64,000 nt of DNA, taken from Thermoplasmata archaeon (GTDB lineage: Archaea > Thermoplasmatota > Thermoplasmata > Methanomassiliicoccales > Methanomethylophilaceae). The stretch covers positions 42,791 through 106,790 of the forward strand of contig SUTA01000001.1 in the NCBI GenBank assembly GCA_015063135.1. The letters are read 5' to 3'. Numbering within the stretch: position 1 is the stretch's first letter; each line of letters begins with the position of its first letter. Shown here piece after piece: positions 1-64,000 of this stretch. The translations under genes and the position numbers were made by a program. The notes beneath the pieces were generated by a model that did no database searches, had not been told where the DNA came from, and worked only from the letters and a program-made list of their open reading frames with translations.

Positions 1-2973
1 TCGGACGAGACCACGCTGAAGCAGATCGAGAGGTTCAACGACACCGCCGTGGAGCAGGACCTGGGCATCACCCCGCTCGCCATGATCGAGCGGCACATGA
101 GGGAATCCCCCGACCGCACAGCAGTGGTGTTCAACGGAAGGGAGATCTCGTACTCGGAGCTCGACTCGCTGTCCAGCAGGATAGGGGCGCACATCCAGTC
201 CAAAGGCATAGGCACGGAGGACTACGTCTCCGTGCTGGTGCACCACAGCGAGAACATCGCCGTGGCCACCGTCGGCGTGCTGAGGTCCGGCGCGGCGTAC
301 CAGCCGCTGGACCCCTCCTACCCCAAGGAGAGGCTCAACTTCATGGTGAAGGACTCCGGGGCGAAGCTGGTCATAGCCGACCGCGACCTAGTGGGGCTCA
401 TCGACGAGTACCATGGGGACATCCTGTACACGGACGAGTTCGAGGGCCTGACTGGCACCCACAGGCACGTCGATACCAAGCCAGGCGACGCGTTCACCAT
501 CCTGTACACATCCGGCACCACCGGCACCCCCAAGGGCTGCATCCTGGAGAACAGGAACGTGGCCTCCACGGTCAACCACTACGCCCGCAACCTGGAATCA
601 GGCCCCGGCATGAGGACCGCGTCCTACGCCAGCTACGGCTTCGACGCCAACATGATGGACATCTTCGTCACCCTGTGCGCCGGAGGGGCCCTCTACGTGA
701 TCCCGGAGGACATGAGACTCGACCTGCCCCAGGTCGACCGCTTCTTCACGGAGAACGGCATCACCCACGGCTTCATGACCACCCAGGTCGGGAGGCAGTT
801 CATCACCATGACCAGGTGCCGCACCCTGAAGCACTTCCTGGTCGGGGGCGAGAAGCTCGTGCCCGTGGTCCCCACGGAATGGGTGGACTTCGTCAACATC
901 TACGGCCCCACGGAGACGTCCATATACGTCCTGTCCTCGCATGTGAAGGACGACAACCCCCTCTGCCCCATCGGCAGGCCCAACGACAACACGAAGGTGT
1001 ACGTCGTAGACGGCAGCGGCCACCAGCTCCCCATCGGGGCGGTGGGCGAGCTGTACATCGCCGGCCCGCAGGTCTCCAGGGGGTACCTCAACAGGCCCGA
1101 CAAGACCGCCGAGGCCTTCATCAGGAACCCGTTCACCGACGACCCCGACTACAGGAACGCCTACCGCACCGGAGACGTCGTGAGGTGGCTGCCCGACGGG
1201 AACATCGAGTACATCGGCAGGAGGGACGGACAGGTCAAGATCAGGGGATTCCGCGTGGAGCTCACCGAGATCGAGAAGGTCATCCGCGAGTTCGACGGCA
1301 TAAGGGATGCGACCGTGGCCGCATTCGACTCCCCGTCCGGAGGCAAGTTCGTGGCCGCCTACGTCGTCTCCGACGGAAAGGTGGACATCGACGCCCTGAA
1401 CGCGTTCATCGGCGCCAGGAAGCCGCCGTACATGGTCCCCGCGGTGACCATGCAGATAGAGAGGATCCCGCTCAACGTCAACAGCAAGGTCGACAGGAGG
1501 AAGCTCCCCGTGCCGACCCCCTCCTCCCGGACCGCCGGGAAGATGCCCAGCAACGACATGGAGAAGAGGCTCTGCGACATCTACGCCGCGGTGCTCGGCG
1601 TGGATACCGTCTACGCCGACGACAGCTTCTTCGCCATCGGCGGAACGTCCATATCGGCATCCAGGCTGGTCGTCAGCTGCATGAACGAGGGCATCCCCCT
1701 GGTCTACAAGAACGTCTTCGACAACCCCGCCCCCATCGCCCTGGCCGCGTTCCTGAAGGGATACGGCGGGAGGAGGGAGGAGAAGGTCGAAGAGGCCGCC
1801 CCGGAGAGCGGCGTCCTCGCCTACAACGTGGCCGAGAACCTCGACGGCATCTCCAGGCACGGCATCGGCGATGTCCTGCTCACAGGCGCGACCGGGTTCC
1901 TCGGGATACACGTCCTGAAGGAGGTCCTGGACCGCGGGGAGGGATCCGTCACCTGCCTGATCCGCGGCAACAAGAGGCAGTCCGCCAGGGACAGGCTGAA
2001 GACCATGCTGATGTACTACTTCGGCGGGAGCATCTCCGAATCAGACATCGAGAGCATCGGCGTCGTCAAGGCGGACATCACCGACGAGGGCCTGAAGGAC
2101 GCCGTCGCCGGGCTGCACATAGACACCATCATCAACTGCGCCGCCGTGGTGAAGCACTTCGCCTTCGACGACAGCATCGAGAAGGTCAACCACTACGGGG
2201 TCAGGAACCTGATCGACGTGGCCCTGGCCCACGACGCCGTGCTGGTGCAGACGTCCACGCTGAGCGTGGCCGGCGAGTCCGTGAACGGCAGCGTGCCCGA
2301 GAGCGTGCTCCTGAAGGAGAACATGCTGGAATTTGGGCAGAACCTGGACAACAAGTACGTCCACTCCAAGCACATGGCTGAGAGGGCGATCCTAGAGTCC
2401 ATCGAGAAGGACGGCCTCAAGGGCAAGATCTTCCGCGCCGGCAACCTGATGAGCAGGGAGTCCGACGGGGAGTTCCAGATAAATTTCGCCACCAACAACT
2501 TCATGCGCTGCATCAGGTCCTACATCCTGCTGGGATGCTATCCCGTGGACGACCTGGACGCCAGCGCGGAGTTCTCGCCCATCGACATGACCGCGAAGGC
2601 GCTGATGACGCTGGCCGGGACCCCGGAGAGGTTCACCGTCTTCAACGGGAACAACCCGCACTGCGTCCACATGTACAATGTGATAGAGGTCCTCAGGAGC
2701 AACGGTTTCAAGATAGACATAGTGAGCAGGGAGGAGTTCGACCGGAGGTTCGCCGAGAAGCTCAAGGACGAGTCCGTCGCGGGGGACATCTCCGGACTCA
2801 TATCGTACATGGGCAACGACGGCGAGTTCAGGAGGGAGATCGGCGCCGACAACAGGTACACCGTGAAGGCGCTGTACAGGCTCGGGTTCTCCTGGCCGAT
2901 CATAGACCTGGGCTACATCGAGAGGGCGGTGAAGTCCCTCGAGGAGTTCAGGTTCTTCAGGAACGAGAGATGA
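1..2973 (+). CDS. Non-ribosomal peptide synthetase-like protein, terminal A-T-reductase module (5' end upstream of window)
   Basis: Frame open from base 1. A-domain motifs YTSGTTGTPKG, NIYGPTE, GELYIAG, YRTGD, QVKIRGFRVEL. T-domain FFAIGGTS. Thioester reductase LLTGATGFLG and YVHSK. Ends TGA overlapping the next ATG (ATGA). Confidence 0.9.
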   Translation, partial: SDETTLKQIERFNDTAVEQDLGITPLAMIERHMRESPDRTAVVFNGREISYSELDSLSSRIGAHIQSKGIGTEDYVSVLVHHSENIAVATVGVLRSGAAYQPLDPSYPKERLNFMVKDSGAKLVIADRDLVGLIDEYHGDILYTDEFEGLTGTHRHVDTKPGDAFTILYTSGTTGTPKGCILENRNVASTVNHYARNLESGPGMRTASYASYGFDANMMDIFVTLCAGGALYVIPEDMRLDLPQVDRFFTENGITHGFMTTQVGRQFITMTRCRTLKHFLVGGEKLVPVVPTEWVDFVNIYGPTETSIYVLSSHVKDDNPLCPIGRPNDNTKVYVVDGSGHQLPIGAVGELYIAGPQVSRGYLNRPDKTAEAFIRNPFTDDPDYRNAYRTGDVVRWLPDGNIEYIGRRDGQVKIRGFRVELTEIEKVIREFDGIRDATVAAFDSPSGGKFVAAYVVSDGKVDIDALNAFIGARKPPYMVPAVTMQIERIPLNVNSKVDRRKLPVPTPSSRTAGKMPSNDMEKRLCDIYAAVLGVDTVYADDSFFAIGGTSISASRLVVSCMNEGIPLVYKNVFDNPAPIALAAFLKGYGGRREEKVEEAAPESGVLAYNVAENLDGISRHGIGDVLLTGATGFLGIHVLKEVLDRGEGSVTCLIRGNKRQSARDRLKTMLMYYFGGSISESDIESIGVVKADITDEGLKDAVAGLHIDTIINCAAVVKHFAFDDSIEKVNHYGVRNLIDVALAHDAVLVQTSTLSVAGESVNGSVPESVLLKENMLEFGQNLDNKYVHSKHMAERAILESIEKDGLKGKIFRAGNLMSRESDGEFQINFATNNFMRCIRSYILLGCYPVDDLDASAEFSPIDMTAKALMTLAGTPERFTVFNGNNPHCVHMYNVIEVLRSNGFKIDIVSREEFDRRFAEKLKDESVAGDISGLISYMGNDGEFRREIGADNRYTVKALYRLGFSWPIIDLGYIERAVKSLEEFRFFRNER

Positions 2974-4760
2974 CGACCACAGCAAGCAGCTCGGAGGCCC
3001 TTCAGCAGGTCATGGCGAGGAACCGCGAGTCGGTGGACATGGCAGCGATAATGCTGTGCGCCGCCCTGGCGGCGATAATCCTGGTGCTCTATATACTCAC
3101 CAGGCTGAACTACTTCACGGGCCTGGACAAGAGCATAGGCATCTACATGATGGCCGACGAGCTGCTGCTCCTGTCCGCCGTGGTCATAGGCGCCCTTGAC
3201 AAGCGGCACAAGACCCCGATACGGCTGTTCATCATAGCCGCCCTGATGGTCACCGCGCTGATCATCAGCACAGTCCTGTCGTTCCCCTACCTGATGTTCG
3301 CCCTGCCGATAGTTCTGGTCACGGCGTACTACGACGGCAGGTTCACCCTGGCGATCGCCGTCATAGGGGCCGCCCTGATGTGCATCGAGCCGTTCTTCTC
3401 GTCCTACATCGGGATAACCCACATGCAGTACGTGGACTTCAAGACCTACACGGACGGCAGCATAATCATCACCAGCGACAGCATGACCGAGGCCGCCAGG
3501 GAGTTCGCCAGGTTCACGGTCCCGTCGCTGCCGATCTACGCCGCCATGGTCGGGCTGTCCGTATGGGTCACCGACAGGGGGCTCAAGCTCATGAAGGAGC
3601 GCTCCGCCCTGGCCGAGACGCAGATCGCCCTGGAGAACGAGCTCTCCATCGCCGCCGGGATCCAGCAGGGGATGCTCCCCGAGGACTTCCCCGACGAGGA
3701 ATCCTATGCCATCACGGCCACAATGGTCCCCGCCAAGGATGTCGGTGGGGACTTCTACGATTTCATCAAGATAGGCAGCTCGCGCGTGGCGTTCCTGGTG
3801 GCGGACGTGTCCGGCAAGGGGATGCCAGCCGCCCTGTTCATGGCCAGCGCCAGGACCCTCGTGCGCAGCAACCTGGAGAACGGCCTCCAGGTGGATGTGG
3901 TGATGGACCGCACCAACGCGGAGCTCATCAAGTCCAACAAGGAGAAGCTGTTCGTCACCGCCTGGCTGGGCATGCTGGACCTGAAGACCGGAGCGCTGTC
4001 CTACGTGAACGCGGGCCACAACCCGCCGTTCCTGATCCGCGCCGACGGCTCCGTCGAATCCGTCAGATCCAGGCCGAACTTCGTGCTTGGCAGGAAGAAG
4101 GGCCTTAGGTACATGGAGCACAGGATGCAGCTGTCCCCCGGCGACAGGCTCCTCCTGTACACCGACGGCCTGACCGATGCCACGAACCCCGAGGGCGAGA
4201 TGTTCACCGTCGAGCGGGTGGAGGAGAGGCTCAGGTCGGGCTGCGTGTCCGTGGACTCCATGATGGACGAGGTCAGGGCGTTCTCCGGGGGCGCCGACCA
4301 GTTCGACGACCTCACCATGCTCCTGGTGGAGTACAGGGAGCCCAAGACGATAGCGTACTCCGAGGGGGAGGTCTTCGATGCCGACCCGGCCGGCCACGAT
4401 GCGGCTATCGCGTACATACGCTCGAGGCTAGAGGAGGCCGGCTGCTCGGAGAAGGTCATCAGGGACATGGAGGTCTCCTCGTCCGAGGTGATCTCGAACA
4501 TCAACATGTACGCCTACCCGGACGGAGGTGGCACAGTCAGGGTGTCCGCCGATGTGGTGGAGCGCATAGCGACCGTCATCTTCAGGGACACCGGCCCGGA
4601 GTACAACCCGCTGGAGAGGTCCAACCCCGATGCCGAGAAGAGGATCAGGGAGCACAAGATCGGCGGTTTCGGCATATTCATAGTCAAGAAGCTGATGGAC
4701 GACGTGCGGTACGAGAGGACCGACGGCATGAACGTCCTGACCATAATGAAGGAGATGCGA
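2970..4760 (+). CDS. Membrane-bound SpoIIE/RsbU PP2C phosphatase fused to an RsbW-like HATPase anti-sigma domain
   Basis: N-terminal TM helices. PP2C motifs VGGDFYD, ADVSGKG, NAGHNPP, LYTDG, DDLT. C-terminal NINMYAY...DTG...GGFGIFIV. Ends CGA(4758-4760)-TAG. Confidence 0.85.
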
Positions 4761-4764
4761 TAGG

Positions 4765-5061
4765 ATGCAGATAGACGTGAGGAAGGATGGAAGCAAGCTG
4801 ATAATCGCCCCGAAGGGCAACATAGACTACGTCACGGCCCCGGAGCTGGACGCAGAGGTCTCCAAGGCCGGGGATGACGTCAGGTCGATCGAGATCGACA
4901 TGTCCGGCGTCCCGTACATATCGTCCGCCGGGCTCAGGGTGATCCTGAACGCCGACGAGATGATGCAGGACAGGGACGGGATCAAGCTCACCGGCGTCAA
5001 CAACGACGTGAGGGCCATCCTGGAGATGACCGGCTTCTACGACATGCTGGACATAGAGCGA
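4765..5061 (+). CDS. STAS-domain anti-sigma factor antagonist (RsbV/SpoIIAA-like)
   Basis: GNIDYVTAP, IDMSGVPYISSAGLR, ILEMTGF. CGA at 5059-5061 overlaps the next ATG (CGATG). Confidence 0.85.
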
Positions 5062-5708
5062 TGCGCTGCTTCCTGACCGACTGCTCCCCCCTTGAGGACC
5101 CCGACCTGTACGCCAGGGCGTACGCCCGCCTGCCGGCCTGGAGGAGGGAGAGGGCGGACTTCTACAGGTTCCCGAGGGACCGCTTCCTTAGCATCGCGGC
5201 CGGGCTGTACATGGGCCTGGTCGAGCGCGGCCATGGGGCCGTCTCCATAGGCAATGACGGCAAGCCCCGCGCCGACGGCCTGGAGTTCAACGCCTCCCAT
5301 TCCGGGTGCTACGTCGCATTCGCCTGCTCCGAGCACGCGGTGGGCGTGGACATAGAGGAAGTGGGCAGCAACATGGACATCGCCGAGAGGGTAACCACGC
5401 CTGACGAGTACATAGACCTCATGGAATGCGGGGATCTCCGCGCGAGGGAGGACCTGTTCTGCAGGATGTGGACGGCCAAGGAGAGCTACATGAAGGCCCT
5501 GGGGAAGGGCATGGGCCTGCCCCCGGAGACGTTCAGGGTCCTCCATGGCAGGGAGATATCCTCCCCCTCGGAGGACTTCGCCATAACGGAGCTCTCGCCG
5601 CCCCGCGGTTACCACGTATCGGTATGCTGCGAGGAGGAGTGCTGCATCCTCGAAGACATCGGGATCGAGCGCCTCCTGGAGGCTGAGAGGATCGAGGACC
5701 TCTTCCGA
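5061..5708 (+). CDS. Sfp-type 4'-phosphopantetheinyl transferase
   Basis: GKP, FNASHSG, VGVDIE, WTAKESYMKALG motifs. Ends at CGA 5706-5708, abutting the convergent gene. Confidence 0.85.
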
Positions 5709-6494
5709 TCGCCCGTGTATCGGCCTGAAACCGCGTTCCGATAAATGCTTCCTGAGCTCAGCCTCGGCCTTCCCGGAGGGGGCGAGCCCCATCCTGCCGA
5801 GCCTGGCCTCGTCGCCCTGCCTGGCATTCAGGGACCCCATGAGGTAATGCCTGGCGCCGGTGGTTGCTATCGCCTCCACAAGCTCCCCCTCCCTCCCCTC
5901 CAGCGAGTTCATGACAGGGGCGATCATGGCGTAGGTGTCAATCCCGGCATCCACCAGGCGGCGCATGGCATCCAGCCTCGCCGATGGCAGGGGCGCACCG
6001 GGCTCGGCCATCTTGGATATCCTCTCGTCCAGGCCGGTTATCGTGATGCCCACGGAGCACTCCATGCTCGCCAGGAGCGGGATGTCCCTGATGACTAGGT
6101 CTGACTTGGTGACTATGGCGGCCTCCCTCCCTTGGGAGGCCAGGACCTCCAGGCACTGCCTGGTCAGCAGGAACCTGGACTCTGCATATTGGTAGGGGTC
6201 CGTTGAGGAGCCGATGCCGATCGTGCCCTCCGTGCCGGGGAGCTCCCTGGCCAGCCTGTCCACGATGTTGGTGCGGACCCTGACGACCCTCCATGTGGAG
6301 GGGTCGGAATGGGTGTAGCCGGGCGCGTAGCAGTAGACGCACCCGTGGGCGCATCCGCCGTAGGGGTTGAGGGTGTACTTCAGGCCGGGGATGTTGGTGG
6401 GCGACAGCGCCCTCCTGCACTCCACGAGCTCGAAGTCGCCGTCCCATTCCTCCGCCTCGTCCGAGTAGTCGGAGAGACGGGTGCCGATGGCCAT
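5709..6494 (-). CDS. Radical SAM protein, SPL/DNA-repair photolyase-like family
   Basis: LNPYGGCAHGCVYCYA (CxxxCxxC), TDPYQ, TKS. Ends at CGA; the supplied 485-aa ORF reads on antisense through the PPTase. Confidence 0.8.
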
Positions 6495-6495
6495 C

Positions 6496-7371
6496 TCAGG
6501 CTTCCGGCGTGATGTGCTCAGCTACCCACGTGGCCTGCACATCGCGGATGTCGCTGGAGAGCTTGTCGGATATCTCCTCGAGCATCTTGTACCACCCGGC
6601 GGCATAGTCGACGAGCTTCTTGGCCTCCGCGGCGTTTGAAGCAGTCATCTTGCCGTAGATCCCGTCCAGATAGGGCGCGATCTTCGAGGGGGCGAGGATC
6701 GCGGAGATGTAACTCTCAAACAGCCCGTTGAAGCTGAGGTACTCCGAGAGGATGTGCCCGGATGCCTCGTCGGCGGCCAGGGCGGCGCGCAGGGCCTCCT
6801 GGTCGAGGCCGGTGAACACCGTGTGGCAGTTCATGATGGTCTCGCCGTTGATCTCGATGGAGTTCTGCTCCAGCAGCTGGCAGAGGTTGGGGAACTCCTC
6901 CTTGAAGTCGGTGATGACGAACGACTCGAAGGAATCCACGGCACCGCAGGAGTTCAGGCACTTGGCGAGGAACACCAGCAGGCAGTCGCCTTCGGCCCTC
7001 TGATACTGGTAGATCTCTATGATGCCGCCTCCATCCGTGAGGTCATCCTCGTCGATCTTGGCATCGTTGTACAGCTTGGCGAGCTTCTTGTAGGCGTTCG
7101 CGAGGTCCTTGTCCGCGTCGTTGTAATCGTCGATGTACTTGTTGATTAGCTTCATGACAATGTTCTGGTACTCCTCGGTCTCCATCCACTCCTCGAGCGA
7201 GCTGGGGTCCTCCACATCGACCTTGACATCGTTCGTCTTTATCCCCATCTTTTTGACGATGTCGTCATCGAGGATGGATATGCCGCCTTCGGCGCCGTAG
7301 CCGGCAACGCATATCCCCGCTATCGCGAGGAGGCCGACAACGCCGAGAGAAACTACCATCTGCTTGTCCAT
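6496..7371 (-). CDS. Hypothetical acidic protein with N-terminal membrane anchor
   Basis: ATG at 7371 (MDKQMVVSLGVVGLLAIAG), downstream of three in-frame CGA codons that separate it from Nre. Ends TGA. Confidence 0.65.
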   Translation of the reverse strand: MDKQMVVSLGVVGLLAIAGICVAGYGAEGGISILDDDIVKKMGIKTNDVKVDVEDPSSLEEWMETEEYQNIVMKLINKYIDDYNDADKDLANAYKKLAKLYNDAKIDEDDLTDGGGIIEIYQYQRAEGDCLLVFLAKCLNSCGAVDSFESFVITDFKEEFPNLCQLLEQNSIEINGETIMNCHTVFTGLDQEALRAALAADEASGHILSEYLSFNGLFESYISAILAPSKIAPYLDGIYGKMTASNAAEAKKLVDYAAGWYKMLEEISDKLSSDIRDVQATWVAEHITPEA

Positions 7372-7416
7372 GCTATCTCGACTAACCATCCGTATATATG
7401 GATTTCGAAAAGATGC

Positions 7417-8703
7417 TCGGTAAAAGTCTTCGATGCGCTTCTGCACCTTCCAGTCCTTCAGGATGGCCGAATGCGAGAACCAGGTCTCCCTGCGGACGTC
7501 CATGTAGGACTCGATGTGGGGCCACAGCTGCTCCAGGGACTCCCCGGCGATGGGCGGGTGCCTAAGGGCCTCCCTGACGTTCTCCCTGATGTTCCACACG
7601 CCCAGCGGGATGTCGTAGCCTGGATGGATCTCCCTCAGGACTATCACCGCCGCGCTCCTGCCCTGGGCGTTCAGCATCTCCGTGACCGCGAGCCTCGCGG
7701 CGTAATAGGCCCCCTCGTTGGCGGCGTAATGGGTCATGCCGTCGAAGGGCTCGTGGTCCGCCGCGAAGTCGATCCTGGACGCGCTGGGGTTCCAGCTGGA
7801 CTGCGGGAACCATGCCTCGATCATCTCGTAGCGCCAGGTCGTGGGCATCATCACGATGCACCACCTGTTGTCCAGCCCGGTCCAGGTGTACAGCCTGTAC
7901 TCGTCTATCGTCGGGTTGAACCTGACCTCCTTGGACAGGCTCTTGCTGATCATGTCGTCCACGGCGGTGATGCTCCATCTGGTCGGGACGAACCTGCGGT
8001 TCCTCCCCACGCCCATGGTGCCCACCGAGAAGGCCTTCTGGATCTCCGACACGGCAGTCCCGTTGCCGTATGCGGCCATGACCGCGTCCGCGGACCTCAT
8101 GTCCACGTCGTAGAAGCTCTTCTCCAGGTTCCTCTCGAACCTGCCGTTCCCGATGGTCATCTGCTCTATCTTCCCGGACGGGCCGAAGGGCTGCACGGCG
8201 TCGTCCAGCACCAGCCTCCCGGTGGGCTTCCTGTCGAACTGCGTTTCGACGTCTATGGACTTCTCCGTGAGGGCGATCTCCTGGACGCTGTCAACGACCC
8301 TGCCGGCCTTCCTGAAGTCCGTGGCGTCGATCCTGTACTTCCCGCGGATTAGGCCGAACCTCAGGTCCGCGATCTCGTCGACGGACCTGCCGACCCACCT
8401 CTCCGGGGAATCCATGAGGGAGGTGTCCCCGAACTCCGCCGGGAGCAGCGGGCCGATGTCCACCTTAGGGTACCCGTACCTGCCGACGAAGACGGCCGGC
8501 GGGGAGGAGCCCGCGATGTCCCTGGTGTTGATCTTCGGCATCAGCTTCTCGCGGGAGTAGAACTTGAGCATCAGGGGGCACCTGTCCCTGCCGCAGAGGT
8601 TGCGGGAGCCCTTGCAGACGTTGCACAGCCCGTTCTTCACGACGGCGTCCCCCTTGTCCATCGCATCCTGGAAAGAGAGGCTCGTCTGCATGGTCCACCC
8701 CAT
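7417..8703 (-). CDS. nreA: Nre-family archaeal DNA repair protein
   Basis: CNVCKGSRNLCGRDRCP, GSSPPAVFVGRYGYPKV, PTRWSITAVD, PLGVWNIRE. C-terminal PIP-box-like QKRIEDFY followed directly by CGA. Confidence 0.85.
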
Positions 8704-9217
8704 GTAATCGGGAGATAAAGGTTAAAGCGAGGAGCAGATGAGATTTCTCTCGGTGCAAGGGGACTGCTCCCTGCTTATGATTTCGGCATTAATCACATAG
8801 TTTTTAACGTTTTGGACGAATCTTGCTGTTGGATGGGCATTTTCGGGATTTTTTGTGATTTTTTGGCCCCCGAATCGGTCAGCCACTTCCGAAACGGGCG
8901 GTTAGTAGGTCGTCGGATGAACGGCGTTAATTGCCAAGGTGCCCTACCGTGCGCGGGAGGGGTGCCTGGACACTGCCGCCAGCCTACCCCTGCGAGATGG
9001 TGGATGGATGAATAAGCAATACTATCCAATAACACTGTTAAGCTGAGAAAGATTTAGCTGTCAGTTTTACTAATATTTTACTACGGATTTGTATCGGGAG
9101 TAGGGTTTATTACAGATGTTTTGGATTGTGTTCCCCGCGAAAAATCAGCGCAGGCGATGCACTCATTCCGCCCGAAGAATGGGCTCGTTCAGCCCGAATA
9201 AAGGAAGGGGAGAAGAA

Positions 9218-11455
9218 ATGGAAATACAGGATTGGCTAGGGGCCGACAACCAGCTCGGCATGGACATTTGGACCAAGAAGTACTGCCACGACGGCGAGAC
9301 GTTCGAGCATTGGCTCGACCGCATAAGCTCCGGCGATTCGGACCTGCGCAGGCTGCTCGTCGAGAAGAAGTTCCTCTTCGGCGGCAGGATCCTGGCCAAC
9401 AGGGGCCTCCAGCACCACGGCCTCAAGGTCACCTTCTCCAACTGCTACGTCCTGACCCCTCCCGAGGACTCCATCGAGTCCATCTTCGAGTGCGCCGGCA
9501 AGCTCGCGCGCACATTCAGCTACGGCGGCGGAGCCGGCATCGACATCTCCAAGCTCGCCCCCAGGGGAGCCAAGATCAACAACACCGCCTCCGAGACCTC
9601 CGGCGCTGTCTCCTTCACCGACCTCTTCTCCATGGTCACCGGGCTCATCGGGCAGCACGGACGCCGCGGCGCCCTCATGCTCACCATGTCCTGCGACCAC
9701 CCCGACCTCGAGGAGTTCATGTCCGTAAAGACCGACCTCGAGAGGGTCACCAAGGCCAACATGTCCATCAGGGTTACCGACGAGTTCATGGAGTGCGTGA
9801 GGGACAGGAAGACCTTCATCCAGCACTTCGACAGGCCCGAGAGCAACCAGAAGATCAGGAAGGAGCTCAACGCCGCCGAGTTCTTCGAGAAGCTCTGCTA
9901 CGCCAACTGGGACTACGGCGAGCCCGGATGCCTGTACTGGGACAGGATCTCCTCCTGGAACCTGCTCAGCGAGTTCCCCAACTACTCCTACGCGGGCACC
10001 AACCCCTGCGCCGAGGAGCCCCTGCCCGCTGGCGGATCCTGCCTGCTGGGCAGCATGAACCTGGCCGCCTTCGTCTGGAACGGCAGGTTCGACACCGACG
10101 AGTTCACCAAGGCCGTCAGGATCTGCGTCCGCGCCCTGAACGACGTCCTCGAGGAGGGGCTCCCGCTGCATCCCCTGGAGGAGCAGAAGAAGTCCGTCAG
10201 CCAGTGGAGGCAGATCGGCCTGGGCATCATGGGCCTGGCCGACATGCTGATCATGCTCGGCTACAAGTACGGCACCCCCGAGGCAGTCGACTTCTGCGAC
10301 AAGCTCGGGAAGCTGATGATGGACACCGCCCTCAACGAGAGCGCCATCCTGGCCAAGGAGAAGGGCATGTTCGAGATGTGCGTGCCCCAGCAGATCGTGG
10401 ACTCCGAGTTCTTCAAGTACAACGCGTCCGAGGAGACCAGGGAGCTGGTCCTCCAGTACGGCCTGAGGAACTCCCAGCTGCTGACCATCGCCCCCACCGG
10501 GACCCTGTCCACCATGCTTGGGATCTCGGGAGGCATCGAGCCCATCTTCGCGATCTCCTACGAGAGGAGGACCACCTCCCTCTCCGACCACGACGACTAC
10601 TACAAGGTGTACACCCCCATCGTCCAGTCCTACCTCGACAGGCACCCGGACATCAAGGACGACGCGGACCTTCCGGCGTTCTTCGTCACCGCACAGAACC
10701 TGGACTACAGGGACAGGATCAAGATGCAGGCCACCTGGCAGACCCACATCGACGCCTCCATCTCGTCCACCGTCAACCTCCCCGAGGACTTCCCCCAGGA
10801 GGACGTGTACAACATCTACATGGCCGCATGGGAGTCCGGCTGCAAGGGCGTGACCGTCTTCCGCGACGGCTGCAAGCGCCTCGGCATCCTCTCCACCAAG
10901 GAGAAGGACAAGAAGGCCGAGGAGGAGCAGCCCATGCACGAGGACACCAAGAGAGGCGTCGTCGAGGTCGTCGACGACAACGTCATCGGGAAGAAGAGGA
11001 AGCTCATGACCGGATGCGGGAGCCTGCACTGCACGGCGTTCTTCAACCCCGTCACCGGCGAGCTCGTCGAGGCGTACCTCAACAAGGGATCCACCGGCGG
11101 ATGCAACAACTTCATGGTCGGTCTGTCCAGGATGATCTCCCTGGCGGCCAGGTCCGGATGCGGCATTGAGGCCATCGTCGACCAGCTGAAGTCCTGCGGC
11201 TCCTGCCCGTCCTACGTGGTCAGGACCCACACCAAGAGGGACACCAGCATCGGGTCCTGCTGCCCCATGGCGGTCGGCTGGGCGCTCACCGACATGTACA
11301 ACGAGATGCAGGCGCAGATCAAGGGCATCGAGGAGGAGAAGCCCGAGGAGCAGCCCCGCGAGGTGAAGAACCCCTGCCCCAAGTGCGGAGCGGAGCTCGA
11401 GTTCCAGGGCGGCTGCAACGTCTGCAAGTCCTGCGGATGGACCAAGTGCGACTGA
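9218..11455 (+). CDS. nrdJ: Class II (adenosylcobalamin-dependent) ribonucleotide reductase
   Basis: FGGRILAN, SNCY, TNPCAEEPL, TIAPTGT, GCKGVTVFRDG, C-terminal Zn ribbon. Purine-rich RBS before ATG 9218. The upstream extension contains CGA codons. Confidence 0.9.
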   Translation: MEIQDWLGADNQLGMDIWTKKYCHDGETFEHWLDRISSGDSDLRRLLVEKKFLFGGRILANRGLQHHGLKVTFSNCYVLTPPEDSIESIFECAGKLARTFSYGGGAGIDISKLAPRGAKINNTASETSGAVSFTDLFSMVTGLIGQHGRRGALMLTMSCDHPDLEEFMSVKTDLERVTKANMSIRVTDEFMECVRDRKTFIQHFDRPESNQKIRKELNAAEFFEKLCYANWDYGEPGCLYWDRISSWNLLSEFPNYSYAGTNPCAEEPLPAGGSCLLGSMNLAAFVWNGRFDTDEFTKAVRICVRALNDVLEEGLPLHPLEEQKKSVSQWRQIGLGIMGLADMLIMLGYKYGTPEAVDFCDKLGKLMMDTALNESAILAKEKGMFEMCVPQQIVDSEFFKYNASEETRELVLQYGLRNSQLLTIAPTGTLSTMLGISGGIEPIFAISYERRTTSLSDHDDYYKVYTPIVQSYLDRHPDIKDDADLPAFFVTAQNLDYRDRIKMQATWQTHIDASISSTVNLPEDFPQEDVYNIYMAAWESGCKGVTVFRDGCKRLGILSTKEKDKKAEEEQPMHEDTKRGVVEVVDDNVIGKKRKLMTGCGSLHCTAFFNPVTGELVEAYLNKGSTGGCNNFMVGLSRMISLAARSGCGIEAIVDQLKSCGSCPSYVVRTHTKRDTSIGSCCPMAVGWALTDMYNEMQAQIKGIEEEKPEEQPREVKNPCPKCGAELEFQGGCNVCKSCGWTKCD

Positions 11456-11468
11456 TCGCTTTCAAACC

Positions 11469-11497
11469 GGCGGGGCCGATGCCCCGCCATCTCTTTT
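11469..11497 (+). terminator. GC hairpin plus T-rich tail after nrdJ
   Basis: GGCGGGGC-CGAT-GCCCCGCC then ATCTCTTTT. Confidence 0.55.
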
Positions 11498-11552
11498 CCC
11501 GTGGGAACAGTTTTTATCGGCTGCATCCCCCCTTACAATCAAAGGTGATGCT

Positions 11553-12227
11553 GTGGATAGCAAAATCATTCTGATAGTGATCGTCGCAGCCCTAGTCGCC
11601 GTTGGAGCGGTGGCCGTCGTGACCCTGAGCTCCGGATCCAACGACACCCCGCCATCATCCGATATGGTGCGCTATGAGGGCAACGGCGGAGCCACGGACG
11701 ACGGGATAACCCATTACGACACGAAGATGACGAACGTGCAGAAGAGCCTCTTCAAGAAGGAGGATTACCACTTCAAGGAGTGGAACACCAAGGCCAACGG
11801 CAGCGGTACTGCATACCAACCCGGCCAGACCGTGTCCCTGGGAACCGTCCTGTACGCCCAATGGTCCGATGCGAATTCCGTGGATGCTGTGAACTTGTAC
11901 ACCAGCGTATTCCACCTCTTCATCGGCCAGAAGGGCAGCTCGGATCTGGTGAACATAGATGACGGCAGCGCAGACCTCCCTGCGAGCAGCGCCATCCTGG
12001 TGGTCAGCCCCGTCGACAAGGAGGCACAGATCACCGTCGCCGATAACCTGCAGATAACCATCGTCTCCGGCACGAAGACCTACAAGGTCGACCTCGGCCT
12101 CCCCGCAAGCGGCCTGTCGTTCACGGGCGGCGACGTGCTGAGCAGCGGCATCGCGGCATACCTGGACATAGGCCAGAGCGGGAAGAACGCCATCGCCACC
12201 GTATCGATATCCGTGATCCAGCACCGA
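11553..12227 (+). CDS. Membrane-anchored protein with one InlB B-repeat (Listeria-Bacteroides repeat)
   Basis: N-terminal TM helix; YEGNGG...FKEWNTKANGSG...LYAQW. CGA at 12225-12227. Confidence 0.7.
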
Positions 12228-12260
12228 TCGGCGGCACGGAAAAACCTGTAAACGGTTTCA

Positions 12261-12285
12261 GGCATCGGGGGAATCCCCCGATGCC
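12261..12285. terminator. Hairpin between convergent genes
   Basis: Perfect 11-bp stem GGCATCGGGGG-AAT-CCCCCGATGCC. Confidence 0.6.
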
Positions 12286-12293
12286 CCTTGTTT

Positions 12294-12473
12294 TCACTCT
12301 GCGGGCTCCCACTTGCACCTGACGGGAGAGACGATCTTCCCCTCGGCCTTCAGCTCCTTGAACGCCTTGTCGATCTCCTTCCTGTCGATGCCGGTGGCCT
12401 TCTCGACCTCTCCGGCGCTCATGGGCTTGCCTGCGGCTTTCATAGCCTTGATGACGTCGTCCTTGACTGCCAT
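12294..12473 (-). CDS. Small winged-helix protein (59 aa), absent from the ORF track
   Basis: Read manually: MAVKDDVIKAMKAAGKPMSAGEVEKATGIDRKEIDKAFKELKAEGKIVSPVRCKWEPAE-TGA. AGAGGGGG upstream. Confidence 0.75.
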   Translation of the reverse strand: MAVKDDVIKAMKAAGKPMSAGEVEKATGIDRKEIDKAFKELKAEGKIVSPVRCKWEPAE

Positions 12474-12504
12474 GGGTGCGTAACCCCCTCTTGGGATAAT
12501 AAAC

Positions 12505-13299
12505 TCGGTGCCTCTTCCCGGGCTTGCCGGGCTTGTAGGCCTTGAGGTACTTCAGGACCTCCTGATCCGTGGGGGAGTCGGTCCATTCGGGCGTGTACCC
12601 GCCCTTGATGTACTCGTTGTACCACTCCTCGCACAGCCTCATGGGCTCCCGCATGTCCATCTTATCCATGACGATGATGGCTGTGTTCTCCGGGGTCGGA
12701 ACCCAGAACTTGGGGCGGTCGTAGTCCTCGTCCTCCAGGAACCCGACCAGGAAGACTATCCTGTCGAGCTTGGAGAGCTCCGCGTAGAGGGAGGCCTGCA
12801 GAATGTAGGACTCGGGGACGACGGTGACGTTGCCGTCCGCATCGAGCCATTTGCTGCGGTCGTGTGAGGTCTTGATCTCAAGTATCGTGTCCCTCTTCCC
12901 GTCGACCTGGATGTAGCCATCCACCAGGCCGCCGAAGACCTTGTTGTCATGGAAGTGGTCGTAACCGCAGAGCTCCTTCTCCACGGGCTCCTCAACGCCC
13001 ACCTTCACGCCCTCTCCGAGCCCCATGGGGCCCTGCAGGAGCTGGACCACGTTCTTCGCCAGGTAGTTCCTCAGGATGGGCTCGATGATGTTGCCCGCCT
13101 CGAGATACTTGTTCGACTTGTCGCCGGGATACAGTCCCGCGATCTCGCAGGCGATCTTGAACGGGGAGGAGAAGTCGCTCTTCCCCAGGATGGGGCCCAT
13201 GCGGGTCCCGGTGATCTTCTTGAACCTGTAGACATCGAAGACGACAGTGCGTTCGTCCTCGTCTATGTCGACTATGCTAGCCCTTCCGTCGAACGCCAT
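12505..13299 (-). CDS. YqaJ/lambda-exonuclease-like PD-(D/E)XK nuclease
   Basis: KKITGTRMGPILG, GNIIEP, GGLVDG, ILEIKT, YILQASLY. ATG at 13299; ends PGKRH-CGA. Confidence 0.7.
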
Positions 13300-13332
13300 G
13301 CTGGGTGCATTGATTCGGAGTATATCGTTTGC

Positions 13333-13659
13333 TCGGTCCCCGCATAGCCAATCCATCACGTTGACTACTTCTATCCCCTCATATGAACCGAGCCCGAAAC
13401 TGTCGGTCGTCAGGATCACCTTGCGATAGTTGTCGGAAATCCTACTGAGCGGCCTTAACTCCCTGGCCCTTGTCTCCTCTGCGAGCATGGTCTGGGTTAC
13501 CTGATAGTATATGGTTTCGTCCGCCTTCTTTGCGGTGAAATCTATTTCCGAATCCTTGTAGCTTCCAACCGATACCTTGTAGCCTCTCCTCAACAGCTCA
13601 AAGAAAACGGCATTTTCCAAGGGCCTGCTCAAATCGGCGAGATCACCGGGATTTAACAA
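13333..13659 (-). pseudogene. C-terminal fragment of an AAA+ ATPase/DUF4143 protein
   Basis: LENAVFFELLRRGY, EIDF, YYQV, RELRPL, DNY, DWL are the typical C-terminus. The N-terminal ATPase is missing and GC is lower. Ends at CGA. Confidence 0.7.
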
Positions 13660-13660
13660 A

Positions 13661-13749
13661 TCTGACTGTTAATAAATTCTGTAAAAATAGAATTAATATC
13701 CAATACTGATTAAAAATTCTGAAAAATTAGAATAAATCATACAGTCAGA
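13661..13749. repeat. AT-rich 89-bp element with 9-bp terminal inverted repeats and two internal palindromes
   Basis: TCTGACTGT...ACAGTCAGA. AATTCT-N8-AGAATT at 13675-13694 and AATTCT-N8-AGAATA at 13715-13734. Confidence 0.6.
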
Positions 13750-13850
13750 ATTGTGCTGGTTCTGCAGGTCATCCCGGGCAAATCATCTCATCCGTAGAAT
13801 CTTTAGAGGTGTCGCCAACGGACACAGGATTTCCGAAAATACTCTGATGT

Positions 13851-14429
13851 TTAATGAGCGATGGATTCGGTTATGACGGTGCACCAACGAATGCCGGTCT
13901 TCTGGTCGGTGTCGGACCACAGGTCGAGGACCGCGAAGCCGTTGGACTCCGCCAAATCACGGAGCGATCCCTGCGTCATGTCAGTGTAATGGCGGCCGTC
14001 CCTCTCTCCCTCGAAGTCCCCCTCCTTGAAAGACATCAGCAGCAATCCTCCCGGGACAAGGGCCCTGCGTATCTTCGCCAGGACACCGGGCAGCTCCGCC
14101 GACGGCAGGTGCAGGAGCGTGCCGAAGGCCCATGCGGCGTCGAACTCCGATTCGTAATCCAGATCGCCGAACATCAGGTGCCTGACCTCCAGGCCGGTGT
14201 TCCTGCGGGCGATGCGGCACATCCCCTCGGACCCGTCTATCGGGGTCACGGCGTAGCCCATCCTGTGGAAGGCCAGGGAGTCCCTGCCGGAGCCGCAGCC
14301 CAGGTCGATGATCCTGCATCCCGGCTTCAAGAATGCCAGGAACCTGTCCCTGGTCGGGGACATGTCCGACCCGAAGGTCTTCTCGGAGTACCCCTCCGGA
14401 TCCGCGTCGTAGAACCCGATCGTGTCCAT
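13851..14429 (-). CDS. Class I SAM-dependent methyltransferase
   Basis: IIDLGCGSGRD, TLLHLP, LVPGGLL. ATG at 14429 with an in-frame CGA just upstream. Ends TAA. Confidence 0.8.
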   Translation of the reverse strand: MDTIGFYDADPEGYSEKTFGSDMSPTRDRFLAFLKPGCRIIDLGCGSGRDSLAFHRMGYAVTPIDGSEGMCRIARRNTGLEVRHLMFGDLDYESEFDAAWAFGTLLHLPSAELPGVLAKIRRALVPGGLLLMSFKEGDFEGERDGRHYTDMTQGSLRDLAESNGFAVLDLWSDTDQKTGIRWCTVITESIAH

Positions 14430-14525
14430 GCCACTGCATCGCTTCGACGATGATAAAGGCACCAGCCCCCTGGATTCAAGCGAACGGGTATATCCGATGA
14501 TTGCCATCGGGGCGGCAGTGATCCG

Positions 14526-15968
14526 ATGTACGCGGAAGGGAAGATATGGATAGCCGGCAGCGACGAGAAAGTCTACTTGTATCCGGAGATGGCCAACAGG
14601 CACGGCCTGATAACAGGGGCCAGCGGAACCGGGAAGACCGTGACCCTCAGGGTGCTGGCCGAGTCGTTCAGCGCCGCCGGGGTGCCCGTGTTCTTCTCCG
14701 ACATGAAAGGTGACGTGGGCGGCATCTGCAAGCCGGGAGACGACACCGAGAAGATGCGCAAGCGCATCGCCAAGTTCGGCATCGAGGACTTCGAGTTCAC
14801 CGGGTTCCCCACCAGATTCTGGGATGTGTACGGAGAGACCGGACACCCGGTCAGAGCCACCATGTCATCCATGGGCGCGCCCCTGCTGGCCAGGCTCATG
14901 GGCCTCTCCGACGTCCAGGCCGACGTCCTGAACGTGGTGTACAGGATCTGCAAGGACAAGAAGTGGGAGATCATCGACACCAAGGACCTCCGCGCGGTCC
15001 TCCAGTACGTATCGGAGCACAGGAACGACTACGTCGCCGAGTACGGCCAGATGTCCACCCAGAGCCTCGGCGCCGTCCAGAGGTCCCTCAGGTCCCTCGA
15101 GGACAGCGGAGGGGACGTGTTCTTCGGGGAGCCCGCCATCGAGCTCACCGACTGGATGCAGTGCGACAAGGACGGCAGGGGGCTCATCAACGTCCTGAAC
15201 TCCGAGAAGCTGTCCAGGAACCCCACCCTCTACGGCACGTTCATGATGTGGCTTATGCAGGAGCTCTTCGAGGAGCTTCCCGAGGCCGGAGACATCGACA
15301 AGCCCAAGCTGGTCTTCTTCTTCGACGAGGCCCACATGCTCTTCTCCGACGCTCCCAAGTCCCTCGTCCAGAAGATCGAGCAGATGGTCAAGCTGATCAG
15401 GTCCAAGGGAGTCGGCATCTACTTCGTGAGCCAGAGCCCCTCGGACATCCCCGACAGCGTCCTGGCCCAGCTGAGCAACAGGATCCAGCACGCCCTGCGC
15501 GCTTACACCCCCGCGGAGCAGAAGGCCGTTAGGGCCGCCGCCAGCGCGTTCAGGCCCAACAAGGCGTTCAAGACCGAGGAGGCGATCATGGAGCTGGGAG
15601 TGGGCGAGGCCCTCGTGTCCTGCCTGGACGAGAACGGAACCCCCACCGTCGTGCAGAGGGCGTTCATCCTGCCCCCTCAGAGCAACCTGAAGGCCCTGGA
15701 TGCCGCCGGATACGAGAAGGCCGTCAAGGACTCCCCGTTCAACAAGAAGTACAAGGACAGGGTGGACAGGAGCTCCGCTTACGAGGCCATCCAGAAGCTC
15801 AACGCCGCCGAGGAGAAGGCAGAGGCGAAGAAGTCGGCACCTGCAAAGAAGGCCCCGGCGAAGAAGTCGGCCGCCGCCAAGACCGCGGAGAAGGCTGCGA
15901 CGAGGGCCGCATCCTCCGCGGGCAGGACCATCGGAAACGCCCTGGTCAAGAGCCTCTTCAAGAAGTAA
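14526..15968 (+). CDS. DUF853/YjgR HerA-like ATPase
   Basis: ANRHGLITGASGTGKT, FFFDEAH, IRSKGVG, QHALRAYTP. Ends TAA. Confidence 0.85.
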   Translation: MYAEGKIWIAGSDEKVYLYPEMANRHGLITGASGTGKTVTLRVLAESFSAAGVPVFFSDMKGDVGGICKPGDDTEKMRKRIAKFGIEDFEFTGFPTRFWDVYGETGHPVRATMSSMGAPLLARLMGLSDVQADVLNVVYRICKDKKWEIIDTKDLRAVLQYVSEHRNDYVAEYGQMSTQSLGAVQRSLRSLEDSGGDVFFGEPAIELTDWMQCDKDGRGLINVLNSEKLSRNPTLYGTFMMWLMQELFEELPEAGDIDKPKLVFFFDEAHMLFSDAPKSLVQKIEQMVKLIRSKGVGIYFVSQSPSDIPDSVLAQLSNRIQHALRAYTPAEQKAVRAAASAFRPNKAFKTEEAIMELGVGEALVSCLDENGTPTVVQRAFILPPQSNLKALDAAGYEKAVKDSPFNKKYKDRVDRSSAYEAIQKLNAAEEKAEAKKSAPAKKAPAKKSAAAKTAEKAATRAASSAGRTIGNALVKSLFKK

Positions 15969-15978
15969 ACGGTTTCAC

Positions 15979-15999
15979 GCCCCGGGGCCTCCCCGGGGC
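15979..15999. terminator. Hairpin between convergent genes
   Basis: GCCCCGGGG-CCT-CCCCGGGGC, immediately after the CGA of the minus-strand gene. Confidence 0.55.
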
Positions 16000-16713
16000 T
16001 CGCAATCCCAATTTCTCCAGCAGCTCCTTCCTCTCGCCATCGGTGAGGTCGCGGTACCTCCCCGTCGACAGGTCGCCGAGCTCGATGTTCATCACCCTAA
16101 CGCGGACCAGCCTCTTCACCTTCATGTCGAAGGACTCGCACATGCGGCGGATCTGGCGGTTGAGGCCCTGCCTCAGGACGATCCTGAACGTGCGGTCGTC
16201 CACCTTCGAGACCTCGCACTTCTTGGTGACCCTTACCTCCCCGTCGGCCATGACGATGGGCACGCCCTTGGACATGGCCTTCAGGAACTCGTCGGTGACG
16301 TCCCTGTCCACGGTCACCACGTACTCCTTCTCGTGCTCCCCCTTGGAGCGCATGACCCTGTTGGCCAGCTCGCCGTTGTTCGTCAGCAGGATCAGCCCCT
16401 CGGAGTCCTTGTCCAGCCTCCCCACGGTGTGCACCCTCGTCGGGTACCTGAGGTAATCCACGATGTTCGTGGGGTCGGAGCGGTCCTCGGTGCAGGTGAT
16501 GCCGCGGGGCTTGTTGAACGCCAGCAGGATGTCCTTCTCCGGGGGCCTGACGGGCTTGCCGTCGACCTCCACGGTATCGCCGTCCGAGACCTTGTCCCCC
16601 AGGACGGCGACCCTGCCGTTGATCCTCACGCGGCCCTCCTCCACGAGCCTGTCGGCCCCGCGCCTGGAGGAGGCACCGCACTCGCTGAGGTACTTGTTGA
16701 GGCGGGCCTCCAT
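16000..16713 (-). CDS. S4-domain rRNA pseudouridine synthase (RsuA/RluF family)
   Basis: RLNKYLSECG.SRR.AD, NKPRG, VGRLDKDSEGL, GLNRQIRRM. Ends LGL-CGA. Confidence 0.85.
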
Positions 16714-17399
16714 CGGTTCTCCCCGATGGTCTCCTCGGCGCTCTGGATGCACCTGGTGAGGACGGTGTACGCGTTGATCATATCCGATTCGCCCACGATG
16801 AATATCGTGTCGGTGTGACAGCTGACGGTCTCCTCGATGTTGATGCCAGCATCGGAGAGGTTGGTGATCAGGTAGGCGATGACACCGCTGGTGTCCACGA
16901 TCATCTCGGGGGACTTGACGGCGATCTCCACGAGGTTCTCCCTCACCTTGATCAGGTTGAACCTGCCGACGGTGTCGATGATCCTGTCCTTGAGCATGCG
17001 GTCGGCGATGATGGTGACCGCGGATGCGGATTGGACGCACTGCATGATGGAGTTCTCGTTCCAGAGGTCCTTGAAAAGGTTGTCCATCTTATGGAGCACC
17101 GACCAATCGTTCTTGGCGGTGACGATGCAGGTCTTGGTGCGCATCTCCAGCCTGCTGTCCTTGAGAATCCTGAGGATGTTCATCTCGTGCTCGGAAGTTG
17201 TCCCGAGCTTGGAGGCGTAGCGCCTGCACGCTATCATAACGGCCTCCTCGTTGGTGAGACCCATGTCCTTCATTATCAATCTGGACAGGGAAGAGTAGTT
17301 GATGAGCCCCTTGGACACGCAGTCCTTGATGCTCGGATGGGAATCTATGTAGAGCCTGGTCTTCTCGGCGAGGCTCTCCTTCGGCGCGCTGTTGGACAT
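16713..17399 (-). CDS. Archaeal ACT-domain regulatory protein
   Basis: LINYSSLSR N-terminus; C-terminal ACT-like GVIAYLITNLSDAGINI. Its CGA overlaps the next ATG (CGATG). Confidence 0.7.
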
Positions 17400-17531
17400 G
17401 CTGGATAGTATGTTCGCCAAGGTATATTAATGTTCGATTTGAGACAAAAGATGATGATGTTATCATCAAAAGGGACAGTGCAGACGGATACGAATCTGTT
17501 TAGGTATGCCCCCGGAGGGGCGGAAATGGTT

Positions 17532-18704
17532 TCGGAGGCACTCCTTGAGGAGCGCCGTGAAGCGGTCCTTCTGCCCGTCGTTCAGGATGAGCGGCGGGAT
17601 GAGGCGGACGGTGTTGCCGTGGCACACGTTGACCAGCACTCCGTTGTCGCGGCAGTGCTTCTGCACTGCGATGGCGGCCTCGTTGGACTCCATCTCTATG
17701 CCGATGATCAGGCCCAAGCCGCGGACTTCCTTCACCTTGGGACTCTGGATGGCCTTCAGGTCCTTCATCCAACGGGCGCCCAGGTCGCGGGAGTTCTCCA
17801 CGAGCTTGTCCTTCTTCATGATGTCCAGGACGGCGCATCCGGAGGCGGTCACCAGAGGGTTCCCGCCGAACGTGGTCCCGTGGGACCCGGGGGTCATGAC
17901 CTTGGAGATCTCCTCGGTGGACGTCACGGCGCCGATGGGGGCGCCGCCTCCCAGGGCCTTCGCCATGGTGATTATGTCGGGGACGACACCGTAATTCTGG
18001 ATCCCGTACCACTGCCCGGTGCGGCCGATCCCGGTCTGCACCTCGTCCACGATCATCAGCGCGCCCTTGTCATCGCACTCGTCGCGGATGGTCTTGAAGA
18101 ACTCCTTCTGCGCGGTGCGGACGCCGCCCTCGGCCTGGATGGGCTCGACTATGACGGCCGCCACGTCCTTGGAGATCATGCCCTTGACGGACTCGGGGTC
18201 CCCGAACCCGTAGTACTCGAAGGCCTGGCTGATCAGAGCCTCGAAGGTGTCCTGGTACTTCTTCTGGCCGGTGGCGCCCAGGGCGGCCGCCGTGCGGCCG
18301 TGGAAGCCGTTCAGGGCGGACATGACCTTCTTCCTGCCGGTGTAGCGCACCGCCAGCTTCAGCGCTCCCTCGTTGGCCTCGGCGCCGCTGTTGACGAACA
18401 GGGTGCGGTCGAGGTCCCCGGGGGTGATGGATGCGATCTTCTCGGCCAGGCGCGCCTGCTCCTCCACGTAGTAGAGGTTCGATACGTGCACCATCTTCGC
18501 GACCTGGTCCTGGACGGCCTCCACCCATCCAGGGTGGGCGTATCCCAGGGCGTTCACGGCGATTCCGGACACCAGGTCTAGGTACTCATTGCCCTCGGCG
18601 TCGTAGAGGTAGCACCCTTTTCCGTGGGTGAAGGCCAGGTCTATGCGGCCGTAGTTCTGGAACAGATACTTGGAGCTGAGCTCCTTGACTTCTTCGAATT
18701 TCAT
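17532..18704 (-). CDS. argD: Acetylornithine aminotransferase
   Basis: NSGAEANE, FHGRT, DEVQTGIGRTG, MAKALGGG, HGTTFGGNP, RLIPPL. 390 aa if ended at CGA. Confidence 0.9.
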
Positions 18705-18708
18705 TTGA

Positions 18709-19524
18709 TCACTTCGTGATTACAGTCCCGTGAGGGGTGTTCTTCATCACATCGGACACTATGCTGCGGGGGTCCTTCCCGTTGACCATGCGCACCACTG
18801 ACACTCCGGCCAGCAGCGCGCTGCGGCACGCCTCCACCTTGGGGATCATGCCGCCGGAGATGGTGCCGTCCGCTATCAGGGCGTCCACCTCCGCCAATGT
18901 TATCGTGTTTATCTTCGACGAGGGGTCGTTCACGTCCCTCAGGATCCCGGGGACGTCGGTGATGGTGATCATCTCCCTGCACCTCACGCCCGCGGCGATG
19001 CCCGCGACCATGGTATCGGCGTTGACGTTGAGCATCGTCCCCCGGGCGTCCTTCCCGATGGGGTAGATGACGGGGGTGATGCCCTGCTCCAGCAGGTCCA
19101 GGATGCTGTTGGGGTCGGTGTCCTCCACCTCCCCGACGAGCCCGAGGTCGACCTCCTTCTCGACGCCGTCCTCGACGGCCTTCACCGGGGTCTTCCTCCT
19201 GCACACGGTGCACATGTACCCGGGCATGCCGATGGCGGTGACCCCGCACTCCTGCAGGCAGGAGACAACATCGCCGTTCAGCCTGCGGAGCACCAGCTCT
19301 GCGACCTCCAGGCCCGCCTCGTCGGTCACCCTGACGCCGGAGACCTTCTTGGGGGTCATGCCGCGCCTCTCCATCTCCTCCGAGATCTCCGGGCCGCCGC
19401 CGTGCACCAGCACTATCCTGGCGCCGTCGGCTATCAGGCCGGCGATCTCCTTGGACAGCCTCATGAGGTCGTCCCTTCCGCGGATGGCGTTCCCGCCGAA
19501 CTTCAGGACGTAGATGTTCTCCAT
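18709..19524 (-). CDS. argB: Acetylglutamate kinase
   Basis: KFGGNA, VHGGGPEI, NVNAD, GGMIPKV. Confidence 0.9.
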   Translation of the reverse strand: MENIYVLKFGGNAIRGRDDLMRLSKEIAGLIADGARIVLVHGGGPEISEEMERRGMTPKKVSGVRVTDEAGLEVAELVLRRLNGDVVSCLQECGVTAIGMPGYMCTVCRRKTPVKAVEDGVEKEVDLGLVGEVEDTDPNSILDLLEQGITPVIYPIGKDARGTMLNVNADTMVAGIAAGVRCREMITITDVPGILRDVNDPSSKINTITLAEVDALIADGTISGGMIPKVEACRSALLAGVSVVRMVNGKDPRSIVSDVMKNTPHGTVITK

Positions 19525-19533
19525 CCCGATCCC

Positions 19534-20760
19534 TCAGGTCGCGTACTCCGCGTTGATGCGTACGTAGTCGTAGGTCAGGTCGCAGCCCCATCCGGTGGCC
19601 GTCTCGCTTCCGGCACCGAGGTCCACGGCGATGGTGACCTCCTTGTTGTCCATGGCCATGCGCACGACCTCGACGGACCTCTCGTCCTGGAAGACCGGGG
19701 CACCGGAGTCCAGGATGGGGACCTCCATGTCGCCGCCCTTGATTGTCAGGCGGACGTCCTCTAGGACGAACTTGCAGCCGCTGTTCCCGAGGGCCATCAT
19801 GATGCGCCCGTAGTTCGGGTCCGACCCGAAGATCGCGGACTTGACCAGCGGGGAGTTGATGATGGTCTTGACCAGCTTCCTGGCGTCGTCCTTTGTCTCG
19901 GCTCCCGTCACCTGCACCTCGATCAGCTTGGTGGCGCCCTCGCCATCCATGGCGATGGTGCGGGCGATCTTGGTCATGACCGTGCGGAGGGCCTCGATGA
20001 ACTCGGGGTCCTTGTCGGCGACGGCGCCCTTGGACATGCCGTTCGCCATGAGGATGCAGGTGTCGTTGGTGGACTGGTCGCCGTCGACGGACACCATGTT
20101 CATGGAATCGTCAAGGATGGACTGCCAGGTGGGCAGGAACTCCGGGGAGAGGTTGGCGTCGGTGGTCACCAGGGACAGGGTGGTCCCGTGGAGCACCTGC
20201 ATGTGGGGCGCGATCATCCCGCTGCCCTTCGATATGGCGCCGATGTACACCAGCGTCCCGTCGCTGAGGCGGACGCGGGCGGAGCACTCCTTCTTGATCG
20301 TGTCGGTGGTCATGATGGCCTCGGCCAGCAGCCCGTCGGCCTCGCGGCCCTGGGAGAGCTCGCGGCAGGCGCGGGAGATGCCGTAGCGGACCTTGTGCAT
20401 GTCCATGAAGCGGCCGATGAGGCCGGTGGACATGACCCCGACGGTGACGGGGTCGAGCGACAGCTCGGCTGCGACCGCCTGCTTCATGGCCAGCGCGTCC
20501 TCTATGCCGCGGCGCCCGGTGAGGGCGTTGGCGTTGCCGCTGTTGACCACGACGGCCTGCAGCTTCGGGGAGTTCTCCCTCATCATCACCTGCACGGGCG
20601 CGGCCTTCACGTTGTTGCTCGTGTACCCGACGAAGGCGCTCGCGGGCACCTCGGAGTACAGCACGGCCAGGTCCAGGGAGCGGTACTTCACACCGCTGTG
20701 GACGCCTGCCGCCTTGAATCCCTGCGGAGTGGTGACTCCGCCGTCTATTATCTCTACCAT
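19534..20760 (-). CDS. argJ: Ornithine acetyltransferase
   Basis: NSGNANA, STGLIG, IMTTDT, KGSGMIAP, DGDQSTND, DGEGATK, INAEY. Confidence 0.9.
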   Translation of the reverse strand: MVEIIDGGVTTPQGFKAAGVHSGVKYRSLDLAVLYSEVPASAFVGYTSNNVKAAPVQVMMRENSPKLQAVVVNSGNANALTGRRGIEDALAMKQAVAAELSLDPVTVGVMSTGLIGRFMDMHKVRYGISRACRELSQGREADGLLAEAIMTTDTIKKECSARVRLSDGTLVYIGAISKGSGMIAPHMQVLHGTTLSLVTTDANLSPEFLPTWQSILDDSMNMVSVDGDQSTNDTCILMANGMSKGAVADKDPEFIEALRTVMTKIARTIAMDGEGATKLIEVQVTGAETKDDARKLVKTIINSPLVKSAIFGSDPNYGRIMMALGNSGCKFVLEDVRLTIKGGDMEVPILDSGAPVFQDERSVEVVRMAMDNKEVTIAVDLGAGSETATGWGCDLTYDYVRINAEYAT

Positions 20761-20763
20761 TCC

Positions 20764-21780
20764 TCACACCCCCAGGCCCGGGAAGTCCAGGCCGGTTGCC
20801 TCATCCAGGCCGAGCATGAGGTTCATGCACTGGACGGCCTGGCCGGACGCCCCCTTTACGAGGTTGTCCACCACCCCGAAGGTCACCAGCTTGGAGCCGA
20901 TGACCTTGCTCGAGGTCTGCGCGTGGTTCGATGCGACCACGGCGCGGATCGAAGGTTCGGGGACGTGGTGCACGAAGCGCTCGTTCCCGTACTGTTTGCT
21001 GTATATCTCGTCGACCTGCTCCTGGGTCACCCCGTCCTTCAGGTCGAAGTAGCATGAAGATATGATGCCGCGGACTATGGGCACCAGGTTGGGCACGAAG
21101 GTGACCTTGCTGTGCGAGCCCGCGAAGCGGTCGACCGCCATCTCCACCTCGGGCGTGTGGCGGTGCTTCCCGACGCTGTACGGGATGATGGACTCCCCGC
21201 AGGTCGAGTGGTGGGTGCGCTCCGTGGGGACCATGCCCGCGCCGGAGGTCCCGGATTTGGCATCGACGATGATCTCGTCCCCAACGAGCCCTGATTTGAG
21301 TATCGGGGCGCAGGCGAGGATGATGGACGTCGCGTAGCAGCCGGGGTTGGCCACCAGGTCGGCGCCCTTGATCTCGTCGCGGAAGAACTCGGGGAGGCCG
21401 TAGACGGCGTCCTGCAGGTTCTCGACGTCCGTGTGGGTGTGCCCGTACCACTTCTCGTAGACGGCCACGTCGTGCAGGCGGTAGTCGCCGGACAGGTCGA
21501 TGGCCTTGATCCCTTGCTCCAGGAGCTCGGGGACCTCCTTCATGGCGACGCCGTGCGGGGTCGCGACGAACACGAGGTCCAGGTCCTTGGTCTGGGAGAT
21601 GCTCTCGGTGAACTCCAGGTCCACGTAGCCCTTCAGATAAGTGTGCACATCCTGGACCTTGCGTCCCGCGTTCTGGCGCGATGTCATCGCCGCGATCTCC
21701 ACGCCGGGATGCGTGCTGAGTATGCGGGCCAGCTCGCCGCCGGCGTACCCGGTCCCGCCGATAATGCCTACTTTCGTCAT
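20764..21780 (-). CDS. argC: N-acetyl-gamma-glutamyl-phosphate reductase
   Basis: GGTGYAG, DLSGDYRL, ANPGCY, SGTSGAG, DNLVKGASGQA. Confidence 0.92.
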   Translation of the reverse strand: MTKVGIIGGTGYAGGELARILSTHPGVEIAAMTSRQNAGRKVQDVHTYLKGYVDLEFTESISQTKDLDLVFVATPHGVAMKEVPELLEQGIKAIDLSGDYRLHDVAVYEKWYGHTHTDVENLQDAVYGLPEFFRDEIKGADLVANPGCYATSIILACAPILKSGLVGDEIIVDAKSGTSGAGMVPTERTHHSTCGESIIPYSVGKHRHTPEVEMAVDRFAGSHSKVTFVPNLVPIVRGIISSCYFDLKDGVTQEQVDEIYSKQYGNERFVHHVPEPSIRAVVASNHAQTSSKVIGSKLVTFGVVDNLVKGASGQAVQCMNLMLGLDEATGLDFPGLGV

Positions 21781-21950
21781 AGGATGTTTACTCCTTAGGG
21801 TTCATCTCCAAGAATCCTCTGTTATTAAGGCTATTGTTTGATACCAGACATTCGATGTCTCCAAATGAGACTATCGGACGTTAATGCAGTATGGCGGGCC
21901 GTTTCCGACACTTCGCGGGACAGAATGTAGACCCCATCGGATGATGGGCC

Positions 21951-22898
21951 TCGGGCGTCCTCTCCGGCCCTCTTCGCCATGATGCCGTCGAAGGTCACGA
22001 AGCCGCCTGCTGGCTTGCACTTCATGCACAGGGAGCAGCCGGTGCAGTAGCGGATGTTGGTGCAATGGACGCACCTATCGGCGTTGTAGACCCTCCTGAC
22101 CTTCTCGTCCTCGGTCAGGATGTGCTTGTCCAGGTAGTGGCGCAGCTTGTACTCCACGTCCCCGGCATGGTACGACAGCCCCAGGCCGTAGGCCATCTCC
22201 GCCTGCTTGTCGAAGGAACGCGTCACGCACGGGGCCCCGTCCCTGATGAACACGTTGCCCACGAGATTGACCGCCAGGTTGACGCCGTATTCCCTGCAGC
22301 ACCCGCTGACCTGCTCGATCCACTCGTAGCGGCAGGGCCTGTCACCGCCGAACGCCTCGCCGCTCAGCATCACATGATGGATCTGGCCGCTGGCAAGTGC
22401 GGGGGAGACGTCCACCGGGCCTATCAGAGGTGCCAGGTTGAGCCCCTTGTGCTTCGCCGGGACCCCCTCGAACACCGGCCACCTGGCATCGAAGTTCCTC
22501 TGGTTCTCGACAGAGATGTTGAGTATCACGTTCTCCCACCCGTCGCCCCAATTGTCAGGGAGGCATTGCATGATCCTCTCCGGCCTCTTGGTCAGGATGT
22601 AGAACAGGACATCCGGGCGCTTGCGCATAATCGACCACATCTCCGGGCGCCACTCGTCGGCCTCTTCGATGAACGTGTCCGAGGTCATGTTGACGCTCAG
22701 CATGGTGCCGGCCGGCACTTTGTATATCCCCCTGCGGTCCTTCCTGAGGGGCATGTCGAACTGCTTGGTCCTGGCCACCGCCAACGCCTTCTCCGGGACG
22801 CCCCTGAGGCCGTCGGTGAAGAACACGTAGCAGTTCTCGCAGCCCTCGCTGCATTTCCTGCAACCGTGCCAGAGATTCCAGGACTTGGCATCGCTCAT
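21951..22898 (-). CDS. DUF5131 (phage Gp37/Gp68-like) protein with Cys-rich tail
   Basis: WNLWHGCRKCSEGCENCY, ILTKRPER, SVENQ, GE.GG.RPCRYEW. Ends EDA-CGA. Confidence 0.75.
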
Positions 22899-22983
22899 AT
22901 GCCCATACCATGCTTATGTCGATAAATACCTCACGCGGATGGAAACAATATAATTACAAGCGACGATGCGGGGGGCGATAGCA

Positions 22984-24258
22984 ATGCCAGCGAAAGCCAA
23001 GACATCCGCGCCTGCAAAGGCTAAGACCGCGGCCAAGGCCCCGGCCAAGAAGACCGCGAAGAAAAGGGACAAGGTCGTCCTCGCCTACTCCGGCGGACTG
23101 GACACCTCCGTCGCCATCCACTGGCTCCAGGAGCAGTACGACGTCGACGTCATCGCCATCGCAATCAACGTCGGCCAGCCGCCCTCCAAGGACGACATCG
23201 TCGCCCGCGCGCTGAGGAACGGGGCGATCAAGGCCGACTTCATCGACGCCACCGAGGAGTTCGTCGACGATTACATCTGGCCCTCCCTGAAGGCCAACGC
23301 CCTGTACCAGGACATCTACCCCCTGAGCACATCCATCGCCAGGCCCCTCATCGCCAAGAAGCTGGTCGAGGTCGCCAAGAAGGAGGGTGCCAAGTACATC
23401 GCCCACGGCTGCACCGCCAAGGGCAACGACCAGGTCAGGTTCGACGTCGGCATCGTCTCCCAGGACCCCAGCCTCCAGATCATCGCCCCGATGAGGGAGT
23501 GGGTCACCACCAGAGAGAAGGAGATCGAGTACGCCAAGGAGCACGGCATCGAGATCATCGTCAAGAAGGAGAGCCCCTACTCCAGGGACGAGAACCTCTG
23601 GGGAGCCAGCTGCGAGTGCGGCATCCTCGAGGACCCCTGGGAGGAGCCGCCCGAGGACGTCTGGGAGCACACCGCGGACCCCGCCAAGGCGCCCGCCAAG
23701 CCCACATACGTCGAGATCGAGTTCGTGAAGGGGGTGCCAGTCGCCTTGGACGGCAAGAAGATGAAGGGCGTCAAGCTCATCGAGAAGCTTAACGAGATCG
23801 CCGGCGAGAACGGGGTCGGCAGGATCGACCACGTGGAGGACCGCCTGGTCGGCATCAAGAGCCGCGAGACCTACGAGTGCCCCGCGGCCGTCACCCTGAT
23901 CACCGCCCACCGCGCGCTCGAGGCCATGACCCTCCCCAGGGACACCATCGAGTTCAAGAGGGGCATCGAGCAGAAGTACTGCCAGATGGTCTACGACGGG
24001 CTCTGGTTCGGCGGCCTGAGAGAGCCCCTCTGCGCCTTCGTCGACGCTACCCAGGAGTACGTCACCGGCACCGTCAGGATGAAGCTCTTCAGGGGATCCG
24101 CCACCGTCGTCGGCAGGAAGTCCAAGTACTCCATGTACGACAGCGGCCTCAGCACCTACGCGGAGGGAGACGTCTTCGACCACAAGGCCGCCCTCGGGTT
24201 CATCTACATCTGGGGACTGCCCGGACGCACCGCCGCCAAGGCCCACGGCAAGAAGTGA
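22984..24258 (+). CDS. argG: Argininosuccinate synthase
   Basis: LAYSGGLDTS, HGCTAKGNDQVRF, SRDENLWG, GIKSRE. Confidence 0.95.
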   Translation: MPAKAKTSAPAKAKTAAKAPAKKTAKKRDKVVLAYSGGLDTSVAIHWLQEQYDVDVIAIAINVGQPPSKDDIVARALRNGAIKADFIDATEEFVDDYIWPSLKANALYQDIYPLSTSIARPLIAKKLVEVAKKEGAKYIAHGCTAKGNDQVRFDVGIVSQDPSLQIIAPMREWVTTREKEIEYAKEHGIEIIVKKESPYSRDENLWGASCECGILEDPWEEPPEDVWEHTADPAKAPAKPTYVEIEFVKGVPVALDGKKMKGVKLIEKLNEIAGENGVGRIDHVEDRLVGIKSRETYECPAAVTLITAHRALEAMTLPRDTIEFKRGIEQKYCQMVYDGLWFGGLREPLCAFVDATQEYVTGTVRMKLFRGSATVVGRKSKYSMYDSGLSTYAEGDVFDHKAALGFIYIWGLPGRTAAKAHGKK

Positions 24259-24263
24259 TCCAA

Positions 24264-25706
24264 GTGCAGCAGGCACTCTGGTCGGGAAGGTTCTCGGGCG
24301 GGATGGACGATTCCACCCTAGAGTTCACGTCCTCGCTGGACGTGGACTCCAAGCTGGCGTTCTACGATGTCATGGGGTCCCTCGCCCACGTGGCGATGCT
24401 GAAGGCCTGCGGGATCATCCCCGCCGCCGACGCCGACGCCATCTCCGATGGGCTCAGGGGCATCCTCGCCGAGATCAAGGAGGACAGGTTCGAGCTGGAC
24501 TTCTCCCTCGAGGACATCCACACCAACGTGGAGTTCAGGCTGACCGAAAGGATCGGCCCCGCGGGAGGGAAGCTCCACACCGGCAGGAGCAGGAACGACC
24601 AGGTCGCCACCGACTTCAGGATGTACCTGAGGGATGACGCCCTCAGGGCAGCCGATTCCCTCGACACCCTCATGGGCGCCCTGGTGAAGGTCGCGGAGAC
24701 CAATGGCGACACCGTCATGCCCGGCTTCACCCACATGCAGCACGCCCAGCCCGTGACGCTGGCGCAGCACATGCTGGCCCATGCGTTCAGGTTCTCCAGG
24801 GACGCCGACAGGTTCCTCGACGCGTTCAGGAGGATGGACAAGTGCCCCCTGGGCGCAGCGGCGCTCGCAGGCACCACCTACCCGATAGACAGGCGCATGA
24901 CCGCCGAGGCGCTCGGGTTCAAGGAGCCCACCGAGAACTCCATGGACTCCGTCTCCGACAGGGACTTCGTCTGCGAGCTCGCGTTCTGCGCCGCGGAGAC
25001 CGCCGTGCACCTCTCCTCCCTGTGCGAGGAGCTGGTCCTGTGGTCCTCCCAGGAGTTCGGATTCATCGAGATGGACGACAGGTACACCACCGGATCCTCC
25101 ATCATGCCCCAGAAGAAGAACCCCGACATAGCCGAGCTGGTCAGGGGCAAGACCGGTTCCGTCATCGGCGCCCTCGTCACCATGCTCACCATGACCAAGG
25201 GCCTGCCTCTGACCTACAACCGCGACCTGCAGGAGGACAAGCGCCCCGTCATGGACTCCATGGCGACGGTCATCTCCTGCTGCTCCATCATGGCCAAGGT
25301 CATCTCCACCACCGAGTTCCACGCGGACAGGATGCTGGAGGTCACCAGCCGGGGGCAGATCAACGCCACCGACCTGGCCGATTACCTCGTGACCAAGGGC
25401 GTCCCCTTCAGGGAGGCCCACGGGATCGTCGGGGCGGCCGTCAGGCGCAGCATCGACACGGGAGTGAACCTGGAGGACATGACCCTGGACGAGCTCAGGG
25501 AGTTCTCGGACAGGATCGACAAGGACGTCTACGACGTGCTCCCCGTCGTCCGCTGCGTCGAGAGGAGGGACTCCTACGGGGGCACCTCGCCGGCGTCCAC
25601 CGACGTCCAGATCTCCCAGGCGATCGAGCAGATGATGCTCAGGGACGAGGTCGTCCGCCAGGAGACCCAGCTCATCAGCAACTGCTGGAAGGCATTGTCA
25701 AGCTGA
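24264..25706 (+). CDS. argH: Argininosuccinate lyase
   Basis: LWSGRF, HTGRSRNDQ, GSSIMPQKKNPD, PFREAH. GTG start at 24264 (or 24255). Confidence 0.93.
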   Translation: MQQALWSGRFSGGMDDSTLEFTSSLDVDSKLAFYDVMGSLAHVAMLKACGIIPAADADAISDGLRGILAEIKEDRFELDFSLEDIHTNVEFRLTERIGPAGGKLHTGRSRNDQVATDFRMYLRDDALRAADSLDTLMGALVKVAETNGDTVMPGFTHMQHAQPVTLAQHMLAHAFRFSRDADRFLDAFRRMDKCPLGAAALAGTTYPIDRRMTAEALGFKEPTENSMDSVSDRDFVCELAFCAAETAVHLSSLCEELVLWSSQEFGFIEMDDRYTTGSSIMPQKKNPDIAELVRGKTGSVIGALVTMLTMTKGLPLTYNRDLQEDKRPVMDSMATVISCCSIMAKVISTTEFHADRMLEVTSRGQINATDLADYLVTKGVPFREAHGIVGAAVRRSIDTGVNLEDMTLDELREFSDRIDKDVYDVLPVVRCVERRDSYGGTSPASTDVQISQAIEQMMLRDEVVRQETQLISNCWKALSS

Positions 25707-25747
25707 GAAAACCGGGGCCCCAGGCCCCTTTCCCCCATTCTTTAGAA

Positions 25748-26113
25748 TCAATCGAAGTCGACGTCCAGGTTCTCCTTCATGTCGAACTTGACGTCAGCGG
25801 CCTTCAGCATGTCGGAGATGTTCTCCGCGATGGGCTTGAGGTCCGTGGTCTTGCTGTAGGTCTTGATGTAGAACTCCTTGCTCTCCATGGGGAACACGAG
25901 TCTGACCTTGCCCTTCCTGTTGTATCCCTCGGGCTTCCTGTCGCGCTCCAGATCCATCATGTTGAGCTCGATCAGCATCTGGAGGACCTCCTCGTCCTCC
26001 TGCATCTGGCCGATCTCCTCGAGGAACATCTTCAGCATGTCCGGGAACACCGGCGCGAGGTTCTTGTAGCTGGATTTGCCCTTGAGAACGAAATGGATGC
26101 TGTAGACCTTCAT
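25748..26113 (-). CDS. Hypothetical protein
   Basis: ATG at 26113 (MKVYSIHF); host-like codon usage; ends TGA. Confidence 0.6.
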   Translation of the reverse strand: MKVYSIHFVLKGKSSYKNLAPVFPDMLKMFLEEIGQMQEDEEVLQMLIELNMMDLERDRKPEGYNRKGKVRLVFPMESKEFYIKTYSKTTDLKPIAENISDMLKAADVKFDMKENLDVDFD

Positions 26114-26202
26114 CGAGGACGTGCATAGTGCTGGATGATTTAATTCTATCGCGCATCTCCGCGCGATAGGGTTTATATCCCCATTTATAAATGGGGCTAG
26201 GG

Positions 26203-27483
26203 ATGAGGAATGCACTTACGATCGCCGGGTCGGATTCGATCGGCGGGGCCGGCATCCAGGCGGATGTGAAGGCCATGGCCGCAGTCGGGGTCCACGCGAC
26301 GACCGTCATCACAGCTATCACAGCTCAGAACACGCAGGGGGTGTTCGGGATACTCCCAGTTTCCCCTGAATTCGTGCAGGACCAGCTAGAGGCGGTCCTG
26401 AAGGACAGCGACATCAAGGCGGTCAAGACCGGCATGCTCTACAGCGCCGAGATCGTGGAGACCGTGGCGGACATCCTGGAGGACCGCGATGTGCCTGTGG
26501 TCGTGGATCCCGTGCTCGTTTCGGGGACCGGACACTCGCTCGCCGACGACGACCTCCCCAAGGCCATCAGGAAGCACCTGCTCCCGATCTGCGAGCTGGT
26601 GACCCCCAACAAGAACGAGGCCGAGGTGCTCGCCAAGATGAAGATCAGGAACGAGGACGACATCACGCTCGCGTGCGAGCTGATCGGGAAGGAGGGGGAG
26701 GCCGTGCTGCTCAAGGGCGGGCACTTCAACTCCAACACTGTGGTCGACTACCTCTACCTCTCATCGGAGTTCAACAAGCTGGAGTACCCGCGCCTGAAGA
26801 GGTCCGGGCACGGCAGCGGATGCGTCCTGTCCTCCTACATAACCGCGAACATGGCCAAGGGCATAGACATCGTCAACTCCGTGATGAAGTCCAGGGCCCT
26901 CATACAGGAAGCCATAGCCACGCAGTACGCCGTCGGCCAGGGGATCGAGGTCGTGAACCCCATCGTCAAGATGAAGGGCGACACGGACCGGTTCAAGGTC
27001 CTGGACGCCCTCGATGCCGCCGCTGCGAAGATCGTAGACACCGTCCCGGAGGAGTTCGTGCCCAAGGGCGGCATAAACATCGCGCTCGCGCTGAAGGACG
27101 CCGCCGGGCCGGAGGAGATCGCCGCCATGGACAAGAGGATCCGCGTCCACAACGGCAGCCTGAAATGCGGGCCCGCAAAGTTCGGCGTCGCGGAGCACCT
27201 CTCATACGTGCTCCTCGCGGCCATGAAGAAGGACCCGTCCGTCAGGAGCGTCATGAGCATCGCATTCTCCAAGGACACCCTGAGCATCATGGAGGAGGTC
27301 GGCCTGGAGGCCGTCGCAGCCAACATGCAGATGGACAAGGTGTCCGAGGGAACCGAGGAGGCCATAGCCAAGTTCAAGGGCGTACCGGACGCCATCTACG
27401 ACAAGGCGGGCAAGACCAGGATGTTCCGCATCTTCGGCAAGGACGAGAAGGACGTCCTGAACAAGCTGGAATCCATTCTCCGA
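26203..27483 (+). CDS. thiD: Hydroxymethylpyrimidine/phosphomethylpyrimidine kinase with ThiN-like C-terminal domain
   Basis: LTIAGSDSIGGAGIQAD, KTGML, VVDPV, TPN, HGSGC. ThiN-like GVPDAIYD. Ends ESIL-CGA, followed by a short hairpin. Confidence 0.85.
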
Positions 27484-27555
27484 GAGGGCTACCCCCCTCA
27501 AACCCCTTACGCCTAATCGCAACGCCTTTATCCAGCATACCGCGATTCAACTGGC

Positions 27556-27699
27556 ATGGCAGACATCAAAGAGGACTGCAAGTGCCCGAACACCGGATGT
27601 CCCCGCCATGGGGACTGCAGGGAATGCGTCGAATTCCATGTAGCCGGTGCCAAAAAGCCCCCGTTCTGTCTCCGCGTCCAATGGACGGAGTACCCCTGA
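27556..27699 (+). CDS. Small Cys/His-rich putative metal-binding protein (47 aa), absent from the ORF track
   Basis: Read manually: MADIKEDCKCPNTGCPRHGDCRECVEFHVAGAKKPPFCLRVQWTEYP-TGA. Confidence 0.6.
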   Translation: MADIKEDCKCPNTGCPRHGDCRECVEFHVAGAKKPPFCLRVQWTEYP

Positions 27700-27798
27700 T
27701 CGGAGAAACCAATTCCGGGCGATCTCCCGGCCGAAAACACGAAAACAATTATTAGGGGACGGGCCCGAGGGCCCGCCTCCCAGGCTGACTTTGCGTTT

Positions 27799-28698
27799 TC
27801 AAGCGATGCTTCTGACGGTGATGTCGAAGTAGAGCCCGATGTTGTCCCTCTCGGCGGTGGTCTTGTAGGTGACCTTGTCGCCGAGGATGTTGGTGATGTA
27901 GTAGACCTCGCTGCCGCCGTAATCGAGCTTGATCATCTGGATCGTGCCAGTTGCGGGATCGACGAGGGTGTATCCCTCGACAAGCAGGTCGTAGGTGATG
28001 GTGTCATCAACGGACTTCACAACGTACTTGACGTTACCGAAATCGCTGTCCTCGTTCTTCTGATACTCGTAGGTCTGGACCGACGGGTTGTAGGTGATGA
28101 AAACGGTCTGGGTCGCAGTGTCGATGGTCGCCTGGGCGTCCCATCCGTACACGGATGTGAACACGGAGGACATGACGCCGGGGGTCAGGGTGACATCGCT
28201 GTAGAGCTTGGTGAAGTCGCTCTTGGACATTGTCACGGTCCTGTCCATCTCGATACCGGTGCTGGTGATGGTCTCGGGGCTGACGGGGCTGACGTAGCCC
28301 TCTCCGACCGGGATGAAGACCCTGGTGGAGTCCCCGACCTTGAGGCCGACGATGGCATCCTCGAACATCTTGAGCATGCTTCCCTTACCGACGGTGAGGG
28401 AGAGCTCGGAGTACGAGGACTTGCTGAAGGAATTGGACTTCTTGTAATCGTCGTCGGTACCGATGCTCTTCACGGACGTGTCGAACACAACGGCATCGGT
28501 TCCATCGTAGTAATCGTAGTAGGAACCAGTGTAGTCGACTTTCACTTCGCTTCCATAAGAGACCCTGGAATCGTCTGCGGACAGATAGTGGTCCACGACG
28601 AACGCGCCCGCGATCATGACGACGGCAACGCCGAATATGATCAGGCAGGACATGAAGATCGGGTCCCTGTCCTTCTTGGCTTTTTCGTTGTCAGCCAT
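27799..28698 (-). CDS. Membrane-anchored FKBP-type peptidyl-prolyl isomerase-like protein
   Basis: TM helix, VKVDYTG, VFDTS, VGKGSMLKMFEDAIVGLKVG, GY, LYFDITV. Confidence 0.7.
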   Translation of the reverse strand: MADNEKAKKDRDPIFMSCLIIFGVAVVMIAGAFVVDHYLSADDSRVSYGSEVKVDYTGSYYDYYDGTDAVVFDTSVKSIGTDDDYKKSNSFSKSSYSELSLTVGKGSMLKMFEDAIVGLKVGDSTRVFIPVGEGYVSPVSPETITSTGIEMDRTVTMSKSDFTKLYSDVTLTPGVMSSVFTSVYGWDAQATIDTATQTVFITYNPSVQTYEYQKNEDSDFGNVKYVVKSVDDTITYDLLVEGYTLVDPATGTIQMIKLDYGGSEVYYITNILGDKVTYKTTAERDNIGLYFDITVRSIA

Positions 28699-28759
28699 TT
28701 TAACCGATTGCCCGATACTAAATTAATATAAAAGGGGTTCGCCAGGAACATCAGACGGT

Positions 28760-29353
28760 TCGACGGACGCGGAACCTGCCGCCCAGGGAATCCACGATGC
28801 TGGCACACTTCTGGACGTCCTGGTCGCTGATGAATCCGCTGACCACTGACATCCTCAGGCCGATCCCCGCCGCCCTGCACTCCCTGGCAAAGGAGAGCAT
28901 GGCATCGTACGAGCCTGGGCCGAAGCTGGGCTTCGTGACCCTCAGGTACTCCTCCTCGTTGGGGGCGTTGAGGCTCACGGACACCGTATCAATCCTTCCG
29001 ACGAGCTCCGGGACTATGTCCCTGCCGTTTATCAGGCATCCCAGCCCGTTGGTGTCCAGACGGGTCCTCTTGCGCAGCTCCCCGTGTATGAACTCCGCCA
29101 CATCCAGGACTACGTCCAGCCTCTCGGTGGGCTCCCCGTAGCCGCAGAAGACGACCTCGTCGGATTCCGAGAGGTCCACGCTGCGGAGCGCGTCCTTGAT
29201 CTCGTCCGCCGTGGGCTCGCGGTCGAGCCACAGGCAGTCCGCGTCGCCCAGCGTGTCGAACTGGTTCCTGACGCAGAAGATGCACTTGCAGGGGCACCTG
29301 TTGGTCAGGTTGATGTAGTACGTCGAGCCGTAGCGGTAGAGTATCGAGGACAT
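28760..29353 (-). CDS. TatD-associated radical SAM protein
   Basis: YINLTNRCPCKCIFCVR, VFCGYGEPT, TNG, SVSLNA. CGA after FRVR, with TGA three codons later. Confidence 0.8.
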
Positions 29354-29391
29354 GTGTCACGGGTGCAGTGCCAGCACGCCATAAAAGCGAT

Positions 29392-29928
29392 TCGGTACTC
29401 TATGCCCTTCCTGGCGCCGATGCCCTTGTCCATCGGGTGCTTCACCAGCTTCATCTCGGTGATGAGGTCGGCGTACTCCTCGAGCTGCGGGGTCATCCCC
29501 CTGCCCGTCAGGACTATCTCGACGTGCTTCGGCCTGCGCTTCAGGGACTCGATGAGCTCCTCGGACGTTATCAGCTTGAGCCTGACCGCGTTCATGGCCT
29601 CGTCCAGGATGACCAGGTCGTATTTGCCGGTCCCGATCAACTTCTCTGACTCCGCCAGGGCGTCCTTGGCGCACTTGATGTCCTCGGGCTTGGGCTCGCC
29701 GAAGACGAAATGGTCCATCCCCATGGAATGTATCTCTATCCCCAGCTTCTCGCAGGCGATCTGCTCGCCGTAACCGTCGCTGGGCTTCAGGAACTGGATT
29801 ATGAGGACCTTTAACCCCCTGCCCGACGCTCTCAGCGCCAGGCCGAGAGATGCCGTGGTCTTCCCCTTGCCGTTGCCCGTGTAGATCTGAACGAGACCGA
29901 GCTCCTCGCGGATGTTCTCTTTTATCAT
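29392..29928 (-). CDS. cobO: Cob(I)yrinic acid a,c-diamide adenosyltransferase
   Basis: YTGNGKGKTTA, QFLK, LDE, LTGR, KHP. Family-typical terminus ARKGIEY followed directly by CGA. Confidence 0.9.
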
Positions 29929-30037
29929 ACATGGTGAATCAGCATGCTTGGTTTAAACCATGGGCATGGCAACAGGTCGCTGCTCCTCGTATTTCCACCT
30001 TTTTCATCAAAATCATCTAGGTAGCGAATCGTTATTT

Positions 30038-30066
30038 ATACCTAAATAAATCACTTATTTAGGTAT
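30038..30066. promoter_or_regulatory. Perfect 12-bp inverted repeat upstream of the Fic gene (candidate operator)
   Basis: ATACCTAAATAA-ATCAC-TTATTTAGGTAT in an AT-rich intergenic region. Confidence 0.5.
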
Positions 30067-30098
30067 TATTTTATAATTAATACCTATATTTATTGAAT

Positions 30099-31139
30099 AT
30101 GCACGAATTCGACTACTCCGAGATCCTGGGAGACATCCCTGCTGACATAGCGGATCTGATGATGGAGATCACCCGCATCAGATCCATGGAGGGGGTCCGC
30201 CGCAGGGCCTATCTCAAGGACTACTCCGCGATGGAGGGGATAGCTAGGCTAGCATCCGTGAAGTACTCCAACAAGATCGAGGGCATAGTCTCAACCGACG
30301 AGCGCATCAGGGAGATAGTCCAGCGCGGAGGAGTGCCGATGACCCATCCGGAGAGGGAGATCGCCGGCTACAGGGACGCCCTCGACCTGATCCACAGCGA
30401 CTCTGCATCGATAATGTTCAACAGGGAGACGGTGCTCAACCTGCACTCGATGCTCAATGCCAAGGGCTCGGAGAGGCGTGCCTTCAAGGACGCGGACAAC
30501 GCGATCGTCAGCATCGATTCCCAGGGCCGCAGGCATCTGGTGTTCGAGCCCGTCCCGGCTTCAGAGACGGAGGAGCACATGGAACAGCTGTTCCTGGCCT
30601 ACCAAGAGCTGTCCTCACAGGGCTACGAGCCCCTGCTTTACATCCCATGCGTAATCCTTGATTACCTGTGCATCCACCCGTTCCTGGACGGCAACGGCAG
30701 GACCTCGAGGCTGATCACCATGCTACTCCTCTACAAGGAGGGCATCGACGTCTGCAGATACGTCTCCATGGACGAACACATATCCCGGACGGCTCCCGAG
30801 TACTACTCCTCGCTGAACGAATCATCAGAAGGTTGGAGGGAGAACCGCTGGAGCTACTTCCCGTTCATCCGCTACTTCCTGAGGATGCTGCTGGAATGCT
30901 ACATCGACCTGGACACCTGTTTCGCCATCGTCGACGGGAAGAAGATAGACAGAACCCAGATGGTGGAGAACGTCCTTATGGGGAGCGTCGCCCCGATGTC
31001 GGTAAGGCAGATCCAGGCCGTCCTCCCGAACGTAAGCCTGTACACCATACAGAAGTCAGTGAAGGAGCTGCTGGCTGAGGGCAGGATAGAGAAGGTGGGC
31101 GTCACGAGAGGCGCCCGCTACCGGTACGTGCGCAGGCGA
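30099..31139 (+). CDS. Fic-domain protein with C-terminal winged helix
   Basis: SNKIEG motif, HPFLDGNGRTSR. Ends GARYRYVRR-CGA. Confidence 0.88.
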
Positions 31140-31144
31140 GGCTA

Positions 31145-31537
31145 TCGCTGCTGCTTCCCGAGCCCGTGCTCGCGTGCGTCGGAGAAGCACTTCACAGCCT
31201 TGGCGCAATTCCTCGGGGTCCCCAGCCCGGACGAGTACATTATCCCGAGCTGATACATCGCGTACGGATCGCCCTGGTCCGCGGCCTTGGTGAACCACTT
31301 GAGCGCCTCGTAGTTGTCCTGCACAACGCCCTTCCCGTTGCGGTAGATCTCGGCAAGCTCGTACTGCGCCTTGGCGTCCCCCGCCTCCGCCCTCGCGGTG
31401 ACCTCCTGGAGGTCCGCGGGCCCCTCGGCGCTCCAGGTGCACTTGCAGCCGCAATAGGCGCAGAAAGCCTGGGTGAGGGTGGAGTCGAACTGGTTGACCT
31501 TCCCGCAGGAAGGGCATTTGACGGGGACGTAGGCCAT
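31145..31537 (-). CDS. Zn-ribbon plus Sel1-like repeat protein
   Basis: CPSCG...CAYCG; AQYELA, ALKWFTKAADQG, AMYQLG. Ends CGA-TAG. Confidence 0.75.
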
Positions 31538-31576
31538 GCCACGGGCATCCTGTGGGGGATGATATAGATTGCGCGC

Positions 31577-31873
31577 TCGGTTGCGACCCGACAGCTCGAC
31601 GCAGATGGCATCGACCGCCTCCTCGAGCCTCTGCGGGTCGTAGGGCTCCGGGAAGAGGATCATCTCCCCTCCGCCGTCGTACGGGAATGCCGATGGGCAA
31701 TCCCTGAGCATCCTGGCGGAGGCCTTGGTGATCTTCAGGAGCAGCCTGTCGTCGTAAATCCCGCCGAAGAGGATGCCATCCCTGTATAGCAGGTACTCCC
31801 CCATCATCTTGCGGGACTTTATCCCCGGCAGGGCGGCCTCGACGGCCTCCAGGGTGCTGGCGCTGGACGGCAT
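31577..31873 (-). CDS. TfoX N-terminal domain protein
   Basis: RKMMGEYLLY.DG.FGGIYDDRLLLK, PYDG. Ends at CGA. Confidence 0.75.
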
Positions 31874-31994
31874 GCGGCATGATTCCCCTTCACACGATTA
31901 ATGCTTCCGACCTATCGCATGCGGCCGTTGCTCGATGCCCGCAAGCCCGCGGGCACCCGCTCTGTTATTATTTTGCAAGCAATTACAGGAGAGC

Positions 31995-33515
31995 ATGAAG
32001 GCCCGTGACATCGTGATCGCAGCCGCTCTGGTCGTGGCCATCGTGATCGCAGCGTCCTTCGCCACCATGCACGGCGGGCATGACCGGGACGGGTTCGTGA
32101 TCATACACACGAACGACACCCACTGCTACTACGGGGATGACGGCAACCTCGGATTCTCCACCGTAGCCTCGCTCAAGGACCAGATGGAGTCCGACGGAAA
32201 GGCCGTTTTCCTGGTGGATGCGGGGGATTTCCTCCAGGGCAACGTCTACGGCGCCCTGAGCAAGGGAGAGTACTCGGTCGATGTCATGAACATGGTCGGA
32301 TACGACCTCGGCATCCCGGGCAACCACGATTTCGACTTCACGGCCGACGTGATGCTCGAGAGGGCCAACGCCTTGGACTACCCCCTGATTTGCGCCAACC
32401 TGGCCTACAGGTCTACGGGCGAGAGCGTTTTCCATGAGTACATGATCCTCGAGAAGGGCGGGTACAGGCTCGGATGCTTCGGCCTCCTCACCCCTGACAC
32501 CGAGGCCCAGGTCATGAGGGGGTACATGGGTGACATGACCGTCACGGACCCCGTCGCGGCGGCCGAGCGCATGGTCGACACGCTGCAGCACAGCGACGTC
32601 GACTACGTCGTGGCCATCGGGCACTTGGGTGTGGACAGGAGCGCCACCATAACCTCCGACGAGCTTTGCAGCAAGGTAGACGGGATAGACATCTTCATCG
32701 ACGGCCACAGCCACACCGAGATGGAGGACGGGAAGGTTTGCGACGGCAGCGTCCAGCTGATCCCCAGCGACACGGTTATAGCGAGCACCGGATGCTTCAA
32801 CAAGACCGTGGGGATCGTCAAGGTGTCCGATAAGGGCGGCATCTCCGCCAAGCTCCACCGCGACGAGGCATACCACGACCCCGGGATCGTCGGAGAGGTC
32901 GAGAGGATCCACGAGGAGGTGGACGGCGAGCTGTCCCATGTCATCGGGTCCACCAAGATCTACCTGGACGGGGAGCGCGGGAGCGTGCGCGTGCATGAGA
33001 CCAACCTCGGGGACCTGACGACCGACGTCATGCGCCATCTGGGCGATGCCGATGTTGCCTTGATCAGCGGAGGGTCGATCCGCACCAGCATCCCGCCCGG
33101 CGAGATCATCAGGCACCAGGTTCTCGATGTCAATCCGTTCTTCAACAGCCTGTGGATGCTTGAGATCACCGGGAAGACCCTGAAGGAAGTCCTGGAGTTC
33201 TCGTACTCCCATCACGGCGAGGTCTTCGGCGGTTTCATGCAGGTGTCCGGCATCGAGCTGAAGTTCGATCCGACGAAAGACGTGGGATCGCGCATAGTGT
33301 CCCTCCAGAAGGACGGCAAGGATATCGGCGACGACGACAAGCTGACGCTCGTGCTGACGGACTACCTTGCGCAGGGCGGCGACGGCTACACGATGTTTAA
33401 GGACATCCCGTACGAGGTCATCGGGGACCTCTCCAACGCCGTGATGAAGTACTTCGAGGACATCGGACCGATAACCGAGTCGACGATAAAGATGGGTCGG
33501 CAGACGCAGGCGCGA
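31995..33515 (+). CDS. Secreted 5'-nucleotidase / UDP-sugar hydrolase family metallophosphoesterase
   Basis: Signal peptide; HTNDTH, DAGD, GNHDFD, DGHSH, ETNLGDL, GGDGY. Ends GRQTQA-CGA. Confidence 0.85.
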
Positions 33516-33565
33516 GCGCGTCATTCAAGCCACCTCCCCCGGTCTCCCTGGATTATATCGGGGAT

Positions 33566-34225
33566 TCGCATCTTCTTGAAGCCGCGGAACATCCACTCGA
33601 AGATGCTCTTGAAGCCGTACTTCAGCGTTCTCAGCACCCCGCGGTCTCCGCTCACGACCTCACGGGGGGCGTCGGACATGATGAATGCTACTGCTTCCTG
33701 CCACGTAGAGATGGTATCGGGCATGACGATGTAGCTGTCCCCTATCCTCGGCGGGGCGTGGGCATCGCTGCCGGCGGTGATCGGCTTCCCTATCTGCTTC
33801 GCCAGCTTCATCGACCTGCGGTTGTCCCTCTTGACGGACCTGCCGTTCTTGCCCTCGGTCCCGTCGAAATCGTAGGCGAGGGTGTTCTTCTCGCCGAGGC
33901 CGGACCACCAGCGATACGGGTGGGCGGCTATGGCGTAGCCGCCGGCCTCGTGGATCCTGTCTATGGTCTCCTGGATGGAGAGCCCGCGGGGGATCTGCCT
34001 GTCGATGCCCAGGGCCACGATGTGCCCCTCCTTCGACGAGACCTCCTCCGCCGGGATGATTATGACCTGCGGATTGTCCTTCAGCTGCTCGTAGGCCAGG
34101 AACTCGTTGTGGTCGGTGACGGCTATGCAGCCTATGCCCTTGGCCACGGCGGTCTCCACCAGCTGTTCCATGGTGGTCTTCCCGTCCTTCGAGAAGCATG
34201 TGTGGACGTGCAGATCGGCCTTCAT
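33566..34225 (-). CDS. PHP-domain metal-dependent hydrolase
   Basis: DLHVHT, VTDHN, AHPY, GSDAH. Ends RGFKKM-CGA. Confidence 0.85.
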
Positions 34226-36471
34226 GCCACGTCTGCTCCGTCTGTGATGTCGGACTCCACGGTCATGACGCAGCCCTTGCCGTCGCCGAAGACGACGACC
34301 TCGTCACCGTCGATGACCGCGGCCACCCTCTCAGGGGCGCCCTCGGGCAGCTCGATGTCCTTCCCGAGGAACTTGCCGTCCTTGACCCTGGCGACCTTGA
34401 TGGTCACCTTCTCGAAGTGCTTGACCTCGATCCTGGAGGAGGACACCTCCATGCCGCAGTTGACCTGGGTCCCGTTGGGGACGTCGCAGGAGGGCTTCAG
34501 GAGCAGGACCTTGTCCCCTCCCAGCGCCTCGTCGTCGGCGGCCATGAGCATGCCCTCGGACCTGACGCCGCGGAACTTGGCGGGCTTCAGGTTGGAGATG
34601 ACCAGCAGCTTCCTGCCCATCATCTGGTCGTACGGGTAGTGCGACTTCAGGTTGGTGACTATCTGCCTGGGCTCCCCCTCGCCGAGGTCGATCTTCAGCA
34701 CGTACAGCTTCTCCGCCTCGGGGTGGTCCTCGACTGAGACGACCTCCCCGACGCGCACGTCGATCCTCCTGAAATCTGCGAACGGGCCCGCCGGCTGCTG
34801 CGCCTGGGGCTCCGCCTTCTTCGGCTCCTCCTTCTTCTCGGCTTCCACTTTTATCTCCACCTTCTTGTAGACGGGCACAGGCTCGCCGAGGGCCTGGCCC
34901 TCCGCGACCGGCTGGGTAGCGGCCTTCAGGCCGGCCTCCTCGATGGTGCCGGGGCACCCGAGGTAGCCCCAGATCCTCTCGGAGGAGCGGGGCATGTAGG
35001 CCCATGACATGATGCTCAGGGCCTTGACTACCGTGAGGTTGGCGCTCATCACGGCGCCGCAGCGGTCCTTGTCGCTCTTGACCAGGGCCCAGGGCTGCTG
35101 GGCGTCGAAGAACCTGTTCCCGTAGTGGGCCAGCTCCATGATCGCCTTGATGCCCTTCTTGAAATCGCACTTGGACACGCACTCGGAGTACTCCGCCACC
35201 GCCTTCTCGATCTCGGCCATGACCTCCGCGGTGAGGGCGGGGTCGGCCTTGGGGACGCAGCCGAAGTTCTTCTTCGTGAAGCTAAGGCACCTGTGGTAGT
35301 AGTTGCCCAGGGCGGCCACGAGCTCGGTGTTGACCTTCGTCGCGAAGTCCTCCCAGGAGAACTCGGAGTCGTGGGTGTCCGGCATGATGGCGGACAGGTA
35401 GTACCTGATTAGGTCCGCGTCGTACTCCTGCAGCACGGACGGCACGTCGATGGCGCCGCCGCGGCTCTTGGAGAGCTTCCCGCCGCCGATCATGAGGTAC
35501 TCGTTGGCCGGGATGTCGTAGTAGAGGTCCATTCCGCCGACCCCCATAAGGATCGCGGGCCAGATGATCGAATGGAATGGGATGTTGTCCTTCCCGATGA
35601 AGTAGTAGTGCCTGACCTCGGGGTCCTGCCAGAACTCCTTCCAGTAGTCGGGCTTGCCGATCATCCTGGAGTACTCCACGGATGCGCTGAGGTACCCTAT
35701 GACGGCGTCGAACCAGACGTATATGACCTTGCCGTCCCAGCCCTCGAGGGGGATGGGCACCCCCCAGGACATGTCCCTGGTGATGGCCCTGTCGTGGAGG
35801 CCCTCGTCCAGCCAGTTCTTGGTGAACGCCTTGACGTTGGGCCTGATATAGTCCTTGGATGAGATGTAGTCCTGCAGCTGGTCCCTGAAGGCGGACAGCT
35901 TGAGGAAGAAGTGCTCGGTGGGCCTGATCTCCGGGGTCGTGCCGCAGAGGGTGCAGTAGGGCTGCTTCAGGTCGCCGGTCTCGAACGTGGTCCCGCAGGA
36001 GTCGCACTGGTCGCTCCTGGTCTTCTCCGCCCCGCAGTTGGGGCAGATCCCCTCCACGTACCTGTCGGGCAGGAACTTCGCGCACTTGGGGCAGTAGTAC
36101 TGGTCGGTCTGCTTGGTGTAGATGTACCCGTTGTCCCTCAGCCTGAGGAAGATGTCCTGCGTGACCTCGAAGTGGGTGGGGCAGTGGGTCTTGTTGTACA
36201 GCGTGTACTCTATGCCCAGGTCCTCGATGGCCTTCTTGTTTATCTCGTGAAACTTGTCCGCATAGGCCTCGGGCGTCATCCCGTTCTTCTCAGCCGAGAC
36301 GGTGATGGGCGTGCCGTGCTGGTCGGAGCCTCCGACCATGAGCACCTCGTTCCCGATCAGGCGGTTGTACCTGCTGAAGATGTCCGGGGGGAGGAGCGAG
36401 CCGGCGACGTGGCCGAGGTGGATTGGCCCGTTGGAGTAGGGCCAGGCGATGTTGATGCAGACTTTCGACAT
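34222..36471 (-). CDS. metG: Methionine--tRNA ligase with C-terminal tRNA-binding domain
   Basis: PYSNGPIHLGH, Zn knuckles, YVWFDA, KLSKS, Trbp111-like domain. Confidence 0.95.
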   Translation of the reverse strand: MSKVCINIAWPYSNGPIHLGHVAGSLLPPDIFSRYNRLIGNEVLMVGGSDQHGTPITVSAEKNGMTPEAYADKFHEINKKAIEDLGIEYTLYNKTHCPTHFEVTQDIFLRLRDNGYIYTKQTDQYYCPKCAKFLPDRYVEGICPNCGAEKTRSDQCDSCGTTFETGDLKQPYCTLCGTTPEIRPTEHFFLKLSAFRDQLQDYISSKDYIRPNVKAFTKNWLDEGLHDRAITRDMSWGVPIPLEGWDGKVIYVWFDAVIGYLSASVEYSRMIGKPDYWKEFWQDPEVRHYYFIGKDNIPFHSIIWPAILMGVGGMDLYYDIPANEYLMIGGGKLSKSRGGAIDVPSVLQEYDADLIRYYLSAIMPDTHDSEFSWEDFATKVNTELVAALGNYYHRCLSFTKKNFGCVPKADPALTAEVMAEIEKAVAEYSECVSKCDFKKGIKAIMELAHYGNRFFDAQQPWALVKSDKDRCGAVMSANLTVVKALSIMSWAYMPRSSERIWGYLGCPGTIEEAGLKAATQPVAEGQALGEPVPVYKKVEIKVEAEKKEEPKKAEPQAQQPAGPFADFRRIDVRVGEVVSVEDHPEAEKLYVLKIDLGEGEPRQIVTNLKSHYPYDQMMGRKLLVISNLKPAKFRGVRSEGMLMAADDEALGGDKVLLLKPSCDVPNGTQVNCGMEVSSSRIEVKHFEKVTIKVARVKDGKFLGKDIELPEGAPERVAAVIDGDEVVVFGDGKGCVMTVESDITDGADVA

Positions 36472-36675
36472 TTGGACCGCGGGGGGCATCACCTAGGTCG
36501 ATATAAAATAATGCTGGGCGCACGGGTGCGCGCGCAACCTATCCGGGATGCGCGGGGCCTGGCATCCCGCGGGGCCGGGACGCCGACCCGGGGTCGGACT
36601 GGCATACGGACCGCCCCCTCCTGTAATAGTTCGCGTGTGCGGAACCCTTAAAACAGATACGGCAATCCAGCAGGC

Positions 36676-37959
36676 ATGACTAAGGAAGACGCCGCATTCA
36701 TTCGCGACAAGGTCATGGCCCACAACAAATGGTTCGAGGAGTGCATCCCGATGATCGCATCCGAGAACCTCATGAGCCCGCTGGCCAAGGAGATGCTCAT
36801 CTCCGACTTCGCCGACAGGTACGCCGAGGGCCTCCCCGGCAAGCGCTACTACCAGGGGAACATCTACGTCGACCAGGTGGAGCTCAAGGCCATCGAGCTG
36901 GCAAAGAAGGTCTTCAAGGCCGACTTCGCCGACGTCAGGCCCATCTCCGGGACCGTCGCCAACATGGCCGTCCTCTTCGCGTTCGCCAACCCCGGCGACA
37001 CGATCACCACCTGCGCCCTCGCCCAGGGTGCCCACATCTCCACCTGCGAGTTCGGCGCATTCGGCCAGAGGGCCGTCAACTCCGTCAACTACCCCTTCAA
37101 CGTCGAGGACATGAACCTGGACGTCGACGGCACCATCAAGCTGCTAAAGGAGGTCAAGCCCAAGATCGCCCAGTTCGGCCTCTCAGTCTTCCTCTTCCCC
37201 CCGCCGCTCAAGGAGCTGCAGGACACATTCAACGAGGTCGGGTGCCTGGTATGGGAGGACTGCGCCCACGTCCTCGGACTCATCGCCGGAGGGCAGTTCC
37301 ACGACCCCCTCAGGGAGGGCGTGAACATCGTCTCCTCCTCCACCCACAAGACCTTCCCCGGCCCCAACCACGGGATGATCCTGGGGCAGAACCTCACCGA
37401 GGAGCAGGAGAAGGCCATCCAGAAGGCGGTCTTCCCCGGAGTCACCTCCAGCCACCACCTCCATGCCATGGCCGCCCTTGCCATCACTCTGGCGGAGATG
37501 GACGTCTTCGGCAAGGAGTACGCCGCCCAGGCGTGCAAGAACTCCCGCGCCCTCGGGCAGGCCCTCTGCGAGCGCGGAGTGCCCGTCCTGTGCGAGAAGC
37601 AGGGCTTCACCAGGTCCCACGCAATCGCCGTGGACGTCTCCAAGTACGGCGGCGGCAAGGACTGCGCCAAGGCCCTCGAGGACGCCAACATCATCTGCAA
37701 CAAGAACATGCTCCCCCAGGACACCAGCGCCGTCAGGCCCTCCGGCCTCAGGCTCGGAGCCCAGGAGATGACCCGCATCGGCATGAAGGAGAGCGAAATG
37801 GACGAGGTCGCCGACTTCATCTACAGGGTCGTCGTCAAGAAGGAGGACCCTGCGAAGGTTAAAGAGGATGTTAAGGCATTCAAGAGGCAGTTCGCCACCA
37901 TCCAGTACTGCTTCAACGCAGGCGAGCCCGCGTACGGCTACCACAAGCTGGTGGAATGA
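36676..37959 (+). CDS. glyA: Serine hydroxymethyltransferase
   Basis: IASEN, YAEG, STHKTFPGP, SGLRLG. Confidence 0.93.
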   Translation: MTKEDAAFIRDKVMAHNKWFEECIPMIASENLMSPLAKEMLISDFADRYAEGLPGKRYYQGNIYVDQVELKAIELAKKVFKADFADVRPISGTVANMAVLFAFANPGDTITTCALAQGAHISTCEFGAFGQRAVNSVNYPFNVEDMNLDVDGTIKLLKEVKPKIAQFGLSVFLFPPPLKELQDTFNEVGCLVWEDCAHVLGLIAGGQFHDPLREGVNIVSSSTHKTFPGPNHGMILGQNLTEEQEKAIQKAVFPGVTSSHHLHAMAALAITLAEMDVFGKEYAAQACKNSRALGQALCERGVPVLCEKQGFTRSHAIAVDVSKYGGGKDCAKALEDANIICNKNMLPQDTSAVRPSGLRLGAQEMTRIGMKESEMDEVADFIYRVVVKKEDPAKVKEDVKAFKRQFATIQYCFNAGEPAYGYHKLVE

Positions 37960-37972
37960 ACAAGGTGATAAC

Positions 37973-38257
37973 ATGGGATTTCTTGACAAAGTCAAAGAGA
38001 CCGCGAAAGACGCCGACGAGAAGCTCGGTGACAGGATCGACATCGACAAGCTCGAGTCCAAGATCCGCGACGAGAAGCGCAACATCGAGAAGATCGTCAA
38101 GGAGATCGGAGACCTGTGCGTCGAGAACGCCAGGGCCGGCAAGGACACCACCATAGCCGACGTCAAGGACCAGATCTCCAAGATCGAGGAGTGCGAGAAG
38201 CGCATCCAGGAATTCCAGGCCCAGATCGATGAGATCAAGGCCAAGAAGTCCTCTTGA
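37973..38257 (+). CDS. Small coiled-coil hypothetical protein
   Basis: AAGGTGAT RBS before ATG 37973 (MGFLDKVKE...). Ends TGA. Confidence 0.7.
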   Translation: MGFLDKVKETAKDADEKLGDRIDIDKLESKIRDEKRNIEKIVKEIGDLCVENARAGKDTTIADVKDQISKIEECEKRIQEFQAQIDEIKAKKSS

Positions 38258-38265
38258 TTCTCAAC

Positions 38266-38285
38266 GGCGGGCCTTCCGGCCCGCC
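38266..38285 (+). terminator. GC hairpin after the glyA operon
   Basis: GGCGGGCC-TTCC-GGCCCGCC followed by pyrimidine-rich sequence. Confidence 0.5.
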
Positions 38286-38374
38286 TCCCAAACCGCTTTC
38301 CGATTTGTTGATTACTCCTAAAAATGTTTTTCCTATCCTTAATTTCATATAGTCCATAGATGCTCCCAGCATCC

Positions 38375-39058
38375 ATGACCACGATGAACCGCGAGGACTA
38401 TCTCATCAACATCCTCAGACTCACCGAGAACGGCAGCGTCGCCAAAACGACCGAGCTCGCATCGTACATGGGCGTCTCCCCCGCCAGCGTGAGCGAGATG
38501 ATCAAGGTCCTCTCCGCGGACGGTCTGGTCAACTACGAGAAGTACCGCGGGGTCACCCTCACCGACGACGGCATGACCTACGCGAGGCAGATCCGCAAGA
38601 GGCACCACGTCCTCGAGACGTTCCTCATGGAGTACCTGGAGCTCGACCATCAGGCCGCTCACGAGGAGGCCTGCAGGATGGAGCACGCGATATCCGACGA
38701 ATCCGCGAGGAAGATGTGTCAGATGATGGGCAGCAACGTGGATTCCGACTGCAGCAGCTGCCAGGAGCCCTGCAAGGCAGCGACCGAGGGCTCCAGCAGG
38801 TTCGTGGCCCTCAACACGCTGTCGAAGGATCAATCCGGCAAGATATCCTACATCAAGTCCGATGACAACGAGCTGGTCAAGAGGATCGTCTCCATCGGAA
38901 TCGTGCCCGGGAAGATCGCCACCCTCGACGGGATCATCTCGGACGGCGGCCCCCGCATGGTGAGGATCGGGAGCTCCACCATGGTCGTCGATTACGACAT
39001 GGCCGAGTGCATCTTCGTGGACCTGTCCCCGATATCACTTGTGCGCATAGACCAGTGA
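38375..39058 (+). CDS. DtxR/MntR-family metal-dependent regulator with FeoA domain
   Basis: EDYL, SPASVSEM, RHHVLE.FL, EACRMEH, C-terminal FeoA-like region. Confidence 0.85.
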   Translation: MTTMNREDYLINILRLTENGSVAKTTELASYMGVSPASVSEMIKVLSADGLVNYEKYRGVTLTDDGMTYARQIRKRHHVLETFLMEYLELDHQAAHEEACRMEHAISDESARKMCQMMGSNVDSDCSSCQEPCKAATEGSSRFVALNTLSKDQSGKISYIKSDDNELVKRIVSIGIVPGKIATLDGIISDGGPRMVRIGSSTMVVDYDMAECIFVDLSPISLVRIDQ

Positions 39059-40708
39059 GACCCTGTTGCCGCTCTTGGACTCGATCCTCGCGAAGCCGGT
39101 CCTCTCGAGCTGCACCATCTCGTTGCCCTCGGAGAGCAACGCCTTCTCGACGAGCCCCTTCTCGACGGTGCCGTCCGGCATCAGGAGCTCCGCATCCACC
39201 GCGTCGGCGCCGACCCACTGGACGGCCCTGACGCCGGTCTTCAGCAGCGCGACGTCGTTCCCGATGTAGTTGGCGGGCTTCTCGATGTTGCAGAGGTCCT
39301 TGAGCCTGATCTTGCCGGCCTCCTCGAAGAGCGCGGAATCGGTGTCGCTCAGGTAGACGGTCCTGGGCGCCTCCAGCCTGTACTCCCTCATGCCCCTCTC
39401 GGGGTGGTCGGGGTGCTTGGGAGCGGCGCCCTCGATGACGTCGATGCCGCCGATGTCGTACCTCACCGGGTTCCTTACGAAGAAGAACCTGTTGCTCTCG
39501 GGGTCGATGATGTCCCTGTTCATGCCGAACAGGTTGTCCCACGAGAACTGGATGTCGACGGACTTGATGCCGGACTCCACCCAGTACTTCCTGATGGCCT
39601 CCGGCCTGATGCCGCGCCTCTCCATCGCCCTGACGGTCCCTGTGCGGACGTCATCCCAGCCGCTGTACTCGCCGGCCTTGATGCTCTGCTTTATGAGGGA
39701 GGTCTTGAGGACGGTATCGGGGATGTTGACCAGCCCGTAGTGGTAATAGACGGGCTTCTTCCATCCGAAGTAGTCGAAGATGTACTCCTGCCTGAAGGTG
39801 TTGTTCAGGTGGTCCTTGCCGCGCATCACGTGGGTCATCCCCATCTCGTGGTCGTCGATGGCCACGGAGAGGTTCATCATCGGGTAGGCGACGTACTTGC
39901 TACCGGTCAGCGGGTGCGGGTGGTCGACCAGCCTCAGGGCGACGAAGTCCCTGACGGCGGGGTTGGGATGGGCGATATCGGTCTTGACGACGACGATGGC
40001 CTCTCCCTCCGCATATCCTCCTGACATGAACCTGTCGTAGCGCTCCAGCTGCTCCTCTATGGGGAGGTCCCTGCAGGGGCAGGCCTGCTTCTTCTCCTTC
40101 AGCTCCCTCCAGTGGTCTGCATCGCAGGTGCAGACATAGGCATGGCCCATCTCCAGGAGCTTCCTGGTGTAGCCGTAGTAGAGCTCGAACCTCTCGGACT
40201 GGATGAACCTCTTGGTGCACTTCACGCCTAGCCAGTCCAGGTCCTCGGGGATCATGTCGTACGCGTCCGGGTCGATCTTCTCGGGGTTGGTGTCCTCGAA
40301 CCTGAGGACCAGGTCCCCGCCGTACCTCTTGACGTACTCGTCGTTGAGGATGGAGACGCGGGTGTGGCCGATGTGGAGGGGGCCTGAGGGGCCTGGGGCG
40401 ATGCGCATGGTGACGCCGCCGTCGACGCTGTCGAGGTCTGGCAGGTCGTTCCTGCGCTCCTTCTTCTCCTTCACCAGCATGCCGGAGTCGATCTCCGCCA
40501 GCGCCTTCGTCTGGGCCTCCAGGCCCATGGCGTTGACCTCTTGGACTATCTGCTCGATCAGAGGGGTGATCTCCGCCGCCCTGGGCCTCAGCTCCGGGCA
40601 GCCGCCCAGGATCTTCCCGACGACCGCCTTAGGGTTGGCGGTGCCTTTGTAGAATACAGCGTTCTGAAGGGCGAATTTCCTGATCGTCTCCTCGACCGAA
40701 TCGGACAT
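39035..40708 (-). CDS. gltX: Glutamate--tRNA ligase (archaeal type)
   Basis: RIAPGPSGPLHIGH, FEDTNP, THVMRGKDH, QLERTGF. Confidence 0.93.
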   Translation of the reverse strand: MSDSVEETIRKFALQNAVFYKGTANPKAVVGKILGGCPELRPRAAEITPLIEQIVQEVNAMGLEAQTKALAEIDSGMLVKEKKERRNDLPDLDSVDGGVTMRIAPGPSGPLHIGHTRVSILNDEYVKRYGGDLVLRFEDTNPEKIDPDAYDMIPEDLDWLGVKCTKRFIQSERFELYYGYTRKLLEMGHAYVCTCDADHWRELKEKKQACPCRDLPIEEQLERYDRFMSGGYAEGEAIVVVKTDIAHPNPAVRDFVALRLVDHPHPLTGSKYVAYPMMNLSVAIDDHEMGMTHVMRGKDHLNNTFRQEYIFDYFGWKKPVYYHYGLVNIPDTVLKTSLIKQSIKAGEYSGWDDVRTGTVRAMERRGIRPEAIRKYWVESGIKSVDIQFSWDNLFGMNRDIIDPESNRFFFVRNPVRYDIGGIDVIEGAAPKHPDHPERGMREYRLEAPRTVYLSDTDSALFEEAGKIRLKDLCNIEKPANYIGNDVALLKTGVRAVQWVGADAVDAELLMPDGTVEKGLVEKALLSEGNEMVQLERTGFARIESKSGNRVSLVYAHK

Positions 40709-40946
40709 GGCGCGGTGATTCTGGTGCTTATATTAATAGTCGCGGAGGCGCGTTGGGCAGTACCATGATTTCCGATGGAAACCCCCATATATCGGTCATT
40801 CCGCATTATGATGCTCGGTTTTCGGCGGTTTTCCTGCTGCACTATAAAAAGCAAACGCAGCGCAGAGGGCTGATGGACCGGTCCGATAGGCGGCTACGTG
40901 ACCGCACGGTGCCCCGCTCTTATAGGAGCGCAGGGCGTCTTCCCTC

Positions 40947-41828
40947 ATGAACGGCGAGAACCGCGGTTTGAGGGCCGATGCGGCTGCCAAGAGATTCCTT
41001 CACAGGAGGAGCATCCTGGCTTCCATCATCGGCGGCCTGGTGGACGAATGCAGGGGCATGCCCCGCGCGGAGGTCGAGGCATGCCTCGGGGACGGGGAGT
41101 ACGTGGAGGGGCTGGAGAACGACTGCCCCTGCATCCCCGGAAGGGAGGACACGGTGTTCGAGGCGGTGCTGCCTCTGCCGAACGGGGAGCGCATCGCGCT
41201 GATGATCAACATCGAGCCCCAGGACGACTGCTCGTCCCTGGACGACATCTACGAGCGGGCCAAGGACTACATCTCCGACCTGAGGACCAGGCAGTCCAGG
41301 CACTACGAGGGGAGGAGGAGTTCCCCCGACAAGCTTAAAGTACGTCTGAGGGCGATGAACGTCTGGATACTCATGTCCCCGCGCGCGGACCTGAGAAACA
41401 GCATACACGTGCTGGGCGACGAGGACCACGTGTCCTACGCCCGCGGCGCCCCGAAGCTCGAGATGCGGGACGTGGACACCAAGGTGCTGGTCTGCCTGGG
41501 CGACCCCGAGGAGGACGGCGACTACGAGCCTCTCCCGGAGCTCCTGGAGGCCCTGGACTGGTCCATGGCCAGGGGGATCGACGACAGGAGGCGCGTGGAG
41601 AAGCTGTCGGAGCTGGGGTACGAGGTCGACAAGGAGATGGAAAGCGAGGTCATAGGGATGAACAGCATAGAGGCGGACAGGGAGCGCAGGGCCAGGAGAG
41701 AGGGGAAGATCGAAGGCAAGATCGAGGATGCCAGCAGGATGCTGGCCGACGGCATGCCGGAAGACAAGGTCCGCCATTATACCGGCTTGACCGAGGAGCA
41801 GATGGAAGAGGCCAGGAACCTTCATTGA
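40947..41828 (+). CDS. Rpn / PD-(D/E)XK nuclease-transposase-like protein
   Basis: DAAAKRFL...ILA, INIEPQ, and tail REGKIEGKIEDASRMLADGM...YTGLT typical of Rpn/PDDEXK_2 proteins. Confidence 0.55.
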   Translation: MNGENRGLRADAAAKRFLHRRSILASIIGGLVDECRGMPRAEVEACLGDGEYVEGLENDCPCIPGREDTVFEAVLPLPNGERIALMINIEPQDDCSSLDDIYERAKDYISDLRTRQSRHYEGRRSSPDKLKVRLRAMNVWILMSPRADLRNSIHVLGDEDHVSYARGAPKLEMRDVDTKVLVCLGDPEEDGDYEPLPELLEALDWSMARGIDDRRRVEKLSELGYEVDKEMESEVIGMNSIEADRERRARREGKIEGKIEDASRMLADGMPEDKVRHYTGLTEEQMEEARNLH

Positions 41829-42034
41829 CACAATGAACCCTTCCATTCCAGCTCATTTTTCGTCTTTTGGATTGAATTCTGCATGTCCGTCGGGAACCGG
41901 GCGGGAACAGGCACCTGCGGAAACAATAGTGCATTCCAGGCGACCGCCCCCGATTTCATGCCAGGTCCGCCGACCCGGATGCCGCGGTTCCGCAAGTGCG
42001 CGGTTATAACTACATAGATGGTCATGCCCCCCGC

Positions 42035-43303
42035 ATGACAGTAATCGACTCCGTCCCGAAGGACGCTAGGAGCATCAAGGGCGACGTGGACCCCGACTGC
42101 GGGCAGGTCACCCGCGACCTCATGGCCGATCAGGCCCAGACGATCCTATACGAGTCCCTCAACGGCGGGAAGGCCGTGGGCAACAGGTTCTCCACCCGCG
42201 CCAAGATCGCGTCCGCCCTGGGCATCCCCGCGGACGGCATCGTCAACCACCTGCTCCAGGCCGTCGACAGGCCCCAGCCCTGCGAGGTCACCGGATCCCC
42301 CGCGTTCAAAGCCAGATGCATTCCGGTCGACCTCATGAAGCTGCCCATCCCCACCTACTTCCCTGAGGACGGCGGCAGGTACATCACTTCCGGGATCGTC
42401 GTCGCGGAATACGGCGGCAAAAGGAACGTTTCCTTCCACAGGATGATGATCATGGACTCCGGGTCCATCGCCATCAGGCTGGTCCCCAGGCACCTGTTCA
42501 CGCTGTACAACAACGCCAAGAAGGACGGCAAGGAACTGAACATCTCCATCTGCATCGGAGCCTGCGCCGAAGCCCTGCTCGCAGCCGCCACATCCATGGA
42601 CTTCGGGGCCGACGAGCTTGAGGTTGCCTCAGCCATGTGCGTCAAGGGCCACGGGAAGCCCCTGCAGGTCGGCAGGTGCGACAACGGGCTGCTCGTCCCG
42701 GCGGACACCGACTACGTCCTGGAGGGCAGGATAACCCTCGAGGAGGCCAAGGAGGGGCCCTTCGTGGACATCACCGGCACCTACGACTTCGAGAGGATGC
42801 AGCCGGTCATCAAGATCGACAAGGTCTGGACCTGCGAGGACCCCGTGTTCCACCTGCTCCTCCCGGGCGGGTGGGAGCACTTCCTGCTGATGGGCCTCCC
42901 CAGGGAGCCCATGATACTCAAGACCGTCAGGCAGGCCGTGCCCAGGGTAGCCAACGTCAGGCTCACCGAGGGCGGATGCTGCTGGCTGAACGGAGTGGTC
43001 TCGATCAAGAAGAACAAGGAGGGCGACGGCGTCAACGCCATCATGGCCGCCTTCACCGGGCACCCGTCCATGAAGCAGGTCATCATCGTCGACGACGACA
43101 TCGACATCTTCGACGACAGGCAGGTCGAATGGGCCGTCGCCACCAGGATGCAGGCCGACAGGATCCTGAAGGTCCCGGGTGCCGCGGGCTCCTCCCTGGA
43201 CCCCAGCAGCCACGGCAAGACCACATGGAAGGTCGGCTTCGATGCCACCATCCCCCTGGACGCCGACAGGTCGCTGTACGTCAAGGCGGTCCCGAAGCCG
43301 CGA
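42035..43303 (+). CDS. UbiD-family decarboxylase (possibly anhydromevalonate phosphate decarboxylase)
   Basis: DGGRYITSG, EGPFVD, VDDDID, VEWAVATR, SSLDPS, FDAT. 422 aa when ended at CGA 43301-43303. Confidence 0.8.
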
Positions 43304-43414
43304 ATCGATGCTCGATTGACTCGCGACCGCAGACGACTGCGGCGTATCGGGCGGTCAAATACCTTGCCGTCTCGTATACCATCCGCGGCGATACGAACGC
43401 CGCAGGATGGTAAA

Positions 43415-46400
43415 ACGGATAAGAAACTGCTAATAGCGCTGGCCTTGGCCCTGCTGACCCTACCCGCCCTCGTGGCGCTCGGGGACGCGCAGGAGTCCGA
43501 GGCCCTGCAACAGGGTAGCACCTACCGCAGCGGTGTCACCGACTACTACGTGCTCACCGACCCGGGGACCAAGAGCTACACCGATTCCACGCTCCCTTCT
43601 GCCTACATATACATAGACTGCTCCACGATCAAAGCGCGGGCTTTCGCGAACTGCACCAAGCTCGCCGATGTCATCTTCTCGCCCCAGGTGAAGACCGTCG
43701 GAGAGGAGGCCTTCAAGGGCTGCACCGGGCTGTACTCGGTGGAGGCCAAGGACGTGGAGACCATCGGGGCCTACGCCTTCGCGAACTCGACGCTCCATTA
43801 CATCGGCTTCGGCGGGAAGCTCACATCGCTGGGGGACCACGCCTTCGACGGCTGCTCCAGGCTCGGATCGTTCAGCACATGGTCCACCATGCTGACCTCC
43901 TTCGGGGACTACGTCTTCAGGGGGACCGCCCTGACGGCCATCGACCTCCGCGGGATCACATCCGTGTCCCCGACCGCGTTCTCCGGCCTGACCATCAGGG
44001 CCCAGGTCGTCGCCACGGGTCAGACTCTGTTCCTCCCGGGCATCGCGACTGTCTACATCGAGGACCGCAAGTACATCAACAGCATATACGCGAACTCGAC
44101 GGACATCTCCGTGGGCGTCAGGACGACCGGGTACCGCGCGATGGTGCAGGACCTGCAGGGCAACGACGTGAGCATCTCGGAGACCATAAACTACCCGTGG
44201 TACTCCTTCACCATACCCTACGAGGCGGAAGGCGTCTACGTCGTGTCCGCGCTCTCGTACACCATAACCTTCCCCTCGTCGATGGGCCTCGACCCAGTGG
44301 TGCTCGTCAGCGGAAACGGCAGCGTCCAGCTGCCGCATCCAGACATCGAGGGGATGTCCGGCTGGACCATAGACGGCTCCTCGACGTTCTGGAGCATCAG
44401 CGAGACCGCGATCTCCCCCAACAGGACAGTTGCCTTGAAGGCGATGGTCCCCGGCCTCGTCGAGACCTACGACCACTCCGCCCTCTCAGGGCGCACCGAC
44501 ACGTCGATGCTGCCCGTGCAGATGGCCTTCGTCCCCGGCGATAAGCTGGCAACGCTCCCAGACGTCGTCGGGTACAGGTTCGTCGGATGGGAGGTCGATG
44601 GCACGGAGTACAGCGCAGGCGACCAGATCCCGTCCTACCAGAACCATGTGGCGAAGAGCCTGTGGGCCGCCACGATAGTACGCACCGTCTCCTACCCCGC
44701 CCTGGGGCTCGAGGAGCCCGTTGAGTACGGGGCTCCTTACTACGTGACGTCCTCCGCGGCAGCGGAGGCCGACTCCCAGCGCTTCATCGGATGGTCCGCC
44801 GATGGCGGGAATACCGTGCTCAGGGCGAATGACCCGCTGAACGTCACCCGCAACGTGGTCCTCGCACCCGTGTTCGAGGAGAGGACCCCGTTCACAGTCG
44901 CCCTCGTCGACCGCGGGAGCACCGTCTCCGAGACCACCGTCTACGACGGCAGGTCCTACACCATATCAGCCGAGGACCCCCAGAAGGAATTCGGCGCATT
45001 CCGCCATTGGAATCTCGACGGCGAGGTCTACATCAGAGGGGACTCCTTCCATGTGACCGCCGACACCGTGCTCCAGGCCGTCTGGTCCGACATGCCCACA
45101 TCCACGGTCACGTACCACATCGGCAGCGGAGACGTCTCGTACACCTACCTTTCCGGCTACCCCATGACCATCTACTGCGACGTGCAGCCCGATGAGGGCA
45201 TGGTGCTCTCCGGATGGTCGCTCGAAGAGGGGTCCGGCATCGTCGCGCACGCCAACGGCAGCATGTGCTCTTTGGAATCCGACCTGGACCTGTATCCCGT
45301 CTGGGCGGTCGGAGAACGCGTCATCGTGACCTTCCACGGCACGACTGGCGGGGACGTCGCCATCCCCATGATCCCCGGGAAGGTCATGGACGTGACGCAG
45401 GCCGCACCGGCCATCGAGCACTTCCGGTTCCTCGGATGGTCGCTCTCCGATGGTGCCGCCGCGGCCGATTTCCCTATCGGCTCCGAGATCGCCGCATCCA
45501 GGGACATCGATCTGTACCCGCTGTACGTCGAGGACCCGAAGGCCACGCTGACCTACATCCTCCACGACGGCAGCGATTCCATCGTTGTCTATGCCGGAAC
45601 GACCGTCACTGTGGGGGCTGGCGGACAGCCCTCCAGGGACGGATACACGTTCTCCGGATGGAGGGATGCGGCATCATCGGAGATCCACGCCAACGGCGAA
45701 AGCATGACCGTCCTGCACGACATGATCCTCGTAGCCGAATGGGAGCTGATCCCCGACACGATAACCCTGACCTTCCACGGCACCACCGAGGGGGACGTCA
45801 CGATAGTCATGATAGCGGGAGACGTCGCCCAGATCACCCAGGCCGCACCGGCCATCGAGCACTTCCGGTTCCTCGGATGGTCTCACTCCGCCAGCGCTTC
45901 CTCCGCCGACTACACCGTCGGCTCCGAGATATCCGCATTCGGCGACATCGACCTGTATCCGCTGTACGTCGAGGACCCGAAGGCCACCCTCACCTACATC
46001 AACCAGACCGTAGGCACCTCTGCGGTCCTCTACTGCGGCACGACCGTGACCGTGGGGACCGGCAGCCAGCCCGTCAGGGACGGGTACGAGTTCGCCGGAT
46101 GGAAGGATGCGAAGTCCTCGGCCGTCTACGCTAACGGAGACAGCCTGACCGTCACGCACGACATGATCCTCGTCGCCGATTGGACCCTCATCCCCATCAC
46201 GGTCCGCCTGACCTTCCACGGCACCACCGAAGGCGACGTTTCTGTCGTGAAGGTCCTCGGCACCACTGCCGAGATCACCCAGGCGGCACCGGCCATCGAG
46301 CACTTCCGGTTCCTCGGATGGTCGCTCTCCGCCGACAGGTCATCAGCGGACTTCGCGCCCGGCTCCGAGATCACGGCATCAGGGAACGTCGACCTGTACC

Positions 46401-47919
46401 CGGTCTACATCGAGGACCCCAAGGCAACCCTGACCTACATCACGCACAGCGAGAGCTCTTCGACGACAGTCTACACGGGCAACGTCGTGACGATCGGGAC
46501 CGGCGACGAGCCCGTAAGGGACGGGTACGCTTTCGCCGGATGGAGGGATGCAGCGTCGTCAGCCGTTCACGGCGACGGCGACAGCCTGGCCGTCACGCAT
46601 GACACGATCCTTGTCGCGGAATGGACACCGATACCTACCACGGTCCTCCTGACGTTCCACGGCACGACCGAGGGCGACGTCTCAGTAGTGAAGGTCCTCG
46701 GCACCGCAACCGAGATCACTCAGACCGCGCCTGCCGTGGAGCACTTCGAGTTCCTCGGATGGTCGCTCTCCGCCGACAGGTCCTCAGCGGACTTCGCCCC
46801 CGGATCCGTGATCACGGCGTCCGGGAACGTCGACCTGTACCCGATTTACGCGGAGGACCCCAAGGCCACTGTGACCTACATCACCCACGAAGGGAGCGCT
46901 TCGACCGCCCTCTACTGCGGCACCACCGTGACCGTTGGTACCGATGACGAGCCCGTCAGGGACGGGTATGCCTTCGCAGGATGGAGGGATGCGGAGTCCT
47001 CGGCCGTCTATGGAAACGGCGACAGCCTGACCGTAGCCCATGACACCGCCCTGGTGGCCGAGTGGACCCTGATCCCCGACACGATAACCGTGACGTTCCA
47101 CGGCACGACCGAGGGGGACGTCTCCATGGTCATGGCCGCCGGGGATGTCGCGGAGGTTACCCAGACTGCGCCCGCCATCGAGCACTTCGAGTTCCTCGGA
47201 TGGTCGCTCAACGCCGACGCTGACGCGGCCGACTTCTGGCTGGGCTCCGAGATCTCCGCATTCGACGACATCGACCTCTATCCGCTCTACGAGGAGGACC
47301 CGAAGGTGACCGTCACCCACGTCACCCATCATGGGAGCACCTCGACCGCGGTCTATGCTGGAACGGCAGTGACCGTTGGGACCGGCGTAGAGCCCGCTAG
47401 GAGCGGGTACTCTTTCGCCGGATGGAGGGATGCAGCGTCGTCAGCCGTTCACGGCGACGGGACAGCCTGGCCGTCACGCATGACACGATCCTGGTCGCGG
47501 AATGGACGCCCATCCAGGCCTCGCCGCAGAGCCCTGGTGCATCCCAGCAGCAATCCGGAGCCGGCTCGGGCGGCTCCCGGCCCCAGGCATCGCCATCGGG
47601 CACGGAACCCCAGAGCACGCAGGACGAGCCCGCGACCGCCCCGGCGGAGCAGGAGGACCCCGTGGCGGATGCTCCGGAGGAGTCCCCGGTCGAGGACGAG
47701 CCCGGAACGGAAGTCCCGGAGGAGCCCGCGACGGAAGTCCCGGAGGAGCCCTCAGAGGTGCCCTTCGAGACAGATGAGCCGTCCGAGGACGCCCCCTCCG
47801 CCGATCCTTCGGAATCTGAGGGCAAGAAGAAGGGGACGTCGACCGCCCTGGCGGGGCTGGGAGCTGTGATCGCGGCCACCTGCCTCGGCCTGGGGCTGAT
47901 CTACTTCCGCAAGTCCCGA
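43415..47919 (+). CDS. Large surface/adhesin-like protein (signal peptide, BspA-type LRRs, InlB B-repeats, acidic Pro-rich stalk, C-terminal TM); frameshifted
   Basis: DKKLLIALALALL signal; AF..C..L LRRs; repeated F.GW...LYP/AEW units. 1-nt deletion at about 47460. TM plus FRKS then CGA. Start codon ambiguous. Confidence 0.75.
45329..47510 (+). repeat. Five tandem 441-bp (147-aa) coding repeats
   Basis: The AC(C/G)TTCCACGGCAC unit starts at 45329, 45770, 46211, 46652 and 47093. Confidence 0.85.
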
Positions 47920-48017
47920 GACGCGCGACAAACCCATTAGGGGGCCCTCGGGCCCCTGCCCCCCTCTGCCGGACCGTCATCCCCTTATACCGCCGTCACT
48001 TAATCACGCACGTTAAC

Positions 48018-49949
48018 ATGGCCATAACCAGACTGGGGAAGAACCACCTGAGGTGGTGCTACGAATGCAACCTGCCCATCATGGAGTCCAAGGAGTGCCC
48101 GGTTTGCGGGTCCCCCACCTCCGAGATCGTCCTCACGCCGCCGGCGGACGCCAGGCCCGGCTTCGAGCATGACATCTCTCTCATCAGGGGGATCCTGGAC
48201 CGCGACTACGGCGAGGGCACCGGAGCCCGCGTCATCCCCGACGACAGGGTGGTCCTCCTGAGCAAGGCGCCCGGCCTCGACCGCATGGACGAGGTCATCA
48301 TCGACGGCGAGGTCATCGCCACGATGCGCTACGACATAGGCTCGGGATGGAAGTTCGTGGCCAGGATGCAGGGGGCGTACCGCATCGGAGGGGACGTCTC
48401 CAAGGGATACGTCGTCTGCGACGAAGGCGCCGTGAAGTTCATCAGGGAGAGCAAGAACCTCATGGCCCCCGGCGTCAAGGAGGCCGACCCCGGGATAAAG
48501 GTCGGCGACGAGATCATCATAATCAACTCCGCGAAGGAGGTCATCGCCACCGGCCTGGCCAGGATGTCCGGGTCCGAGATGGTCGCCGCCGACAAGGGCG
48601 TGGCCGTCAAGACCAGGTGGTACAAGCCCGAGGAGTTCGTGGACCGCTCTGGGAAGCCCAACTCCTGGGAGAAGGTCGTGGAGGCGAACGCCGCGGTCAT
48701 AGAGAAGCGCATCACGGAGGCCACCGGGTTCATCAGGAACACCATCGAGAAGAACAACCTGCCCGCGATAGTCTCCTTCTCCGGCGGGAAGGACTCGCTG
48801 GCCACGCTGCTCCTCACGGTGGACGCCGGACTGAAGCTGCCCGTCCTCTTCGTGGACACCGGCCTCGAGTTCGACGAGACCGTCCAGCACGTCAGGGACG
48901 TCTGCGCCAGGCACGGCCTGCAGCTCATGGAGGAGAAGGCCCCCACGGACGCCTTCTTCGGGAACCTCGTCTACTTCGGGCCCCCGGCGAAGGACTTCAG
49001 GTGGTGCTGCAAGACCAACAAGCTCGGGCCCACCGTCGGGGCGATCACCAAGAACTTCCCCGACGGGGTGCTGTCCTTCATCGGCCAGAGGAAGTACGAG
49101 TCCGAGGCCAGGAACCAGAAGCCGAGGGTGTGGAGGAACCCCTGGACCCCCGGCCAGATAGGCGCGTCCCCCATCCAGAACTGGGCCGCCATGCACGTCT
49201 GGCTGTACATCTTCATGAGGAAGGAGCCCTACAACGTGTGGTACACCCGCGGCCTCGACAGGATCGGATGCTTCCTCTGCCCCGCGTCAGACCTCGCCGA
49301 GTTCGACGCGGTCGCCGGCGCCAGCTCCAGGTGGGGCCAGTGGGACGAGTACCTCACCAAGTACATGGAGGAGCGCGGCCTGCCCAAGGAGTGGAAGGAG
49401 TACGGCCTCTGGAGGTGGAAGAACGCCCCCGACTCCATCAGGCGGGAGGTCCAGAGGGTCTCCGGCAGGGACGTCTCCGAGCTCACGAGGCAGACCAAGA
49501 CGCCGGAGAAGGGCCCGCTGACCATCAGGAAGCAGGAGGGCTTCTCCCCGTGCACCATCGGTTACAGCGTCGAGGCCGCCCTCTCCAGGCCCATCAACCT
49601 GGAGGAGGTCAAGCCGTTCTGCCATGCCCTGGGATGGGTGGTGGACATGGACCCCGAGGGCGAGTTCGTCACCGCAGATTACATCACGATCTACCGCGAG
49701 GGCAGCATCATCTGCAAGTCCCATGTCCAGAACGACGCCGCGATGCTCATGGACCAGACCTTCCAGGTCATCGTCAGGGCGGAGCAGTGCGTCGGCTGCG
49801 GCCTCTGCGCCGCCAGATGCGAGGAGGGGGCGCTCTACATGGAGGGCGGCAAGGTCCGCATCCACGAGGACGAGTGCATATTCTGCAAGGACTGCTTCGG
49901 CCCCTGCCCATCGGTGAACTTCGTCAGGGACGAGGGTTTCGACCAACGA
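48018..49949 (+). CDS. PAPS/APS-reductase-family protein with PUA and 4Fe-4S domains
   Basis: N-terminal Zn ribbon, PUA, SFSGGKDS, WCCKTNK, RIGCFLCP, two CxxCxxCxxxC motifs. Ends GFDQ-CGA. Confidence 0.85.
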
Positions 49950-49978
49950 TTTTATCATAATGAGAGGATGCGGGAACC

Positions 49979-50629
49979 ATGATGATCGACCCCGACGACC
50001 TGGCAGCGGTCATGGAGAAGGATCCGGCCGTTGTGGATGAGGATGACGCCATTAGGTACCACGCTGGATTCCACGCGGTGTGCCTCTACAGGGAGGCCCA
50101 CAAGCTCTGGGAGGCCGGGGAGTTCGACAAGGCAAGGGAGCTCAACTTCAGGTCCATCAACCTCACCGGGTGCGACATCCACCCCGCGGCGAAGATCGGC
50201 AAGAGGTTCTTCGTCGACCACGCCATCGGCGTGGTCATCGGAGAGACCGCAGAGATCGGGGAGGACGTCTGCATCTACCAGGGCGTCACCCTGGGAGGCG
50301 TTTCCTTCAACAAGGGCAAGAGGCACCCCACCGTGGGGAACCACGTGGTCATCGGGTGCAACGCGTCCGTGCTCGGCAACATCACCATCGGCGACAACGT
50401 GCGCATCGGCGCCGGCTCCGTCGTCCTCAGCGACGTGCCCGACCACTGCACAGTTGTCGGCGTCCCCGGGAGGATCGTCAGGCGCGCCGGGATCAAGACC
50501 AGCGGGTCAGACCTGATGCACAACGACCTGCCGGACCCCGAGGAGGACCAGATCCAGGCCATGGCCAGGGAGATCGAGGAGCTCAAGGCCCAGGTGAGGG
50601 CCCTCGCAGAGGCGCTGGAGAGGAAGCGA
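49979..50629 (+). CDS. cysE: Serine O-acetyltransferase
   Basis: [39 protein letters not shown]. Ends ERK-CGA. Confidence 0.88.
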
Positions 50630-50630
50630 T

Positions 50631-51560
50631 TCGCTCCAGGCCGTCTATCTTCACTATCTGCGCGTTCTGGCGCTTCATCATGTCCTCGACCAGCTCCAGC
50701 GCCGCATCGTTGCCGGCCCTGGCCGCCTTCCCGAAGTACTCGAAGCCCTTCTCCGCGTTCTGGGCCACCCCGAGTCCCTCCAGGTACATCCTGCCGACCA
50801 TGAACAGCGCATCGCCGTCGCCGGTCTCGGCGACCTCGCTGTAGAGCTCGAACGCCTTTCCCAGGTCCTTCGCCTCGCCGACGCCCTCATAGTACATCGT
50901 CGCGAGGTTGAACTTGGCCGGCATGAACCCCTGGCTGGCCGCGGCCTCGTACCAGTGCACGGCGGTGGCCCTCCCGCCGGGGACGTCCCCCGCCAGCGCG
51001 AGGGATGCCATCTTGAACTGGGCCTCCGGGACCCCGCGGACGGCCGCCATCATGAAGAACCTTACCGCCTCGTCCTTGTCCTTCTCGCACCCGACGCCCT
51101 CCGAGCGCATGTATGCGACCTTGAACATGGACAGGGGATCGCCGGCCTCCGCGGCCATGGAATACCAGTGGAACGCCTTCTCCGGGTCCTGCGGCGTGCC
51201 GTAGCCGTACATGTAGATGCCCCCGATCTCGGGGTAGGCCTCGACCATCCCTGCCTCCGCGGCCTTCTCGAACCAGTGCTTGCACTGCTCGCGGTTCTCG
51301 ATGAACCCGTCCACGCCGGAGTACAGCATGCCGAGCCTGTACATGGACGGGGGGTGCCCGGCCATGGCCGCGGCGGTGTACAGCTGGGCGGCGCCCTCGG
51401 GGTCCTTGTCCGTGGCGGTGCCGGTCAGCTTCATCTCCGCCAGGCCGAAGAACCCGTTCGGATAGCCGGCCTCCGCGGCCTGCCTGAAGAGGTCGTACGC
51501 CCTCTCCGGATCGGTTTGGTAGCACTCGACTGCCTGGTCGCAAAGCTCGGAAGGCTCCAT
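50631..51560 (-). CDS. Sel1-like repeat protein
   Basis: Multiple A..W...AAE.G / A.F.L..MY..G.G repeats. Ends IDGLE-CGA, convergent with cysE. Confidence 0.85.
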
Positions 51561-51821
51561 GCCACGGCGATTGCGACGGTGGATGATAACCGTTCGCACG
51601 GGGATCGTCGTTTTTTCCATTGGAAGCACGGGGTTCCAGCACCGGGGCCCTGCCAGAGGGATGGTTTCGTCTCTGCAACTCGGCCGAAAGCCTGATGGCT
51701 TCTGGCTCCGGAGCCATCATCTCCAGTTCGGGGCCCGGCCCCTGCCTGCCTCCGCCGGCCCACCGCCCGCGAGGGGTCCCGCGACCGTTCCGTTTATCAT
51801 CTACCCGCGAGATTACCGTCC

Positions 51822-52001
51822 ATGGTCCAGAAACCCCTGATAACCGCCGTCGTCATCGTCGCGGCTATCCTCGTTGGGCTGTCGTTCGCGATGGTCGCCT
51901 TCCCCGACTCCATCAACGACTTCATGTACGTCTACGGAGCAGTCGGGCTGATCGCCATCTTGATCCTCGTCGTCATGCTCTTCAGGATGCGCCAAATCCG
52001 A
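51822..52001 (+). CDS. Small two-TM membrane protein
   Basis: Two hydrophobic helices, then RMRQI-CGA. Confidence 0.55.
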
Positions 52002-52128
52002 GACTACGGAATTCGTAGCGGCCCTAGCGGCCTTAAATAAACGTCCCGGCTTGAATTGTGCCTCTGCGAAAAACGTAGCGCATAATACCCGTTATATACG
52101 GTAAACTAGATACCTCGCACGATGGGAT

Positions 52129-54156
52129 ATGAAGGTAGGAATCGACCTAGGAACCACCTACTCTGCAGTTGCGAGATATGACAAGAACACGAACAAGACC
52201 GCGATAATTCAGAACTCCTTCGGGAAGGACATAACGCCCTCCGTCATCTGCTTCCTGGACGACGGCGACATCCTCGTCGGCGAGGACGCCAAGGACATGC
52301 AGGCCAACGGCGCAGGCGTGAACGCGGCCGCGTTCAAGAGGAACATGGGCGACGGCACCGTGGCCGTCAGCTTCAACGGCAAGGACTACACCGCCGAGGA
52401 CCTGTCCGCCATGCTGCTGAAGCACCTCATCGAGGATGCTGAGAAGACCTCCGGGGAGAAGATCACCGAAGCTGTCATCACCGTCCCCGCCTACTTCAAC
52501 GACTTCCAGAGGACCGCCACCATCCGTGCCGGCGAGTCCTGCGGGGTCAAGGTCCCCAAGATCATCAACGAGCCCACAGCCGCGGCCATCTCCTACGGGT
52601 ACAAGCACGCCAGCGACAAGACCGTCATGGTCTACGACCTGGGCGGCGGCACCTTCGATGTCACCATCGTCAGGATCTCCAAGGGCAACATAGAGGTCGT
52701 CGGAACCGACGGCAACCACCTCCTCGGAGGCAAGGACTGGGACGCCGAGATCGTCAAGTTCGTCTGCGACCAGTTCAAGGACGAGTACGACCTGGACCCC
52801 AGGGACGACCTGTCCACCAAGAACGAGCTCATCGTCCAGGCCGAGAGCTGGAAGAAGACCCTCTCCATCGCGGAGAACGTCCAGATCCAGGTCAACTACC
52901 AGGGCTACAGCGCGAAATACCAGCTCACCAGGGAGGAGTTCGAGTCCATGACCGAGTACCTCCTCATCACCACCAAGCAGGTCTGCTCCGACCTGATCGA
53001 CTCCCTCGGCATGGCCTGGACGGACATCGACGAGATCCTCCTGTGCGGGGGATCCACCAGGATGCCCGCCGTCGCCAAGTTCCTGAAGGACATGACCGGC
53101 AGGGAGGTCATCGCCCACAGCGACACCGACCTGGCGGTCGCCAAGGGCGCGGCCATCACCGCAGAGCTCTACTGCAGCACCGCCACCGGCATGAGGGCGA
53201 TGCAGATCGACGACGTCACCGCCCACAGCCTCGGGGTGCTCTCCGTATCCCAGGACGGCACCAAGTACGTCAACGAGATCATGATCAAGAGGAACTCCAA
53301 GATCCCCAGCACCGTCCGCAGGCAGTTCACCATCAAAGAGGGCAACAACACCGACAAGATCGAGGTGTACACCCTGCAGGGAGAGTCCAGGATGCCCCTG
53401 GACTGCAACGTGCTGGCCAAGGTGGTCATCACAGGGTTCTACAACAACGGACGCGGGGTCATCGTCGACATCGAGTACAACTACGACGAGAACGGCGTGG
53501 TCAACATCTCCGCTTTCCAGGACGGCAACGCCCTGGACGTGGCCTCCATGCCCGTTCCCGACGACATCAGGTGGATGGGCGGCAACCCCAAGGACAGGGT
53601 CAACAAGGACTCCGTCCTCAAGAACATCGCCATCTGCGTGGACCTGTCCAGGAGCATGGAGGGCGAGCCCATCGAGGCCGCCAAGTCCTCCATCCGCAGC
53701 TTCGTCAACGCCCTTAGCGACGACAAGACCAAGTTCTCGCTCATCGGGTTCGGCGACAAGATCAAGGTCGTCTCCGAGCTCACCTCCGACTCCCAGGCCA
53801 TCCTGGGATCCATCGACGACCTCAAGGTCAAGATGGTCGGGAGGGGGACGGACGCCAGCCCTCTGGACACCGCCAGGGGCATGCTCGCCTCCAAACCCGG
53901 CATCGGCATCATCGTCGTCCTGACGGACGGCATCTGGGGCAAGAGGGAGCGCGCCGTGGAGCAGGCGCTCGGATGCAGGTCCGACGGCATCACCATCATC
54001 GCCGTGGGCCTGGGCGAGGCCGACACCTCGTTCCTGAGGCAGATCGCGACCGTGGACGACGGAGCGCTGTTCACCACCATCGACAGGATGGGCGAGACGT
54101 TCGGCACCATCGCCACCGCCATCTCCACCGGCAGCATGGGCCTCCGCGAGCAGTGA
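52129..54156 (+). CDS. Atypical Hsp70 fused to a C-terminal vWA domain
   Basis: GIDLGTTYS, TVPAYF, INEPTAAA, DLGGGTFD, GGSTRMP. vWA MIDAS DLSRS and VLTDG. Confidence 0.85.
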   Translation: MKVGIDLGTTYSAVARYDKNTNKTAIIQNSFGKDITPSVICFLDDGDILVGEDAKDMQANGAGVNAAAFKRNMGDGTVAVSFNGKDYTAEDLSAMLLKHLIEDAEKTSGEKITEAVITVPAYFNDFQRTATIRAGESCGVKVPKIINEPTAAAISYGYKHASDKTVMVYDLGGGTFDVTIVRISKGNIEVVGTDGNHLLGGKDWDAEIVKFVCDQFKDEYDLDPRDDLSTKNELIVQAESWKKTLSIAENVQIQVNYQGYSAKYQLTREEFESMTEYLLITTKQVCSDLIDSLGMAWTDIDEILLCGGSTRMPAVAKFLKDMTGREVIAHSDTDLAVAKGAAITAELYCSTATGMRAMQIDDVTAHSLGVLSVSQDGTKYVNEIMIKRNSKIPSTVRRQFTIKEGNNTDKIEVYTLQGESRMPLDCNVLAKVVITGFYNNGRGVIVDIEYNYDENGVVNISAFQDGNALDVASMPVPDDIRWMGGNPKDRVNKDSVLKNIAICVDLSRSMEGEPIEAAKSSIRSFVNALSDDKTKFSLIGFGDKIKVVSELTSDSQAILGSIDDLKVKMVGRGTDASPLDTARGMLASKPGIGIIVVLTDGIWGKRERAVEQALGCRSDGITIIAVGLGEADTSFLRQIATVDDGALFTTIDRMGETFGTIATAISTGSMGLREQ

Positions 54157-54163
54157 GGCTCAC

Positions 54164-57100
54164 ATGGCAGAGAGACCCAACTACTGCTACCTCCTCGGGC
54201 TGAACCCCCTGAAGGAGGATTCCTACAAGCCAGACGACATCAAGAAGAGGATCGACAAGGCCCGCGAGGCATGGGCCAACGAGAGCCGCAACAAGCAGAA
54301 CGACTCCGAGAAGAGGTACAAGTCCGAGAGGCTGGTCGAGGCCACCGCGGACATGGAGAAGGTCTTCTCCGACCCGGTGCTCAAGCATAGGGAGTTCGTG
54401 GACGGCGCGAACCTGCTCAAGGGCAGGTCCATGAAGCTGCTCCTGGACTGCATCGTCCTCACCGACGGCAGGAAGATCCTGATCCCCGGGACCATCGACG
54501 GCTTCATGAAGAAGCTCCACTGGGAGGGCGTCAAGGAGGACGAGGTCATCAAGCTGGCCGGCGTCCTCAAGGAGAAGCCCCCCGAGCCGGCGCCCACCAA
54601 GGTGCAGAACGCCTTCAAGAGCCTCCGCACAGTGGACGCGTACACCACGGTGGAGCTGCTCAACAGGCTCATCGGCATGTCGAACCTGGAGATCGGCGTC
54701 AGCAGGCTCACGGAGGGCAGCTCGCCCTCCCAGGTCAGGTCCGCCTTCGAGGTCTGCGAGAAGAGGGTGAACAACGTCCGCCCCGACATCCTACCGGACC
54801 AGGACTCCTACATCAACTGCCTGAGGACGGTCAAGCTAATCCTGAACGATGACAAGCAGATGGAGCAGCTGGCCGAGCTGGGCAGGTGCCACAGGATGCT
54901 GGAGCCCGCAATCTCCAACATGGAGCTGGAGTTCTCCGGCAGGCAGTTCACCCGCGACTACTTCGACAAGCTGCTCAGGTCCGCCCTGGGGTCCGGAGCG
55001 GACACAAGGCTAGCGCTCCTGATCCTTCAGCAGACCTGCTACAAGAAGAAATGGCCGGCCAACTTCTCCGACACGGAGAGCGAGATGGACAGGTGCCCCC
55101 ACTGCGGGTGCCTGGTTCCCAGCGGCCCCGATACCGCGTTCTGCTCCGCCTGCGGGAAGGAGCTCAGGACGGTGTGCCCGTCGTGCGGGACCACCCAGCC
55201 CGTGAGCTCCGCCGTGTGCGTGAAGTGCGGCTTCAATTTCAAGGAGGGGATGCAGAAGGCCAAGGTCCTCGCCCTGGGGATCAACAGCGACCTCTCCAAG
55301 GGCATGGTCAACAGGGCCGAGAAGAACCTGGCCGAGCTGAAGAGGATATTCCCCGGCCACCCCAACCTGGCCGCCATGACCAGCAACCTGGAGAAGGCCA
55401 AGATCGACATGTCCAGCATGAAGCGCCTCTTCAACGACGCGTACTCGAAGAAGAGGTACAGCGAGGCCGTGATCCTGTGCGATGGGCTGACGGCGAAGTA
55501 CCCCGAGGCCCTGCTGGACGACATGCAGCTCAACCACAAGTACCGCGACGCCAAGTCCAAGTTCGACTCCGCGGAGGTGTACTGCAGGAAGGCGGCCGTG
55601 TCCGAGAGCCTCCCGGAATCCATCGGCCTGTACATCACGGCCGTGGGCATCTGCCCCGACCACCCCGCCGCCAGGGACCGCCTGAGGGAGTACCCTCCGG
55701 CGGAGCCCGAGGACGTCGTGGGGAGGCTCGAGGGCAACATGTTCAAGATGGAGTTCGTCCCGCCCTCGGATTCCAAGGACGTCATGTTCTGCGTCTACAG
55801 GGAGAGGAACTCCCGCCCGGTGGTCGACGAGGAGACCCGCCCCATGGCGGAGATCCCCGGCACCGTCTTCGAGGACAGGAGCCTGGACCCCGGCGTGCCG
55901 TTCTACTATTCAGTGTACTCAAGGAGATGGGGGGTCCTCTCGAGAGAGGGCTGCCACATCGGGCCGGTGGTCCTGCTGGCCGAGGTCGACGGCGTGGTAA
56001 TAGAGCAGATCAACGGCGGACTGAGACTGATGTTCAACAAGCCCCGCGGATGCGCCAGGGTGCGCGCCTGGAGGGACATCGCGTTCAGGCCCGAGGGCTC
56101 TGACGCCAGCAACGTCGTGGAGCTGCCGCTCAACGGCGAGACCGTCTACGACGATATCGGCCTGGAGGGCGGCGTCCAGTACGCCTACCTGTTCGTCGCG
56201 GAGTACGACATGCACGGCGGCACGGAGAGGTCCCTGGGCACCAGGTGCACCGGGACCCCGCTGAAGCTGCCCAAGCCCATCACCAACATCGCCGCCCGCT
56301 GGAACAGCTCCGACGGCACTTTCACCGCCCACTGGACCACCGACGAGAAGGTCGTCCTCTTCTACTCCACGAAGAGGAACGTGCTCCAGGGATCCCTCCA
56401 CAAGATGTCGGACATGACCTCCTGGTTCAAGGAGATCAAGCCGATCATGGAGTACCGCGACGGCATGAAGTTCTCCGTGCAGGACGGCCAGGTCATCTAC
56501 CTGTACCCGTCCATCCCCGTGGGGAACATGTGCGTCGTCGGGCCCGCCTACATGCTGGCCAACCTCAGGCCCTTCAGGGACCTGGAGAAGACGGTCAGCA
56601 ACCGCGACTGCATCATCACCATGGACTGGCCCCAGGAGTGCATCGGCGCGAAGGTCGTGGTCTCCGACGAGGGATTCAAGGAGGGCGACGACAAGACCGC
56701 CGAGATGCTCTACGTCACCAAGGAGCAGTACCAGCAGGACAGGCAGATCCGCATCCCCATGGGCAGGGCCCAGAAGAAGTACCTCACAGTCTACGCCGTG
56801 TACATGGTGGAGAACCAGAGGGCATACTCCAAGGGCATCGCCCTGGAGGTCTACTCCGGGGACTGCAAGAAGGTGGCCTACAGCGTCGAGAACTCCAGGA
56901 GCGCCGCGTCCATCACCTTCCAGACGGACCCCTCCGTGGAATCCCTGCCGCCCATGGTGGCGGTGAGGGCGTCCGAGGGGATACCCCTGAAGAGGAGGGA
57001 CGGGGAGGTCGTCTGGAGCTCCGAAGGTCCGGTGCCCCTCGCCGAGGGGAGGGCCACGATCGGCCTGCCGCCCAAGAGCATGGCCGACAAGGAGCGCGTG

Positions 57101-57178
57101 AGGGTGTTCTTCGAGCAGGACGGCGACTACAACCTCTACAGGTTCGTCCACCCGCTCTACAACAGGAGGGGATCCTGA
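54164..57178 (+). CDS. 1004-aa multidomain protein: J-domain-like N-terminus, double Zn ribbon, helical/TPR-like and FN3-like regions
   Basis: NYCYLLGL...DIKK start; CPHCG/CSACG/CPSCG/CVKCG; FEDRSLDPGVPFYYSVY and YDDIGLEGGVQYAYLF. Confidence 0.6.
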   Translation: MAERPNYCYLLGLNPLKEDSYKPDDIKKRIDKAREAWANESRNKQNDSEKRYKSERLVEATADMEKVFSDPVLKHREFVDGANLLKGRSMKLLLDCIVLTDGRKILIPGTIDGFMKKLHWEGVKEDEVIKLAGVLKEKPPEPAPTKVQNAFKSLRTVDAYTTVELLNRLIGMSNLEIGVSRLTEGSSPSQVRSAFEVCEKRVNNVRPDILPDQDSYINCLRTVKLILNDDKQMEQLAELGRCHRMLEPAISNMELEFSGRQFTRDYFDKLLRSALGSGADTRLALLILQQTCYKKKWPANFSDTESEMDRCPHCGCLVPSGPDTAFCSACGKELRTVCPSCGTTQPVSSAVCVKCGFNFKEGMQKAKVLALGINSDLSKGMVNRAEKNLAELKRIFPGHPNLAAMTSNLEKAKIDMSSMKRLFNDAYSKKRYSEAVILCDGLTAKYPEALLDDMQLNHKYRDAKSKFDSAEVYCRKAAVSESLPESIGLYITAVGICPDHPAARDRLREYPPAEPEDVVGRLEGNMFKMEFVPPSDSKDVMFCVYRERNSRPVVDEETRPMAEIPGTVFEDRSLDPGVPFYYSVYSRRWGVLSREGCHIGPVVLLAEVDGVVIEQINGGLRLMFNKPRGCARVRAWRDIAFRPEGSDASNVVELPLNGETVYDDIGLEGGVQYAYLFVAEYDMHGGTERSLGTRCTGTPLKLPKPITNIAARWNSSDGTFTAHWTTDEKVVLFYSTKRNVLQGSLHKMSDMTSWFKEIKPIMEYRDGMKFSVQDGQVIYLYPSIPVGNMCVVGPAYMLANLRPFRDLEKTVSNRDCIITMDWPQECIGAKVVVSDEGFKEGDDKTAEMLYVTKEQYQQDRQIRIPMGRAQKKYLTVYAVYMVENQRAYSKGIALEVYSGDCKKVAYSVENSRSAASITFQTDPSVESLPPMVAVRASEGIPLKRRDGEVVWSSEGPVPLAEGRATIGLPPKSMADKERVRVFFEQDGDYNLYRFVHPLYNRRGS

Positions 57179-58434
57179 TGGCAAGGGACAAGAAGAAGGA
57201 CAAGAAGGGCATGGACTACGTCTGCCCGTACTGCTTCCACAATATCAACCTGGACAACGTCCACAGGGTGTGCACCAACAAGGCGTGCGCCAGGATGTTC
57301 GCCGAGAAGGCCGCCCAGAGCACCGACAAGAAGGTCAGCATGCTCGCCACCAGCGACGGCTCGGCGGAGATCGACCTGGAGAAGACCATCCAGAACGGCA
57401 GGGACCCCATGCTCAGCCCCGTCACCACGGAGTTCCACATCGTCAGGAGCAACAGCGACTGCTGCGACATCTGCGGCAGGAGGGTCTACGCCAGGGTGTG
57501 CCCGGTGTGCCACAACAGCATCCCTCAGGGCGCGGAGGAGGACGGGAACAGCATCTTCGTCATCCTGGGGCCCAAGGGGGTGGGCAAGAGCCACTACATC
57601 GCGGTGCTGATCAACCAGCTGAAGGAGATCGTGGCGCCGGAGTTCAACGCCGTGCTCAGCCCGGCCAATGACGGCACCACCCTGAAGTACCGCGACATGT
57701 ACTTCCGCAGGCTGTTCGAAGAGAAGAGGAAGCTGCTGCCCACCAAGTCCTTCGAGGAATCGGACGAGGCGAGGGAGCCCCTGATCTACTACCTCCGCGT
57801 GTTCAGCGGGGACAGGCCCCAGGTGTTCACGTTCGCTTTCTTCGACACCGCCGGCGAGGACCTCGTGTCCGCCACGGCCATCGAGATGCTGAACGTGGAC
57901 AGCTTCATCTCCAAGGCCGCCGGGATCGTGTACCTGGTGGACCCGCTGCAGATCCGCGGCATCAACCAGAGGATCAACATGCAGAACAAGCCCGCGATCG
58001 GACCCGATGTCACCGACACGCTGAACAACATCAGCATGGCCATCAGGAAGAACCGCAACATCAAATCCAAGGCGAAGATCGACACCCCGCTTGCCGTGTG
58101 CCTGACCAAGTGCGACGTCCTCATGAAGTCCCCGGAGAACGAGGAGGAGGACAAGGTGCTGTTCGGGCCCGCCACCTCGCTCCTGATCCCGAGGGAGAGG
58201 GGCAGGTGCGACATGGAGAACGTGGACCAGATCGACGCCGAGCTCAGGGAGTACGCCAGGCGCAACATCGGCGAGGGCTTCCTGCAGATGGTCGACAGCT
58301 TCGAGGAGAGCAGGATGTTCGCAGTATCGGCGCTGGGATGCAACCCCACGTCGAACTCGCTCCCCAGGGCGGTATCGCCGTTCAGGGTGGAGGACCCCTT
58401 CATCTGGCTTCTCCACAAGGAGGGACTCAGATGA
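57178..58434 (+). CDS. Zn-finger plus TRAFAC-clade GTPase
   Basis: CPYCF, CDICG..CPVCH; G1 GPKGVGKS, G3 DTAGE, G4 TKCD. TGATG coupling to the upstream gene. Confidence 0.75.
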   Translation: MARDKKKDKKGMDYVCPYCFHNINLDNVHRVCTNKACARMFAEKAAQSTDKKVSMLATSDGSAEIDLEKTIQNGRDPMLSPVTTEFHIVRSNSDCCDICGRRVYARVCPVCHNSIPQGAEEDGNSIFVILGPKGVGKSHYIAVLINQLKEIVAPEFNAVLSPANDGTTLKYRDMYFRRLFEEKRKLLPTKSFEESDEAREPLIYYLRVFSGDRPQVFTFAFFDTAGEDLVSATAIEMLNVDSFISKAAGIVYLVDPLQIRGINQRINMQNKPAIGPDVTDTLNNISMAIRKNRNIKSKAKIDTPLAVCLTKCDVLMKSPENEEEDKVLFGPATSLLIPRERGRCDMENVDQIDAELREYARRNIGEGFLQMVDSFEESRMFAVSALGCNPTSNSLPRAVSPFRVEDPFIWLLHKEGLR

Positions 58435-59180
58435 ACGAGAAGAAGATCAAATCATTCCTGATCAACGGCTTCGCCGCCCCCGCCGAGGAGGAGGTGGCCG
58501 AGGCCCCCGAAGAGGCCGAGGAGACCCCGGAAACCGGGGAGGAGGCCTTCGAGGAGACGGAGGAGGAGCCGATACAGGACGACCGGCTGGACCAGAGGCT
58601 AGAGTCCATAGAGGACGAGCTCCTAAAGATGAGGTACATACTTGAGGACCTGAGGGACCGCGAGCCGGCGCCCCAGCCCGACATGTCTCCGTACCTCACC
58701 ACGAAGGAGCAGATGAAGGCCGTGCAGGCATCCGTGGAGAGGAAGGAGGTCGAGGTGTCCAACAAGGCCCTCGTCGCCGCCATGGAGCAGATAGCAGTCA
58801 TGAGGGAGGACTTCTTCAGGCTCTGCCAGAGCATGAAGGACCGCATCGGGGAGATGACGCCCCAGGACGTCCTGTCCTCCTTCGAGGCATATGAGGTGGA
58901 TATGGAGAACATCCTCAGGGACGGAGGGGTCTACATCGGGCCCTTCGAATACGAGAGGCTGAACACCATCCACCAGCGCATCGTCGGGGTCATCGAGACC
59001 GACGACCGCGAGAAGGACGGCACGATCGCCGAGAGGCACACGGAGGGCTACAAGCTCGGGAACCGCGTGATCCTCAAGGAGAAAGTATCCGTCTTCAAGT
59101 ACGCGGCACCTGCCGCCGAAACCCCTTCGGAAACCGATTCCGAAACCGCTTCAGAAGATTCCGTGGAGGAACAAGAATGA
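58431..59180 (+). CDS. GrpE-like nucleotide exchange factor
   Basis: Acidic N-terminus, coiled coil, C-terminal GTIAE...GYKLGNRVILKEKVSV. ATGA overlaps on both sides. Confidence 0.65.
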   Translation: MNEKKIKSFLINGFAAPAEEEVAEAPEEAEETPETGEEAFEETEEEPIQDDRLDQRLESIEDELLKMRYILEDLRDREPAPQPDMSPYLTTKEQMKAVQASVERKEVEVSNKALVAAMEQIAVMREDFFRLCQSMKDRIGEMTPQDVLSSFEAYEVDMENILRDGGVYIGPFEYERLNTIHQRIVGVIETDDREKDGTIAERHTEGYKLGNRVILKEKVSVFKYAAPAAETPSETDSETASEDSVEEQE

Positions 59181-60757
59181 CAGAGTATTGCATCGGCATT
59201 GACCTGGGCACGACCTACTCGTGCCTGGCGTATATCGACGAGGATGGGAACCCGGTGGTCGAGAAGAACTTCGAGCAAGAAGACACGACCCCCTCGGTCA
59301 TCCTGTTCAACGAGAGCGGCGAGATCATCGTCGGATCCCCGGCCAAGGACATGGCCATGATGTATCCCCCCGAGAGGGTCATCACCGCCATCAAGAGGCA
59401 GATGGGGACCGACTACGAGGTGGACATCGACGGGGACAGCTACAACCCCATCATGCTCTCAGCGGTCATCCTCAGGAAGATGATCAACGACTTCAACGAC
59501 AACCACGGCTGCGACGTCAAGAAAGCGGTCATCACCTGCCCGGCCTACTTCGGCCAGAACGAGAGGGACGCCACCAAGACCGCCGGAACCATCGCCGGAC
59601 TCGAGGACGTCACCGTCATCAACGAGCCCACCGCCGCCGCGATCTCCTTCGGATTCGGAGCCGCCCCCGGCGACAAGAAGAGGGTCCTGGTCTACGACCT
59701 CGGAGGCGGAACCTTCGATGTGACCGTCCTCGAGATCGACGGCACCGCGTTCACCGCCGTCGCCACCGACGGAGAGAGGCTCCTGGGAGGAAAGGACTGG
59801 GACGCCAAGATCTCCGAGCTCATCGTCGAGAAGGTCTCCGAGGAGTCCGGGGACGACCCCGAGACCATCATGGAGGACGAGGACGTCAGGCAGAGCCTGG
59901 TCAACGACTCCGAGACCATCAAGAAGAGGCTCTCCACCGCGGAGTCCACCAAGGGCACCCTCACGTACAACGGCAAGAAGTACGTATTCACCATCACCAG
60001 GGAGGAGTTCGAGGCCGCTTCCGCCAGCCTTATCCAGACCACCATCGAGATCATCGACCGCGTGCTGGCCTCCAAGGGATTCACCATGTCCGACATCGAC
60101 GACGTCGTCCTCGTCGGAGGATCCTCCAGGATGCCCCAGGTCAAGAACGCCATCAGCGCCAAGTACCCCGACGCCCCGATCAAGGTCTTCGACCCCGACC
60201 AGTCCGTCGCCAAGGGCGCCGCGATCTTCTCCAGGAGCAACTCCATCGCGCCCGAGGACCTGCCCGTGGACGAGGCCACCGGCGAACCCGTTGCCGCCGC
60301 CGCTGCCGGCGTCCTGAGCGTGCACAACGTCCTGAGCAAGACCTTCGGCATCAAGGCCATCTACGACGACGGCACCGAGATGATCTCCAACATCATCTTC
60401 AGGAACGAGGTCCTGCCCATCGAGGCCGTGAAGACCTACTACCCCGTCGACGACGGCCAGACCACCATCAAGGTCGAGATCTACGAGGACACCGCGGCCA
60501 ACGACGACAGCGGGAAGAAGACCGCCGTCATCGACGGCGCCCCCGTGGGCGAGTTCATGATGGAGCTCCCCATGGACGTGACCACCAGCACCCCCATCAC
60601 CGTGAAGTTCACCGCCACGGACGAGGGCATCCTGATCGCCACCGTGGACTGCATGGACATGCACGCGGACTACCAGATCGAGAACGACCTGAAGATGTCC
60701 GAGGAAGCCATCGCCAAGTCCCAGGGCCTGATGGAGAAGGTCACCAACTCCAACTGA
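59177..60757 (+). CDS. Second, short Hsp70-family protein (526 aa, no lid domain)
   Basis: GIDLGTTYS, TCPAYFG, INEPTAAA, DLGGGTFD, LVGGSSRMP. Confidence 0.85.
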   Translation: MTEYCIGIDLGTTYSCLAYIDEDGNPVVEKNFEQEDTTPSVILFNESGEIIVGSPAKDMAMMYPPERVITAIKRQMGTDYEVDIDGDSYNPIMLSAVILRKMINDFNDNHGCDVKKAVITCPAYFGQNERDATKTAGTIAGLEDVTVINEPTAAAISFGFGAAPGDKKRVLVYDLGGGTFDVTVLEIDGTAFTAVATDGERLLGGKDWDAKISELIVEKVSEESGDDPETIMEDEDVRQSLVNDSETIKKRLSTAESTKGTLTYNGKKYVFTITREEFEAASASLIQTTIEIIDRVLASKGFTMSDIDDVVLVGGSSRMPQVKNAISAKYPDAPIKVFDPDQSVAKGAAIFSRSNSIAPEDLPVDEATGEPVAAAAAGVLSVHNVLSKTFGIKAIYDDGTEMISNIIFRNEVLPIEAVKTYYPVDDGQTTIKVEIYEDTAANDDSGKKTAVIDGAPVGEFMMELPMDVTTSTPITVKFTATDEGILIATVDCMDMHADYQIENDLKMSEEAIAKSQGLMEKVTNSN

Positions 60758-61069
60758 TCCCAAACCGGGGGCCAAGGCCCCCTCCTTACCGCCGGGCACG
60801 GCCCGGCGGGACCTTTATCGAGAAACCTCGAATGCAAAACCCTCTTCTTCCGATGATCGCATCGACGATGCAGAGCATCGTGAATCCGTGTACCCTGCCC
60901 ATCACTTCGTCTGTGATGCCATCATATCCGGAGATCCGTATCCGGTAACAGGTGAGATTTTTCCACTGCGATGATATACCCGTTGCCATCATCGAATGAT
61001 CGAGCAGCATGTAGGATCAAGAGACCGTGAATGCAACGGTCGGGAGCCGAGAATGGAAGGACGGCTCGA

Positions 61070-61465
61070 TTACTCGTCCCTTGCAGATACAAGGATCACA
61101 TCGATGCTGGAATCAATGACCGCCTTGGAGACGCTGCCCAGGAGCAGCTTCCCCATGACGGACTTGTCGGACCTGCCGACGACGATGGTGTCGCACTTGA
61201 ACCTCTCGGCGACATCGACGACGATGTTCTCAGGGCTCCCGGTCTCGATGATGGAATGCGCCTGGACGCCCTCCGCGCTCGCCTTGGCCGTGGCCGCCTC
61301 CATCATCTCCCTCACCGCGGGGTCGGGGTTCTCGGGATCCATCTGGTCCTCCCTGACGACCGTGAGGATGTAAAGGGGCTCGGAGTAATGGATAGCGTGC
61401 TGGATAGCCTTGTCGAGGGCAGCCTCGGAATTCCGCCTGCCGTCGTAGGCAATGAGCGTGGTCAT
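61070..61465 (-). CDS. Universal stress protein
   Basis: IAYDG..S..AL, G.P...IV, IVVG, LLGSVS. Confidence 0.85.
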   Translation of the reverse strand: MTTLIAYDGRRNSEAALDKAIQHAIHYSEPLYILTVVREDQMDPENPDPAVREMMEAATAKASAEGVQAHSIIETGSPENIVVDVAERFKCDTIVVGRSDKSVMGKLLLGSVSKAVIDSSIDVILVSARDE

Positions 61466-61544
61466 ATTGCATCACGGATGGAAGTCCAATAATAAAAAGG
61501 GGATGGGACCCGAAGGCCCCTAAGAAGTTTAACCAGGAACCGGC

Positions 61545-62942
61545 TCAGAGGCCGTAGTTCTTGGGGTTGTAGTTGGGGACGGTGTCCTTGTACTCCTTGG
61601 CGCAGAACTCGGTGATCTTGTCCGTGTCGTCGGTGAGGCCGTCGAGCGTCTTGATGATGCTCTTCAGGGTGTCCAGCTGCTTGTTGGTCAGCGGGAGCTC
61701 CTTGGACTCGTATCCCTTGAGGATGATCTCGGCACCCTTCTGTCCAGCCCTCTTGGCGCGGAGGTACAGGTCGTTTCCGACCTCGGCGATGGCCTGTCCG
61801 ACCATGTAGGCGTGGTCGTAGGCGAGGACATATCCCTCGGGGCCCCTGGTCCTGTCGGTGTACATGTACATGTCACGCAGGGTCTTGGCCTGTCCGAGCT
61901 GGGTGGCGGTGTTCATCAGGGCGGCCTCGTAGGCGATGGATCCGAACCAGCACTGGACGGAGGTTCCACCGAACTCGGGGTGGTACTCGACGGACTCGTT
62001 GGACCAGAGGTCGCAAGCCTGTGCAATCAGGTTACCCTGGAGGTCGCAGTGGGCGCACTGGCAGTTCTTTCCCTCCTGGGCGCAGGGCTTTCCGGCGATG
62101 GACTTGCAGATGATTCCCTCGTATCCGCAGTCCTTGTCGGGTCCGATTGCACCGGACTCCCATGCAGCCAGGGTCCTGGCGGACGCAATGCACCTGGTGA
62201 CGGCGCTGAAGGTCCTCTGGACATCGTTGTCGAGGTATCCGCCGGCCATGAACATGGAGACGTTCGCTCCGGAGCAGTTGGTGTCTCCTCCAGCGACGCA
62301 CTTGTTCTTCTTGGCGATGTCGGCGAACTGCTGCCAGACGTAGGTCATGTCCAGGGATCCGAGGTAACCGACTCCGAACAGGAAGGCGGTGATGTCTCCG
62401 TTGGTGACGGCGTAGTCGGCGAACTCCTTTCCTCCGACGGTCTCGCAAGAGAGGTTGTCCGCTCCGTTCTCGCAGGCGATCTCGGCGCACTCGAACAGCT
62501 TCTCGGGGTAGCTCCTGCCGCCCATTCCGGGCCTGAGTCCCTCATCGGCCTCACGCTGGTCGGGGATGGTCTGCCTCACGGCGCAGTTGACACCGTACTC
62601 CTCGTGGTATTTCTCGCAGATGGCCTTCTGGCCGGCGACGACGGGAGCGGAGAGCTTCTCCTGGTTCATCTGGGAGACCCACTCGGTCTCCAGCTGGACA
62701 TTGGGGAAACCGGCGGTGACCGCCCTGTTCAGGATGTCCTTGGAGATGTAGTCGACATACTCCCTCCTCAGCTTCTCGGGGTCCTTCTCGGCACCCGGGC
62801 GAGGAGCGTAGTTGATCTCGGGGATGACAACCCCTGCACCGATCTTGATTCCGAATCCGTAGGATACGGGGTGTTTCGCCTGTCCGAAGACGAGGTCGTC
62901 AGCGGAGTCATAGGCCATCTTTGTGTATCTTGTAACTGCCAT
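61545..62942 (-). CDS. mtaB: Methanol:corrinoid methyltransferase
   Basis: YTKMAYDSADDLVFG, PEINYAPRPG, GDTNC, GPDKDCGYE, DLWSNESV; adjacent to the corrinoid protein. Confidence 0.9.
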   Translation of the reverse strand: MAVTRYTKMAYDSADDLVFGQAKHPVSYGFGIKIGAGVVIPEINYAPRPGAEKDPEKLRREYVDYISKDILNRAVTAGFPNVQLETEWVSQMNQEKLSAPVVAGQKAICEKYHEEYGVNCAVRQTIPDQREADEGLRPGMGGRSYPEKLFECAEIACENGADNLSCETVGGKEFADYAVTNGDITAFLFGVGYLGSLDMTYVWQQFADIAKKNKCVAGGDTNCSGANVSMFMAGGYLDNDVQRTFSAVTRCIASARTLAAWESGAIGPDKDCGYEGIICKSIAGKPCAQEGKNCQCAHCDLQGNLIAQACDLWSNESVEYHPEFGGTSVQCWFGSIAYEAALMNTATQLGQAKTLRDMYMYTDRTRGPEGYVLAYDHAYMVGQAIAEVGNDLYLRAKRAGQKGAEIILKGYESKELPLTNKQLDTLKSIIKTLDGLTDDTDKITEFCAKEYKDTVPNYNPKNYGL

Positions 62943-62947
62943 TCTAA

Positions 62948-63727
62948 TCACTCTCCGACAATGCTGTCCCACTCATCCCTGATCTTCTTCCAGTCGTATC
63001 CGTCCAGGATCTTCTGGGCGATGACCGGGGTCTGGGGCGCCTTCTCGGAGTAGATTCCGAGATCGTAGCTGTTCGCGTAGTCCCTGTTGACGGCACCTCC
63101 ACAACCCATGAGTGGGATGTTGAGTCCGGCGTCCTGGAATCCCTTCGCAATAGCGGGGAATGCGGTCATGGTGGTGGTCATGAGCGCGGTTCCGGAAGTG
63201 AACAGAGGTTTCACTTTGACAGTCTCTGCGATGACGTCCTTGATGGGAACATCTCTTCCCATGTCGATGACTTCGTATCCGGAGGACCTCATCATGACGG
63301 CGGCGATGTTCTTGCCGATGTCGTGGGGGTCTCCCTCTGCGGCGTGCATGATGACGGTTCCCTTCAGCTCCCTTCCGCCGGGCACCTGCTTCTCTGCCAG
63401 GGCGATTCCGATCTCCATCGTCTTGGCGGCCATCATGATGTCGGGCAGGAAGTAGACGTGCTCTGCGTACAGCTTGGCGACGATCTCCATTCCGGCGACG
63501 AGTCCCTCGTTGATGACTGCGAGGGGGTCCCTCTCTTTCAGAGCCTCGGCCACGGTGGGACCGACGGTCTTGATCTGCTTGTTCATGACTTCGAGCGCGA
63601 CCTTGTTGAAGACAGGGTCCTTCGGAAGCATTTTGGCTGCCATCTGCTCGGGGGTCGCGGCGACCTCCAGCTCGACGTCATAACGCTTCAGAATTTTTGA
63701 GTAGTCAACTCCAGATGCGTCTAGCAT
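62948..63727 (-). CDS. mtaC: Methanol corrinoid protein
   Basis: EGDPHDIGKNI B12-binding motif, GTALMTTT, CGGA. GGAGG RBS upstream. Confidence 0.88.
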   Translation of the reverse strand: MLDASGVDYSKILKRYDVELEVAATPEQMAAKMLPKDPVFNKVALEVMNKQIKTVGPTVAEALKERDPLAVINEGLVAGMEIVAKLYAEHVYFLPDIMMAAKTMEIGIALAEKQVPGGRELKGTVIMHAAEGDPHDIGKNIAAVMMRSSGYEVIDMGRDVPIKDVIAETVKVKPLFTSGTALMTTTMTAFPAIAKGFQDAGLNIPLMGCGGAVNRDYANSYDLGIYSEKAPQTPVIAQKILDGYDWKKIRDEWDSIVGE

Positions 63728-64000
63728 TTTAATTCCTCCAGGTTCCTGAGAACCCTAATCGAATATTAGTTGAAACCCTATTTAACCGACTCCGAGGATG
63801 GATGGATGGTCGATATCCAACCTATCGAAAAGATGCATAACATGTCATTATTTCGTTCAAATCTGTTTAGTTTTGACCTAAAATGGTGATAAATCAATGA
63901 AAGTTGCAAGAAAAGCATGCATCCAACAATTACCATAAAAATTGTTGATATGTCAATATAAAACTCCTGTGTGCATTAATGCACTCGCGGTTATTAATAG

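Follow-up and report, generated by a model that had tools for sequence, protein, structure and literature searches.

CGA as a probable stop codon in a Methanomethylophilaceae archaeon and its apparently ambiguous state among relatives

CGA gene ends in the window

The window analyzed here is a stretch of 64,000 nucleotides from an archaeon of the family Methanomethylophilaceae, whose genome is a metagenome assembly, about 87.5% complete. Gene calling with a model trained on this genome itself, and with CGA permitted as a stop, gives 53 genes in the window, 27 of which end in CGA. They include all 26 CGA ends proposed in a first-pass annotation; each of the 26 is indeed CGA on the expected strand and in frame, with protein-like sequence before it and junk after it. 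As the reference for comparisons of stops and columns, we used a complete congeneric genome, G123. The G123 orthologue stops within 2 codons of CGA at 12 of the 26 ends (7417, 12505, 16000, 16713, 17532, 27481, 28760, 29392, 33566, 43301, 49947, and 50631); for the other 14, no G123 orthologue passed the filters. Pfam profiles were scanned against 19 proteins, 18 of them from the window; mtaB lay outside this set. The ends are listed by position of the CGA codon, strand, gene, and basis.

4758..4760, +, SpoIIE/HATPase gene 3012-4760: gene model; HATPase_c_2 profile end
5059..5061, +, STAS gene 4765-5061: gene model, Pfam scan
5706..5708, +, ACPS-family gene 5061-5708: gene model, Pfam scan
5709..5711, −, radical SAM gene 5709-6494: gene model, Pfam scan
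7417..7419, −, Nre gene 7417-8661: orthologue stop in same column; Nre_C end
12225..12227, +, gene 11553-12227: gene model only
12505..12507, −, YqaJ-like gene 12505-13299: orthologue stop within 1 codon; Pfam scan
13333..13335, −, 86-aa fragment 13333-13593: gene model only; no Pfam match
16000..16002, −, pseudouridine synthase gene 16000-16713: orthologue column 0; unedited in RNA run X6
16713..16715, −, ACT-domain gene 16713-17399: orthologue column 0; unedited in X6
17532..17534, −, aminotransferase III gene 17532-18704: orthologue within 2 codons; profile end
21951..21953, −, DUF5131 gene 21951-22898: gene model, Pfam scan
27481..27483, +, ThiD-ThiN gene 26203-27483: orthologue column 0; ThiN end; unedited in X6
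28760..28762, −, radical SAM gene 28760-29353: orthologue column 0; Pfam scan
29392..29394, −, CobO gene 29392-29928: orthologue column 0; profile end; unedited in X6
31137..31139, +, Fic gene 30099-31139: gene model, Pfam scan; unedited in X6
31145..31147, −, gene 31145-31537: gene model; unedited in X6
31577..31579, −, gene 31577-31873: gene model only
33513..33515, +, gene 31995-33515: gene model only
33566..33568, −, PHP-domain gene 33566-34225: orthologue column 0; Pfam scan
43301..43303, +, UbiD gene 42035-43303: orthologue within 1 codon; Pfam scan
47486..47488, +, gene model 43445-47488: gene model only; absent from the earlier list
47917..47919, +, gene model 47662-47919: after a TM + FRKS tail; gene model
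49947..49949, +, PAPS-reductase/PUA/Fer4 gene 48018-49949: orthologue column 0; Pfam scan
50627..50629, +, gene 49979-50629: gene model
50631..50633, −, gene 50631-51560: orthologue within 1 codon
51999..52001, +, small membrane-protein gene 51822-52001: gene model only

Model 43445-47488 is weaker, and may belong with 47662-47919. The A of CGA 5059..5061 is also the A of the next gene's ATG (a CGATG overlap), and CGA 16713..16715 likewise overlaps the ATG of the next gene. CGA 5706..5708 abuts the CGA of a convergent gene (CGATCG), and CGA 50627..50629 is one base away from another.

At several ends, the protein family itself stops at CGA: the Pfam profile reaches position 172/172 at residue 178/178 in CobO, 403/403 at residue 390/390 in aminotransferase III, 110/110 at residue 413/414 in Nre_C, 127/127 at residue 580/582 in HATPase_c_2, and 164/165 at residue 423/426 in ThiN. 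The 86-aa fragment labeled “DUF4143” has no Pfam match. The next standard stop lies 307 codons beyond CGA 7417 in the Nre gene and 1,523 codons beyond CGA 43301 in the UbiD gene.

Distribution of CGA and the tRNA complement

Across the genome, 728 of 1,688 gene models (~43%) end in CGA. The scarcity of internal CGA as Arg, first seen in genes of the window, also holds genome-wide: in alignments with G123, CGA occupies 1 of 217,790 internal columns, the exception being a short, doubtful ORF, and 0 of 77,418 high-identity internal columns. At homologue stop columns, CGA is found in 149 of 693 and TGA in 283 of 693. Counted by offset from the homologue stop (n = 693), CGA occurs 0 times at −15 to −10, 149 times at 0, and 9–19 times at +5 to +15; this pile-up, which had been expected from the window, is far above chance. 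With a tolerance of 3 codons around the homologue stop, CGA is found in 244 of 647 cases, 237 of them opposite TGA.

The ends resemble those at TGA in other respects. The coding score goes down past CGA much as it does past TGA (−1.37 versus −1.44), and CGA ends carry no extra back-up stops (frequency of a standard stop ≤5 codons downstream, 0.16 for CGA and 0.20 for TGA). Stop-start overlaps comprise 50 CGATG versus 24 TGATG. The genes for aRF1, pelota, and an NFACT/RqcH-like protein are all three CGA-ended. In the most codon-adapted decile, 8 of 132 genes end in CGA; deciles 1–8 have 52–76 such ends each. Total ORF length was greater when CGA was counted as a stop (1,583,157 versus 1,534,206), but it fell with each of six other codons. 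CGG is still Arg (17/25 high-identity columns), and CAA and CAG are still sense, standing at 21/23 and 1,707/2,033 Gln in high-identity columns and at only 4 and 6 of 693 homologue stop columns.

Several other signals and explanations were set aside. U follows CGA at +4 in 118 of 244 ends, and in 242/602 CGA versus 255/844 TGA ends once tail-to-tail CGATCG junctions are removed; since the preference stems partly from those junctions, it carries little weight. HIP1-like enrichment of CGATCG is ruled out as a driver, as this hexamer is under-represented (O/E 0.67). Frameshifting into a standard stop is ruled out by the code itself, since a −1 shift yields NCG and a +1 shift GAN, and no codon of either form is a stop. 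A codon count on long standard-code ORFs (CGA 5.6 per 1,000) was swamped by antisense ORFs and discarded.

TAG appears to be mostly read through in this genome: in 24 of 32 TAG-ended models, the sequence past the TAG still looks coding, and TAG is found at 10 of 693 homologue stop columns. Both tRNA-Pyl (pylT) and an adjacent synthetase-like gene are present. If TAG encodes pyrrolysine, three working stops would be left: TGA, CGA, and TAA.

The usual complement is 46 tRNAs. We found 45 of these plus tRNA-Pyl; tRNA-Arg(UCG) is the sole one missing from this roughly 87.5% complete genome, with no copy recovered by three query variants, and tRNA-Arg(CCG) is kept, as the first-pass annotation had predicted. 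The syntenic tRNA-Arg(UCG) site is assembled and empty, both here and in DNA runs X11 and X13 from two other studies. A lone ARAGORN “Arg(tcg)” call is the antisense of tRNA-Gln(TTG), a low-threshold ARAGORN run gave hundreds of false tRNAs and was discarded, and a candidate tRNA remnant at the empty site, with a weak local alignment but no nhmmer match, was dropped. In some congeners, tRNA-Arg(UCG) is so divergent that two patterns missed it. In the G008/G015 clade, the tRNA had seemed to be lost, but a divergent copy is present in 5/5 genomes searched; G045 and G093 were rejected as independent completions, both having kept the tRNA.

Together, the absence of CGA inside genes, its presence where relatives have TGA ends, and the missing tRNA indicate that CGA is likely an extra stop codon; these data, with the aRF1 changes described below, extend the first-pass reading from the window to the genome.

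aRF1 and CGA across the family

The codon-reading region of aRF1 is altered beside the NIKS loop, one of the places where a change had been anticipated; Lys63 and the NIKS motif itself are intact. By alignment to human eRF1 numbering, residue 68 is M/L/K in 168/168 Methanomethylophilaceae, a tally that leaves out the chimeric-looking L236, and R in 12/14 outgroup sequences; this species has Met. Residues 69-70 are Asn-His in 3/3 sequences of this species versus Lys-Asn in 168/168 others, which marks them, on present alignments, as two private substitutions. The YRCD motif has Arg at the site matching yeast eRF1 L123R. Arg68 is predicted to enforce uracil at the first stop position: in published simulations of human eRF1, R68A cuts discrimination against first-position C from ~6 to 1–2 kcal/mol (PMC5681627); human R68A is also reported to nearly abolish release at all three stops (PMC3632111). 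Yeast eRF1 is described as terminating weakly at CGA, and more so with L123R (PMC7379694).

The aRF1 gene is also where internal CGA persists. An in-frame CGA, at shifting positions, lies inside aRF1 in 155 of 168 family sequences (13/168 are without) and in 0/3 of this species. CGA is used at 94 of 1,261 conserved Arg positions in aRF1 versus 39 of 6,025 in neighbor genes. The 5,247 Arg codons of 18 congeneric loci include 17 internal CGAs, every one of them in aRF1; four aRF1 genes have CGA both internally and terminally. Since outgroup aRF1 genes also contain CGA (35/342 Arg versus 40/762 in neighbors), the family pattern represents retention against a purged background. Two outgroup sequences combine Gln68 with 3–4 CGAs in aRF1. 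These in-frame CGAs suggest an ambiguous, self-regulating state.

Relatives also use CGA at gene ends. G123, which has kept tRNA-Arg(UCG), ends 13 of 785 genes in CGA, and CGA ends occur in 7 of 18 congeneric loci; outside this genus, such frequencies come from 1–12 genes per locus. The family forms a graded series, from an intact tRNA, through a degenerate one with a few CGA ends, to its loss alongside 43% CGA ends. CGA appears to be ambiguous across the family as a whole, a point that the first-pass annotation missed, and this species seems to have reached the final stage, with the tRNA lost, no internal CGA in aRF1, and two private substitutions. Its aRF1 presumably once had an internal CGA and lost it; the quick aRF1 tree does not fix where this species branches within the genus.

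Mechanism, alternatives, and known systems

Gone from gene interiors, ending ~43% of genes, and with no tRNA gene to read it, CGA is likely recognized as a stop by aRF1 itself; an altered aRF1 with loss of tRNA-Arg(UCG) is the favored of the three mechanisms originally offered. Four steps may have led to this state. First, the family ancestor would have lost Arg68; the NIKS loop would then have been less strict about U at position 1, letting aRF1 compete with tRNA-Arg(UCG) at CGA. Second, CGA would have disappeared from the inside of genes but persisted in aRF1, where stopping early could provide negative feedback, by analogy with the internal stop through which bacterial prfB autoregulates its release factor. 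Third, as the tRNA degenerated, single T-to-C changes would have turned TGA stops into CGA by drift. Fourth, in this species, the tRNA would have been deleted and aRF1 left without internal CGA, making CGA a pure, somewhat weaker stop. Several points weigh against this account: (i) Lys63 and the NIKS motif are unchanged; (ii) the Arg68 prediction comes from simulations of human eRF1 with Ala, not the Met present here, and human R68A loses nearly all release; (iii) a loosened position 1 should admit CAA and CAG as well, yet both stay sense, presumably owing to tRNA competition; (iv) the two Gln68 outgroup sequences also carry CGA in aRF1, and 13 of 168 family aRF1 genes do not.

The main rival to reading by aRF1 is that CGA is unassigned: ribosomes would stall with an empty A site and be rescued by pelota/aEF1A/ABCE1 and then peptidyl-tRNA hydrolase, with aRF1 not reading CGA. 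The missing tRNA fits, as do the pelota and NFACT/RqcH-like genes and the shunning of CGA in the most codon-adapted genes, which a slow exit predicts. However, relatives that keep the tRNA already have CGA ends, and four aRF1 genes use CGA both ways, which requires a factor that competes with the tRNA. Moreover, the conserved CGA is in aRF1 rather than in a rescue gene, the 50 CGATG overlaps suggest ordinary termination-reinitiation, and quality control would have to handle 43% of proteins, the rescue factors included. We consider stalling and rescue unlikely. It is less likely still that CGA remains ambiguous, with tRNA-Arg(UCG) encoded in sequence missing from the assembly and stop competing with Arg as in relatives. 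Incomplete assembly and the congener copies that escaped two patterns would allow this; against it stand the otherwise full tRNA set, the three fruitless queries, the empty conserved site in this genome and in DNA runs of two other studies, and the lack of any internal CGA left to read, even in aRF1.

Conversion of CGA to UGA by C-to-U mRNA editing, another of the mechanisms offered, is highly improbable, even though a single change would yield a standard stop and the genome has 2 cytidine-deaminase-family genes; relatives have 1–2 of these too. RNA contigs of run X6 show 0 differences from DNA across 6 CGA ends, and runs X12 and X19 read CGA unedited at another site (7 sites in all); because contigs drop minority variants, this excludes majority editing only. 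Both of these runs have a coverage gap in an intergenic stretch that is represented in DNA runs. Lastly, an artefact in which assembly or base calling turned T into C, conceivable for a metagenome assembly, is already refuted by independent assemblies: of 25 genes, L222 and L223 (97% and 91% identical) share CGA ends in 11, and CGA and TGA are interchanged between strains in 5, as also happens at one site in run X13. In addition, 16 runs contain at least half of a 7-kb test stretch, and out-of-frame TGA and CGA are plentiful.

With reading by aRF1 as the preferred explanation, a free-living cell has probably completed a C-initial sense-to-stop change via an eRF1-type factor (stops UGA/CGA/UAA, with UAG as pyrrolysine), and, to judge from their genes, other Methanomethylophilaceae probably keep an ambiguous intermediate in which aRF1 tunes itself by an in-frame CGA read as Arg or stop. 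If true, this would call for a new chromosomal translation table and would show that natural evolution can break the uracil rule that governs eRF1/aRF1. With the graded series, the “ambiguous intermediate” theory of code change can be put to a direct test, in a family that has a cultured member. In these gut methanogens, which are common, table 11 annotation gives hundreds of proteins junk tails or false fusions; tails past CGA have a median of 26.5 residues and exceed 30 in 111 of 244 checked genes.

Our literature search, with bioRxiv supplements, most subscription journals, and the KACI/Codetta result tables outside its scope, found no established sense-to-stop change in a cell's own genome and no established C-initial stop. 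The Codetta and KACI screens are described as unable to infer stops (bioRxiv 10.64898/2026.04.02.715157). The earlier statement that no C-initial cellular stop is known needs one qualification: that preprint (Melnykov) already raised a possible CGA stop in two Njordarchaeales assemblies. As presented there, that case is likewise archaeal, with domains lacking CGA and tRNA-UCG not found, but it is an untested possibility in an unrelated order, coupled with CGG-to-Trp, whereas CGG is Arg here; the present case also draws on homologue stop columns, intermediates, and an altered release factor.

Published sense-to-stop changes come from mitochondria and one plastid lineage: AGA/AGG in vertebrate, UCA/UCG in Scenedesmaceae, and UUA/UUG in Marsupiomonadales mitochondria, and UUA/UCA in peDinoflagellate plastids (PMC12574857). 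As reported, these share a sense codon gone from interiors and found at homologue stops, and a changed codon-reading region of the release factor. They differ in concerning organelles with bacterial-type factors; here, a C-initial codon ends ~730 genes on a cell's own chromosome, and the factor is of the eRF1/aRF1 type. CGA misdecoding by yeast eRF1/eRF3 (Wada and Ito, PMC7379694) resembles our case in that release competes with tRNA-Arg and is enhanced by Arg123; in that account, it is a low-level error on reporters, not a genomic code. The Mimivirus class-I RF, for which autoregulation by an internal stop is reported (PMC3521657), and prfB both carry an in-frame signal on which their own product would terminate. 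In the relatives studied here, by contrast, the signal would be a codon of double meaning, Arg or stop, and a tRNA would carry the ribosome past it instead of a frameshift or read-through of a standard stop; it is absent in this species. Finally, Genetic Code 34, in which all TAG is pyrrolysine (bioRxiv 10.1101/2024.09.30.615893), was described in the same family, and TAG is rare as a stop here; CGA has 0 occurrences in that paper, and the code of the present species would add a CGA stop.

CGA at gene ends

We conclude with high confidence that translation ends at CGA in this genome of the Methanomethylophilaceae, order Methanomassiliicoccales. The first-pass annotation listed 26 genes in the window (C29:42791-106790 of a 1.86-Mb assembly with 40 contigs and 87.5% completeness) that end at CGA; all 26 coordinates hold an in-frame CGA with protein-like sequence upstream. 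A self-trained gene model that permits CGA as a stop called 53 genes in the window, 27 of them CGA-ended, including all those listed. For 12 of the 26, the orthologue stop lies within two codons of the CGA, and five Pfam profiles terminate at the CGA end. At 43445-47919 of the window, a 1,347-aa, surface-protein-like, CGA-ended model is followed by an 85-aa model with a TM+FRKS tail; the two may be one interrupted gene.

The same annotation predicted that in-frame CGA would pile up where homologues stop and be nearly absent at conserved Arg, and genome-wide comparison bears this out. The reference was G123, a complete congeneric genome, with 1,501 genes called from the first 1.6 of its 1.89 Mb; 790 have orthologues in the present genome at ≥50% identity and ≥70% coverage. 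The internal columns (aligned positions lying 10 or more residues from the end) number 217,790 and contain a single CGA, inside a short doubtful ORF; CGG occurs 160 times, and the remaining four Arg codons 255, 376, 3,469 and 8,135 times. At the orthologue stop column of 693 genes, the codon is TGA in 283, CGA in 149, TAA in 15 and TAG in 10. No CGA falls 10–15 codons before that column, and the counts at +5 to +15 are 9–19. A stop or CGA lies within three codons of the orthologue stop in 647 of the 693 genes; it is CGA in 244, opposite TGA in 237 of these. CGA-ended models number 728 of 1,688 with CGA permitted as a stop, a model-dependent count, and are present on every large contig. Downstream coding score collapses after CGA, as it does after TGA but not after TAG. 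The CGA triplet is plentiful out of frame (7,892 and 34,328), so the DNA itself is not depleted of CGA.

TAG ends only 32 models, 24 of which remain coding downstream, and a tRNA-Pyl adjoins a synthetase-like gene on contig C18 (72186-73098). This pattern would fit Code 34 as described for the family (bioRxiv 10.1101/2024.09.30.615893), which would leave TGA, CGA and TAA as the working stops. TAG thus seems to be mostly read through, and the genome would combine a pyrrolysine code with a CGA stop. CGG lies opposite Arg in 77 of 160 columns (17 of 25 in high-identity windows), with no single replacement residue prominent; other Arg codons match Arg more often (73–78%, and about 90% in high-identity windows). 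Genome-wide, CAA:CAG is about 1:22 here and 1:36 in G123, and in both CAA is scarcer relative to CAG than AAA to AAG or GAA to GAG (about 1:9 to 1:12), possibly reflecting avoidance of a further near-stop codon.

CGA acts like a real but weaker stop. Standard back-up stops show no excess after CGA relative to TGA, and stop-start overlaps comprise 50 CGATG and 24 TGATG. By codon adaptation, CGA ends account for 8 of 132 genes in the top decile and number 52–76 in each of deciles 1–8; a ribosomal-protein run on contig C25 has TGA ends throughout. CGA and TGA are swapped between strains in 5 of 25 genes, and one CGA site is TGA in DNA run X13. Genome-wide, 25 convergent gene pairs meet tail-to-tail at the palindrome CGATCG and another 19 at CGA-N-TCG, e.g., at 5706-5711 and 50627-50633 of the window, with CGA on both strands in 44 of 47 convergent pairs with a 0–1 base gap. 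The corresponding places in G123 have TGATCA-type junctions. CGATCG is under-represented across the genome despite this use, so enrichment of the motif does not account for the symmetric switch.

Release factor, tRNA and alternative explanations

CGA is probably read directly by the release factor aRF1. The aRF1 gene (C35:55484-56713) itself has the end RYKVS-CGA, in the column that holds the stop of all 29 homologues compared; the pelota gene and an NFACT/RqcH-like gene are CGA-ended too. The first-pass annotation had singled out its motifs, and the protein is indeed altered beside NIKS. Aligned to human eRF1, NIKS and Lys63 are intact, with Met in place of Arg68. M, L or K occupies position 68 in all 168 distinct family sequences, which are related and not independent; outside the family it is R in 12 of 14 and Gln in 2. 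Residues 69-70 are Asn-His in all three sequences of this species and Lys-Asn in 168 of 168 others. In simulations of human eRF1, Arg68 is predicted to brace the NIKS loop, and discrimination against C at the first position to fall from about 6 to 1–2 kcal/mol in the R68A variant (PMC5681627); a termination structure links U1 with Asn61 and Lys63 (PMC4605324). Counting against this reading of Arg68, human R68A is reported to lose nearly all activity at every stop (PMC3632111). Residue 70 of human eRF1 is reported to influence UGA reading (PMC3632111). Yeast eRF1 is described as able to release at CGA, more strongly with Arg at 123 (PMC7379694); the present aRF1 also has Arg at that position. 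Stalling at CGA followed by rescue, in place of direct reading, is unlikely.

That CGA is still read as either stop or Arg is quite improbable. Rfam gave 43 tRNA matches (42 distinct), ARAGORN supplied those for Pro-GGG, Tyr, Trp and Pyl, and the tRNA-Arg anticodons found are UCU, CCU, GCG and CCG. As the first-pass annotation anticipated, tRNA-Arg(UCG) was not found and CCG is kept: UCG is the sole one of the usual 46 tRNAs that Rfam and ARAGORN did not find in this 87.5% complete assembly. Of 174 family genomes, 144 have a match to a tRNA-Arg(UCG) pattern, in a few cases by chance, and the present one has none. The two genes that flank this tRNA in relatives lie next to each other here, mid-contig, with no detectable remnant of the tRNA (C25:95364-95732); the site is also empty on a single contig of DNA run X11 and across two abutting contigs of X13.

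C-to-U editing of mRNA, which would turn CGA into a stop and was an option in the first-pass annotation, is very improbable given the RNA contigs. Those of run X6 show no difference from the DNA over the CGAs at 16000, 16713, 27481, 29392, 31137 and 31145, and X12 and X19 carry CGA at one further site, which in the shallow X19 contig is 13 bases from the end. Contigs conceal minority variants, so this identity describes the majority sequence. X12 and X19 have no sequence for an intergenic stretch present in two DNA runs, as would suit genuine RNA; X6 and X12 may come from one campaign. Runs containing DNA of this genome are metagenomes of animal gut and faeces. An assembly or base-calling artefact can be dismissed almost entirely, because CGA ends recur in assemblies of two related strains (L222 and L223, 97% and 91% identical).

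CGA in relatives

Relatives look intermediate. G123 keeps tRNA-Arg(UCG), and its 1,501 genes contain 86 CGAs, of which 56 lie no more than 15 codons from the stop. CGA ends 13 of 785 orthologues there, with a standard stop a median of six codons later, and about four internal CGAs are well aligned. Besides aRF1, single internal CGAs occur in a small gene, which we take to encode ribosomal protein L18e, and two other conserved genes (L053:7763-8122, L048:4423-4755, L142); these genes might be additional points of CGA-sensitive control.

The 18 congeneric loci compared span 84,169 columns with 5,247 Arg codons, and every one of their 17 internal CGAs falls within aRF1, at codon 78 in 16 cases and at codon 11 in the other; CGA ends are present in seven loci. 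In-frame CGA occurs in 155 of 168 family aRF1 genes, exactly once in 131, at positions that vary by genus; four genes with an internal CGA are also CGA-ended. Among conserved Arg codons in 76 metagenomic loci, CGA makes up 94 of 1,261 in aRF1 and 39 of 6,025 in neighbouring genes. Outside the family CGA is unremarkable (35 of 342 Arg in aRF1 versus 40 of 762 in neighbouring genes), so the family pattern is one of CGA kept in aRF1 while the background was purged of it. The relatives' aRF1 may truncate its own synthesis at a CGA shared with a weak tRNA, which would constitute feedback. Congeners' tRNA-Arg(UCG) is degenerate, with a 31:39 mismatch in many and C33 in the G008 clade. In G123 (L136:6431-6502) and other congeners the mismatch is C:A or A:A, leaving a 4-bp anticodon stem; the C33 type, with a weakened anticodon stem, occurs in G008, G007, G133, G126, G015 and G019 (L302-L306, L219) and is overlooked by ordinary tRNA patterns.

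Internal CGA is absent from aRF1 in this species and in both of its strains. L224, a sister lineage at about 80% identity in nucleotides, retains one, so completion of the switch looks recent, though the quick tree leaves branching order unfixed. In contig L236, the 5' part of aRF1 matches one congener and the rest of the contig this species; it is either a chimera or a recombinant. Several records among L310-L389 titled as bacteria carry Methanomethylophilaceae aRF1, and their titles or bins look wrong.

Precedents

A literature search found no paper establishing CGA as a stop. A 2026 preprint suggests that CGA might be one in a pair of Njordarchaeales assemblies (bioRxiv 10.64898/2026.04.02.715157). 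A Codetta screen describes Arg codon changes in bacteria and, for archaea, no sense codon reassigned to a different amino acid (PMC8629427). Sense-to-stop changes have been described in mitochondria and in a single lineage of plastids (PMC12574857). Events of this kind are already known; the setting, the codon and the factor are new, and this genome appears to be a fully converted case.
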